The notes under the pieces: model-generated | Database searches by the model: none | Seen by the model: the letters and a program-made list of their open reading frames with translations, nothing else | Told to the model about the DNA's origin: nothing | Shown here: in pieces, positions 1-64,000 of the stretch | Position numbering within the stretch: the first letter of the stretch is position 1 | How the letters are laid out: every line of letters begins with the position of its first letter | Assembly: GCA_050273025.1 (NCBI GenBank) | Contig: CP158635.1 | Coordinates: 5,084,001 to 5,148,000 of the forward strand | Reading direction: 5' to 3' | From: Cenococcum geophilum | Taxonomy: Eukaryota | Length of the DNA stretch: 64,000 nt | Position numbers and translations under genes: made by a program

Positions 1-3000
1 CTAGTATAAAGTAAGCTAGGATAGGTACTTTAGTAAAAGCATCTTTAAGGTCTTAAAACGCCTTCTTATATTTAGGCGTCCAGATAAAACGTAAATATAT
101 TTTTCTTCCTTTCGCGAAAAGGCCCTTTATTCGCATTATTGCTATAAGTAGTACTATAATACCCGAGAAGTTATATATAAATTTTTAATAGAAGTTAGTA
201 AAACTAAGGAAAGCTTATACGTCCTTAATGCAGTTAGGGATTTGCTATTTAGTAATTGTGCGTACCTTCTTAGAGTCCATACGGATACCCTTAGTAGTAA
301 TAATTAGTCTAAGGTATTTTACTTCTATGACTAAGAATTCGTACTTCTTTAAATTAATATAAAGTCCTGCGTCCCTAAGGCGCTATAGGACCTTTTAAAC
401 GTGCTCAGTATGCTTAGAAGGGTCGTCGCTATAAATAAGTATATCGTCTAGGTACGCAGAGCAGAAGTTATTAAGGTAGTCCTATAAGGCGTTATTAATA
501 TAGCTTTAGAAGCTGCCTAGGCCGTTATATACGCTAAAGGGCATAACGGTATATTTAAATTAGCTAAAGCGTAATACAAATACGGTTTTCTATTCGTCAC
601 CTTCCCGTATTTAGAGGCGGTTAAAGGCGGCGATAATATTAAGCTTGGTATAGATTTTAGCTTGGCTAAGCCGCTTAAGAGTCTTATATATAAGCGGTAT
701 AGGGTATTAGTTCTTAATTATAATAGCGTTAAGTCCTCTATAGTTAACGCAGAATTAAATACTTCCTCCTAGCTTCTTAGCAAGGAGGATAGGGGCGGCT
801 GCTAGGGATATACTAGGACAAATAAACCCTTTATTAAGGTGCTCGTTAATATATTTTTTAACAACTAGAAGTTCGTCTTTTAATATTAGGTAAGGTCTCT
901 TATAGGGTAGCGTTTTTCCTTATTTAATATTAATAGTATAGTCGTTAGGTTAATATAGGGGGAGTATATCTACGCTCTTTTATAAGCATATATTAATAAA
1001 GTTATAATACCTCTTAGGGAGGAGCTTACGGAGTTCCTTATTAGTAAGTCCTTTTTTAAGCTTTATAAACTTCTTAAAGTCTAAAGGTAAAAGTCTATAG
1101 AGTTCTACGGGGGCATCGTTTTCTAAAAGGTTAACTATATCTATCCTATTACTGTAAAGGACGTAGTCCTATTCTTTATTAAGCTTATATAGTCATAATT
1201 AGGAGGCTACGGTAATGGTCTAGCCTTTCCTATATACTATGCAGTAGAAGGCCGCGGCACTTACATAGTAGTAATTAGTCGTAGGTAGAGTAATAAGGGG
1301 TTCCTTAGGTTAGTATCCTAGGGAGTAGATAAAGGCGGCTAGGCTATATCCTAGGCAAGTCTCTCTACAGTATTTAGAGTTAAAGGTTACTTCTCTCTTT
1401 TTCCAGTTAATGGCGGGGTTGTATTATTTAAGCTAGTTTATTCTAAGGATAATAGGGTAGTTAGTAAGTAGTATAATATAGGCCTAGAGCTCTTCCTGGT
1501 ACCTGTTTATATCTAGGTAGAGTTATACCATATAGGTAATCTTCTATGCGGTATAACTACCGTTAGCGAGTTATAGGGCGCGGGCTTTAGTAAGGGGTAA
1601 GGTAGGTAGGTTATAAGTACGTATAAATTAAGTATCTACAAATTTATTAGTAGCTCCGCAATTAATTATAGAACGGCTTTTATATTATTTTTTAGCAGTA
1701 ATTCCTATTATAGGTAAAACTATCTATTTCCGTCTATTTATCTTTACTAAGTTATCTATTAAGCAGGCCGATATATAGATCCCCTTATTATTAGGGCGTC
1801 CTAACCTACGACTTAGGGCTAGGACTTAGCGTTTTCCGTTTCCATATCCAACTCTACCGCTATTACTACGTCTTCGTCTTATACGGTAGTGGTATATAGT
1901 AATATATTTAGTGTCCGGGGCATAGGGTTAGGTATTAGACGGCGGTTACCAAACCTAGCTATTGGGCAGTTTGGGTTCTCGTAATAACAGCCTTCTTAAC
2001 GGCATCTATAGCAGCGCCCCAGTTTCCGGAGTAGCTTACGCTCTCTATCTTAGAGTTTTTATAGAAAAGTTAGTATAGAGAGGTTAATATTAGCTCTAGT
2101 AGTGGCATTTAGGGTAGTAGGCGTTGGTGGCTTAGTATATATAGGTTTAGTAGGTCCCGAGGGCTTCTATAGGGTGGTCTTTAGGCGGAGGTTTATAGTA
2201 GCAATCTGGTTCAGCCGTCATTTAATCTTCCGTAGGGCTGCTACCATATCGTAAACGTCGTTATAATTATAGCTAGCGGCTGTATAACTAAGGCAATAAG
2301 TGACTTTTTTAAGAAGATCTTCTTAGTCTTTAGTATCGTCTTAGGCGAGGACTCCGGTATATTCCTAGAATTTAATATAAAACTTATTAAATAATTTAGT
2401 AGGACTTATCTTTAGGGTATATAGTTTGGCTTAACTAGTGGCTACTAGGTCGTGGTCGCGGTATATTTAGTTAAGGTCATTAAGGACTTCTTAGTGGGAC
2501 TACCACTTTTAGGGACTGCTAGTCTCCTATTAAGCAAAGAGCCTACTAAACGGGATACCCTTTGTTCGCCCGATAATATAGCCAATCTTAGCATCTTCTA
2601 TAGGGAAAAGGCAGGCGCTTTAGGTTAGTTTCTTACAGATTTATATCTTTTAGTGGCTATATTCCTTACGGTCACCCTTAAAGATTAGGGGATTAAGGTA
2701 GCGTATATTAGACCCTATAGTAGCAGTTTAGGTTCGGTCGTTATAGCTTTCGTTATTACCGCTATAGTAGGGGTTCTTATTAGGCGAAGCTGCTTAGCAC
2801 TAACCCTTTATTAAGCGTTAAGTAGGTAAGGTTGCCGGGGGCGTAGAGATATAGGTGGCGTTATATGCAGTAGAGGGGTGTCTAGTATTATTATAAATGT
2901 ACTCGTTAAGCTAAGATTATAGGTATTTAATTATACCCTCTCTTTTAGTAACTGTAGCAATAAGTATAATCTTAGCCTTCTTTAATTATTAGATGTCGCG

Positions 3001-3769
3001 TTTAGACACACAGAGGTTATCTTTAATCTCTTAGCGTATATTATTAGCGAGCGCCTTATAAGCTTATAGGTCTTAGATAATATTATAATTTTAGGCAATA
3101 CGCATCTTAGCTTATATAAGCTTTAGATAGTAGTTCTATAAAAGGCAGTAGTATTTATTAGGTTCTTATGTTACCATTTTTATAAATATCTTAGCGTTTC
3201 GTATCTCGATCTTAATGGGTAGTAGCCCTTTAGCTTATTTGTCCGTAGTTATATAGTTAATAAAAGATAAGACATTGTTAATATCCCCCTCGTTAAGGTC
3301 GTCGTAGTCTTTTAAGCCACTAGGCTTCCTTTTAGGAGTTAAGGCTAGGGCTAATAAATTAAATCCTCCTGGGATTAATTGGCGTTATAGGTTTAATATA
3401 GGTATTGGGTTATTCTTTAAGTTTAATATAATAGCTAGTAAGGAATTTCGTCTTACTATTATGGTTCTTTAGAGGTACAAAGTGGGAGATACGCTGCTTC
3501 TAGTAGCGTCTGTAGTATTGTAGAGACGTAGAGTTGGTTATAGGCTGGGCGTTAGTGAAAAAAAGGCGCAACGTAATGTTATGGGACGTAGGTAATGGCT
3601 ATAAAGCGTATGTATTCGAGGAGTCTATAAGACGTTACGCGATCGATCGTAAGGGTTAAGGGCGTAAGGAGGTGATATACCTACGCGTAGCTGACGTAAG
3701 CTGTACGCGAGGTGTACGTAAGAGCACGGGGCTCTCCTATGGAGGCCCCTGCGGTGGGGTTCCGTGACA
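1..3769 (-). mobile_element. Ty3/Gypsy LTR retrotransposon A (5' LTR, gag, protease, RT; runs off the window start), RIP-degenerate
   Basis: Minus strand reads FCSAYLDDILIYSDD (RT YxDD, ~422-466), protease MIDCGAT (~1650-1675) and gag knuckle GRCYRC..EGC (~1965-2020). LTR at 3577-3769. Inserted into the 5' LTR of element B. Confidence 0.93.
3577..3769 (-). repeat. 5' LTR of Gypsy A
   Basis: Minus strand begins TGTCAC and ends TAACA (RIP form of TGACA). It is followed by the PBS-like TTACGTTGCGCC and then gag. Confidence 0.8.
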
Positions 3770-3887
3770 ATTCCCTTCTCTTCTTTACGCAACGTCTTGT
3801 TCTTAGCAAGAGCTATATACCCTTAGATTTAGATAGAATTTATATTATTCCTTTAAATCTTTCCTAAAGTCTCTCCGCGCCTTTATA
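3770..3887 (+). repeat. 3' part of the 5' LTR of Gypsy B (interrupted by element A)
   Basis: Near-identical to 48568-48685 (attcccttctcttctttacgcaacgtcttgttcttagc...ctctccgcgc). Confidence 0.92.
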
Positions 3888-6800
3888 TTACGTTGCGTTA
3901 ATACTAATACCCTTAAAATAGTAAATAAACTTAAATCCGCCACGATAACTATTATGGCCCTAGTTAGGAAATAAATAACTATAATGCAATAGTCCTTTAT
4001 AGATGCCTTAGCCTAATAACGAACTATACTAGAAGCTTAGTATTAGTAATTAATTAAAGCAATATATAAAGAACTCTATAACGCTAAAGTACTTATATTA
4101 GAGACCCTAATAGTAACACCTATAAATAAAATTAAAATAACTATATATAAACCCAACCTATTAAATATAAACCCTAAACTAGTAATAGCAGCTTAACCTA
4201 CATTTATAATAAACCTAATACCTACTATGAAATCTAAAAAGCTCCCTAACCTTCTAATATTTAATAAAAATTAAAATAACCTACGTCCCTTTATAACTAA
4301 GCTCCGTTTTAAACTTTTAATAAACTATAACTAATACCCTACTAAAGCTAGTAAGATTAGCTATAGAATGTCTTATTTAAGTAAAAACGCTATACAAACT
4401 ATAGACCTATTCTTCCGTAATAGCACCTTTATTAATTTTAAAATCTTTATCTCTCTACTAAAATAAATGTATAATAACACCAGCCGTAAATATATAGCTG
4501 TTACTAAACTTAAAAACCTATAATAACAGAACCGAGACTTTACTAGCTTCTTTTTAGAATTTTTAGGCCTTATTAGTAAACTAGATTAGAATAAAGCCGC
4601 TAAAGTTACTGCTCTCTGTTAAGCTATTTTAGATAAAATTAGAGTATAGTTAATAGGTAAAGAACTGCTAAAGGACTTACCTAAATTTACTATAATATGC
4701 CAATAAATTAATAAGGACCTTTAATATACTAAATAGACTTATTTCCTAAAGCTAACTATACCTCACGTTTAAAACTCTACAAAACTAATATATACCCTAA
4801 AGCGTGACCCGCCTTTAAGACCTAAAAGCCCTATATATAACCCTATAGACTTTAACGCTACTTAATCCTATATACCCTTAGGAACTAATAAATAAAGAAT
4901 ATAAGCCATAAATAGAGAATGTTTTAAATATGGAAAAAAGGGATATATTTAAAGGGATTACTAAACTTACCCTTTTAAAAAGGTCCGCTGTAACTCCTCT
5001 TAGTTTTTAAGTCGCACTTATTTTATAAATTATACTTAGTCGCTATAAAGTATCTTACCTTTAGTTAATTTAGAAAATAAATTATCCTAGGGCTAAGTCG
5101 CGCCTTAAAATAAAAAGTAGAAGAGTATAAGTATCTAGGCTTTTCTAGCGCTAATATATAATATAACTCCCTTAATATACTTAGCGAAATTTAAATACTT
5201 AGAAAATAGAAGGAAGTATAAATCCTTATAAATAGCGGAGCTACTAGTATAGGCTTTATTAATATAAACTACACAAAAACTTAACGCTTAAATTTAAATA
5301 AACTTAATAAGCCCTAAGGCCTATAAGGCTTTAATAGTAAGCCTTTAATATACGGTAAACTAATATACTATATTTTTATAAAGATGTGGATAGGCAAATA
5401 CCTTAAATATATTTCCCTATTTATAATACCCTTAAAGTATTATAAGGTAATACTTAGATATAAATAGCTGAAATAACACAACCCTTTAATTAGCTGAGTT
5501 AAAGAAACACTAAAATTCCGTATAACCTACTACTAAAGTTATTACTTAAAACACTACTTGCCCTATAACTACTAATTGCGGTAAAGAATGCGAAGATAAT
5601 ATATTAAAACCCCTTAAAATTTATATAGTATAAGCCGCACCCTTTTACTTATTAGTAAGAAAACGAGACTATAAGATCTTTACTATAACACTAGAACATA
5701 TTAAGAAAGCGTTAAAACTAAAGTAATATATTAACCCCTAACCTCTTATACCTAAAGAATATTATAATTTAATTAATATATTTAAAAAACAATTTACAGA
5801 CGAACTATCCCCGTATTAAGACGAGTATAATTTTAAGATAGAACTTAAACCTAGTATAATACTAAAATTCGGCCCATTATATGGTATATTATAAGAAGAG
5901 CTACTTATAATATAATAATACCTTAAAGAGCACCTAGAGAAAGGATTTATTTACCCTAGTTAATTACTATTTGCCTTGCTTATACTATTTATTAAAAAAC
6001 CTAAAAAAGGCTTAAGGTTCTATATTAATTATTAAGCCTTAAATACGATTATGATTTAAAACTAATATCTAATTTCTCTACTTTAAGAAATACTTAACCG
6101 CTTAGTAAAAGTATAATACTTTATAAAGCTTAACGTAGTTACTGCCTTTAATTAAATCCGTATTTATAAAGGAGATAAAAAGTATATAGCTTTCTATATA
6201 TAATAGGGACTTTTTAAATACCTAGTAATGCTATTTAGTATAAAAAACGGTTCTAGTATATTTTAGTAATACGTTAACAATGCACTTCACGAATTCCTTA
6301 ATATATTTGTTACTATATATATTAATAATATCTTAATTTACTTATCTTTACTTTCTAAGCATTAAAAGCACATTTAAATAGTCCTTAAATACTTATAAGA
6401 CGCGGGCTTATAATATAATATTAAGAAATAATAATAATAATTCATTGCTTAACGTCCGATTTGGATCCCTATTGGGCCTACGCAGACTACTCCTTATTTA
6501 TATATAGGGAGAAAACTCAACTTAAGAAAGACTTAACTTAAGAAAACCCCATAATCTATCTCCTTGCCTCTTAGGACTCGCCTATAAGGCGCCTATAAGG
6601 CGCCTATAAGTCACCTATAATGCTTTTACTACCTTACTTTTTAACCTCTTTAGGAACTACTGCTGCCGTAACTAGCCTATAGACGCGCTAGTATTGTATA
6701 CTTTACTCTACTACTATAGAGTCATTAGGGGGCGCTCGTTGCTCGCCCCCCCCGCCCTTTATTGTTATTTCCTTTGCGACCCAGAACTGGTTTAGTATAT

Positions 6801-8207
6801 TTTAGCTAATAAGCTATTAGGTAACCGCCTTAAGGCCTTTTTATATTAAAAGCAGTGTCTTATAGTTCTCTATGCTAGCTACTAAGAGTATTACTTCTTG
6901 GTTAGTGCGTAAGGGGTATAATAGTATTACGTGTTTTGGTATCTATCTTAGCCAGCTATATTTGTATCTTAGGCTACCTACTAGGACACCTACCTAGTAG
7001 AGCCAGTCTTTTAGTCCTATTATTCCTGTTCTTAAAAGCGTTACTATTATATTTTCTACCTTTATTAGGCCTTCTTGGAGCCCTAGGGTGTTTACCCCCT
7101 ATAGCGTTAACTATGCTACGGCTTGGGTTCCTCTTGCCTTAGTTAGCCTCTATACCTTTAACTCTTATATACCTCTCTAGCGTTAGTCCAGCCAGTATTA
7201 TATTATAGTAGATGGTTTTCTAGCGTTCTTTTATACTCTACTTTAGCTCCTTTCTCTCTCTTACTGTTGTCCTTACTAGCCTTTTATATGTCTCTCTTTC
7301 TCCTTTATATAGGCCTAGGCCCTAAAGTAGCACTATTTTTCTTTTGCTTTCTTTACCTGTTTCTCTAATATATCTTCCCTACTTTAGGGTTATTAGTTTG
7401 TTCTCCTATAAGGCGCCCTAAGGTCCCTCTATAGTTTATTTAGGCGTATCTTAATATACTTTATAATATTAAAGTTATGTTCCTTTTACGCCCTTTATAT
7501 TGCAGCGGCTTTAATATATAGTTATAGGGGGAGAATATTAGCTTCCTTCTTAAGTAGAGCTATAGCCGTTTGCTTATATCCGCCTATTATACTCTAAAGG
7601 TAGGCTATTTAGTAGGTAGTTATATATTAGCTAGTAATATAGTAGAGTTTAATATACCTACTTATTTAAGCCTCTACCCTAGTTTTCTAGTGCTTTAGTC
7701 CTAGTCTATAAGCAGTTAGCTGCCACCACCACTCGTATAGGGAATTTCACTATTCTTTTAAATATCTTATAACGGGTTATTAGCCTAAGTACTAGTTTAC
7801 CCCCCAGTAGTCTGTATAAGAGTCTCCTCCTAAAGTTAGTACGCTTTTACACAGCTTAAGAGCCTTCTATAGCCTCTAGTTTTACGCCTTTTCTATTATT
7901 TTTGCCGGTATAGGCATAAGCTGCCATTTCCAGGGGTTATAACTCCCGTCTTATACGCCTACTAGCGTAGTCCTATAAAGGCGTTATAGCTATATCCTAT
8001 AATATAGACTTAGGCGCACTTTCTATAGTTAGGCCTAGCCAAAACCTTTCTGCCTAAGTAACTTCTGTTTACTCCTTAAGTATATCTCGCTAGCGTACCG
8101 CCCTAGAGATAAACGGTTCCGTCTATTAATATACCAACACGAGCATCCGTTTTCTTAAGCTATATAGTAGTCTTTCTAGCTAGGACGTAATCCTACCTAC
8201 CTACTAG

Positions 8208-10579
8208 TAGGGGTAAGAATTACAGTGTATCTTTGGAAGGTGATGGTAAGCTTGGCGTATTGAGCGTATTTTTGCTCAATACTGTGACATTGGGTATTTT
8301 TCAGGGGCTGGTGGCAGTTCACGATATACGCCCAGTGTGATATAAAATACGCTAAAACACGTGACTGTACGGACCTTCTGCAATGTCAAACGCGCTTAAT
8401 GCGCTTAACGCGCATTATTAAATTATTAACTACCACCTCTACCACTATATTAATCCGTAATAAGGCTTTTAAATAACAAAGTATTGCTAGCGTTTAAGTC
8501 TTTTATACGTCCTAATTGATCGGTAAGTTCCTTATAGCCCCTGTAGGCCTAGAGCTAACTTTTCTACTAGTGTAATTATATGCGCTGCTTATACTGCGGT
8601 AACGAGGCTATAAAAAATACCTCCTGCCAATTTAACCACCTTATATGCTGCTAAAGTTATCTAAACGCCTGTAAGGCTAAAGGTAAAGTAACTCCTGCTA
8701 CTTAAAAGGCTTCTAAGGCCTACAATAACTCTACCGATAAACCTACTTAGAAAAAGCTGAAGACGAATTCCACCACCTATACGCGTCAACGCCTTTTAGA
8801 AAAGAAGGCTACATGCATAATTATATATAACGCTCGCCCGTTTTAGCTGTTTTAAGATACAGCCTCGTAGGACTTTATATTAAGTCTTAATAATTTATTT
8901 AAGATACCTAATAAAACAACGTTTGCTAGAACACTACTTAAGGAGATATACGCTACAACTATAGAGGATGTTAAGCAGTATATTAGCACCTAAAAATACC
9001 TTAACTTTATTATTGACAAGTCTAGCAATATACTCCACAAGCGTGTAATTAACCTCTATTATAATACACCAAATAGTGCACTTTATATTAAATTAGAAGT
9101 GGTAGATCTAGGGGCAAAATGTAATGTAGAATGGATATTTAGATAGGTTAGAAAGGAGATTAAGTATCTACTTGGTTCGTAAGGTATATTAAAACTTACC
9201 TAAGCTTAGTGCTAAATAATGTAGATTCGGACTTTAAGCGTGTTAACTCCCTTGCCACCGACACTTGCTTAACTATATAATCCCTATGGGAACTTATATA
9301 TAAAGATGAGGATCTTCAGCACGTATTCACCGTTCCTTGCGACAGCTATAGCCTATAGCTGCTTATAAAGGATATACTTAAACGGATCTCTTGGTTTAAA
9401 ATAGTGTTCGCTAACGCCTAGAGTATATTAACGAAATTCCGTATATCACCAAAACAGCTCTCTATACTGCGGCGCCACTAGAAGACGAAGAAAGCCTTCT
9501 CTGCTGCAGTTATTACACATTAGGGTACTTAGCTGGCTATTGCGTAATTAGTAAAGGATAATTAGGAGGCTATTAAGGCGTACTGCCTTAATTAAGATGT
9601 AGACGTTAATGCAGCATTTTGAGGTCAAGCTATCGCGGGACCCTTTTTTTAACAGCTCGGCCACTTCCTATACCTCTTTAAGCCTCTTTATGAGGCTCAG
9701 AAGATGTCAGAATTAGACCGCGCACGCCTTAGATATGTCTTTGGACGCTAGCAATCTATCTACCAGCATTTCTGTAACGCTAGCGTCGCATATCCTTAGG
9801 CGAAGGAGGTGCTTAATTAGGTGTTCCACCCGCGTATAGCTAAACAGGTAGTTCCTATATATTGGGCTGCTTACTACCTCGACCCTGCTTACGTAGGTTC
9901 AGAAATAAGCGTTAAATGTTAAAAGCAGGTCCTTAATTTTATTCGTAAGCATATGCCGGCCAATCGGGAGGCTGCTGCCTTGCAGTCATACTTCAGCTAC
10001 TACTATAAGGAGGACGAATTTGCTTCTACCAATTACTGTTAGTAGTATATAAATAAGCCAAACTTATTTTGGTCCTCTATAAGAGTTACTACACCCAATT
10101 TAGCTGATTTAGCGCACCATCTATATTTTATATAGGCCAATTTAGTGCCCTCCGAGCGCTTATTTAGTATAGTAAAGCTTATATACTCCCGAACAAGGGC
10201 CTCTACCAATCCTAAACGGGTAGATATACAGACGGCCGTTTATATCAACTAGCGGGTATTTAATTATCATGGGGGCAAGTATTACGAACCGTTTAATTGG
10301 AACTAGCTAGATAAGCAGGAGCGTCTTAAATAGGAGAACTTAATTATTAAGCATAAGTATGTAGAGGCTAATAGGCGCGTCAGTGAGGTAGCGAATTGAT
10401 ATTATATATATTTGACCCCTACGTATTAATTTAATTGATTACCAAAAGTTCGCAACACCAAGTCTATATCTAAAATCCTATATATTTTATATAGTGGTAG
10501 TAATTTTGAATTAATACACGTATTTTAGTAAGCAGAGCTTATGACAATATAACATGTAATTTTAGAGACCCTAGCCCTA
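8208..10579 (+). mobile_element. hAT DNA transposon nested in the LINE
   Basis: 8-bp TSD CCTACTAG at 8200-8207 and 10580-10587. Short imperfect TIRs (TAGGGGTA / TAGGGCTA, each followed by AATTACA). Contains a transposase remnant. Confidence 0.9.
8447..10399 (+). pseudogene. hAT transposase, RIP-inactivated
   Basis: BED-like MRCLYCG (~8580), FIIDKSS (~9006), LATDTC (~9251), VPCDS(H)SLQLLIKDI (CxxH, ~9332), IT(R)WGT (~9511), hATC motif ANSVPSER.FS (~10136). Probable GT-AG intron ~9179-9224. Confidence 0.88.
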
Positions 10580-11694
10580 CCTACTAGATGTACTAAGGGT
10601 TAGAGCCTAGCTAAAGGGTAAGGTCTTTAGAGCTAGCAGTAGCTATTACGTACTACGCCCCATAGGAGGTTCCCGTTTTGCGTTGCCTATAAGAGTCTTC
10701 TTATAATAGGCCGACCGTATTTTATAGGAGAGGGGCTATAAAGACACTAGGTCCCGTACCAGACGACTTACTCCCCCCTTTCCTACTAACTAAGCTTATA
10801 TCCCCCCCTTTTATAAGCTGGCCTATATCTCTAACTATTAAAACCTCGTTTAACTAGCCTGTGTTTCCCCTATAGCCTCCCCCATATATATATATTAGGT
10901 TATATACACTACACCTATTAAGACCCTCTTATAAGTCGCCTTATATATATACGCATTAGGTTACATGCACTACGCCTATTAAGACCCTCCTATAAGTTAT
11001 TTATGAGTCAACTATAGGTTAACTGTAAGTTAACTAAGTCGTATGCCATAGGGCCGTTAAAGCTGGCCTATATTTCCGCTGCCTAGAGCTTTGCCCGTAT
11101 TTCCACCTTATTAAGCCGTCTAGTCGCCATCACGTCGCCGTCACGTCGCTGTCGCGTTGCTGTTGTCTAGGTCGCGCGTACTACGCCTATTAAGACCCTC
11201 CTCTAAGTTACTTAGGTATACTAGATACCAAATAGGCTCTTATAAAGGGGCCTTAATAAGTTCTTTAGGTAGGGCCTTAATAAGTTCTTCGCGGTGGCCT
11301 TAGGGCCTTAATAAGTTTTATATAAAGTATCTATAACGCGTTAACCTTAATAAGTTCTTATAAAAAGAGGTTCCCTACGCCCTTGCCGTATCCTCTTAAT
11401 CTTAGAGCTAGTGTAAGCCTAAGGGTGTCCTATTGTACGCCTAGGGCGCGTCCACGTTAACTAGCTAAGTAAGGCCAGTTTCGGGCCTGGCTGCGAGCCA
11501 GGTAGTCGTACGTCGGGCGGTTTTTGTATCCTAGTTTCCCTTAATGGCCCCCCTAGATAGTATGGCAGGAGCCCTAAGTAGGGGCAGTAGGACTCCTAGT
11601 GTTGTTAAGGGCGATATACGCGTCGCGGGCTCAATACTACAGAGTCGCAACACCAGCGCGCTGCGCGCGCTGCGACGGCTCTCCTCTATCGCTT

Positions 11695-11779
11695 CTGCAC
11701 TTAGCCATTATAAGGAATGATTTCCCGATAATGTTTCCACCCGCGGCGACGTAGACGCGTACAGTAGGGCTTTGCGGGC
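11695..11779 (-). ncRNA. HDV-like self-cleaving ribozyme at the LINE 5' end (RIP-damaged)
   Basis: Minus strand: P1 GCCCGC(A), J1/2 AAGCCCUA, P2 CUGUAC, P3 GCG, L3 UCUACGU, P3' CGC, P1' CGCGGGU, GG (P1.1), AAA, P4 CAUUAU...AUAAUG, J4/2 GCUAA, P2' GUGCAG. G1-U wobble present, and G1 abuts the TSD. Confidence 0.85.
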
Positions 11780-13959
11780 AATATTAAGAAATATAAGTTC
11801 TATATATCTAAAGCTATATACTTAGGCCTAATTATATCCTATAACGGAATTAAAATAAACTTTAAAAAAATCGCTGTAATTATAAACTAGGAAAGTCCTA
11901 GTAGTATATAAAATATCTAAGGATTTCTAGAATTTGCAAATTTCTGCTGTTAATTTATTAATTACTTTTTAAAAATTATTTAGCTATTAATAAACTTAAT
12001 AAAAAAGAATATAAGATTTAAATGGACTACTAAATATAAATAAGCTTTTAATAACCTAAAACATTATTTTATAACTACCCTAATTTTTACCTACTTTAAT
12101 CTGGACCTTAAATATATCGTTAAAATAGACTTATCTAATTATGCACTAGGAGGAGTATTATTACAATATAATAAGAATAGCGAGCTACGCCCAGTAGCCT
12201 TTTTCTCCCAGAAACTTACCCCTACTAAATTAAACTATAAAATATATAATAAGAAACTACTTATAATTATTAGATGCTTTAAATAAAAGCGTCTAAAACT
12301 TAAAGGATTATTGTTCCTAATACGCGTATTAATAGACTATAAAAACTTATAGTACTTTATAACTATAAAATAATTAATATAGCGCTAAATTCGTTAGGCC
12401 GAATACCTCTTATAATTTAACTTTAAGATTATATACTAACCTAGTAAACTTAATTAAAAGCCTAACTTATTAATAAAATAATTATAGGACTTACTTATAA
12501 ACGCCTCTAATAAACGGATTATAAATTAATTGTAAATTCTACTGCCCCCTAAACGCTTTAAGAAACTACGCCCTATATTTTTAAACGCGGAGCTTAATAA
12601 AAATGAATTAGAAATTAATAAGTGGGATATAGAAATTAATAAATTAATAGAGCACGAATATAAGAACAACCCCTAAATAGTAGATATAATAAAAGCAATT
12701 TAAATAGGGAAACGGCAATATAAGGATATTACACTTACTAAATGCGAAATCTGTAATAATTAGTTATACTATTAATAGAAAATAGTAGTCCTAAATTCCA
12801 AACCCTTACAATTTAAGATACTTAAATTTATACACAATTCCCTTATAGTAGGGCATCCTGGCCATATAAAGACCTATAAGATTATTTAATAAGTATATTA
12901 CTAGCCTATAATATATAACTATATATAAAAATACGTTTAAGTATATAAAATGTGTGTATATAGGAAGACCTCTTATATAAAGAAGTAAGGGGTACTTTAA
13001 CCGTTAATAATTCTAATATAAAGATAGCGAGATATCTTAATTAACTTTATAGTTAATCTACCTAATAGTAATAAGTTTACGAATATTATAGTAGTTATTA
13101 ACCGTCTTATAAAAATGCGATATATAATTCCTATAGACTTAATTAATATAATATTAGTAGCTAAATGTTTTATTAAGTACGTATTTAGGCTATATAGACT
13201 TTTTAATTTAATAATATCCGACTACGGAAGCTAGTTTGTTTTAGACTTCCAATAAGCCTTATATAAATAATTAAGTATATAAACACGACTCTTAACTATA
13301 TTTTATTTAAAGATAGATAGTTAAACTAAAATTATAAACGCAATTATAGAATAATACCTATAAATATACTACTCCTACCTATAAGATAACTGGGAAAAGT
13401 GGCTACCTTTAGCTAAGTTTATTGCAAATAATATAAAAAACAAATTAATAGGTATAATACTGTTTTACGTAACCTACGGATAAGGCCCTTAACTTAGATT
13501 TAAACTATAACCTATAATTAATATAATAGGACCTATAATTAAAAGGATTTAACTAATTAACGCATATAACTTTACTCCATTAAAAAAGAAAATAGAGATC
13601 TAACTGCTGTTTTTAGAGGGTTCTGTCGCCGTTTTTAGAGGTCGCGTTACTAAAACTCCCCGCCGCCCTAAGCCTCTTACTTGCCGGTCTAACGTTAAGC
13701 CTCTTACTTACTTAGCCTGTGCCCCGTTTTTTATAGGTAAACTAGTTTATTTAGAAGTATGACCCTTCTACGCGCCTGACGCTGAACCTATATATACTCT
13801 ATAGCTTTTACCTCTAATCCATTTAACCTAGGCCCCGTTTCTCTTATTCTTTACCCTCCCATTTTCTTAACCCCACATTACTCTCTATATCCTTTCCGCT
13901 GTCACTACCCTAAGTTCTCTTCTAGCTCCCTAAAATGCGGCGCACTTAATTATTAAATT

Positions 13960-16396
13960 ATAGCTTATTATCTAGCGTTACTAACAATAAGTATATAAAT
14001 ATAGATAGCGATGGTAATAGCTACCGGACAGAACTAACCGTCCTTAATAGTAATACTAATAGTACTACTAAATCTAAAAATACTTATAAAGCGTCTGCTT
14101 AAGCATGGCTTTATAAGGATTAAGACTATCTACTAGAATATTACCTTAAATAGTTAAAAGAGTTTAAGAAATCTAATTTTATAATATAGGACTACGCCAA
14201 TGCCACTATAGCTCTCCTTAACCGCATTAAAGAACACTAGCATTAGTAAGTAATAACCTATTTAGCGGCTTCTTTTTAGGCCTAACTTAGCAGAGAGCTA
14301 ATAATTTCTAGATACTGCACCTATATAGGGAAAGACCCCAAGAAAACATACTAAGTCCTCTCGCTTTGGCTCCTTTATAGCTTCTTTAACTAGTCCCTAA
14401 ACTAGAAACGAGGGAAAGGTAGTAGGAAATAGTATAGGATAAAGGTTTCTAGCTCGCTTAGCCTATACTAGAAGTACTATTGCCTTATATATAAGAGAGC
14501 GACTAAAGGGAAAATTACTAGCAAACTAAACCGCCAGATGCATAAGGTAATTATATTCCTAGTTAATCCTTTAACCTAGTAAGGTAAGGCAGAGCTAAGA
14601 TATCTTTTTTAAGTACTTTAAAAACTAGCGGAGAAATATAGTTTAAGCGAGAAAAAGTGAAAAAAGACTGTTATAGACGCGGAGGATCTCGCCCTAGTTC
14701 TTAAGACTAACTTAGTCACAATAAGGAAGCAATATATAGTTGGACGACATTAGATATAAGTGCATTTCTTAATATAACTGGGTCTTTATACTATAAGCTA
14801 ACCTAAAGCTCTTCTAAACCTATGCTACCGACATATAATAATTACACTTATTCGCGACTTAGAAGGCGGGCCTTATAAGATTGTGCCTAAGTTTATATTT
14901 AAATTTACTAAGGAATATCTTAGCATAAAAGAAGCGTATATTCCCTTTCTACCCTATTCCTCTCCTTACGCTTATAGAGAACTAGTAATACTTTCCCAAT
15001 TCCTAAGATTATCTTTAACCCTTTACTTATTCTTAGCCCTTATATCTTTCTCCTAGGCCTTCTTTTTATAAATAAAGCTTTTACGGCCCCTAATCTAATG
15101 TCCGTAGAGTAGCTTAGTAAGCTATATATTAAGCCTAGGCGTAATAAGTTGCTACTACCACTCCGTTTAGACCTAGATAATATCCCTATATTTTGGTGAT
15201 TAATTAAAACCCCCTACGGCCACAAGGTCTTACTTGACTAGCCTTTATTATACTTAACTCTTTTGCCCTAGATTAAGGACCTTAGCGTAATTATGGGATT
15301 TTAGCAGGTTGCGCGCCTATATAGTCTCCGTTACGGCGTAGGTAAGGTATTTAATAAAAATAGTAAGTTTTATTATATAGAGCTAGTTCTACTAAAACCT
15401 TTCTAACGCCTATACTACCTAGGTAATGTAAGTAACGCCCTCCAAAACCTGATAATGTAGCACGCCGACGCTTAAACGTTCCTAAAGCACTACCTTTTGC
15501 GGCGTGTTGATGTAGATACACAAGCAATTGTTTAAGGCTTAAAGCCTTAAGAAAAGTTAATAAAAGCAGTATGCCGAATAAGCCAATTAATTAACCTATA
15601 GCGGCTATAGCACCTAATAATAGAACAATCCTTATTAGTAAATAAAAACCTATATATTTATTCCTTAATCGAAGTTCGAAATAAGCTAAAGCTTAGCCTT
15701 AAGCGCAAAACTATAGAAAGTACAGAATACTAAAAGCTTAGCCGAGAAATTACAAATAAAAGGCAACGTTAGAGAAATGCGCTATTGGAAAATATTAAGA
15801 AGAATTAAAATAACGAATAAGCTATAATTAATATTAAGCGGCAACTTTCCGGAGTTATATTTAGCGAGGATATTAAAGCAACCTTAGAATCTAATAATGA
15901 TAAATTAGCCGAATATAAACGCCTTATTAAAGTGATTATAACGCTACCTAGTATATTACTAGAAGATAAAATACGTAGATGTAATAATGCCATTAATATA
16001 GTTATAGATTACTGCAATATTAAGGAAGGTAGAGTGTATTAGCTAAGTCATTACTAGAGACAGTTTAGGGTAGGTGTCGCCCTTAGCTAAGTTAAGATTA
16101 AAGAAGATATTAAGATTTTAGAAGCAGCTAAAGCGCTAAAAAGTGTAAAGTTATCCTTATTTAAGGAGAAAAGACTAAAGATATGCTTTATCTACCTTGG
16201 GAACTAAAAGCTACTAATTAGCAAGCGTATATATAGGTTCTATACTCTAACTACTCTTATAAAGTATTTCCGACAAGCGCATCTCTCTAAACTCCTATAG
16301 TAGGGTAAGATTAAATGCAATGTTTGCGAAGTGACCCTTAAGCATAAAATGCATTTTTAGAATTATGCGCTTAGTATATATAGGACCTTTTCCTAG
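13960..16396 (+). pseudogene. Starship captain, DUF3435 tyrosine recombinase (RIP-inactivated, intron-containing)
   Basis: De-RIP translation gives QDYADAT.ALLDRIEEHW, SSLGLYWKYY.L.YERA, YSLRYGAGK (~15318), MQHADARTFLKHYL.RRVDVDTQAIVRG (~15455), and C-terminal CFICLG and C2H2-like motifs. Confidence 0.92.
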
Positions 16397-16534
16397 TTAT
16401 TACACGCTTATCTTATTATTCTTTACCACTTTTTATTTCATTTTAGTTTGTTATTATCCAATCCTATTCCAGTATTTAGTAGAATAGATATAATGACTAG
16501 GATTTTGTAATTCGTCTAGGGGGGCGAGGGGTAA

Positions 16535-16636
16535 TAGGTAAGGTAAGGGTAAGGGTAAGGTAAAGGATAAGATAAAGGGTGGGGTAAGGGGTAAGGGGTA
16601 AGGGGTAAGGGGTAAGGGGTAAGGGGTAAGGGGTAA
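16535..16636 (+). repeat. G-rich simple repeat, GGTAA(G) units then (GGGGTAA)8
   Basis: Eight GGGGTAA units at 16581-16636, directly visible. Confidence 0.9.
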
Positions 16637-16819
16637 GGAATAAGGGGAGGGGAGGCTAATAGGAGATGAATAATATAGTTGCTATATAATATCTGACGGA
16701 CCGACTATAGACGAGATATGCATTCGAATTTCTTAGATCAACCCGAACGGAGAAAGAAAGAGAAGTATTATATAATAACTTCCTACCTAAGCCGATCTCC
16801 TAAGCTATATATCTTTACT

Positions 16820-17990
16820 TATATATAACGCTTGCACCTTTTATAACGAAGTATATAAAGGTAATTAGGGTCGGATAGATAACTGCTCTCCTTAATATAA
16901 TATGTAAACTCGGCTTTATAACCGATATTATAACAGGTCCTAGTTATGCAGAGGGTATTAAGACAGTTATTAATGTTTTTGCTTTTACGCTTAGCCACAG
17001 CGCACCTTGCCTCGGCGGATTAAAGTAGTGATTTTATTTATTATAGCTGGGATTAGACAGCTTAAAGTTTCTATATAAAATTTTCCTCCATATCCTTAGA
17101 TGCGGTAATTATTATCCGTATAATGCTGATAGCGAAATCGCTTATAACGTCTAGCTCTATAAAGTCCTTAAGTTTAATAAGCTCTTTAATATGCTCGGCT
17201 GCTATTAAGGTAATTATATTATGCAATACTAAGTTGCCTATTAGGCTAAAGACATCCTTAATAATATTAGGAAACCTATTTACAGACTAGCCGGTTCCTA
17301 GAATATATTAGATTTTTATATTCGTAAGCTCTTTTAGCTATAGTATATCGTAATAATCGGCAATTGCATTAATATGGATGTGGCGAAGTGTAATATAGGC
17401 CGTTATCGGCCGTATTGTTATATCTTTATTATCGCCACCGCTACTGTCTAGTTTAGATAGCGATAAGGCATTAGCGTCGTTAAGTTGCGCTATCTCTAAT
17501 TCTATAGATTAAAGCTTAAGTACGGATAAATTAGATTAACGTATGAATATATCCCTCACCTTAGCTAAGCTTTTCTACACTTATAATATTGGATCCTTGC
17601 TCCTCCTCGCTATTGTTATAGTCCCTTTTATATATAAATTGGATTATTCTTTTAACGGTGCCGGAATTAAACTTGTTAATATTTATAATATTAGTCACCG
17701 CCTTTTACCCGTTAGTGAGTTTCTGGTTAGGGTTAATTCCACTAGATATTTAGTTGGCTTTTACCTAAAAACCTCCATTATAGGCAGCTATAAGTATAGG
17801 AGATTGGGTGTATATAATCGCTTTATAGACTTTAAACTCTAGCCCCTAGTATATAAGTTTTAAGTTGTTATATTTCTCGCTATTTATAAGCTGCGCTAAG
17901 CTAAGCAGAACATTTTTAAATAATATATTTCGTTGGTTTTCTTTCCTAGTTCTAGTTTTAACTACGTCTTAAGCAATATTTAAAAGTATA
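16820..17990 (-). pseudogene. BTB/POZ-domain protein (Starship cargo)
   Basis: Minus strand de-RIP: KYSDLKLICQGLEFKVHKAIVCTQSPVLAAACDGGF, intron, INIDEFDSGTVKRMIQFMYKGDY, then HIHVNAIADYYDIPQLKELA, and a Cys-rich C-terminus. Confidence 0.88.
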
Positions 17991-20014
17991 ATTTAGTGTT
18001 AAATAGGATAATTAAGAATAAGAACTCTGCTTTATTAAACGTGGCTTTAGAGCCTCTATATATACATTAAGAAGTTATTATTAGCTTTATCTAATCTGCA
18101 ACGGATTTAGTTAATTAGTTAGAGCTTTAAACATTAGTCGCTTAACTAAGGACTAATATAACTTCTAAAGTTATAGGTTAATATTTAGCTTATATATATA
18201 CTAAGCATTTTCTGCTACTTCTTTACCCGGATAAAGCCAGTTATATAACTAGAAAAACCCCACTATCTATATCTAGTAAAAGTACGGAAAATTATAAGGT
18301 AATAAATAAACACTATATAAACGTACGCGGCGGCTATAGGTAGAGGAGCGTGCATTGCGGTAAAGGAAAAAAGGTAACTGTATTTTAGCCTAGTCAGCCT
18401 ATAGGCCTTATAACTCTGCTAGTAAGCCCTAAATTTCGCAATAGTAAACGGAACCTAGGCTTAATATGGTTAGCTATTAGCAAAGCAATATTAAAGCACC
18501 TACTTAGATTTAGGATTAAGTTAATTCTCTAAGGAATATAGGGAAGAATCCGATTAGTTCCTAGTAGGAAAGGCTTTTATAGTATGGAACCTTAATTAAG
18601 GCTCGTATTGACTTATTTTAGAAATCTCCTATCTATCCAGTTTAAGTAATTAATTCGACTCTTTAGGGACGCGATATTGAGGAGGCTAGTATCTTACGAT
18701 AAAACAGGGTAATTGTTATAGGCTTGCGATGAAGAGAGCGATGTAGAGCTACCTATAGAATAAGCCTATTAAAACGTAAAGAGAACTGGTAAATAGAGGT
18801 AAACGCGGGGTCAGCGCATCTGGAGAGGCACTAATATAGTATTGTTATGTAGGCCGACCTATTGTCATATCTATGATTTTATTAGCTATATTAGGAGAAG
18901 GCGGAAGCAAAGACTAGTAGCGTTAGCCGGTTTTATATTGCTAGCGGTTGATTAGGTTAACGTAGTTAATATAGTTAATATAGTTAATAGGGTTAATAGG
19001 GTTAATAGAGTTAATGTGGTTGATAGCCCTACCTTAATAAACGGCACTCCGCGCAGCAATACCAACTTCTTATTTTAACGCCACCACGTATAATAAGTCT
19101 TACCGCTAAATCCAAAGCTAGTAATATATAGGCTGTTGCCGGATATTTTAAAACTTAATAAAAGCGGTTCCTGGTAAGCAGGGATATAAGTATAGCCTTA
19201 ACTCTTAGTAATAAAGATTGGTAAACACTTATATAGGAAGAAGCTAAATAACTTCGCTTATTATATCTAATACGCTTTACTTAGTTTAAGGTTCCTATAA
19301 ATAAATAGGAGGAGCTTCTAGAGCGTTTAAACGAGCTGCTAGCGGCTAAGAGTATACCCCAGGTAGCTACTAAAGTCCTTAATTAGCGTATAACACAAGC
19401 CGTTAGGAAAGCCTATTATTAGTTTTGTTGTATTATGGTTAGAACACTTATACTAACTTAAGTTTTAGCTTTATTAAATGTAGCGTCTAAAGAGGAAGCA
19501 AGCGAATCAACTGATTAACCCTAGGTATTAACTAAGTAATATAATCCTATAAGAGATACAGACCGGTAACTTATATGTTATAGGCCCTGCAAAACGTAAG
19601 AGTGGAGGGGTATTGCTTAGAAAGGTTGTTTTAGTTTTCTAAGTAGTTTATATATTAACTTTAGCAGCGCCCCTACTTCCAAGTCTTCTTACTTAAGGAG
19701 GCTCATTTATACTAGATGTTATTAAAGAGATTAGGCTTTTAAAGGGTTAATAGGGAGATAAGGAGCTAGATAGAAAACGTTTATATTAATCCCTAATGTT
19801 AACATATACGGTTATAGCTAAGGTATATACGTAGACAATATGCCTTGTTTCGCTGCTATATACCCTATAGCACCTATCTCGTATACTATATAAATGATAT
19901 AAACCGGCAATTAATATATAGGCTGTAAGACGCGTTGTAGACAAAATGGCATATGCCTTATAACTTAACTCCCTCCTATTTGTTAATATAAGACGTACAT
20001 CTAGCTCCTATATA

Positions 20015-20247
20015 TAACTAGGACCGAAACTAAGCCCCGGCATATAGCCCTATACTTTAAGCCTATTACTTAACTTAGGGTTAAGAGGATATTAGTATGA
20101 TCTAGCACTCTAGTGCTTACCAGCTTAGCTATCCAAACGCCTTTATGCCTATAATGGCCTACTAATGAATTTTTTTATAGGTAATTAGCGTTTTGTTCTC
20201 GTTTTTTAGGTTATTTAACGCCCCTAATTTTAGACCTACGTATACTT
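20015..20247 (+). repeat. ~230-bp dispersed direct repeat, copy 1 (copy 2 at 41084-41316)
   Basis: Colinear match: actaagcccc..atatagccctatac.ttaagcctattactta.cttag.gtta.gaggatattagtat...tataatggcctactaat.aatttttttataggtaatt. Confidence 0.9.
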
Positions 20248-20930
20248 TTGTATAAATCTCTTTGCTCTTTAACATTTTTAGTCTTTTAATTTGTTTGAGT
20301 TAAGGTTGAGGATACAGTATACGGTCAATTAAAGATAGTTATATACTCGGCTCTAAGAATACTTTTTTAGCGTTTCTAATATCCACAAAATCGTATCCCC
20401 AGCAATGTGTTCCGTGTATAATATATAAAATGATTACTAGTCTTTATATATAAGTTTTTATAGCTTTATATATTGCAGCTAATCTAGCTTCTAACGCTAA
20501 AATAGAGTAAAATTAGTGACGACTGAAAGAAGGAATTTAAAAGATAACGCGATATTATTTACTCTTATTTTAAAGACTATAGGTTAATAATAGACAATGA
20601 AGAAGATAAGGCTTTCCAAAACCTTATTAATTACTGTAACGCTTATAATAATCTGGAGAAAGTTTAATATTTAAAGGAGATACTACTTAACCTTGATTGG
20701 GGTAAGACTTAATAAGAGATGCTTACCAAGAAAATATTATAGAAAGGATAGGAGACATTAAGACATAAAATTTAGATATACTATAGGCCTTAAGAAGCTC
20801 CTGGATATAACTTAGTAATAGCACAACAGTGCTTAATAGATTATCTCCCCCGTTATAACTGAATATATAATATAACTTTTGTTTGTCCTCTAATTAACGC
20901 CTAGCGTATAAATAGGATATTAATGGGTAA

Positions 20931-21197
20931 GCTAGGCGATCCTATAAGCTGGGTAATTGTATAAACTAAGTAATTATATGAGCTAGGTAATCGTGCGAGC
21001 TAAATACTCGTAAGAGCTGGCCAATCCTATGAGCTAGGTAATTGTGCGAGCTAGGTGACCGTGCGAGCATAGTGCTTGTAGGAGCTGGGCAATCCTACGA
21101 GTTAGGTAATTATATAAGCTGGGCGATCGTGCGAACTAGGTAATCGTGTAAGCTAGGCGATTGTGTGAGTAGGGTAATCATATAAGCAGGGTGATTT
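20931..21197 (+). repeat. 17-bp minisatellite, ~15-16 units, de-RIP consensus close to GCTGGGCGATCGTGCGA
   Basis: Units start every 17 nt from 20931. Flanked by a ~30-bp direct repeat at 20887-20917 and 21208-21237. Confidence 0.9.
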
Positions 21198-23304
21198 AAC
21201 CTAGCGCCCTCTATTAACGCCTAGCATATAAATAGGAAGCAGATATTAGGAAGATACTAAAACTATAAAAAAAAGAAATATATAAGTCCCAGATCTAAAA
21301 ATATTGAAGAAGTTCCTATATAAAGACCCCTTATATATACTTAGAGAAGTTTCTATATAAACAGCCCTATAAACGTAGCTATAAGTTTAAGCCCTTTCGC
21401 GTAACCTAACTACCTCTTCCTACTACACTGGAATAGATAAATAACCGCTATATACTATAAGTAGAGAAATGATTTAAACAAAAAGAAAACACTATAAAAA
21501 AATATATTTATATCCTTAAGATATAAATCTATAAGTACTGTAGTCTTAAACACGACTAATAGTTGCTAAGGTGGTATGCGTCCTAGGTCTATAAGAAATT
21601 CAAAAAATCCTAGGTCGTTAGCATAGATTTACCTACTATTATCGCTTTTAAGGTAGTAAATAAATTTATCTAAGTGAAAGTATAGATTATTATAAATGCT
21701 TTATAGCTCGCTATAAGTTAAGTAGGCAAAGACTCTAGTAGGAATAGTAAAATATTGTTTTGTTTCGTAATAGGCTAAATAAAAAGAGGCCAAAGTTTTA
21801 ACCCTTTTACCAGCTTTTATTAGAAATCTTCTTTATATTTATATTTTATACTTATAGATTTAAGACTATAAAGCTAAGGCCACCGTATCTAACTGTTGCC
21901 TATATAGCCTTGTCGCTTAACATCTCTTTATTACTATCTACCCCTATTTCTTCATCTTTAGTGCTAAAACCATTTTCTCTATTATATAATGTCTCTGCGT
22001 CCCATTCTTAATCCTTATTATTAAAGTTACTTTCCTAACTAGCTAACGCCTCTACGTTGCCGTTATCTCTAAAGTCGGTTTCTCTATCTATAAACGCCTA
22101 CTTACTAGCTGACAATTTAGGGACGCTATATTTATAGGTACTTAGGGTTGCGGATACCACTTAAGGAGAAATTATAGTTAATGTTGTTAGGATATAGAAC
22201 AAACCTGTGGACCTCTAAGTACTAGCTACTTAGCGCTTTAAATAAAAGATCTCCTTTAACGTAAGGTAGATTAATAGGAGTTAATTTGCCGCCTATATAA
22301 GGCGGAGCGCTTATAAAGGGCTTAGCTAAAATAGCAATTAAACCACCCTAAAGGCACTAATAGCTCCTTTACCATAGATGGGGGGTTAATATACAAAATT
22401 AACTGGCTAGGATAAGTCTACTGCTTAGGCAGTGTCTTGCCCTAAAAAGGATAGGCGTTAGAAGTGGATTATATAATGCTATTCCTGCTAAGAGAGGCGT
22501 TATTAGGGGTTATTGTTAACTTCTAATTCCAGTTTATAACTTTATGCAAACGCTTCTAAACCCTACTAAGGTATGCGGCGTCTATTAGGGATTATTAGCT
22601 ATTTAAGTTTAGCAGCAGCTTAGCCAATAGCTACCCTTAATAATGCCTTACTTATAGACTACTCTAGGCACCTATAGTCTTGGGCGCAGACGATATATAA
22701 GCTAAGAGTAATTATAGCTACTAAATATTATACTACAGACACCACATAAAGTAGAAAGGGGCGGCTAGTATACTCTGCCTTTCCCTTCTGCCTTCTATTT
22801 TAACTCTGCTTTAGGAGAGAAATAAAATATAAACGTTATACTCCTAGTTCTTATATGCTATTAATTTGACTTACCTTTAAATCTAACCTCTTAACTATAT
22901 ATCCCTTACTATCTTTATAAGAATACTAGATATTATATATATTACCTTAATTAAGCTTAGATATATTGCTAATATAACCTATAGGTCCTTAATTAGTGCT
23001 TATAAAAATATTATAATATACTATCGCCCCAAAGATAATATACCTAATTATTAACCTATTGGAAACCTTAAATTATTCTAAAATCGCATTAACGATAAAG
23101 ACACGGCATTTGGTAGCGGGGAGGAGAAATAATTGTAGCTTTCTAACCCTATGCAGAAACAGATGCCTTATACGCCTGCTTAAATACCTAATAAGGCTAA
23201 TTTTTATGAAAGCAACAATAATACGAAAGGCGATATATAAGAGGATATGGTTTAGGGAGGTGTACAAAAAATATACCTTAATTATTTTAGGGGATTGGAA
23301 GGCG

Positions 23305-24560
23305 GTGAAACTAAGATAGACTTACCTAAGCTAATAAAGGACTATAGCGAGGCTAAGATAGACTCGCCTTAACCGAAAGAGAACTATGTTAAAGGCTTAT
23401 CCTAGTAGATAAATACAGTTATAGGTTCTAAATATATTTCGCCGGTACCTAGAGGTATATTTGTAAAACACCTATATTATTTAACAATACTAATAATTAA
23501 GCAGAGAATGGTTTAGTCCCTATATATCCATCTAAAGTGTTAATAATTTCCGATGCTAAGATCTTAAGTAGATAAGTAAAGTATCTTATATCCTGGTTAC
23601 CTACTTATTATATAATAAAGGACATAATATATCTCCGAAACCCCGGTTATAAAGGAATTATATCTTTATATGGTCCTATTGTAGTAATATACTGGTATCC
23701 TACCTAGGTTTTAGCGGTGGCTATACCGTAAAAGAAACTTTTATTATACTATACTAAGAATCCTTATCACCTTTGCCGTTATGCTAAGATATATAAACCG
23801 CTTAAAGATATTATAATTGAGATAGCTAAGAAGGGTAAACTGTATAAGCAAGGAGATTAACTAGGACAGTAGTAGATACTCTCTATACCTGCTTATATAA
23901 TTAAGGAGGTTAACTCTTATAAAATTGATGATAATATAAAGGGTAATATATAAGAGGATACGGAAATATACGCCAATTACCTTAAGAGCCTAGAAGGCCG
24001 TAGTGAAACTAAAATAGTCTTACCTAAGCTAATAGAGAGCTATAGCGAGGCTAAAATAGACTTACCTTAACTAAAAGAGGTTTATATTAAAGGTTTGCTA
24101 ATACCTCTAGGTATGTTTATAAAACACCTATATATTATTTAATAATACTAATAATTAAGTAGAGAATAGTTTAGCTAATCCTATAAACTTCCTTAGAGAT
24201 ATACCTCCCCTAACTAAAGTATTAATAATTTCTGATGCTATAATTTCAGACAGATAACTAAAGTATCTCTTATTATGGTTGCCAACTTGCTATATAATAA
24301 AGGACTTAAAGTGTCTCCGAAACCCTAAATATAGATTAGTTGTATCTATATATAGTCCTATTGTAATAATATCCTAATATCCTACCTGGGTTTTACCTAC
24401 GGGTATACCGCATAAGAGACTTATATTATACTATACTAAGAACCCGCGTTACCTCTATTGTTATACTAGGATATATAAACCGCTTAAAGATATTATAATA
24501 GAGATAGCTTAAAGGGGTAAATTATATAAGCAAAGAGACCAACTAGAAGAGGCGCTAGAT
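23305..24560 (+). repeat. ~560-bp internal tandem duplication within an unidentified pseudogene
   Basis: 23305-23880 aligns with 24003-24560. Both translate as ..TYLLYNKG..SPKP...GIVS.YGPIV..YWYPTWVL...IP.K.L.LYYTKNP.HLCRYA.MYKPLEDI.IEMA. Confidence 0.85.
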
Positions 24561-25997
24561 AATTATTTAGAAGATCTATTAATGAGAGGGACATATAAAA
24601 GAAAGGTAGATTGCACTATAGATAGAGCCTCTAAGAAGCCAAAGAAATAAGAAATTTCTTATAAGAAAAGATTTTCATAATTACGTTTATGTTTTCTAGC
24701 GCTGAGAATTAAAGCGCCAATTAGGATTTCCTTAGCTTGGTATTGTTTTTCTATCTAGTTACTTCTATATTAAGAGTATCTTATTATCGTTTATATATAC
24801 GTTAAATTAAAGTTAAGAACTCGCTTATAGTAAGCTTATAAGTCCTCCACCTTTATATACTTAGCAGCAATAAGTTAGCCGCCCTATAACTTGCTTAGTC
24901 CTCTATAAAGAATTAAAGTTAAGGTATTAAAGTCTTTGGCGTTTTTATGGGTAACTAGGGTGTGGGTTAACTCTAAATTTTATATTAATAAGGTGGGAAT
25001 ATTAAGGATAAATATAGGATATCTCTCTTAATATTGAAAATGGGATCTTATTCTAAGAACTGGATCTAATTCTAAAGACTATATCCTATCCCAATTTTAA
25101 GCTAAACGTACTAAACGTAGCTAAAAAGGTATAGCGTTAAGCCAAGCGGTTTAATGGTCTTAGAAGAGAGGAGCTATTTTTAGTTATAGCTTAAGTTATA
25201 ATTCTAGGAACGGAATCTAATTCTAAAACTAAGATCCTAATTTAGGTTCATGAAGTAGACTAATTAACTACTATAAAAAGGGCGCGATCCTAAAAAAGGA
25301 TCCGGTTCTAAGAACTGGATCCTGGTTATAGGAAATAGGTTGATTACGCGCTGTGAAATAGGGTTGGCTATATCTGTATTTGGTATATTAGGTTTAGCTT
25401 ATTTTAGGACTAGCTATGTAATTAATTATAGGTGCTTATATAACCAACCCAATAATTAACCCGCTATTGCTAGCTGTACCTTACCTAGCGCCTTTTAGTA
25501 TTGCTATATTAGAGCCTTACTCTATTTAAGCCTTATATATCGCGGAACAAACTAAAAGCTAATAACTATAATTACTAATAAATGCTGCCTATAACTTTCT
25601 AATAATACCAGAACCCTATATACGCACTATATTTTTAACCTATATAACTAGGACTATAAATAATATTTCCTACACTTTAGGTTATTATAGCTTAGTATTT
25701 AACTAAGCCCTATAAAGCCTCGGTTTAAGCCATATTAAATTAGCTTAACTTTTCTATACCTAATCTTTAATCCTTTGTGTGTTTACTCACACCTTACTTC
25801 CTTCCTTATACTTTTTTCCCTGGTTATTTTCTTATTATAAGACACTACCGACGTGTTCTTGACCTTCTTATACTTATTTAATTCTCTACTATTATATCGT
25901 CCGTTATATACTAGCCTCTTTAATCTCCCCTTTTTGCCTACCTATTTGCCTACTACGCCGGCCACCCTAATATAGCTTTTATTGCGTTTGCCTATAA

Positions 25998-28384
25998 TAG
26001 CGAATCTCTTTAAATTAGAGATAATTAAAACGAAACCTATTAGGGAAGGACTAAATAACTTTTGCGATTTATTTAACTTAACTTATTAGAATCTAGGCAT
26101 CTTTAGCTCTTTAAACTTATTACACTAAATAGGCAATAAAGGTAATTGTTAATTAGTCTACTATAGGTCCCGTCTAACATATATAGGGCTTAAGAATCTT
26201 ATTATTAACCTTGTTCTAATATTATAAAACCTTTCTACTACTTAACTACTCCCGTCTAGCGCTAGCCGCGGTACTCTTTATAGTAACCTTCTTTAATTCC
26301 TCCCTTTGGTTAATTCTAATAACTTTAATATTAAACAGTTTACCCCTCTCCTAAAAACAGTTCTTAATTATAAATTAGATAAGGACGTTTAGAGTAAAAC
26401 TATCGCCACCATTACAGAGCCTACGCCTCCCCCCCAACCGCTACTATTCCACGTTTAAACCCCATATCTATATAACATAAGTAGCTTCGCTAACTCGTCT
26501 AAATATAGGAAATATATAGATGATATTTTAAAGGAGGAGCTAGGCCCTCTTTACGTGGGGATTCCTAGCTTATATAAAGCATTCTTTAGGGGAGTAGAAG
26601 GTCTTAAAGAGGCAAGCGCCGCCGTTTTTAAGAAATGTAAGGAAGGGGATAATCTACTATACGCTAATAAGGGCGGCTGGCGTAACTGGCCTAAAAGCGC
26701 AGAGTAAGATAATATCCTAGAGTAGTTTAATAACCTAATTAAATTATTTTTAGGCTTTATAGAGGAGTATAGGTCTGCCCTAAAGATATAATAAAAGCTT
26801 ATTATATATACTGAGCAGCCCTTATAAGGGTCTACGGCGAAGCGAAAGCTAGATATTAGTTTTATAGATAATCTAATAGCTAGTAAAGGCTCTTAATGCT
26901 ATTAGTTATATATACTTATACTAGGAGAGCTAAAGAGTAATCTAAACACTAATATAGCCTTGTAGGTATGGTTTGCTTTAGGGAAATATATAAGGGAAGT
27001 CTTCGCCGCTTAGGATAATTGTCGCTTTATCTTAGGTTTTACCCTCTATAGATCTATTATACGGCTATAGAAGTATAACTGGGTAAAAGGCATTGCATTA
27101 TTACTATTTAATATTAATAAAGACGGACTATAATTTACCTTGGCGATATTAGGGTTTCTTTTAATAAATAAAGAGCAGCTCGGGTTTAACCCTACTATTT
27201 TGATATTAAACGGCAAATGATATATTGAGGTCGTGCGTAACGATTAGACTAAACATCTTATTTTTAATAAACTCATAAAGCGGGCACCCTGCATTGCCGG
27301 TTAGGCGATAATTTACTAGAAAGCGCACTATGAGGGTAATACCTCTAAGATACCTCTCGTTATTAAAGACTTATAGCAGTACCTAGAGCGTAAGGAAGAA
27401 GGTGAACTGCTACGTAAAGCAGCGGAGAAAGGAGTAATTAACGTAGCCAGGTACTATTACTATAGGACTATTTATATAGGTGGATAAGATAATGATATCT
27501 TTAATATCTATAAAGGGCTGGATATTACTAAAGCGATAAACTATAAGCCTAAAAGCTTAATAGTACCTCTAAGCGTAGCTAAAGTGTAAGGTAGTATAAG
27601 GAAAGGCTAAAGCACTAGTAAAAAGAGGTCGTCTAGCTATACTAACGCCCTATTACCGCCTAATAAGCACCCATATTTAAGCTCTCTAATTAAGCGCCCT
27701 ATTATATAGAATTAGGTGCATTAACGCGTTATTACTTACGACTATAAAAAGGCTCTTTATAAGGCAAGCTCTCTAGCTACAATACTTACTACGCTAAAGG
27801 GTGGCATTAAAGGATATAAGTCTTTATATACGTAGGCTAGCATCCTCTAACGTGACATTTTAATAGGCAACCTCTTAATAAATAAGGAAGACGATAATCC
27901 CTTCTAGAAGTTATTCTTAATTGATCTCAATCTCGCGATTAAAGAGAAGCGAGAAGGACCTTTAGGAGTATAGGGTAAGACCAGTATAAAAGCGTTTATG
28001 GCTATAGGAGTGCTTCTAGGCGAGAAACACTCCTTTAGGTATAATTTGGAGTTGTTCTTTTAGGTGCTTTTCTGGATATGCGTATACTATAATAGGCTAG
28101 GTAAAGATATCGGTCCAACTAAGTTTAAGTGTTAGAACTATAAGAATACCACTAAGTTAGCTAAGTTAAAATTGGGGCTAGTAAATAGGAAAGGGCATTT
28201 TCTTAACTATATAGCTAAGGCATTTACACCTTACTACTAGCCGCTAGTCCTATGGGTTAATAAGGTGTAGAAGGTAGTTTTCCTAATAGATAGAAAGTGG
28301 GAGAAGGAAGATAGGGCGCTTTATTTTTAGATAAAAGAGATTCTCTAGCAAGTATAGAAGGATCTAGAAGTATTAGCAGAGTAG
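25998..28384 (+). pseudogene. Fungal-specific protein kinase (FunK1 / Pkinase_fungal), Starship cargo
   Basis: De-RIP motifs NTSSFANSSEYRKYVDDILKEELG, WSHILVPGELKSN, FVLGFTLCG, LVIKDSWQY, QRDISIGNLL (~27848), FLIDLDLA (~27914), GKTGT.AFMAIGVLLGEKHSFRHDLESFFWVLFWIC. Confidence 0.92.
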
Positions 28385-28698
28385 ATAGAATAATATTTTA
28401 TTATCCTATATTCTTCTACCGCATAAGTTAAAGTTTTGTAGAGATTTGGGCGGCTAAGGCTAGGTAGTAGCCTTAATTAAAACGCATATAAAATAGCGTT
28501 GGGCGAGTTGCCTGGGCTAAATAAAACTCGGAAGAGTGGATAACCTAATCTTCCGCTAGATTATTAGGTCCCTATACCCTATTATCCCATATAGGCTTTA
28601 TTTTTTTATAAAGCGCGTAATCTACTCTCTAGCCTATTAGAAGCCGCTTTATACCGCCTAAATAGAGGCTATAAGAGAATTAATCCCATCTTCTAACC

Positions 28699-28979
28699 AA
28701 TCCCCTACTTAAATAAGTCCCCTACTTAAACAAATCCCCTATAGGAGCGATTGCCCACATATTTCGCCGCCCTATGGGAATTAGTCCCCTACTCTAATAA
28801 ATCCCCTACGGGATTTAGTCCCCTACTTCAACAAATCCCCTATACTAATAAATCCCCCACGTTAACAAATCCCCTACTTTAATAAATCCCCTATACTAAT
28901 AAATCCCCTGCTCTAATAAATCCCCTACTCTAATAAATCCCCTACGCTAATAAATCCCTTACTCTAACGAATCCCCTAT
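28699..28979 (+). repeat. 17-bp minisatellite, consensus AATCCCCTACTCTAATA
   Basis: About 14 units with one interruption at ~28742-28781. Confidence 0.9.
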
Positions 28980-31900
28980 AGGTGCTAATGCCTATATATT
29001 CTACCGCCCTACGGGAACTAATCCCTTGCGGCTTGCACTTCTATATAGCTTTTACTCCCCTATGGGAGCCTACAGCCACGTTTTTCTCTCCCCTACGGGA
29101 ACTAATGCCCTATGACTTCCGTTCTCCTATTTCCAGATCCACTAGCAATTTGCCCTTATTATGGCCTACTATATAGGCCTTATTATTATAGGAGTAAGCA
29201 AGTATATATGCTTATACCCCGTATAGGAATGAAAGCCATTTACGCACTAGTTACCCGTAATTGCGGTTTTAGGAGGGCAGTAGGTACCTCGGGTTATCTA
29301 GTTATATTTGTTAGAATATAGGCCTATAACTATAAAAGACACTATTGCTTATACGAAAGTACCATAGCTGCTATAAGTATTGGCCTAGCCTAGTATATAA
29401 ATCTAGACGCGAAAGGAGGCGCGGTAGCCTAGGTGGCTTTATTAAGCTCCTATATATATATCTCCAATTGCTCTAAAGCTTCCTTTCTACCTTCTATAAA
29501 CGCTATATCGCCGGAATAGGCTCTAGACCTTGTTAATGCTCCCTTATACTTAAATTCCGCCAGAATTACTCTACCACTATAGTAGCTAGGTTTGCCTAAA
29601 AAAAGCTGATTAAATAAATTATATATAGGAACCGTAAGCTAGCGAATATCGGGTATAATATACACAATGGTGATAATTTTATAAATCTTTAAGATATTAG
29701 GGACCTGCTCACCTAATATATAGGCAATTACTTACCTTTACCTCTCTTAAATTTTCTTCTTTCTATCCTATATAGGAGACCTTTTCTCTTTTCTCTTCCT
29801 TAAGGATAGTTTCCCCTACCATTAGAACCTAATAGATTGAAGTTTTGCCTATATTAGGCGTATCTATTATAGGGATAGGTATCTAGGGGTAGTAGTTAGA
29901 TTATTAATAATATAGAAGGGGTAGGTTATATACTGCTTGCCTTTAGCGGGTATATTATAGTTACTGGCCTTTAGAGGTCTTTAAAGGTCTTTAAAAGTCT
30001 TTAGAGGTCCTTAGAGGCCTTTAATAGTCTTTTTATATATTAGTTAGTAAAATACTAAGCGGAGGTTATGTATGTATGTCTATAAGGCTAAGCTATATAA
30101 TAATTCTTATTAAAGTAACGAGAGTGTATATGGATTTAAGCTAGGCTACAAACGATATAAAATGCGAAGTTGCGTATAAAGGTAGCCTAAATCCAAATCA
30201 CTAGACCGCATAAATATGGGAAGATGCCACTTGCTCTGCATTTTTATTCTTACGTATAAAGAAGTTCCCGCTATATATTATAGGTGGTAAAGATTAGTAA
30301 AGGTCTTAACCTAACTTAGGGTCGCTAAATGGTAAGAAAGGGGTAAATAGACATGTTGCACCCCGGCTTATAAAACTTAGGTGTATTGCCCCTTAGCTAC
30401 CCTAGTTACCTAACTACAATAAAAGCTTGCAGATATGTATAAGATAATAATATTCTTAACAGCCCCCGCCCCTAATCGTCCTTAGAGAGATATTTAGAAC
30501 TACTCCTTTTCCTAGCCTAGTTTATAATGTTTAGATTAACCCCTAATATAGCAACTACTAAATTTATCTTATAACTTATAGACCTTGCTAAGAAGCTTAA
30601 ACGGGTTATTAGAAGTGTCCCGCGCTCTTATATATATCCTATAAAAAGCAACTATCGGATAATTGAGGATTTAGGTGTAAGGCTTTTTAAGGCTATAAAA
30701 AAGCTCCTAGTAGAGATTGAAGCACTTAAAAAAAGACGTATAGAGTTGGCTTATAAGGAGGGCAAATAGCGGTTAAACCAGGCATAAGAGAATAGAAAAG
30801 ATACTATTACTAGTTTAAACTTAAAGAATTGAGGGATATTCGCAAAAAATATAGCACTTTTCTTTAGCGGTCTAAAGGATTTAGTTATTAATTCGGATGT
30901 AACCTAAATAAGGAAGTAGGCGACCTAAGAAAGGTACGAGCGGATTTATAGCCTAAGTCCTAACAGGATAATTTCCTAAGCAGCGGCCTTTAACCCTACC
31001 GTATGGACGGCAAATTTGATATTAAAGGATATATTCGACTTTATAGTTGAGCGGATTAACCTAGAGGATATTTAGGTGTGGCTATCTAATATATATTATA
31101 TACTAAATAGTTTAGGAACTAAAGAGCCGTTATAAGAATCCTAAAAATATTATAAGTTCCTAAAAGGTAAGGTCTACTTTAGCAAGAACTTTTAAGCACG
31201 AAGCTGACGGCTACTAGCCGCCATAGAAGACAGGGAAAAACCTATAGTATTAAATCAGTTAAGGAAACGGAGGCGTATTAATAAGCCTATATATAGATAT
31301 AAGTAGGATTCACCTTCGTTGTATTAAAGGCTATGCTAATAATATATACTATAGAAATTTAATACGCATTTATAAACGCGCCTACTAATTATATCCCCCT
31401 TTTGGGCGACTTTCTTTCTAAGGCAGTCCAGACTAGTAATTAATAGGAAAAGGAAAGAAGACTAGGACTTTTAATAACAGAATGTTTAACTACGCTAATT
31501 CCTAAAGAAGAAAATATAGATATCTCTATTACCCTCTAGGTTGGTTATTAAGAGGCGGTTCTAATATACGACTTATTTAAGCTCTAGCAGACTTAGGTAT
31601 TATCTTTACCTAGCCATCTATTACCTTAACCCTATACCCAGCAGGAATAGGATGCGATTTATCTTATATAATGTCTTTAAGTAGTTTAGTGCCTTTGGGT
31701 GCTTTAGGATTAGAGATCCTAATAAATATGCCTCTGAATATTATTGTTTGATTGTAATCTACCACATTAAATATATAGAATAATATATAGTCTAGCTTTT
31801 CTCCCTCCCTAACCTATATATAAATCCCAAGTTAGCTTAAAGTTTATTTAACTAGGTTTGGCTTTAATAGACCTTTCTAAAAATATAATAAATTTTATAA

Positions 31901-33439
31901 AGGTATAACTCTAAGAGGGAATATATTGCCGGTAAATAAATAGTATAAATTTAGACAAAGCTAAGCTCTATTTAGGAGTAGTATATGTTCTCTATATAGG
32001 TTCGCGCTATTAAAAAGGACCTAAAGTAGGGGGAAATAGTAACCTAAGGATTGTAGGTAAGGGCGTTAAAGTTATTATAGAAATGGGCCCTAGAAGGTTC
32101 TAGCAGGAAATATACTAGTTAGGAAGTAAATAAAGGCTATATCTTACGTAATAGATTTAGTAGCCTATTCTATTAGCTAAGGAAGAACTAATGCGGGTGA
32201 TAGTAAGTATATAGCTTCTGCGCAATAAAGAGATTAAAGAGGTATAAAAGAGGTAAATTATATACTTAAATAGAGTAGAGCGGAAAGGATTTAAGAATAT
32301 AAATAAGTTATAGAGTCTAATAGGCGTATAAATGCTTAAGGCATTAGTGCCTGATAAGAGATTAATATAAAAATGATTTGGGCGGCGTCAGCTTAGCCTA
32401 GCTTACGCCCTACTCTATATAATTAGCAAGCATTAGCCTTTATAAAAAAAGTCGGCTTCGTGTCTAGTAAAGAAGAAAATTTAAGGCGTCTATAATTATA
32501 GTAGCGGTAGAATTAAAGAAGTTTTTTAATGTATAGTCTTTTACCGCAGTTAGTATAGCGTCTATTAACCTAGCGTAATGTGTATTAAATGCTATGCATG
32601 CACGCGTATAAAACTAGGCTTAATCCTATATGCCTACTTTTGCCTACTATATTAGAATTAGTTTTATAACCGCCTTTTACGCGACTAGTAGTAAAAGGCC
32701 AAGTTGAACAAAATCACCCTCTTAAGCACTATATTCTGCTTCCTGCAGATATTTTTAAGCGCCTTTATAATTTCCTATTTTAATACTAAGATTAATAGAG
32801 AAAGTATGGTTCTTTTTACGTGATTTCCTAATTGTATATAGTGTATTCTTAGTATAGTAAAATTTAATAGCCGAGCCCCTAAATAGATTAACTAACCAAC
32901 GCTTAGTACTATAGAAGGCCTAGGCTTGGTAAATAACGTACACTAGCCTACTTAGCGAGAGCTCTTTTATGATGACTTGGCCCTAAACTTGAGCTAAATA
33001 TATTTATAAATTGTCATCTTATCTAGATTCTCCGCTGAACTCCGCCATAACTGTCCTATTATAGTGTGATGGAATTTAGCTCTAACACGGTTAGGGTATC
33101 CTACTATGCTAGAGTATATGTCTAACTACTCTCTTGGTATTATAAAAAGGGATAGAGATAATGATCCTAACGCTTATATACTACTCTAGCAGTATTATAT
33201 TATATTCGCCTATTCCCCGGCTAGGATTTTTTTTAAAGTTCCCTTATAGACAGCTTTTATATAAAATTAAATAATCCTATTATGCGACTTACGTTTATCC
33301 TCTATATACCATCCTTTTATATACCGCCTATTTTGGTTTCTATTTTGGATAATCCTATATTTTATAGCCCTTATTTCTTCCTCCGTAATATCATTCTATC
33401 CTTTAGGGAAATTTTAGAGGTGGCCTAGCAGCAGAGATC

Positions 33440-34540
33440 TAAGCTTAATCTAGACTTAGTCCTATTTATAGTTAATCTAAAAAACAGTCTAAATAGGAGA
33501 GAAATCTACCTTAAAGTCTTTAAATTCCTTTTACTATTTTATGCTATCTACCGTATATCCTATATTATTAGTAAACTCTCTTTTATTTACTGGGATACGC
33601 TATATGGATAGTTGGAAAATATATATATAAAGAAAGATTTTTAGATAATCTTAATATTCTAGTATAGGGACTTCCTCCTTTATTTTAAACCCGCATTTAG
33701 TATAAAAAGTCTTACTACTTACTGCGGAAGAAATGCTAAGCGAAATACTATTAAGAACTAAAATCGCTTTAAACTAGTATATAAAGGCTTTAGTATACCC
33801 ACGCCCCCGGTATTTTAGGTATAGTATTAGTATTTAAAGTATGTAGTAGGGCCTGGATTTATAGAGCTACCTATTATTTAAGTAAAAAGTTTAGAATTAA
33901 TCCTAAGATTTAAGGGGGTAAGGTATTATATTTTAACTTAGCTGAATTAGTATATTTTATATAGAGCAATATAGCTTCTTTACTCTTGTCTTACTTTAGG
34001 TTTAGGACTTCCTCCTATAGCTTATTAATATCTACGTTAGTATTAATAAAGCCTTATAATTGCCGTAATACTTAATAATATTTACTTTCTAGCTAAAACT
34101 GCCCGCTCCGATTGGAACCTTTTAGTAGGGATAAGATCGTAATACTAATAATTATAGACTCGGCATTCTCTATGGGCGGATATATACTTTTAAGTGCGTT
34201 GTAAACCATCTTATATTTATTATTTTTAAAAGTATTGTCTATAATAAGTATGATTCTATCCAGATTTTTAATTTCTTATCCAAAAAGGTTTTTAAAGCTC
34301 GTTAGTGTATCTCTTAGAAATTTAGTATAGTGTAGTCTCTAATATTGCTATATAGGGGAGGAAAAGTATACGGCAGTGGTAATAAGTGCTATTTGTTTTG
34401 CCTTAGAGACCTCCGCCTTATAAAGACGCCCTAAAATAGGCACTTTAAACATCACTAACTGGCTTTCTCTCTGTATAGGGAGAATATGACTTAGAAAAGA
34501 GCGGTAGAAGAAATAGTTTAGGAAGTATATAAAGATTAGA
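33440..34540 (-). pseudogene. GNAT-family N-acetyltransferase, Starship cargo
   Basis: Minus strand de-RIP: IALITTAAYFSSPIWQYWR...PRDT, motif A LMLHPKYRGRGYAKAF (~33785-33830), motif B FYTKCGF (~33687-33707). Confidence 0.8.
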
Positions 34541-36949
34541 AGGACTCTAGAGATTGCTATAAAGTAAAGAAAGGGTAAATATACTTAGTGTGGGCTAATA
34601 AGGTTTAACTCCTATAGACTAATTACTAGATTATACTAGGAATTATAGCGTAGAGATTAGAGCTAAGTATCCTTTTATATTAGTCTACGGTTATATAATT
34701 TCCGATTATATAGGAGAAAGGGAGCATTGTTTATAAAATAGGTTTGCTAGTTACTATTATAAGGGCATAGAATAAATATATCTCAACGTGTATATAGGGC
34801 GAAAATTGATACACTTAGGTGGCTAGGGTAGACGAGGGGCTATACACCTAGTCCTAGAAGTAAGGACTTTAATAGTATACATTCCTATAACGCATCTCCT
34901 TTATTATCTCCTATCTTGGCCGCGTGTTAAGTAGTATATATATACTATAAATTCTAAAATAGCTCTAATATTAGAATCCATACATTGCCCATACTTTACC
35001 TAGACAGAAAATCGTTATTATTACCTTATAAAATGTGCGACTATATTTAAATAACGCTTAAATGCAGCCATTTCATTAATAGAGTAAAAATATAATACCT
35101 AAAATACTAAGAGACCTGTAAACTATGTCCTCCTAATATTATAGGAATATAAGCACAGAGACCTTTTAATCTAATCTAGGGTTATTACTTACGGCGTGAT
35201 TTAGAGATAACTACCTAGATAGAAACTGCCGTAAGCTTTAAAGTAGCTAAAAAGATTAAATAATCGGCTTATTAAAACGCACAGTGGATTATTAATTAAA
35301 ATTATAGATAGAGCAGAGGATATAATTTGGCTAAAAGGTGTTATAAGGAAACTGTTTAAACTAGCTAGACATTTTTATGTTAGGGTATATTTTACAAGTC
35401 TAAACCTTTAAAAATTTACCTTTTATGTTAACTCCTCGCAATCCCTTGGTAATCTCTTAGCAATCCCATTATAGCCCTATAATAACCTTATAAGACTCTT
35501 ATAGGACTTCTACGGGACTCCTCTAGAACTCCTATAGGACTCCTATAGGAATCCCCTAGCGATCCTATAGCAATCCCTAGGACCTCTATCTCTAAAATCT
35601 ACTTATCATTTTAGAGGACAGATATTAGTACCTAAATAAGGTTATTTTCCCTCTAAACTTAACCTTCCTTATTTTTAAACTAAGAGTCTAATACCTACCA
35701 GACCTCTAATTGCCCCTAGTCTAATTAAGGCACAGATTTCGTAGCCCCTACTTTATAACTAGCACACTCCTTTAGATTTCACTACTAGTGTTTTGCGGTA
35801 TATAAGAATTTAAACACTTCCCTAAGGATATCATTTTAGCTTAAGCTTAAGCTTAAGTCTTCTTTGATCTTGGCCTAAAGCAGTTAAATCTAGTAAGTAT
35901 TACCTAGAGGGTTAACAAAATAAGCTTATATATATTTAAGCTAGAGATATTAGATGTTAATAGTTAATTATTAAAGTTGATATGCGATAACATTTATTAA
36001 TCTCACTAGGCAAAGCATTACGTGTACCAGAGGCTTTAGATTACAGCTATACTCTACTAAACCTGCCCCGCGCGGCTTAAAATTTTAAGCAGTAAAATAA
36101 TAATAACCTTAAACTAACGGCAGAATGACTAAGTAATAAGCATATAGATATTAAAGTTATTAAATGTAGCGGGCAAGGGCTTTTTACAAAAGAAGATCTT
36201 AGCGAGGCTTTATAAGCTTTTGTAAAAGACAGGTTTCTTATTTTTAAAAAAGCTATAAGTATTAAGCTTTCTTTAGCGGAGTTATCGGAGTTATTAAGCT
36301 TTATTAAAAGGGAGATTATCTTAAATAAGGTAAGCTATTTCTAAAGTTTGTAAGTAAGACTAATATCCCTCTAGGCTATTAAAACAATACTTTTCTTGGC
36401 TTAAGATAATGGCTTTTATATTACCGCCTACTTTTTATTTAAACCTGCTTTAACCTATAAAGAGTTAGGGCGCGATTATAAATAGAAAAAAATAGCTTCT
36501 ATTAAAGATCTTATAGGGGCTATATACTATTATTTAGGAGGAGATTAAAATATTACATAGATATTCCAGGTTAATGTATATTCTTATAGAGTAGCTACTA
36601 GAAAAATAGTAAATGTTAAGGCTAATAGAGGTAATATATATATACTCTTAAACCCTATAAACATTTTCACATTTACTAAACTTCCTCTAGCTTTATTTAC
36701 TATCACTAGCTATTATAGTTAAGACCTTTCCTTAAGAATAAACCACCTTTCTTAGTATACGTAATTGTGGTTTTATATATATAGACCGGGTATCCTAGGC
36801 GCAGAGTGCTAGATAATTAAACTGGTAATAAGATTCTAGAGTAGTTTAGAAATAATTGCTCTAGAAATAGCAAATATATAGTTTAAAAGCGATAACTATA
36901 TTAAGTGGTATATAAAAGGAATAAAGATTATCGCTTATAGCTAGCTATA

Positions 36950-38750
36950 GATTCTCCTATATATCCCTCTACTAAAGTATTAAATATTACTTCGAGCCTA
37001 GACGAGAACTAGTAGCGCATAATTAAAAGTAGATTTAGTTTAAAAGGGGGGCGATCTAGCGAGCTTAGGAGGTGGTTCTATAAATCACACTAATACGCTT
37101 TAGTTAGTGCTAGGCTATAGCGGGGATTTTAAAAGGCTTACGCCAGGCCTATAATGTTTAAGTCTAGATTAGAGAGTAATATATTTATTATACTAGGACC
37201 CTTTAGGGAGAATAACTGCTATATTAACTTTAATAGAAGGTTAAAGGGTGTCGCGTTAAACGTGTTCTAATAAAATAACTATACTTCTGCTAGAGAATTA
37301 AAGGGTACCGCATTTAACAGGTTTAAATTATTCTGGGAGAATAGTAGCTGCATTAGTTTTAGTAAATCGTTAAAGGGCGTGGTATTAAATATATTCTAGC
37401 GAAATAACTATACTTACCTTATCGCATTTAAAGTATTCCAGTCATCCTATAGGGGCAGCTACTGCATCGGCTCTTATAGATCGTTAAAGGGAGTAGCATT
37501 AAACGTGTTCTAATAAAATAACCGTACTTACTCCGCTAAAGAATTAATAGTTACCGCACTTAACGAGCTCGAATTGCCCTAGGAGAATAGCGGCTGCATT
37601 AGCTCTGGTAAATTATTAAAGGGCATAGCATTAAATATGTCCTAATTACAATTAAAGGGCGTAGCATTAAACGTGTTCTAATTAGGTAGCTGCACTAGTT
37701 CTATTAGAGAACTTAAGGGTGCTACACTTAACGTGCGCCCAAACAGCTCTCTGCGTGGCTGTAATGCCAATTACTTAAACTCTGCTTAAGAACTAGAGGG
37801 CGTTATCTTAAATTTATAAATATTTATATGCCGGGTAAAACTTAACAGTCTTTAGAACTCTTATTCGTATATATGGTAGTATTTATCCGGTTAACTCTTT
37901 TCTTTATAGAACTTCCTTATATATTTCTAGATATTATACGACTTACTAAAACGGCGGGTGTAGAATGGACACAGAAATTTCTTTAAAGGCTCCCTCCCCT
38001 TTTTAAGAGATGATATACAATCTATGGCTTATATATTATTCTCAGTCTAATAATACCTAACATTCCGCTTACTTTAGTAAGGTTTAGAAATCGCAGAGTA
38101 ACCGTGTTTTTGCATTAAAGGTATTGCGACGTATAGGGTTATACTAAATTCCTAAGTTTTAGTAGATGGAGATTAGATAGGTTCTATTACTTATAATTCC
38201 TATACCTCTAAATACGTGTTCTGTATAGCATAGGAGAGATATTTATAGTTCCTGCTGTATAGGGGACCGAAGGCTTTAAACTGTCCCTACTGTAGTCGAT
38301 GACGGATACTCGTCATTTGCGTAGGAGGCTGCTGGGTGCTGTAGGGGAATTAGCGCAGATCTCTAAGGTCGCGGACTTTGTTAAGCTTCGTTACTAAGTA
38401 AAGAGGCTGCCTATAATTAGGAGGAATTGTAATGCTAAAGGAGTTGTTGTGCGGATACTGAGGAAGGTAAAACCAGGGCTTGTTGTCGGCGAGACTAGGG
38501 AAAGATTGGGAGGAATAAGAGCGAGAATCCGGATGATGCGCGTTATATTAGTATGTTATGTGTAGGCTGCAGGGGCTAAGCTTATTAAATGGAGAATTAT
38601 GAGCCGCTAGGGCGGGAGTATTAGAAATAGAAAGCGTGCTAAGCAAGCCTGTGCCTTAGTAAAAGAGGTACTTGGAGACATTAAGGCCTAAGAAGGCGTA
38701 TATAAAAGAAGGCGGCACTACGGATATGGCTGCTGAAACTAATTTTATGA
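36950..38750 (-). pseudogene. C2H2 zinc-finger protein with C-terminal (D/N)TFDATPFD-like repeats
   Basis: 37905-37985 minus reads KKFLCPF(C>Y)TRRFSKSYN.(Q)K(H>Y).RKF(H>Y); each lost ligand is a RIP-type change. Degenerate repeats aaaggg.gt.gcattaaac.tgttc at 37243-37740. Gene ends uncertain. Confidence 0.65.
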
Positions 38751-41083
38751 CCCTAGCTACTCTTACTACCTTTTTTTAGCTTAAGGAGGCTGGTTTCCTA
38801 AGGCGCTATAGGAGTTCTAGAGGAGTCCTATATGAGTTACATAGGAGTCCCAGAGGAGTCACAGAGGAGTCCTAGAAGATTCCTAGAGGATTGCTAAGAG
38901 ATTGCCATTAAGGGGCATAATATTCTATAAAGGTGGTTAGAGGGAATTAGGCTATAACTTAGCCTTGCAGCCGCCTTGTTATCTTGCTACCCTATCGCGC
39001 TATTACCTTATCGCCTTGTTGCCTTTTTGCCCTTTTTTACTTTGGTTAATCTCTTTATTAGTAGGATACCCCTGCTTTTTAAAATAATGTATAAACTTCC
39101 TATTATAGTATTTATTAGCGCTAAGTTTATTTGTTTACTTATTCTTAGTTAAGTAGTGCTTTTATAGCTTTGTTTATTAACTACCTTACGGCATTCTTTT
39201 TGCTTTTAAATAATTTTTTACTTCCTCCCTCTCTAAACTATTTTTGGAGTCTCCCTTTATTACTAGCTTAAAAACATCTCTTCTATTTTAGCTAAGTTGT
39301 TATATATATTATTAGAGCTGTCCTAGTATACTAGACTAGCTATTAAGGTTTATACGTGCAGCCTCTTAAAGTAAATTACTAACTAAAAATTAGGCTTTAT
39401 TCTTATGGAGATTCTATATAAATATTTTAAAAACTATTTTTAATAAGGATTTCCCAGTCGTTACCGGTATTACTATACTTGCCTTTTTACTCCTAATTTC
39501 CGGCTTTGTATTAGTATTCTTCCCACAACACTAGATAATAGGGCGTTCGTTAGCTTTCTTAGATAGTCTCTTAGTAAATATATTATTAGGTGTAACTCTT
39601 ACTGCTTCTACCTAGATAGTAAGAAAATATAGAAGGTTAAAAGTGTTATAGCTCTTATGCGCTACGGTTATTCTTATACTATATTCTAGCATTTACTTTA
39701 TATTTATTAATATACATCTATTCCTTTCGGTAAGCTACTATAGTAACACTCTAGTGACCTCTACTAACAGGAATAGGGACACTCTCTTATGGAATGTGTT
39801 ATAAATATTACCGTCGTTTTGCTATAAGCTTAGTCGCTTTATATCAAATACCAATAGCACAACGCAATATTTTATGATATACCTATTAGCCTTAGTGACT
39901 CGGAGAAAGCTATACGGAGATATTTAAACCCTAAATACCCTGACCGACCCATCAGCCCTGATAACTTAGAGGAAGCTATAATATTAAACCCTAAATTCTC
40001 CTATACTAAAACTAATCATGGGAGGAATAGGTTAGTTCTTAGTTATCTTAGTTACTTTTTAGGCTAATACTAGCTTAGTAGTTTTAAAATTTACGTTAGC
40101 TGTTTTATTAATATAACCTATAAAGCGCGGAGAGAAGGTAAGACCTTTCTATTTAAGAATTTTAAAGCTATAGATAATCCCCCGCTAGATAAGGGCCTTT
40201 AATCTAAGGTATATAGCCTATAGTAGGATTACGTCTTTCTACCTAAGAAGGTTAAAGCTATAGATAACTTCCTACTGGATAAGGTTTTCCTCGGAGATAA
40301 TTGCTATATACTTCAGTTATGCCTTAAACGCATATATCTTAAGTAAGAGTAGAGAGACTTTATATCCTAAATGCTAGAGCTTGGTGACTTAAGGGGGGAG
40401 GCTATAGAAAAGCTAAGGTTGTGAGAGGTATATATAAGGAACTGTTAAGTTATTTAGGAGGAATTTTCTTTTTAGGTAGTAGCTATATATAGACTTTATT
40501 AAAGCTTAAAGCCTTTTACTACCTTTAAACTTCCTTGGAAAACCCAGCTAAGATATGGCTCCTCCTTTAAAGGTATATAGTATTATCTGAAATTGCCTTA
40601 TATGGCTAAGGTTAAGATACACTCTATTAAAGCCACTGAATGCGTCTCTAGCTCTATGCCTTATTATATAAAACCAGACTATGGTTTTTGTTTATTTTTA
40701 GGAGGGAAGGCCTTATATGGAGTCTCTTATTATTGTATAAAACTTTTATACTAGAAGTATACTAAATTTTTAAGGGCTGGGAGCGGGGATACGCTAGCGC
40801 TCTACGACTTGGCTAATCACTTTTAGTTATGCAACAAAGCCTAATAAGTGACGGTTTAAATATTTGTAGGTTTTATTATAGATGGGTAACTAGGGTAATT
40901 GGGGGAATATATACCTAAGCACGAGCTAGAGTATAGCGCATTTGCTTTACCCCTCTAAAATAGTTAAACTTTTATATTTTAAAGTCTAAGCCGCGATCTA
41001 TAGGGTAAACTACTAATTTAAGAAAGCCCTAAATACTACCCGCTCTCTTACTTATCAATCTAAAATATGCTAGCTCCTGTGTA

Positions 41084-41316
41084 TTAACTAGCACCGGAAC
41101 TAAGCCCCTATATATAGCCCTATACCTTAAGCCTATTACTTAGCTTAGAGTTAGGAGGATATTAGTATAATTTAGTACTTTAGGGCTTACTAGCTTAGCT
41201 ACTAGAACGCCTCTGTGTCTATAATGGCCTACTAATAAATTTTTTTATAGGTAATTGGTGTTTCGTTCTTGCTTTCTAGGTTAATTAGCGCCTTTAATTT
41301 TAGGCCTATATATATT
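41084..41316 (+). repeat. ~230-bp dispersed direct repeat, copy 2
   Basis: Matches 20015-20247. Confidence 0.9.
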
Positions 41317-42429
41317 TTCATTGCCTCTAAATAATTAGGGTTAAACTATATTATAGTTAGCCTTTTACTAACCTTTGCTATATATAACTATATATCCGTA
41401 TTAAGTTGCTAACGCCGCCTTTTAATATATTTGGCGTACTAGGTTTAGACCTATATATACCCTTGTTATTCTAGCAAGATATTAGCCACGTATAATATAC
41501 TTAACCTTTAACCGGTCTTTGATATGTATATAGTATAGCGTATACTATCGTTTTATCGGCTGATATATTAATAGACCACTAAGTCCAGACCTCTAGAGCT
41601 AATATTATTGTTACTTACTATATTATATCTTCCTAGGGAGGTTCCCAATCCTAAGGATACTCTTATAGCCGCTCTTACAACTCTTAAAGCCGCCCCTATA
41701 GCGGTGAGATTTTAAGTTTTTGCCGCTAACTTTAATGAAAGCGTTTGCACGACCGATAGCAATTACTCTATGCTCGTTTATATTGCAATGCCTCTTAGTA
41801 ACTACACCATATTGAGTTTAGAGATCCTTCGTAATACGATTTATAAAGAAGGTGTTAAGTACGCAGTTAGTGCGTATAATATTTCCGGTAAAGCCTATAA
41901 GAAGCTTCCTAATAAACTTGCGGTTTTACGCTACTGTCTAAGTATATATCCTTTAATAATATAATTTTCTGGACTAATTGCAATATAGAGTAAGGGGCGA
42001 AAACTAGAAGAGAAGCCTTTAAATAAGTACTTAAGGAATATATAGCAGAGCAACGGAATAAAGAATGGATTGTATAGATAGCTGGAAAGCTTAGGCTATA
42101 GGGGTAGGTAAGCCGGCTCACTTGCTGCTAAATTGAGGGTGCTATATATTAGAGGCTATGGAAATACTACCATCTAATTATATAAAGGAATGTTTTATAG
42201 GTGCACGGGAATAATTAGAAAATTTCATATAGACTATTAAGGAATGTAGAGTTCTGTAAAACATTTTCATCGTTATATTTTCAAGACGAGGTTTAGAATA
42301 AATAAGACTTAGTATAGCTTAGATAAAGGACCTAGGGTGTATCTACTATAAAGACTAATTTTGTCTGAGAATAGCGTTTAAAATCTAGGGTGAATAATAG
42401 ATTAGTTAGCTAGATACTAGGATTTTTCC

Positions 42430-43300
42430 ACCTCTTTAAAGCCCTTTACTACTTTAACACTTATAGACCTCATCGTAGTGCCACCCCCTGGCTGCAGCTG
42501 TGAAAATCTTATCGGCTAGGGAATTTCGGGCACTATATATCGCGATGAACTTTAAAATAAGGTTATTAAAGCTCTAAATAACGCGAATTCTTGACGCTTT
42601 ATCGAAGTTAAAAAGGAGATTTATAAGAGACTTAGTTAATATAATAGACTCTTACAATACTATAGCAGCGAACTTTTCTAGAAGGATAACCGTATGGCGA
42701 TACGTCTAGAACGCGCTTTAAACGGCTAGCTCTACGGGTTTCTTTAGGATAGAAGCAATAACGTTAATTAAATTTTATAAATACGTTAGATTTTATAGCT
42801 TACGGACGTTTTTAAATATGTTTACTTTAGATATATTATATACGGTGATATTTTGTACTATAATATTCTTTTAGATAAATATTTAAACGTAAAGCTAATT
42901 AACTTCGCTGGTTTATCGATTAATAGGTCTCCTCTTCTTACTTTATACTCCATTTAAGCCTAAGCTTTGTATCTAAGTACGCCTTAAAAGGACGAAATTT
43001 TTGCCTTTAGATCGGCTTGTTATTATATCTTAATATATTATATCGCCTTTTATGAGCTTTCCGATAACGATATAGAAGATCGTTATAAATAAGGAATATT
43101 TCCCAAATTAAAGTCCCTAGGGGCCTTTAGAGTTATTATTGGAGGCTATTAGAACGGCAAATATAACTATATAGATAACGTTATTAAAGAAATGGATAAG
43201 TAAGGTATGTTTATAAAACTAGGAATTTTAACTATCTAAACTTATTCATAGGTTTACGGAATCTATCCCTAGTAACGGCGCCGCGGCATTTCCTCTATAC
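42430..43300 (+). pseudogene. Ser/Thr protein kinase-like, Starship cargo
   Basis: LIG(W)GISGTVY (~42508), VIKAP, EVEKEIYERL, IRLERA.NG.L, HGDIS..NILLD (~42841), KLIDFAGSSIDG (~42892). Confidence 0.85.
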
Positions 43301-44049
43301 TCTTAAGGCTTTCCTTTTAACGTTTACGAAATCTTATCTTTAGCTTAAAAATTTAAAGGCTTCTCTATCTAGATTTATACCTTACCTATTTCTTAGGCGT
43401 TATTGGCGTTAATAAAGGTAAGTTTTATACTTTATAAGTTTATTAGTCTTACTATCCTTCTATATAGTGTAATATACTAACTATCCTTTATTTAGGATAT
43501 GCTAGACAATCTTTAGTTGTTAGTGAGCTCCTAAACTACGCTATACTTTGTGTTATAGGTATTAGGTTAGGACACGCTTACCTACCTTATATAATAGCGC
43601 TAGGGTAGAGTATAATGCGATTTATCTTTAAGGAATATCTTAGTCTCTTTTAGTACTTTTTATATTTAACGGTAATTTTAGTAAATTAGCATATCTTGAG
43701 TATAGAGAAGTTTATAATTTGACGAATTCTTTTAAGTGTGTTAATGGTAAAAGAGAGGATTCGTAATATAAACGAATAGGTACTGTAATGCCTAGTAATA
43801 TAATAGGTCTCACAACTTATAAGGTTCTGTTTTAATTAGATATATATAATATAGATAAGTTAGTAACAAAATTTGGATAAAAACGGCTGTATATAGTAAT
43901 ACCGCGTTAAGAAAATGTATTTAAATAATTGGACCACTAAATGCAAACTCTAGCTTCCTATTTCCGCGGGATTAACTAAAATATAAGAATACGCCCAAGC
44001 TACTAGCCCCGTCCCTTCTATATAGTAACTCTGCCCTTTATTTCCGCAA

Positions 44050-46900
44050 CTTTAGAAAAAGAGTGCACCTATGATGATCTAGCTTTAGCTTGTTAAACGC
44101 GTCTTTAGTAAGACTTAAGGGCATCTTTAAAATTTAAAAGCCCGCTTTTATAAACCTAGGTAGGCTTCTAAGCCACCTTATATTTGCGCCCTAACTTAGT
44201 TATTCTTTCCCCTAGAATATTATTAATCTCCTATTTATTATTTAAGCTCACTTTATTAATTTTATCTTTTTTAGTCTAGGTATAACGCTTTATAGTAGGC
44301 TCTAGGTTTAAAACGTTGCTCTAGTTATTAATAGCGCCACCGCTGTTACTATCCTTATCCTCGTTATAAGTATAATTATTAGCCTTATTATGCGGCGGTT
44401 TAGAGCTATAGAGAAGGGTAGGCTCCTAAAGTGAAGGGCTAGTAGGCTATAGAGTGGATACCGCTTGCTGGTTAACTTATAGGTATTAAGAGTTAAGGTT
44501 AGGTATAGGGGGGCTAGAAGATAAGTCTTCGCGATAGGTGGGTAGCCTTTATTACTTTTAGGGATGTGGATTATTACTACCCTTACTACCCCCGCTACTC
44601 TCTTTAGTAGGGTTATTAGAATTATAATTAGTAACGTCGTCCCGCTTAAGCTTCCGCTTCTTTAGTATAAAGGATAATTTACCTCCCGCATTCCCTTTCT
44701 TGTAATTACCCTCCCTAATAAGCGGATTGTCTATATATTATAGTTATTAGGTTATAGTAATGATATTTTTAATATCTATAACTTACCAATATTATCTATA
44801 TTATTGGCTATTAAGGAGTTTTAGTTAGTCACTATATGGGTCTCTAACTTCTGTATAGCCTAGGGGATAATTATAATATTAATTCCCTTAGCTAGGCTAT
44901 CTATTTTATTAACGTCTTCTATTATAGGTTTAAGATAGTTATATATAGATATACTAAAGAGATCTTCTAGCTTCTCTAAAGAAGGTAACTTCTTATCCTT
45001 ATTATCCTTATTACTGCGGTCATTTCCGCTACCTAATAATTATTAAGCAAGGCTATTATATAGGGGGGAAGTATATACCTAACCTATGAGGTGCTAGTTA
45101 ATCGCCAACTTTATCAGCTTTATTATTAGTATTGCTAGCTCTATCCCCTTCGGCTTTAGGTTCTAAGTCTAGGTCGGCTATATTATCTTCAATAAATATT
45201 AGATTCGCTACTGCCCGTTAGATATGTTTATAGTTATTAGGAAAAGGAGGGGATAATTACTAAATTACCTTAATTACTTTCTCTAGCGTCTTAGCTGTTA
45301 CTTATATTCTTATAAATATCTTTATACTTATTAAAAGCCTTAGGATCTGCGGGTGCCTTATTAAGTAGAATGTTTAAAAAAGGTAATATAGAATAACTTG
45401 CCTAAGTATAATTAGGCTAAATATTTTATAGGATTATCTCTTAGAGGGAAGCAAGGTACTCTCCCCTTTTTCGTCCTTTTTTTAAGTATGTTGCTTATAT
45501 TTGCCTTAGAAGCCGTAATTATATAATGCTAAGAAGCCTTTGGTTTTTTAGGGGGTATAATATAGAAATTAATATTATTAAGTAAAATTTGTGAATTAAA
45601 ACGGAGGGGTTAAAAAGATGCCACTGTTATTACCGCTATTGTTATTAGAATTATTATTGCCTTATACCTTTCTAATAGCCCTAAAGGACGAGTTATGCTA
45701 GGCTTTTAAGTCTACGCTAGTCCCCTCTTTGCCACTAGCTTATATCCGTAGTATCTATACCAAAATAACCCTATTAACTTAATAGCGAATTAAAACGTGT
45801 AATCTACGCTCTATTAGCAATTACTGTTTATAATGTATAAAGGTTTATACGGGCTTAAACTCTATTATAAAATTAACGCCTATTAGGAAACTGTAATTAA
45901 GACCTAACTAACTAAGCTGGTACATTTAGCCTCTAATAGGGGTATTATACTAAGCCTCCTTATTAAGGAGGTTAGTAGTAAAGTGCCTTTACCCTTATTT
46001 CTTAGAGTTAGAGCTAGCGCTAATATGTCCGTTTTTTAACCCAATTATACTAGCAAACTAGATCTTTTATACTAGATCTTTTGCGAAACTATAGTTCCTA
46101 AAATTAGATAAGTAGGGGGCGTGCCGTGATTCTGCTATAAGTATTAAAAGATACTCTAAGTAATAAGGGTATCCTTAAATCTCTCCCCTAGATCCGAGGA
46201 ACTTCCTTAGTCACACTCTATAAAGCCTGTAGCCGCTACTTAACCTCTTAAATATATGCAAAAGCCTTACTTTTATCCTTACCTATAACTGGATGTTACA
46301 AATAACATAAGGGGGCAGATAGCGCGAGTAGATTAGGCGATTACGCCTGTATCTATCTTACTATATCCTTTTAGCTAATACAGCCACCGTATAAAGTCCG
46401 TCTCCGTTAGAAGATTAAATACGCGAATTTTTCTCTAGTATTTGTTAGCTAAGAGTAAGATTATAACACTAGCTCTACTAGAAGCCAGGCTATACTACTA
46501 GATAGGCTATTTACCCCTAAATTCCGCCTTATAAGTCTTAGGTCTATATAAAGGATATTTCCGTATAACCTATACCTCCTTAGCTAAATAGGGGGCTAGA
46601 TTAGACTAAAGCCCGGCGGCTTCTTTAATTGTAATACAATCCTCTAATTATTAGGGAAGAGTAAGGTTTAGGTCTAGGTTAAAAAGGCGCTAAGGAGGGT
46701 AAGGGCTTCTAGCTTCCGGTAGCGCAGCTTTAACTAAGCTAAGTAACTAGCATTAACCTATGGTTTCGCTAAGGACCTACTTTGGCGTCTAGCTTCGCCT
46801 TTATTATAATGCTATAATATAACACTACTTAACGCGTCCCGTAGCTTGTAGCAGCTATAACCTATATAATCCATTACTAGGCGGTTCTTAGTATAGCTAT
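44050..46900 (-). pseudogene. Large hypothetical protein with C-terminal chromodomain-like motif; last Starship gene, facing inward
   Basis: 44105-44240 minus de-RIP: EWEIDDILGERMT..GRKY.VAWKPTWV.ESGL.N.KDALESY. The upstream acidic/low-complexity coding-like sequence was not identified; start uncertain. Confidence 0.6.
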
Positions 46901-48380
46901 TTATATCTATTCTAACAGGGATTAAGTCGCATATTATAGTTATATCTAAGATACTGCTAGAGGTAGAGGTAAAGAAGAGGATGAATGGAAATATTATTCT
47001 GGTGCACTAATCGGTAGGAGATATAGGTAGGAGGAGAGGAGAGAGGAAAGGAAGAAAGGAGGAATATGGTAGGACTAAAGCATACGTTAATACTAGAAGA
47101 GAGTATAAATGTGTCCTATAGAAAGGGCCAAAGAGTTATAGTGCTAGGTAATCGTTAGTATGAAATATACGGAGATTAGGGAAGGGGTAGAGCACCTATA
47201 TAGACGCTAAGGGGATGGAAAATGCCTTATAGCTGACAGCTAGAGTCTAAGGTAGTACGGTAGCGGGAAAGAAAAGAGGAGATGGAGTATAAGGGCAAAA
47301 GTAGCGAGGGAGAAGGCCTTTTATGGTCGAGGTTGAGGTTAGGTCTTGGCCAAACTAGGGTAAAAAAGTGAGCGCGCCTTGCCTATAAAGGAACCTCTAT
47401 TTCCTAATACGTAGTCTTTATTTTATTTTTTACTAATTAAATAAAGTAGTTAACGGAACTATTATAAAGTAAATTAGCGTACGCTTAAATAGTATAAAAA
47501 TGGTATATAAATAAAGAACGAGCTCCCGTATAGGACTTTAAGGAAGGTAATATAGTTTACCTAAATATATAAAACCTAAAGACTTAATAACCTTTAAAGA
47601 AACTAGACTAGAAGTTTACAGGCCTATACTAAATTAAAAAGAAACTAAGCCTATACGCTTATAAGCTTAAACTGCTAACTAAGATAAAAATATATCCGAT
47701 GTTTTATATAAACTTATTATAACCTTTAAAAGGTAAACCTTTAACTTATAAAGTGCCGCCGCTACTTCCTATAATTATTAATAACGGTAATAGTTCTTAC
47801 TTTATTAACTTAATTAATAATATATAATGGAAAATATAATTTAAATAATTTAAACTTCTTATTAAGTGGAAAGGATATAAAATATAAACCTAGGAAACCT
47901 ATAACCAGATTAAGGCCAACGCGCCTTCTTTAGTAAAAGAATTTTATAAGGACTATTCTTTGCGGCCTACTTTAGCTAGATAGATATAATATAAAGGTAA
48001 ATAATTACTACCTAATATAAATACACGAAACATAATAGTAGGGAGCTTAAAATTAAAAAGAACTTAAAATATATTATAACATTTATAATATAATTACGTA
48101 ATATATAAGATATTAAGGAACTTTAACCGCTAGTTAAAGTTATCTAATTAGTTAGATTTACCTTGCTAAGACCTACTATAAAGATATTAGTTCTGCTTAC
48201 CGCCCTAACTAAGCTAATAGTGATTTTTTATGCTGGGCATAGAAAATCCTAATTAGTCTATTTACGATTAGAACCGGTAAAACTCTATACTACTACTTAA
48301 CGCGAAAATATAATACGCAAAAAGTTATAAGTCTTAACTAAAATTAAATTATTTAGACCTTTGGCTAAAAGGGGGGATAC

Positions 48381-48685
48381 TATAATAAGACTAGCCTAGT
48401 TACAGTAGGAATGTCTTAGTGAAATACTTAATAGATAAATTCTAACGCTTTAACCAAATTCTGCTAGCTTAATTGAATTTTACTAAAGTTTATTAAAGAC
48501 CGCGTGTGTATATACGCACGTATTAACCACTAAGCCCCTAACTATTTAATTATATAATTCCCTTATTATTCCCTTCTCTTCTTTACGCAACGTCTTGTTC
48601 TTAGCGAGAGCTATATACCCTTAGATTTAGATAGAATTTATATCGTTCCTTTAAATCTTCCCCGAAGTCTCTCCGCGCCCTTATA
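48381..48685 (+). repeat. 3' LTR of Gypsy B
   Basis: Follows the polypurine tract AAAAGGGGGGA. RIP-form termini TATAA...TTATA. The 3' part matches 3770-3887. Confidence 0.9.
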
Positions 48686-51255
48686 ACGCCTTTATATGCT
48701 TTATATATAATTAGTTAACCTAAAAATAAGTTCCTGCTAGTAATAAGGACTATACCCTTAATAATTAAGGACTCTTAAGGCAAAATAATAAGGTCTAGGT
48801 GCCGAATTATATACTATTATAATAGGAGATCCTTAAGCGGAATTATAATAATCCTATAGGCGGCCACTATGGTTTTAACCGTACTTTTAAGGTAATCGCG
48901 TAGAAGTATACTTGGAATAGCCTTACCTAAGACCTCCGTAAATACCTAGATAATTATAATACCTACTAACACTTTAAATCACGCCGCTATAAACCCTATA
49001 GTAAGCTATAGCCTCTTTAGGTCCCTACCTAAGCCTAGTAGTATTATTTACTTAACTTTATTATAGATTTCCTAAAGTCTAAGACTTCTAATAGTGTATA
49101 GTATAACTCCGTCCTTATCCTTATAGACTATTTTATAAAGCTAGTGCGCTACTATCTAGTATATAAGATAATTAATACTACGCAACTTGCAGAACTCTTA
49201 TTTAGAGTTTTTATATAAATAGGGCCTCTAGATAATATTATCTCTAATAGGGGTAGTATATTTATAAGTGAGTACTAAAGTACTATATGCTACTATCTCC
49301 GCGTTTAACGTAAACTTAGTACTGCATTCTACCTATAGATAGATAGTTAGACGAAGCGTTAAAACTAGGAGCTTAAGGTATACCTATATATATTTACAAA
49401 CTAGGAACAGTCTAATTAGGCCTCCCTACTTAAAGAAGTAGCCTTTACCTATAACTCTAAGGTCTATACTATAATAAAGCGTTCCCCTATTAAGCTTGCC
49501 TATAGCTAGCTACTAAATATTCTAGATAAAGTTCTATATGGCGTCTAAAACGCCTAGTAAGGTAGGGAGGGATCTAAGTTAATAAATGTTAAATTTATAG
49601 AGACGTATCTATAACGCCTACGCCTTATATATAAGACAGCGGCGGCGTTAATAATACACGCCTAATAGCTTTAGGTAAAATACTATAATCGTCACTATCT
49701 AGTTAAGCATTTCGCTATTAGTAAACGAGTCCTGCTCTTTTCTAAGAATATTTACATAAAATGTCCTTATAAAAAGCTTAATAGCAAGTTTATAGGACTA
49801 TTTTAGATTCTAAAGCGTGTAAGGCAGTAAGTATATAAGTTAGAGCTTCTACCTACTATAGTACGGCTCTACCTAGTCTTTTATATATCCTTACTAGAGC
49901 CTTATAGGTTATGCCCTAGGTTTTAACCCCTAGTAGTAAAAGAGCTTAAGGAAGGCAGCTAGGAAGTAGAAGTAATTGTCGCCTACTAGGATTATATTAG
50001 ATAACTACAGTACCTTATTAAATAGCTAGGATAGCTAAATAAGTATAATAAATAGAAATACGAGACAGAACTTAAAAATTATTAATAACTATTAGATAAG
50101 TACTATAAGCGAAATACCCTAGCCTTATAGCTAAAGCGTAGGCAAAAAGTAAGCGCCGCTATTAAAATATAACCTATATTAAAGTGGAGCAGAGGATGTC
50201 CTAAGGGATTAAAGAATAAGTAACGATTACTATAAAAACTGCGGCGTATATATAGGGTAAAGTTTTAATTTATTAATATTCTATATAAGCCACACTCTAA
50301 TGCAACCTAGCGATGCTAGTAACTTATAGGCGAGGCTACGGCATATACTAGCAATAAAGCTTAATTTAAAAAGCACCCTTTCTAGAAACAACTTATACTA
50401 TTTTATGTATATACTATATAGATAACGCGCAAGGCTAAAGCATAGGTTAGCGGCGTATTTAATAGGTATATAGCCTTATTATCCTAAACCTAGCTATATA
50501 TAAGTAACCTATAACCTACCTATAAAGTATATACGGCGCTATACCGGTATAGCGTAAGGCTAAAGTAGGGTTAGTGGCGGATTTAATAGGTATATAGCCT
50601 TACCGTCTATAAATCTGGCTATATATAAATAACCTATAACTAACCCGCGAGGTACTAGCGACGTACCTATATAAGTAAGCTTTTAGAATATTTTTAGTCT
50701 ACTAAATTTAGGTAATAGTATTAAGCTCCACTAGCTCTACCTATTAAATAGACTAATTAGGATTTTCTATACTAGGTATATAAAATCGCTATTAGCTTAG
50801 TTAAATATGGGGAGTCTTAGTAAGGTAAATCTAACTAATTAGATAACTTTAACCGCCGGTTAAAGCTCCTTAATATCTTCGCGCCGCATATATATACTAC
50901 CCATCTCTTTATACGCAAAATTAAAACACTTTTTCCTTTTTAAATTTTTTCCTTATTAAGGTTTTTTATAGGGTTTTATTAGGGCTTAAGTATATAAAGG
51001 ATTAGGGACGACCCTTTTTAAAGGGGGGGGCATTATTAGGTAAAACCTAAGTAGATAGTTATATAGCTGTAAGGTATGGGCGACCCTAGGGCAACCTAGG
51101 GGTGACTCGCCCGTAAGGCACGTGCGCTATACATACTTAGGGAAAACCCTTCCTACCTCGCACACAGACTCCTCCTTTTTCCCTTAAGGATTCGTCTCTA
51201 TCTATACAATATACCCTATTATTCTATTATTAGACTTCTTATCTATATCCTTACT
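48686..51255 (+). mobile_element. Gypsy chromovirus C, 3' part (integrase, chromodomain, 3' UTR, LTR from 51034)
   Basis: H.DP.GGHYG..RT (~48845), FHPQTDGQT.RQNQ (~49327), chromodomain WEVE.I...YLIKW.GW (~49958-50070), polypurine tract 51020-51030. LTR end approximate. Confidence 0.88.
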
Positions 51256-51413
51256 TTATATAAATATAACTATAAGATCTATAAAAAAGAATTGCTGGCT
51301 ATTATTAGATATTTTAAATAATAGTAACCTAAATTAAAAGGTACTAGATTTCTAATTAAGGTTCTTAGCAACTATAAAAAATCTATAGTACTTTATAACT
51401 ATAAAACAGCTAA

Positions 51414-51957
51414 GGGCGTATTTAGTTATAGCTTTAGATTAAATCTGGAGCCTTAATCTAATCTAAAAGTGTCTGTTTAGTTAATCTGGCGACTTTTTAA
51501 TCTAGAGCTCCTTTAGATCGGCAACCGCGTTAAATTCGCACGCTTTACCGTATATAGTAGTTAAACTTAAGCTCTTAGCGTTAGATTAATCTGGAGCTTT
51601 TTTCTCTAGATTAATTATTAAGTCAAATCTAGAGCTCTGCTCGTACGTTTGCCCACTATGCCCCTAACCGCCACTACCCTTACTAATAATAGATTACTAC
51701 TGCAGCTGCAGACCTATACGATATCCTCTTAATTAATTCTTATTGTCGCTGTTTAGATCTAACTAGGCAAAAGACGTCGCTAATCCTAAGCCCCATCTAA
51801 GGCCTTTTTATTAGAACGATTAACCAAACAGTTAGCTTTATTTTAGATTGAGTATAACCACCAGATTAAGCGCCACTAATTATCTTCTAATTGACGCCGG
51901 TGAAAGCACGGATTAACGTCAGATTGAAAAGGCTCCAGATTGCAACCAAACACGCCC
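51414..51957. mobile_element. PIF/Harbinger (Tourist-like) MITE, 544 bp
   Basis: TAA TSD (51411-51413, 51958-51960). TIR GGGCGTGTTTGGTTGCA (left copy RIP-mutated). Multiple subterminal AATCTGGAGC motifs. Host RNase H frame rejoins. Confidence 0.9.
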
Positions 51958-52329
51958 TAAGTTATTATTAGGCCCACTAGTTAGAATATCTATCTTATTT
52001 CTAATTCTTAATTATATACCGTCTAGGCGTTTAAGGTTAAAAGCTTAATATTCTAATCTAAGGCTTATAGGATATACTAGCACTAAAAGAAATACGCTCT
52101 TACCGAAACTAAACCCTACTTTACCCTAAACTATTTAATCCTTTTACTAAAAATCTTATAGTATATGTCCTTAAAATAACTAATTAAATAGATTATAATT
52201 AACAAATACCTAAATAATAAGTTTATTTAAGAGACGCTTAAGCTAATATAAGATAGTATTAGACAATTTAAAAGGGTTTCTTTAAGTAAATATAAAGCTT
52301 ATAGAGATCGCTTATACTACTATAAGCTA

Positions 52330-55324
52330 GCAACCCAACGGTGGTACGCCTAGGTAATATAGTATTATAGTTTAACTAAGTAACCTATACGTATACTATT
52401 GAGCAGCGCGTAATAAGGATCTAGGTTAGAGAAGCAAGTATTTAAGAAAGTGCTTATAAGTCTAGTACGGAAACAGTTATTAAGCTTATTAAAGGACTTT
52501 AAACTAAAAATAACTTTATGCTATAAAAGCGCAGCGACAGCATAGATATAGCGAGACGCCGTTAACGCGCTCGCTTAAAGCTAGTATAGTAGTTTAATTC
52601 CGCTAGACTACTTTATTACTACCGGAAGTTATATATACCCTAAGACCTAGTAATTTATATAAAGCTCCTACAGATCTACCATAATAATACCCTAGCTAGC
52701 CACTTTGGTAAGAAAAAGACTCTAGATCTACTCTTGCGTAAGTACTACTAGCCTAGTATAAATACGGACGTTGCGAACTATATCTCTACCTATAATATAT
52801 ACCAACGTATATATGCGCCTTAATATCGCCCTTATAGCGAGCTTTAAGCGCTATCTTACCTAAAACAGCTATAGCAGGAGATTATAATGGACTTTATTAT
52901 AGGCCTACTATCTAGCAGATAAGGTAATAAGGTATATAATGCGATATATATAGTAGTTAACCGCTATACTAAGATGGCCCTATATCTGCCGATAGTAAAA
53001 ACTATTACTATAACTAAACTTGCGGATTTCTTCCTTAATAAAGTAATACACTATTTCGGAATCCCTAGAGGGATTATATCTAATTATCGTAGTATCTTTA
53101 CTAGTAAGTTCTAGTTAAAGCTATACTTTACTATAAAGATAAAATATAGGCTAAGTATAGCCTTTTACCCGTAAATAGACGGATAAATAAAATGCTAGAA
53201 CTAAACCCTAGAGTATTACCTCCGTGTATTCTATAACGAAAAGTAGAGTAACTAGGCAGGCCTTTTATTACTAACTAAATTTGCCTATAATAATACTAAA
53301 TATAATACGACTGGTATAAGCCCGTTCTATACCTATTATAGATTTTACCTACGTCTAAAATATAAGGTTAAGGTAAATAATAATAGTTCTATTCTAGCCG
53401 CCTCTAAGAGGATTAAAAAATTATCCCTTAAATATAAAGCGCTAGCGAAACGCTAGGAAAGCGCCGCTAAGGTATAGGCGAAATACTATAATTGTTATTA
53501 CTAACTATAGATATAACGTAGGGGATCTAGTCCTACTATTAACTAAGAACCTTAAATAGAAAAAGCTGAATAAGAAGCTTATAGTACGCTTTATCGGACC
53601 TTTTAATATAGCTAAACTAGTTGGAAAGTAAGTATATTAACTATATCTACCTATGTCTTACTATATCCACCCTATATTTTATATTAGCTTACTAGAGCTA
53701 TATAAATAATATAAGGGTACTACTAGAAACCTATTACTAGGGCCTATTAAGCTAGATAACTAAGAGGACTAAAAGGACTAGTATAAGGTAGAAGAAATAT
53801 ATAGAAGGAAGGGATATAACTAGACCCTATAGTACCTAGTTAAGTAAAAAGGCTGGCTAAAAAAAATATAACTAATAGGTCCTAGTAAAGGACATTAATA
53901 AGGACGTAAAGGAGATATATAATAGTTACTTTAACCTAAGGGGTAAACGGAAAAGAAAGTAGGTAAGAGAATAAAAAACTTTTAATTATAACTGGGATTA
54001 TACCCTACTAGTAGGGCAACAACGGAACGACGGCGGAGTAATAGTAGTACGCTAATAGAAATATAGATACTCTACGGCTCCATTAAATACTCCCTCTTCT
54101 CCCCTCCTTCCTCCTCCTCCTCCTTCTCTCCCCCCTTATCCTTCTCTCCCTCCTCCTTATTATCCTTATCCTTATCCTCCTCCTTATCCCTTATAATAGG
54201 AGGCATATTAGCCTATAAGTACTATTAGCATACACTATAACGGCGAAATACCTACGCTATAACACGTACTAAAGCGCGCATTATATTAAGAATTCCTTTA
54301 ATGGTATAACGGATGGCCTATAATTCCTGCACTTAAAGTAAAGAAAAGTCTTTACCCTTTAGGCACTAGTGGAGACCGCGCTTAGCGCTAGTATATAGTA
54401 AAGCCTTAACATCCTTTGTAAAGGATCTCTAGGTGGAAGTAACGCGAGTATTAAGGTTAGCTATATCCCCGCTAGTAACCCGCTAGCGCTTAACCCTATT
54501 AATAAGGGCGAGTAGCTTATTTAGGCGGCTATAGAAGGCCTTAGGGACTTAGTTTTATTAGCTATTGGAACCTAAACTAACGTATATAGACTTACTACTT
54601 AGTATAACTTATTTAGTTATTAGCAATAACCATAATTGCGGTTAGCCTACTTGCCGTAGGTAACCTACCTAGTAGTGGCCACCCGCTTAGCGTAGTAGAG
54701 GTAAATTAGTTTAAGTAAGGCTAGGGGAACACCTTATAAACAATAAGGGAGCTTAGACGGCATCTAGTAGGGTTAGCAACAGCTATAAGCTAGTATAAAG
54801 AATACTTATAAAAGGCTTACGAGCAGGCGAACCGGCGGCGTAGCGCTTACGATTTATAATTAATTAGAAATTATAAAGAATGCGAGTTATAGGCTAAACA
54901 AATTAAAATAGAATTAGAAGGGAAATCTAATATCCTACTTAGGTAGGAACTCCTACCTTTATAGATCTTTATAGGGCCCTAGCGTTCTATTATCCTATTA
55001 TTATATTATCTAATTTACTTAAATTTTATTGCATACTTTTTTATTTAGCAAAGGATAATAATAGCACTCCTATTATATAATAGCGTCGGCTAAGAACAGC
55101 CGCTTAAGAAGGGGGGGCAATTATTAGGCTATAGAGACGCACTTGCTGTACCCAGCTTAGCGCAGGCAAAGCGCAGGCGAGGCGCCTATAAAACATAGTT
55201 GCCCCGCACTTAAGAATAGCAGAGTTTAGTTTTATAGTTCTATCCTATTAAGAACTAGATACCTATTATATTTCGCTACTATTATCACGTTATTATATAC
55301 CCTTAGGGCCTTAGCGTCCTAATA
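52330..55324 (+). mobile_element. Gypsy chromovirus D, 5'-truncated (integrase, chromodomain, antisense gene, LTR 55122-55324)
   Basis: HDD.LA.HFG..KT (~52678), FYP.TDGQ.E.QNQTLE (~53163), chromodomain (~53780-53890), polypurine tract 55106-55117, LTR termini TATTAGG...CCTAATA (RIP form of TGTCAGG...CCTGACA). Confidence 0.88.
54071..54858 (-). pseudogene. Spliced antisense accessory gene in the 3' region of Gypsy D (Cys-rich domain, acidic tail)
   Basis: Two GTAAG...GCTAA(C/T)...AG introns (~54764-54821, ~54549-54596). Exon de-RIP reads CLRCAKRVAT...TCGK...RNCGHC; tail GDEEDEDEDDEEEGEK..EEEEEGGEKREYLMEP*. Confidence 0.65.
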
Positions 55325-56512
55325 CTAATTATACCTAACTATAATAAGCTTAAGCTTAAGCTCTTTATATATATATATATATATATATGCTACTAATAGC
55401 CGGCTACCTAGGCTAAGGAAAACCCCTAGAACTACTTTAATAAAAATACTATTAGCTGAATATATAAAACACGATACAAAGGTATATCTTTAGCTACTAT
55501 ATCTGCTAATAAGCTAAAGCTTTATATAAGACGTATAATGGCCTTTTAAAGCCACTGCCTGTTCCGGACCGAAGATAGAAAGATATCTTTATTAATTTTA
55601 TTATTAATTTCCCAGTAAATAAAGGCTATATAAATATTATAGTAGTTATAAACTAACTGCTTAAGATAAGATATTTAATCGCCTACCCTAATATATTAAT
55701 ACTCACTATTGCCTACCTATTCTTAAATTACGTATAAAATCTCTATAGACTTTCTAAAAACAATTATCTCTAATAAAGATAGCTAGTTTATCTCTATATT
55801 TTAGAAAGAACTAACTACCTAACTCTATATAAAAGTGCTATTATCTATAGTATACTACCTATAAATAGATAGTTAAACGGAATGTATAAATGCTATAATA
55901 GAATAGTATATTTGGATATATACGTTATATTTATAGGATAATTAGATTAACTAGCTTATATTTACTAAGTTTACTATAAATAATTTTGTCTTAAAAACTA
56001 TAAAGATCTCCCCATTTCTAGCTAACTATGGCTAGTATCTATAAATGGGGTTAAAACCCTTTAGTAATACCCCTCGGCCCGCTTATTACACCTTATAAGT
56101 TATAAAAGGAAATTAATTTATAAAGAAGATAAAGGAACTATAATAGTTCCTTACTAATAAAATAATATAGGTTTAATATATTTATAGAGCCGCAGTAAAT
56201 AAGAAATAAACCATAGTACTAGCCTACTAAATTAGTATTTTTTTGGCTAGATATAAGAAATTTAAATATAAAAAAAGTTACTAAAAAACTTAACTAGAAG
56301 AACGTTAGCCCTTATAAGGTTAAAAAGGTTATCTCCCCTTACGCCTACTAATTAAAGCTCCCTAATATAGTTAAAATCCACCCTATATTAGTCCTTTACC
56401 CTACTACCCCTATATTAGACACCCTGCCTAAATAGATTTAGGACCCTCCTCTACTAGTTAAAGTAGATAGTAAAAATAAGTACTTTATTAAAAGAATTAA
56501 TAATATTAAGTA

Positions 56513-56746
56513 ACGTAGGTAATAGGGTTATAACGGTCGGCTACTACCGCCTTCCTAATGTAGATAGAATACCAAAATACTGCTAAAATACTGCCAAAAT
56601 GCCTGTTGGGTCGTGCACGATATAACGGCTACTTCTAAGGCATTTTAGCAGTATTTCGGCAGTAATTTAGTGTTCCATCTACATTAGAAAGGCAGTAGTA
56701 GCCAACCGTTATAACTATATCGCCGTTATAACCCTATTACCTATAT
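56513..56746. mobile_element. Tc1/mariner (Fot1/pogo-type) foldback MITE, 234 bp
   Basis: TA TSD (56511-56512, 56747-56748). TIR ACGTAGGTAATAGGGTTATAACGG; the two arms pair over ~80 bp. Host chromodomain frame rejoins. Confidence 0.9.
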
Positions 56747-57140
56747 TATAATAAAAGGAAATGCTAATATATATACCTTATAAAATAGAAAGGCTTTACT
56801 AAGTTCTTATAAGAACTTATTAACTCTATAGGACTTATATAAGCCGTAGAAGACTTTTATAAACTTTACCTAGAACTGCTATAGCCCTATTTTATAGAAG
56901 CTTAAGTTTAAAGGGGGGGTACTTATAAGGGATATTATTGCAGTCACCTTAGGTTGCCCTCAGGACAACCCTTAAATGCCCCTTAAATAGTCGCCGGTTA
57001 TATACTAGAGGTATATACCTATAGTATATAGTCTCTACAATTCTAAAGGCCTTACCTCCTTAAGGATTTGTTTTTTCCTATAATCTATTCTATTCCTATA
57101 ATTGTGGCTTATAGCCCCCTATCTATAAAGTCCCCTTATA

Positions 57141-60100
57141 GTACTATTATAAGATGCCCCTATAATACCTTATATATATCTACCTATTTTTAACTAACTT
57201 AGAAACTAGAGACTAATCATAAGACAGTAATTTAATGGCAATCTATAGTAATCTAACTGCAATCTGCTGCATTCTACTATATTCTACTAAGTTTTACTAA
57301 ATTCTGCTAAGTTCTGTTAGGGCTACTACCTAAATCCTATTCTACTCCTATATATATTAACTAAGTAACTAAGCTAACACTATATACCCTTTCTTCCTAT
57401 TTTCTTACCTTCTTTCCTTATATAATATCTTAACTTTATTACGCAGTTTATATACAAGCTTAATAGTATCTACCTCGCTATATATTATTGCCGCCTATAC
57501 TTATTCTATAATAGCTTATACCTATATTAACGGGAATAATAAAAAGGGGTATAAAACTAGAAGCTATAAAAGGCTTTTACGTTATTAAAAAGTATACTAA
57601 CTTTAGGAGGAAACTTTTATATAGACTACTAGGGGCGGATTAGTGCTTAGGCTAATAACCTATTATAAGATACCCAAGAGAATTGGTAAAAATCTCTATA
57701 TTATTAGTAGTGGCAGCTAACTACTTATAGAAAGCCCTAGGCTATTAGGTTTAGGTAAGGGAAAGCTACTAAAAACCTAGGGTAGAGGCCTAAATAAGTA
57801 GGTATATTAAACTCTACTATATAACTACCTACCTAGCGTAATAAACTTATCAGAGATACGCTATATAAAAACTTAATTAAAAAAATACTTCTAGGAAATT
57901 ACTAATACACTAGTAATAATATTAAAAGCAATGCTAAAGGATATCTAGAGGACTATAAGTAACTACTTAAAAGAATACTACTTAAAAGCCTAGCCTAGTA
58001 AACATGTTTAACGTAAATAGTTAACGTAGTCTGCGGGCCTATGGGTTATGCGGGCCTCCGGGTCACCCCATTTTAAAATCGCGAAAACGTGACGCGTTAC
58101 TTAACTACTACCTTAATAGCTACACCATAACAACAAAATCCCCTTTTTTAAGAAGGTAGACTTATTTTAGCTATTAATGCCTATAATTAAGGCCAATTCT
58201 TAAGTTTCTAATCTGCTGTAATAATATATAATATACCTTTAACTATATCCCAGCGACGTAATAAAGGCATTAAACTAAAACGCGGTTCTATCGCCCTAAA
58301 TTACCGCCTTATACTAGTATAAGAAGAAAGCCTTAAGCAGTGGGTTTTATTAATGGATTAATGCGGTATACCACCTATAATTGCTACCATATGGTAGATA
58401 GCTAGCCTTTTAGCTACTTAGTACGCTGGATTATAACTAGTTAGCGAGTAATAGGTATACAACTTTATTAAGCGCTATAACGACCTATAATCTAAATAAA
58501 ATTGTAAGTATAACTACTAGCGTGCTAAATGCGAGGATCCTATGCTTATTTAGGGCTGGTTTAAGCGTGTTTAAGACATAGTTATATAGTATAGGATTCT
58601 TAATAAGGATATTTAGAATTTTAATAAAACCAACTTTTAGATAGGTGTTATTGCGATTATAAAAGTTATTACTAGAACTAACCGTGCTAGCCGGCCTAGA
58701 ATAGTATAGCTAGGCAATTAAGAATAGGTTATAATTATTAAGTATATTAATACCCTAGGGGTTGCAATTCTATTACTTATTATTTTTAAGGTAGTAATAT
58801 ACTAGGCTACCTAGTATAAGAACGGCATTATACTATATAACTGGTTAATTAGTATTAGCGATAATGGTTAGACAATAAATAAGATTAGCTTAATTTAGCT
58901 ATCTCTATTTTATAAGCATATAAAGGATCGCATGGTTAGCATATATCAGTTACTAGTACTAGATAGCTATAATAGCCATATATTACCTAAATTTAATTAG
59001 TTCTGTCTAGATTATTAAATAGTTGTTCTTTATATACCAGCGCACTTATTATATTTACTATAGTTACTAAATATAGGCTATTTCTTAGCCCTTAAGTAAT
59101 TATACGGACGCCTTATTAAATAGATTATAAGCTATGGTGTTAACTATATTAATAAGTGCAAATTCCTGCCACTATATAGACAGGCTAGGCAGATAGCACT
59201 ACATTAGAATAATATATAGGCAGGATTTACAGCTACTAGCCTTGTTCTATACAGCCCTAATTATATACTGTCGTAGCTATATACTAAATATTAGACACCA
59301 TTACCTTAACGCCGTTTACTATTAAATATATCTTAGATAGCTAAAACGCCTTATAATATTACTAAGCTATAAAGGCAGATAGTCTTACTAAAGCGCTATT
59401 TTAAGTAGCGTATATATAGCCCACCAAGTCTAATAGAACAAGCCCTTAGCCAGCTTATTAAGGGGTGCAAAATAGCAATATTAAGCGCTGTACTGCTTGC
59501 TAGCGAAAATAAGAAGCTACGCATAGAAAACTAGTACTAGAAAAGGAAGAGGGCATAGCCGCGCACGTATATAGCTAGGGGGGGTGTTCTATTAGGAGTA
59601 GAAGGGCTATCTCGTGTATAAGCTGCGGAGGCTTTAGTAGAGGCAGCGGCCGAGCGACCGCAACGAGCACCACGTAAGTACAGTATATGCGCATTAACAG
59701 AACATAATGCACGTACGTGCCCTAGACGTTAAACTAGTAGATAGTAGATAGCTGCACTTAATACAATTATTTATGGTTAAGCAATTTATAATATTTGTTC
59801 TTAGTAGTGGGGTAGGTGACCCGGAGGCCCGTATAACCTATAGACCCGCAGACTACATTACTAGAGGCGGTATAGCTACTTATAGATATAAGAAGGGTAA
59901 GGTAACAGTATAGCGTAATAGGTAAGGCCTACTACTATTAGAGTTATAAGCCCCTAAAGAATAGGCTTAAAAAGACAATAGAGAAGGAGAATAGAAATAG
60001 CTAGCGCTAATTCCTATAGGAAACTATATTAGACCCTACTAAACTATATAACTAGGGACTTTAGTATATATTAAAGTAGAGTAGAAGAGCTATAGGGGAA

Positions 60101-61440
60101 ACGCTAGAAGATCTCTATTTACCTATACTCTACTAAATAAAGTAAGACTAGTATAAATATAATAATAGGAAAAAATTTATATACTAGTAGGAAATAAGGG
60201 ATACTATATAGAAACTCCCTACTAGTAAAGTGGTTAAACTAAATAGGATCTTAAATAACGGAATTAAAGCTATATTAAAAGCGGTAATAATACTACTAGC
60301 TAATACTATAACTATTTATTTTTATAAAGGTAAGCTACTAAATGCTATAAAGAAATAATAATAGTTATCTTATAAAAGGTGAATAAAAAGGACTGTTTCC
60401 TTCTAGGGAGCTACTAACTGGTCGCCCTTAAAAATATACTAAGAAAGGTTTTAGAAAAGATAGTTATAGAATATATATAAGAGGCCGTAGAGGTATAAGG
60501 GTTACTACTATAGATGTAAATAGGCGTAAAAAAGAAACAATTAACCCTTTTAGCCCTTTTTCTAACTACCTCTAGCGTTTAGGCAGTGTAGTAAGCCCGC
60601 CTAAGCTATATAGTATCTATACTAAGCCTAGATATAAGCGGAGCCTTTAACTATATATTATATAAGAGACTTTTATAGATCCTAAGAAATAAAGGCCTAT
60701 TAAATTAGATAATTAAATTTACTTAAGCCTTCTAAATAGGACGCACTACTAAAATAGTATTTAAAGGCTTCGAAAGTAAAATAAGACTAATACCTATAGG
60801 TATCCTATAAGGATTACCCCTACTACTAATCCTATTTCTATTCTTTATATCTAAGCTACTAAGGATATTTAATAGTAACTAAGAAATAGTAGCCTTAGAA
60901 TTTATAGATAATATAAACCTAATTATATAGGGAGATATAGTAGTAAAAAACTGTATTAGGCTAAACTAGGCGTATAATAGGTATATTATATAGGTAAAAT
61001 AATACGGTATTAATTTTATATTAGATAAATACCAGCTTATCTACTTTATAAAAAAAAGAGTAAATAATAATCTAGTATTAACGGTAAATATCTAGGGCTA
61101 TAAAGTAAAACTAGAAATTACCCTTAAGGTCTTAGGGGCCTAAATAAACGCTAAACTAAACTAAAACGTGTATATTATATAGGCGACTTATAAGGAAGCA
61201 GCGGCCTTTATAGCGGCATTATAAATTATAACCTTAACCTAAAGACCCTTATTTAGACACATATGACTACTATATATAGTATTAGTAAGGCTAGCAATAC
61301 TATACGGCGCCTAAATTTAGGTATAGGACTAAATAGTAAAGTATTAGTAAAAAGCTCCCTAGTGCCGCTAGAGAAGCTATAAAACTAACACTTATATAGG
61401 ATTATAGGGGCCTATAAAAGGACACTATAAGCTATAGTTA
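57141..61440 (+). mobile_element. Tad1-like LINE F, internally deleted and 3'-truncated, split by a Fot1-like element
   Basis: ORF1-like sequence at 57530-58023 and 59861-60100. RT motifs KLPTGKA..PD.I, SYRPVALENTL.KVLEK (~60409), SLDISGAFD (~60625), GIPQGSPLSPILFL (~60799), FVDDTNL (~60901), RITGAYKRT (~61398). 5' boundary uncertain. Confidence 0.85.
58024..59858 (+). mobile_element. Fot1/pogo-type Tc1/mariner transposon, full length (1835 bp), RIP-inactivated
   Basis: TA TSD. ~43-bp TIR ACGTAGTCTGCGGGCCTATGGGTTATGCGGGCCTCCGGGTCAC. Transposase ~58116-59740 with NFDET.FQMG (~58617), LVLDGH.SH (~58953), LQ.LDVGCF (~59058) and C-terminal CS.C....HNARTCP. Confidence 0.95.
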
Positions 61441-63636
61441 AACCCCTTTAGTATAATATTTAATTATAATGATATACTTTATATTATAATCTACACCCCT
61501 TAATTAAAGTTTTTTTGGTGTAATATTACAATATACTAACTATTTACAATCTTATTAAGTTTTCCCTACTAAAATCGTTATAACTAGTAGAGATTTTATA
61601 TGGGAGGGACCCTACTTAGCCTGTAAGGTAAATGCCCTATACCCTTTTAGGATACCCGGCCACGTATTAGCCTCTTTTTTCCTACTTATTAATTTAATAC
61701 GTAACTCTATATATAACAATACTATTAGTATTACAATACGGCCGGCCGTACAACCCGCATTATTATAAAGAGTTTTAACTATATACTAGAATGTAAAGTA
61801 GTAGTAATACTACTAGACATATATATAGAAGCAACTACTATATAGAGAGCAACTATAGTATAAAGCTACTTAGTAAAGAAGGAAATATACTAAATATTAG
61901 AATATATATAAGGAGTAAGGGCCCCCTATAGGGGTACTACGCCTAAGCTTATAAGCTAAAAAGCCCTTTAACTATATATAGTAAAGAGAGAATAAAAAAT
62001 ATAGAAGCTATTATAATACTAAGTAAAGACCTAGCGCTACGTTAATAGAGTATTACTATAGTAATAGAGGCTAGGGGTCTACTAGTATAAGTAAAGATTT
62101 ACTATATATATTATAAAATAGATAGATATTAAATAGAAATAACGCTAAAAGAAAGCAGTAAAAGAGTAGAGAGTAACTATATAGAGCACCCTATAGTTAA
62201 TATTAACTCTCCCTCTATATAAAGGATAGATAAAGGCAAAGTTTATAGCTGCATTCTTACTGTAAATAAAAGTCCTAAAACTAAATATATAGCTAGTAAG
62301 TATTTATATCCTAAATACGTATAGATAGCCTAATAGTTCTCTCTTTAGAGTAAATCTTAAAATATAATTAGAGCTAATCTATTAGGCAATTACTTTATAG
62401 TTAGATTTTATTATTAAATTTACCTATATACCTAGCCTATTAATAAGCCTACCTTAGTATCTACTATAAAGCTTTATTACGACCTTTATATTTTCTTTCT
62501 CTTTTCTTTAGATAGGCTATAGTCTAGTAGTAGGTCCTTAGGGTTTATAAGGTGTTATATTCCCTAAAGTATTTACCTTTTTTATCTTTCCCTATTGTTT
62601 TAAAGAAGGATTTAAAGCAGTCTTTTTCTAGCCTTAGTTAGCGAAAAGCTAATTATAGCTTTTTAGGATATATATTCTTAGGGGCTTTAAGAGAAAAGGA
62701 ATAGCCTCCTTTATAGATTCTAGTAGTATTTTTCTTTATCCTTATTCTATTACTAGTTCTTTTTCTCTTACTAGTTTTTCTATATAGGGTCTTTAATTCT
62801 AGTTTATTATATATTTAATCCTATTTCTCTCTCCTATTTTATATACTAGTACTATACTTAATTTACTATCTTTAGAGCTATCTATATAGTATATCTACTA
62901 AGTCCCACTCTAGGGATTCTTATAGATTTTCTACTAGTCTTAGATATTCTTGTATAGCTTCTTCCTTACTACCCCTAGAGATAGAAAAGAATGCAGAAAT
63001 AGGAGGAGACCGCGGTTATTACTAATTTAGAGAAATTCTCTCTATTTTCTAGTTATAAATTAGTTGTTAAACTCTAGACGCTAGAGATAATAGCTGTTTT
63101 TGGCTGTAAAAGGTGCTTTATAGTAGAGTTTTTAGGGCTAGAACTGGAGCTAGAACTAGCTGCTAGTTCGTCTCTATCTTTGTCAATCTCTTCTATATAG
63201 ACCTCCTCGATTGCGTGGTTTTCCTTAAATTTTAGGATTTTAAATGCGTAGCTATTGCAAAGCTTTTCAAATATAATTCTAGGAGGAAAGAGACTATATA
63301 TATAAGAGGGTACCACGAACGGGGTAGACGCCTTCCTTGCTAGTATCTTTTCAAAACAAGCGAACCCTTGCAAAATGGTTGGGCTGTATTATTCTGCTAG
63401 CATACTAGTAGGGAGGGCGTTTGCCCTATACGTGTTACCCCCTTGTATATAGGGTAGGTGATAAGAAGACTGACGGTGATGCTGACGACGATTTATAATT
63501 GTCTCTTTATTGCCACTTAGTCAGTAATAGGTAATAGAAACAGGTGGTGAGTTATAGGGTGATAGGTACGATCTTGGTTGATAGAAAAAATCCTCTAATA
63601 ATACAGAAGCTTCACGTTTACGGTTTTAAGATTACT

Positions 63637-64000
63637 CTATTAAAAAAGAAAATGGAGATCTGACTGCCGGTTTGGGAGGGTTCTGTCGCTGTTTTTGGAG
63701 GTCACGTCGCTAAAATTCCCCGCCGCCTTAAGCCTCTTGCTTGCCGGTCTAACGTTAAGCCTCTCACTTACTGCCCCGTGCCCCTTGCTTTTCAACAGGC
63801 ATACTAATTCATCCCAGAAATATGACCCTTCTACGCGCCTGGCGCTGAAGCTATATATACTCTATGGCTCCTACCTCTGATCTGTTTAATCCAGGCCCCG
63901 TTTCTCTTATTCTTTGCCCTCCCATCTCCTTAACCCTATATTACCGCCATTATTGCCCTAAGTTCTCTTCTAGCTCCCTAGAATGCGGCGCGCTTAATTA
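63637..64000 (+). mobile_element. 5' end of a second copy of the same Starship family (runs off the window end)
   Basis: After TTACT (63632-63636) the sequence is colinear with 13577-~13951 (attaaaaaagaaaat.gagatct.actgc...aagttctcttctagctcccta.aatgcggcgc). Confidence 0.93.

Follow-up and report, generated by a model that had tools for sequence, protein, structure and literature searches.

A putative RIP-decayed HDV-like ribozyme at the head of a non-coding module in MINE-like LINE composites of Cenococcum geophilum

Ribozyme-headed and chimeric retroelements

HDV-like ribozymes are established at the 5' ends of several LINEs, namely R2, RTE, Baggins, and L1Tc/NARTc (PMC6765202; PMC8256844; PMC3185411). 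In the available parts of these sources, the nested double pseudoknot lies within the first ~80-180 nt of the element, the cleavage site is the first base of the element, and the ribozyme is assumed to release the RNA from a co-transcript. The locus described here has the same layout, and the same role is considered for it. It differs in that the putative ribozyme heads a non-coding module and not an RT-encoding element, and in that the LINE's own 5' ends are without a ribozyme. The hosts differ as well: those named in the available parts of the reviews are animals and trypanosomes along with a virus and a bacterium, whereas the present locus belongs to a RIP-bearing fungus. In the available part of the review PMC8256844, fungi are not mentioned.

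The second closely related system is MINE of Magnaporthe, in which the non-coding RNA WEIRD is joined to a 5'-truncated MGL LINE and which has been ascribed to template switching in LINE reverse transcription (Gogvadze et al., PMC2104539). As far as the accessible text of that report goes, MINE and the composites described below have in common a full-length non-coding 5' part, a variable LINE 3' part, multi-part chimeras, the lack of a solo 5' part, a TSD (10-20 bp in MINE, 13-16 bp here), preferred switch sites, and transcription (PMC2104539); this likeness is one of architecture and of described mechanism. WEIRD is given as 1.1 kb in the same portion of the report, in contrast to a module of 1.3-1.85 kb with an HDV-like ribozyme start here, and the switch consensus of MINE is GCC*A/U with GCC uncopied, whereas the LINE side starts with CC here (PMC2104539). 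The word 'ribozyme' is absent from PMC2104539. Mammalian U6-L1 and similar chimeras, as treated in the accessible text of PMC2104539, resemble the present composites in that template switching places a full copy of a small cellular RNA 5' of a truncated LINE, with a TSD around the whole. In contrast to U6, the 5' partner found here matches no known housekeeping RNA (Rfam; ARAGORN on 4 loci) and is present in >100 copies.

Architecture of the insertion

The locus lies in a stretch of 64,000 nucleotides of Cenococcum geophilum (contig CP158635.1, positions 5,084,001 to 5,148,000), which is referred to as the window in the following. Two exact copies of a 14-bp direct repeat enclose an insert of 5,349 bp (6431-11779), or 2,969 nt without a nested hAT element, with a (TTA)n tail at its far end (Table 1). 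The first base of the predicted ribozyme, G1, directly adjoins the TSD without a gap. The original prediction had placed the cleavage site at the TSD boundary, and the exact 14-bp TSD next to G1 (11779) agrees with this position. The window is strongly RIP-mutated, with a GC content of ~0.25-0.43, and no ORF of at least 80 aa is found in 3000-13000. Module part 1 contains tandem repeats at ~10884-11208 and ~11248-11361.

Table 1. Features of the composite insertion in the window
Feature	Coordinates	Strand	Evidence or remark
TSD, 5' side of composite	11780..11793	.	AATATTAAGAAATA on + strand, exact repeat of 6417-6430
Putative HDV-like ribozyme, RIP-decayed, module nt 1-85	11695..11779	-	pairing, descriptor, family alignment, Rfam on relatives
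Non-coding module part 1, module nt 86-1192	10588..11694	-	colinear with >40 related copies; without Pfam domain in minus frames
Nested hAT DNA transposon, RIP-mutated, only in this copy	8208..10579	+	TIRs, 8-bp TSD, Pfam
Non-coding module part 2, module nt 1193-1787	7613..8207	-	junction alignment of 44 copies
5'-truncated LINE 3' part	6431..7612	-	tblastn of P0001; agrees with intact LINE copies from first post-junction base
ORF2 remnant (P0001 aa 890-1026)	7605-7195	-	followed by 3' UTR and (TTA)n tail 6441-6431
TSD, 3' side of composite	6417..6430	.	exact repeat of 11780-11793

The nested hAT has the termini TAGGGG.../TAGGGC... (TIRs) and an exact 8-bp TSD, CCTACTAG, at 8200-8207 and 10580-10587. 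On the plus strand it encodes a transposase remnant with matches to the PF05699 dimerisation domain (E 8e-4) and to DUF659 (E 0.019). It is absent from other copies of the family, whose contigs cross the site uninterrupted, with loose ends at 10589. That the whole 5.35-kb insert might be a hAT element was considered and rejected, since its ends at 6431/11779 lack terminal inverted repeats, its TSD measures 14 bp, and the hAT inside it is bounded by separate TIRs and a separate 8-bp TSD.

Neither blastn nor nhmmer tiles nor a transition-tolerant Smith-Waterman self-comparison revealed another copy of the ribozyme in the window, and a purine/pyrimidine-collapsed blastn of the window gave noise only. 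The sole related stretch in the self-comparison of the window is 57508-57831.

The HDV-like fold of the window copy

Read on the minus strand from 11779 to 11695, the 85 nt can be drawn by hand pairing as a full HDV-like nested double pseudoknot, in which G1 corresponds to window position 11779 and cleavage is predicted 5' of G1. P1 is formed by nt 1-7 and 35-41 (11779-11773 and 11745-11739), with a G1.U41 wobble and an A7xC35 mismatch. P2 comprises nt 16-21 and 80-85 (11764-11759 and 11700-11695) with a U19.G82 wobble, and P3, GCG/CGC, comprises nt 22-24 and 32-34. The loop L3 reads UCUACGU (nt 25-31), and the GG at nt 42-43 can pair with L3 nt 26-27 to form P1.1. P4 is a two-part stem, consisting of nt 47-52 with 69-74 and of an inner stem of nt 54-58 with 63-67. 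It is followed by J4/2, GCUAA at nt 75-79, in which C76 corresponds to 11704. All the pairings and motifs that had been proposed for this stretch (P1, P2, P3, L3, GG, P4, and J4/2) are thus found at 11779 to 11695 of the minus strand. Nested-only folding recovers P1, P3, and P4; the corresponding MFE z-scores of -1.64, -0.89 (window copy), and -0.55, which come from a tool that scores nested pairs and not pseudoknots, are all non-significant.

A descriptor of the fold, written post hoc after the candidate had been seen, matches the window once when both strands are scanned, at 11779 (-). It requires a 7-position P1 with a G.U and at least 6 pairs, a J1/2 of 0-12 nt, a P2 of 5-8 bp, a P3 of 3 bp, an L3 of UYYNYG plus 1-2 nt, a P1.1 of 2 bp, a P4 of at least 4 bp, and CNRA in J4/2. 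The same descriptor is matched twice among 300 dinucleotide shuffles of the window (~0.007 expected per window) and never when the 693 kb of related loci are shuffled 20 times. The related loci themselves (693 kb) contain 89 + 3 family matches, and by the descriptor they contain no second HDV-like motif besides that of the family, one that RIP decay could conceal. As judged from this structural model, the 85 nt of the window represent a putative RIP-decayed copy of an HDV-like ribozyme fold, well above chance.

The search with HDV models that had been proposed as a check of the original prediction gave a divided result: the window copy has no match, and less-mutated relatives are aligned with P1 at G1, all below gathering. 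In the window, Rfam reports no HDV family at gathering, and likewise none on 11500-12000 at E<=10. Four weak Rfam matches in the latter interval at E<=10, to an sRNA, a CRISPR repeat, and snoRNAs, were judged to be chance. Rfam reports two ribozyme families, RF02682 (HDV-F-prausnitzii) and RF00094 (HDV_ribozyme), and no others on the less-mutated copies; both models are aligned in full, with P1 placed at G1 and L3, GG, AAC, P4, and GGCUAA in register. In a first set of loci, HDV matches were obtained for three of four, with RF02682 scoring 32.9 bits (E 0.0024) and 31.6 bits (E 0.0049) and RF00094 scoring 33.2 (E 0.048), 31.5, and 30.0 bits. In a second set, six of 20 loci were matched, the best with 34.8 bits (E 0.0019). 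The best scores, 34.8 and 33.2 bits, stay below the gathering thresholds of 44 bits for RF02682 and 50 bits for RF00094, and Rfam gave no HDV match in the other 14 of the 20 second-set loci, in L015 and L016, or in the window copy.

These alignments to RF00094 and RF02682 point to features common to the family and the ribozymes of HDV, CPEB3, and F. prausnitzii: a G.U in P1 at the cleavage site, a P3 of 3 bp, an L3 of the type UC(C/U)NCGU, a P1.1 GG, AAC ahead of P4, and GGCUAA in J4/2. The family differs from the ribozymes of both models in its scores of 28-35 bits (gathering 50/44), its longer J1/2 (8 nt), and its two-part P4. The P3-L3-P3' stretch of the family presumably resembles that of CPEB3. 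The assignment of the family to the HDV-like ribozymes is a model-based one, which rests on architecture together with sub-threshold model matches.

Conservation of the fold within the family

Relatives of the window copy were gathered from metagenome contigs by means of a core pattern of 22 nt. This yielded at least 121 matches, which were sorted into 113 family copies, four matches too close to the start of their locus for a 30-nt flank, and four GC-rich, unrelated chance matches. The relatives are metagenome contigs from few data sets, all chosen by this one pattern. A further copy, which was reached via module sequence and not via the pattern, has the same G1 start.

Among the matches listed, 111 of 113 copies start at G1 (RIP-tolerant GCCCGCG; 100 exact), and the 30-nt flanks upstream of G1 are unrelated to each other, with on average 9.85/30 identical positions and a GC content of 0.247. 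Of 19 copies whose two ends both lie in the locus, 13 have an exact TSD of 13-16 bp that ends just before G1, the others being RIP-blurred or mis-projected. The earlier claim that the ribozyme stands at the exact 5' end of the retrotransposed unit is upheld by these two counts, 111/113 for the G1 start among the matches listed and 13/19 for the adjoining TSD.

The alignment comprises 112 metagenome copies together with that of the window, 113 sequences in all; L062, having no P4-P2', was left out. In this alignment, 93.9% of the pair cells are paired, compared with 34-55% when the partners are slid. Nucleotides 22-43 are set by the search pattern, and conservation in this part carries no evidence. 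At sites outside the search pattern, C76 and A79 do not vary and A78 is conserved to at least 90% in the 113 copies among the matches listed. Across 90 distinct rows, positions 1/41 are G.U in 83, A-U in five, and other in two. Changes on both sides of a pair, present at four pairs, are no more numerous than in shuffles (307 of 500 reach this number) and are blurred by RIP, the copies being closely related and the changes being RIP transitions; there are 22 cells with double-sided changes, mostly at one P4 pair. The family consensus of the 113 copies among the matches listed has G7, C19, and C27. The three core defects of the window copy are departures from precisely these bases, all of them transitions, and the consensus bases match those that had been predicted for a 'de-RIP' sequence.

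The non-coding module and its junctions

Across copies, the module that begins with the ribozyme fold measures ~1.3-1.85 kb, and 1,787 nt in the window when the hAT is excluded. Its 3' end, ...ACTACCTG, is constant. In 44 aligned copies it reads ...AACTCTACTATATAACTACCT(G/A), i.e. ACTACCT(G/A), or is a short-insertion variant, with full divergence beyond; the window module ends with ...ATATAACTACCTA, which is the family ...ACTACCTG with G>A. Between the first 1,787 nt of the window composite, which are common to most copies, and its last 1,182 nt, other copies have 0.1-4.4 kb of extra sequence.

The least-mutated module copies have no ORF in common, and their longest frames between stops measure 90-160 aa; no Pfam domain was detected in the minus-strand frames of the window module. 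On the module region, Rfam reports no family besides the HDV models. The identity of the module with a known ncRNA and a tRNA-like 3' end of the module were considered and rejected, with no ARAGORN match in four loci and 0 Rfam matches at E<=1 on nt 1-2420 of L016.

Among 36 junctions at the module 3' end, 22 lead into the LINE designated LINE-A, four into a second LINE lineage with an ORF2 that is ~36-41% identical, three into partial module copies, and seven into unassigned sequence. At least 20 of these 36 junctions are different from each other, and a convincing solo module is found at none of the 36. The entry points into LINE-A are scattered along ORF2 (aa 1, 43, 94, 356, 410, 462, 511-515, 637, 697, 713, 843, 888, and 934), and several further ones lie in the 3' UTR or in the LINE 5' region. 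From the first base past the junction, the LINE side agrees with intact LINE copies, and it starts with CC in ~15 of 20 junctions. Where partial module copies stand in series (L041, L016, and L077), they all finish at the module 3' end, and in L077 two of them are followed by a LINE part. The junction of the window, 7613|7612, lies at a site identical to that of L025. Splicing as the source of the junctions was rejected, the intact LINE having no AG ahead of the junction points.

The LINE partner

The LINE part of the window composite comprises the last 137 codons of ORF2 with 63% identity over 137 aa (tblastn) to P0001, an intact public ORF2 of 1,026 aa with APE (PF03372/PF14529) and RT (RVT_1) domains. 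Pfam detected no RT or APE domain in the minus-strand translations (read-through frames of 4000-11694 and 6400-11694, and thirty 900-nt tiles), because this copy retains the ORF2 tail only. P0001 is ~74% identical to the read-through ORF2 of L029, in which RVT_1 is found with E 9.5e-15 in the same orientation as the module. Both L029 and L062 consist of the module followed by a nearly complete LINE, with junction points ~27 nt apart.

An RNase H domain after the RT is typical of the Tad1 clade. RNase H (PF00075) has no match in P0001 or P0002 at E<=0.1 and is found in the more distant P0007 with E 8.8e-14. The label 'Tad1-like', which had been given to the LINE, is not established, the intact ORF2 P0001 having APE and RT without an RNase H match.

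At least seven LINE-A copies are without a module, each behind an unrelated flank. They start either with GGAGCTCTTGCTG... (L052, L054, L073, and L035) or with ACTTTTGGAGCTC... (L077, L027, and L118). The module-less LINE of L073 is ~5.5 kb long and has its own 11-bp TSD with five extra bases at the 5' junction. In the two LINE 5' junctions that were checked (n=2), five and 15 extra bases are present, whereas the module TSDs adjoin G1 with none.

The original prediction is not supported by these comparisons in one respect. The ribozyme had been taken as the exact 5' end of a LINE, whereas it heads a non-coding module with a fixed 3' end, and module-less LINE copies start with other sequence. 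The module is joined to variable LINE truncations, to a second LINE lineage, or to partial module copies. From the sequence comparisons, the attribution to a LINE should be replaced by that of a putative ribozyme-headed non-coding module of a MINE-like composite.

Origin of the composites

A 5' RNA with constant ends, a variable truncation of the LINE, serial partial copies, and a single TSD per composite together suggest that the ribozyme is the source of the exact 5' end of the module. The composites are probably derived from a ribozyme-headed module RNA of ~1.8 kb, which is copied by a template-switching LINE RT, and the 85 nt of the window would be a dead copy of its ribozyme. In living copies, the ribozyme would cut the host transcript just 5' of G1, which would give the module RNA a precise 5'-OH end independently of a promoter. 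The RT of a LINE, encoded by an ORF2 with APE and RT, would first copy the RNA of that LINE by target-primed reverse transcription. Mostly just after copying CC, it would switch template to the module RNA at its 3' end, ...ACUACCUG, and would copy the module through to the ribozyme-made 5' end. The expected product is a full module joined to a 5'-truncated LINE with a (TAA/TTA)n tail inside a 13-16-bp TSD, and 6431-11779 of the window may be regarded as one such composite, hit afterwards by the hAT and by RIP. An RT running to a ribozyme-made 5' end would also explain that the TSDs adjoin G1 without extra bases, unlike at the LINE 5' junctions (5 and 15 extra bases; n=2).

Instead, the ribozyme could belong to the LINE and form its 5' end, as is the case for R2, RTE, and L1Tc, so that the module would be a 5' UTR and the shorter copies would be internal deletions of a ~7-kb element. 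The two copies with an almost complete LINE behind the module, L029 and L062, have the structure expected of such an element, with RVT_1 in L029 in the same orientation, and a solo module is found neither here nor in the accessible text of the MINE report (PMC2104539). However, internal deletions would have to keep their left breakpoint always at one base and place the right one anywhere along the LINE, and even the module-LINE joins of L029 and L062 lie ~27 nt apart. A 5' UTR would also not be expected on a second LINE lineage with an ORF2 only ~40% identical, in series of partial modules that all finish at the module 3' end (L041, L016, and L077), or to be missing from at least seven LINE copies that start without it behind unrelated flanks, one of them with its own TSD. 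This explanation is therefore considered unlikely. Still somewhat less likely is that the composites are non-autonomous retrotransposons in their own right, transcribed by read-through or from a module promoter, trimmed by the ribozyme, and mobilised in trans via the LINE 3' end, with most copies produced by amplification. Some separate loci with differing flanks do share an identical junction (L017/L020; L064/L058/L049; window/L025), and the LINE 3' UTR and tail are kept in every composite. In the available parts of the respective reports, many MINE chimeras are transcribed (PMC2104539), and the 5' HDV-like ribozyme common to L1Tc and NARTc doubles as an internal promoter (PMC8256844). On the other side stand the at least 20 different junctions among 36, as well as the loci L067 (..CTGGAATCCTATTCC..) and L071 (..CAGGAAATCGTTCC..), which have the same junction and differ in the P4 subtype of their modules; the same junction with different module subtypes fits recurrent switching at a hot spot better than amplification. 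This explanation complements that of template switching onto a module RNA rather than excluding it, and amplification of ready-made composites probably contributes as well, as the identical junctions at different loci suggest.

In a third alternative, the HDV-like fold would not be a working ribozyme, G1 being the transcription start of the module, set by an internal promoter or initiator, and the fold being fortuitous or having another role. Such a reading would agree with Rfam scores that are all below gathering, with covariation that is no better than in shuffles, and with MFE z-scores that are not significant. It is nevertheless unlikely in view of a descriptor expectation of only ~0.007 matches per window, of the end-to-end alignment of two independent Rfam HDV models, in which P1 is placed at G1 and the motifs are in register, of the predicted catalytic C76 and of A79 being invariant among the copies listed, and of the location of the motif at the one site known for HDV-like ribozymes of retroelements.

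Implications for MINE-type chimeras

In the literature searched, no report of an HDV-like ribozyme in a fungal retroelement or in WEIRD/MINE was found, an earlier fungal mention being possible. The composites link two literatures, that on HDV-like ribozymes of retrotransposons and that on MINE-type chimeras. A ribozyme at the head of the module is a candidate answer to the question of how the 5' partner of a MINE-type chimera, for which no own gene or promoter has been found, obtains its exact 5' end.

More tentatively, the WEIRD-type partners of fungal LINE chimeras may form a class of promoter-independent, ribozyme-headed hitchhiker RNAs, which would excise themselves from read-through transcripts and offer a 3' end (...CCUG, CC microhomology) to the RTs of more than one LINE lineage. 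Such a generalisation is conceivable and rather less than probable at present. If it is true, a ribozyme of this kind would be expected at the start of the WEIRD RNA of Magnaporthe, and HDV-like ribozymes would mark a third route of non-autonomous retrotransposition, which is based on template switching and proceeds without mimicry of the LINE 3' end.

For annotation, the result means that what looks like a high-copy 'LINE' family in the RIP-rich DNA of a fungus is a composite, of a kind that consensus tools would mis-build. The abundance of the family (>113 metagenome copies; thousands of contigs) and its transcription make assays practical.

Transcription and copy number

The family is present in public runs from two organisms and from root and soil metagenomes, of which three DNA runs and one RNA run were aligned at a likeness of at least 80%. 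The family is transcribed. In the RNA run (X21), nearly all first mates lie on the plus strand, which corresponds to minus-strand (sense) RNA in the usual stranded libraries. The reads enter the ribozyme, thin toward 11779, and are absent past 11779. A pile of RNA 5' ends at G1 is not seen in run X21, in which reads from upstream are unmappable, the upstream flank being unique to the window copy.

In the DNA runs of three isolates, 4,704, 3,016, and 2,826 contigs were aligned, which indicates a high-copy family. Contigs that terminate at 11779 with differing flanks number 10 in run X1 and 15 in run X7, with an agreement of ~0.5. The differences among the aligned contigs are nearly all transitions.

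An apparently shared 5' partner of two LINE lineages

In five metagenome loci (L002, L024, L035, L042 and L045), the same ribozyme-headed module is joined to a second LINE lineage, the ORF2 of which shares only ~36-41% identity with that of the first. Judged from these sequences, a single 5' partner, the module, appears to be used by the reverse transcriptases of two LINE lineages.

The module terminates with ...CCTG at its junctions with the LINE, and CC forms the first two bases on the LINE side of roughly 15 of 20 junctions (drawn from about 20 loci and the window junction between 7613 and 7612). At the sequence level, this combination suggests a 2-nt microhomology or a pause site. The CC pattern resembles, yet differs from, the GCC*A/U junction rule of MINE, the chimeric WEIRD-LINE retroelement of Magnaporthe (PMC2104539).

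5' ends and insertion sites

The target site duplication (TSD) adjoins the module start exactly, unlike the 5' junctions of the module-less LINE copies in L073 and L054, in which 5 and 15 extra bases, respectively, lie between the TSD and the conserved LINE start. Although only two LINE copies enter this comparison, it fits an uncapped module end that would be produced by the ribozyme. Of the 113 family copies listed, 56 carry A, 32 T, 13 C and 12 G at position -1 relative to G1, just ahead of the predicted cleavage site. The flanks have a GC content of 0.247; insertions therefore occur in AT-rich, RIP-type DNA.

Further features of the window

Features in the window
Feature	Position	Strand	Basis
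Partial second module copy (module nt ~1473-1787)	57508-57839	+	Sequence match to module
Remnant of a different LINE ORF2	60349-61442	+	36% identity to the ORF2 proteins P0001 and P0002 over ~320 aa
Tandem repeats inside module, units ~53-61 nt and ~24-39 nt	10884-11208 and 11248-11361	-	
RIP-mutated hAT DNA transposon nested in module	8208-10579	+	TIRs and 8-bp TSD

The partial module copy ends with ...AACTCTACTATATAACTACCTA, as does the first copy, and is followed by unrelated sequence. It probably represents a further composite, oriented opposite to the one at 6431-11779; the ORF2 remnant is located 2.5 kb downstream of it.

The hAT transposon is bounded by TIRs (TAGGGG.../TAGGGC...) and an exact TSD, CCTACTAG, and the C-terminal region of its transposase is legible once stops are read through. 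RNA depth in run X21 is maximal over the tandem repeats of the module (75-108 versus ~26 nearby), which may reflect multi-mapping or a promoter-like region.

Follow-up and report, generated by a model that had tools for sequence, protein, structure and literature searches.

The closest described systems are two Starship families, Hephaestus of Paecilomyces variotii (PMC10104507, PMC11162782) and Phoenix of Macrophomina phaseolina (PMC9156397). Hephaestus is reported to integrate at TTAC(N7)A and to excise without leaving a remnant (PMC10104507), and a circular intermediate whose ends meet at a TT//AC junction is reported in bioRxiv 10.64898/2026.09.21.753150. Insertion sites in transposable elements (TEs) and AT-rich DNA, as well as 'derelict' Starship copies mutated by RIP (repeat-induced point mutation), have already been described (PMC11162782).

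Here we describe an element at positions 13577-47434 of the window, by which we mean the whole 64-kb stretch of Cenococcum geophilum DNA that was analysed. This element is very probably a derelict Starship, placed at a TTAC-type core through site-specific recombination and later killed by RIP. Both of its ends, an empty-site sequence, the identity and position of its captain, a RIP signature and a second copy elsewhere were all observed directly.

Like Hephaestus, the element has a DUF3435 captain as its first gene, a TTAC core in the flanking repeat, a rejoined target of the form TTAC + 7 bases + A, and a clean insertion as expected of a shared core (PMC10104507, PMC11162782). Unlike Hephaestus, it is RIP-dead and has no recognisable adaptive cargo; the likeness is one of target and gene order. 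Five of the six bases of the Phoenix target TTTACA (PMC9156397) are shared with the TTTACT of this locus, and AT-rich and TE insertion sites, as at this locus, are reported for that family (PMC11162782). Phoenix elements, in contrast, are given an average length of 74 kb and the usual accessory genes (PMC9156397, PMC11162782). Degraded Starships are described as inactivated by RIP or decay and immobile, as is the case here (PMC9156397, PMC11162782). The original Derelict regions, as characterised in PMC9156397, have no captain or clear ends, whereas here both ends survive along with a captain pseudogene of full length. Cryptons resemble the element in having a tyrosine recombinase, in lacking a target-site duplication and in the circular intermediate proposed for them. 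With lengths of a few kb, they are not known to carry cargo; the present element, by contrast, measures 33.9 kb, and the match of its recombinase to the DUF3435 profile covers positions 2-418 of 418. Coordinates of all features are collected in Table 1.

Table 1. Features of the element, its host retrotransposon and the second copy (window coordinates).
Feature	Position	Strand	Evidence or remark
Host Ty3/Gypsy pol, left part	12023..13570	+	Pfam; tblastx to other integrase copies
RNase H of host pol	about 12023-12418	+	RT_RNaseH_2, E=9.6e-23
Integrase zinc domain of host pol	about 12800-12970	+	Integrase_H2C2, E=7.7e-08
Left direct repeat TTTACT	13571..13576	+	Sequence; TTACT (13572-13576) also opens the second copy
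Element (very probable Starship)	13577..47434	+	33,858 bp including right-hand repeat; RIP-mutated throughout
Captain pseudogene, DUF3435 tyrosine recombinase with C-terminal Cys/His tail	13998..16393	+	Pfam and alignment to relative
Captain intron, 60 nt	15363..15422	+	GTAAGT...CTAAC...TAG signals
Internal 1.8-kb direct repeat, copy 1	18659..20480	+	Partner 39784-41552
Pkinase_fungal (PF17667) pseudogene, cargo	26888..28081	+	E=2.5e-76, 257.4 bits, profile 18-387 of 387
Internal 1.8-kb direct repeat, copy 2	39784..41552	+	Partner 18659-20480
Protein-kinase N-lobe, weak trace	42508..42912	+	PF00069, E=0.0022, 17.9 bits; below cut-off 31.7
Right direct repeat TTTACT	47429..47434	+	Sequence; contigs of one public run
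Host Ty3/Gypsy pol, right part: linker and Tf2-type SH3	47435..47725	+	Pfam; tblastx
SH3_Tf2-1 (PF24626)	47546-47725	+	E=6.9e-07, 29.7 bits, 0.3 bits under cut-off 30
Second copy of the same element, 5' start	63632..64000	+	Same orientation; runs off window end

Ends of the element and the interrupted host gene

The hexamer TTTACT occurs 51 times on the + strand of the window, so the direct repeats carry weight only in view of independent evidence for the position of both ends. For the left end, this evidence comes from the second copy, of which 369 bp lie within the window (blastn, 81% identity to the first copy over 385 columns). Homology between the two copies begins exactly at TTACTC (13572 / 63632). 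Upstream of these positions the flanks are unrelated up to the boundary, and more than one insertion site is thus represented. The two copies share an orientation and lie within 50 kb of each other, an arrangement that could also result if both stemmed from a segmental duplication of this part of the chromosome instead of from transposition, in which case the second copy would say nothing about the end of the element. We consider this extremely unlikely, as a duplicated block would share its flanks, and the sequence upstream of the second copy contains no integrase or other Pfam domain. That same lack of any Pfam family leaves unsupported the idea that the element family specifically targets integrase genes.

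For the right end, two contigs of a public run (X5) align from 47429 rightwards and are preceded by the unaligned letters GTATATAAC. These letters match the left flank of the element (GCATATAAC, 13562-13570) except for one transition, and the contigs therefore represent uninterrupted Gypsy sequence with a single TTTACT. The empty-site evidence comprises nine unaligned letters in two short contigs of one public run, and the contigs may derive from another, paralogous copy of the Gypsy element and not from an empty allele. Summed contig depth is higher at the 3' end of the element than at 58-60.7 kb, depth being no copy number; other public runs show coverage gaps and shares of 0.23-0.30, which are not taken here as absence of the element.

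The interrupted gene encodes a Ty3/Gypsy pol whose domains follow the order RNase H, H2C2, insertion, SH3_Tf2-1 in one frame throughout. An integrase-core-like stretch extends from the zinc domain to the insertion, where rve is recognised by tblastx to other copies and goes unreported by Pfam. To the left, translation of the host frame gives ..A Y N F T, its last two codons being TTT and ACT; to the right, the phase is kept and the frame runs on as F T N X I K... Under tblastx comparison with two diverged integrase copies, the spacing of the joined flanks is 217 nt versus 209 nt in one and 364 nt versus 370 nt in the other, a difference of 6-8 nt that accommodates one hexamer as well as two. 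The joined flanks are also collinear with the Gypsy copy at 55.3-57.8 kb, in an alignment that is poor just left of the junction and falls short of base resolution.

An earlier note on this DNA had proposed base-resolved ends marked by TTTACT direct repeats, an insertion within a retrotransposon integrase and a host frame that rejoins across the element, and had named as a check that Gypsy copies be contiguous across 13576/47435 with a single TTTACT. All of this agrees with the data above, the Gypsy sequence contiguous across 13570|47429 being that in contigs of one public run. Its offset imperfect terminal inverted repeat (TIR) had to be given up: pairing the two ends yields at best an A-rich match of 12 of 14 bases, which is at chance level, as that score is reached by 4.9% of 2000 shuffles and by 10.7% of 2000 pairs of random 60-mers drawn from the window. 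TIRs are described as only occasional in Starships (PMC11162782).

A recombination core that element and target have in common explains the TTTACT repeat better than a target-site duplication does, given that excision is reported to leave no remnant (PMC10104507) and that the second copy likewise opens with TTACT. The rejoined target (TTACTAATTAAA at 47430-47441) has the form TTAC(N7)A, as do 136 of the 373 TTAC sites of this AT-rich window, so that the fit lends weak support. Rfam returned no match in the whole window; the target is thus neither a 5S rDNA nor a tRNA gene.

Captain, cargo and RIP

The captain is the first gene of the element, starting about 420 bp inside the 5' end and reading inward. 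It matches DUF3435 (PF11917) with E=2.2e-68 and 231.6 bits (cut-off 25.8), and a second DUF3435 piece lies in a different frame (E=1.1e-13). PF11917 is present in all 35 relatives found at E<=1e-10. The best full-length relative (734 aa, 46% identical) aligns through its residues 8-734 with the captain locus, which is its sole match in the window. The captain is split over two frames, 13998-14936 and 14978-16393, and contains 46 in-frame stops (23+23) plus one frame change, in place of the intact reading frame expected of an active Starship; the element is therefore dead, or 'derelict'. Two motifs, YSLRY and H..F..HY, are retained, and the conserved RRP motif reads XRL. The 20 codons corresponding to the canonical 60-nt intron are missing from 10 of 10 aligned relatives. 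Several degraded relatives are found among the matches, the closest fragments being named Cenococcum geophilum. The closest relatives are Dothideomycetes by genus, and the host class appears to match that of Phoenix.

About 31 kb lie downstream of the captain. This interior was scanned with Pfam in six frames with stops written as X. Coding and non-coding frames are not separable here by stop-codon density. Besides the captain, the scans of 13577-47434 returned only the Pkinase_fungal pseudogene (one frame, 22 in-frame stops) and the weak kinase trace. None of the accessory genes DUF3723, FRE (ferric reductase), PLP (patatin-like) and NLR, which are common but not obligatory in Starships, was found at E<=0.01, and heavy RIP could hide such genes. 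In the same six-frame analysis of the element, neither metal-resistance nor other adaptive cargo could be recognised.

RIP is indicated by two indices and by the excess of transitions between the copies. Over the element, TpA/ApT is 1.59 and (CpA+TpG)/(ApC+GpT) is 0.53, the usual thresholds being >= 0.89 and <= 1.03, respectively. All 4-kb bins are RIP-positive, strongly so in both the element and its flanks, and the two 5' ends differ by 45 transitions versus 7 transversions.

Reverse transcriptase (RT), rve and transposase domains are absent at E<=0.01 from the six-frame scans of 13577-47434, so there is no nested transposon. It is very unlikely that the locus is a composite, given this result, the exact return to host sequence at the far end (47434), where hexamer and frame are those of the left side, and a RIP level that is even along the interior and lower there than in the flanks. 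In such a composite, a lone DUF3435 gene or a small Crypton-like DUF3435 element at 13.6-16.4 kb would sit beside unrelated AT-rich repeats filling the gap, and the 34 kb would never have formed one mobile unit. The roughly 29 kb of interior with no Pfam match in any frame, the internal repeats and the TIR that is not significant would suit it. The derelict Starship, as its ends suggest, would have moved as one unit, and the 1.8-kb internal repeats leave some room for later rearrangement within the cargo.

The DUF3435 identity of the first gene, singled out by the earlier note as a check on its reading, is thereby borne out, together with the long cargo (33,858 bp of element counting one repeat) and RIP across all of it. 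The word 'complete', as applied there to the Starship, stands for its structure, with both ends present and a captain matching residues 8-734 of the relative, and fails for its function.

Model of insertion and inactivation

Taken together, these features are best explained by the following model. The element, as a circle with a TTAC(T) core where its two ends join, would have been integrated by its own DUF3435 tyrosine recombinase through site-specific recombination with a matching TTTACT/TTAC site. This site lay within the Ty3/Gypsy integrase gene, in the linker that separates the catalytic core from the SH3 domain. The circular intermediate and a crossover inside the core are proposed by analogy with published work on Hephaestus. 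Such an event would leave the core at both ends, with host bases neither lost nor gained. The family would have reached at least two copies, the second starting at 63632, and RIP would then have destroyed captain and cargo, rendering the element immobile; neither movement nor an intact copy was observed. The second copy, with 369 bp in the window, may reflect duplication of the whole element, with RIP coming after it.

A probable fossil Starship in Cenococcum geophilum

The element adds one more example to a known kind and is not a new kind: published precedents (PMC9156397, PMC10104507, PMC11162782) exist for each of its features, from the captain and the TTAC-type core to the insertion into a transposon and the inactivation by RIP. 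Its value is that of a clean teaching case, a fossil Starship for which the reading frame of the host retrotransposon and a second copy fix both ends to the base without the need for a second genome. It also points to a Starship family harboured by the Cenococcum geophilum genome. In one genome paper on this fungus the term 'Starship' appears in the reference list only, which is no claim of absence from the literature.

We tentatively suggest that a small, formerly multi-copy Starship family may have settled in the retrotransposon-rich, RIP-mutated AT-isochores of this repeat-bloated, root-associated Dothideomycete, maybe by short-range hops, as the two copies 50 kb apart in the same orientation suggest. 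If this is true, many 'fossil' Starships with ends resolved to the base would be expected in such genomes, the frames of host TEs would serve as built-in empty sites, and Starship invasions would be datable against RIP and TE bursts.

Insertion site and ends of the element

The sequence at 13577-47434 is a structurally complete, RIP-killed Starship of 33,858 bp (counting the right-hand TTTACT) whose ends are resolved to the base and which lies within the integrase gene of a Ty3/Gypsy element. The host left flank (to 13570) carries RT_RNaseH_2 (E=9.6e-23), RT_RNaseH and Integrase_H2C2 (E=7.7e-08) in one frame, followed by an integrase-core-like stretch that reaches the insertion, ending ..AYNFT at 13576; Pfam reported no rve core in this flank. 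The right flank (from 47435) carries on in the same frame as NXIKXLTELL.. with an SH3_Tf2-1 match, and TTT ACT forms whole codons at both junctions. Both the nesting in a retrotransposon integrase and the rejoined host frame described in the earlier note are therefore upheld. By tblastx, the host integrase core was tied to three further integrase copies of the window, with spacings over the joined flanks of 217 versus 209 nt for one copy and 364 versus 370 nt for another. These spacings are so near that, by this measure, the insertion is clean, give or take a few bases. When the copy at 55.3-57.8 kb is aligned under a RIP-tolerant nucleotide score, the alignment crosses the junction and is poor immediately to its left. 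Other features surround the element (see table), among them a higher-GC block that truncates the host reverse transcriptase and may be another nested insertion.

With 51 copies of TTTACT on the window's + strand, the hexamer by itself is weak evidence. It does stand at both ends of the element, and these are fixed by two independent observations. At the 5' end, a second copy of the Starship's start (63632-64000) lies in the same orientation and runs off the window end; in pairwise alignment, homology begins exactly at TTACTC (13572 / 63632), the upstream sequences being unrelated. At the 3' end, Logan contigs from four public runs were placed on 44001-64000, and two contigs of one run, X5, share a loose end at 47429 (among the 24 loose ends listed of 24 + 1149). 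Their aligned part begins at the right-hand TTTACT and is preceded by GTATATAAC; the left flank at 13562-13570 reads GCATATAAC. Because these letters agree but for one transition, a Gypsy sequence with left flank, single TTTACT and right flank contiguous, the empty site that the earlier note had proposed to look for, exists in X5, on the basis of nine letters in two short contigs of one run. These contigs could represent a paralogous Gypsy copy instead of an empty allele. The offset, imperfect terminal inverted repeat proposed earlier is not evidence: the best candidate pairs the opening 60 bases with the reverse-complemented closing 60 at 12/14, in an A-rich run, and shuffled sequences attain this score in 4.9% of cases, pairs drawn at random from the window in 10.7%.

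Coordinates of features in and around the element
Feature	Position	Strand	Details
Inverted repeat, ~300 bp	7628-7922 / 57513-57831		76-92% identical, 50 kb apart, brackets whole region
Higher-GC block	9500-11900		GC ~0.39-0.40
Weak hAT dimerisation-domain match, in higher-GC block	~10058-10225		E=0.004, below cut-off
TTTACT direct repeats	13571-13576 and 47429-47434	+	read from sequence
Captain intron, 60 nt	15363-15422	+	GTAAGT, CTAAC, TAG signals
GGGGTAA array	16581-16647		9.6 tandem copies, a little past captain's 3' end
Direct repeat, 1.8 kb	18659-20480 / 39784-41552		1022/1659 aligned bases identical, RIP-tolerant score; 21 kb apart
Tandem duplication, ~700 bp	23175-23878 / 23888-24561		~70% identical
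Pkinase_fungal	26888-28081		E=2.5e-76, 22 stops (Pfam)
17-bp tandem array	28785-28978		11.4 copies, 77% matches, ~700 bp downstream of Pkinase_fungal pseudogene
Pkinase trace, sub-threshold	42508-42912		E=0.0022 (Pfam)
SH3_Tf2-1	47546-47725		E=6.9e-07, 0.3 bits below curated cut-off (Pfam)
Three additional, diverged Ty3/Gypsy integrase regions, downstream of Starship	48826-49860, 52611-53339, 55378-56396	+	Integrase_H2C2 match in one, ~48820-48981

The captain

Genes were sought in translations with X at stop codons. As the earlier note had it, the first gene encodes DUF3435 (PF11917): one frame matches at E=2.2e-68 (best stretch, profile 212-418) and another at E=1.1e-13 (profile 2-95). When this captain, the + strand tyrosine recombinase gene, was searched against 1.84 billion representatives, there were 609 matches at E<=0.001, 30 of them at E<=1e-30; a word-indexed search gave 35 matches at E<=1e-10, all 35 with PF11917. 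The best full-length relative (734 aa, 46% identical) aligns by residues 8-282 to 13998-14936 and by residues 280-734 to 14978-16393, the sole matching locus in the window, and from this alignment the captain begins ~420 bp inside the 5' end, directed inward. Motifs YSLRY and H..F..HY survive, as does the Cys/His tail at the C terminus; the conserved RRP motif is altered to XRL. A 20-codon stretch missing from 10/10 aligned relatives is the 60-nt intron at 15363-15422. With 23+23 stops in frame and a single change of frame, the gene is dead; the complete ~34-kb Starship of the earlier note thus stands in structure, length and both ends, but not in function.

RIP and cargo

The window is AT-rich throughout (GC 0.27-0.40 in 2-kb windows over 64 kb), and the longest open frame between 13 and 48 kb is <= 117 codons. 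RIP covers the entire cargo, as previously proposed, with indices strongly positive in all 4-kb bins of the window (TpA/ApT 1.52-1.83; (CpA+TpG)/(ApC+GpT) 0.31-0.62). The composite index is somewhat lower in the element (1.06) than in the flanks (1.29 and 1.38) but still RIP-positive throughout. The existence of the second copy supplies a RIP trigger; since just 369 bp of it is visible, duplication of the whole 34 kb is something we only infer. The two 5' ends differ by 45 transitions versus 7 transversions. The second copy, whose start lies 16.2 kb beyond the 3' end of the first, is less RIP-mutated over its visible stretch (GC 0.477; C or G kept at 31/45 transition sites). Its origin by segmental duplication is unlikely, given that the flanks upstream of the two copies are unrelated right to the boundary and that the preceding region contains no integrase or other Pfam family. 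Integrase-specific targeting was dropped on the latter observation.

Six-frame Pfam scans of 13577-47434 (E<=0.01) matched, besides the captain, only Pkinase_fungal and the Pkinase trace. No DUF3723, ferric reductase, patatin or NLR was found, although genes under heavy RIP may escape such scans. The same scans gave no domain of a reverse transcriptase, integrase or transposase, and hence no recognisable nested transposon. As the element's far end also rejoins the host exactly, it is unlikely to be a small recombinase element compounded with later debris. Short tandem arrays also occur in the interior. The 1.8-kb repeat, without Pfam domain, may be a non-autonomous repeat of unknown type or have arisen by duplication within the element, and would be a further RIP substrate.

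Relation to known Starships

For Hephaestus, integration takes place at TTAC(N7)A and excision leaves nothing behind (PMC10104507), so the repeats beside it do not represent duplications. A preprint (10.64898/2026.09.21.753150, 2026) describes a circular intermediate with a TT//AC joint, whose integration depends on the captain. Starship repeats mirror the target core, with TTAC conserved in the Hephaestus family, and Starships are known to insert into AT-rich DNA and into bona fide TEs, RIP-mutated copies being termed "derelict" (PMC11162782). What is seen here agrees with such target-core recombination: TTACT opens both copies, and the core flanks the occupied site on either side and occurs once in the empty site. 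The rejoined target here also reads TTAC, seven bases and A, a pattern shared by 136/373 TTAC sites in the window, and the Phoenix target TTTACA (PMC9156397, Table 1) is as close to TTTACT as the Hephaestus site. No Rfam family is present in the 64-kb window, which therefore offers no 5S rDNA or tRNA target.

Full-length captain relatives come from other Pezizomycotina, and several captain-like fragments of 291-429 aa, with 46-69% identity, bear the name Cenococcum geophilum. Among the public runs, two labelled root metagenome contain 0.28-0.30 of the sampled words of 44000-50000. Together, these fragments and runs are consistent with a root-associated host.
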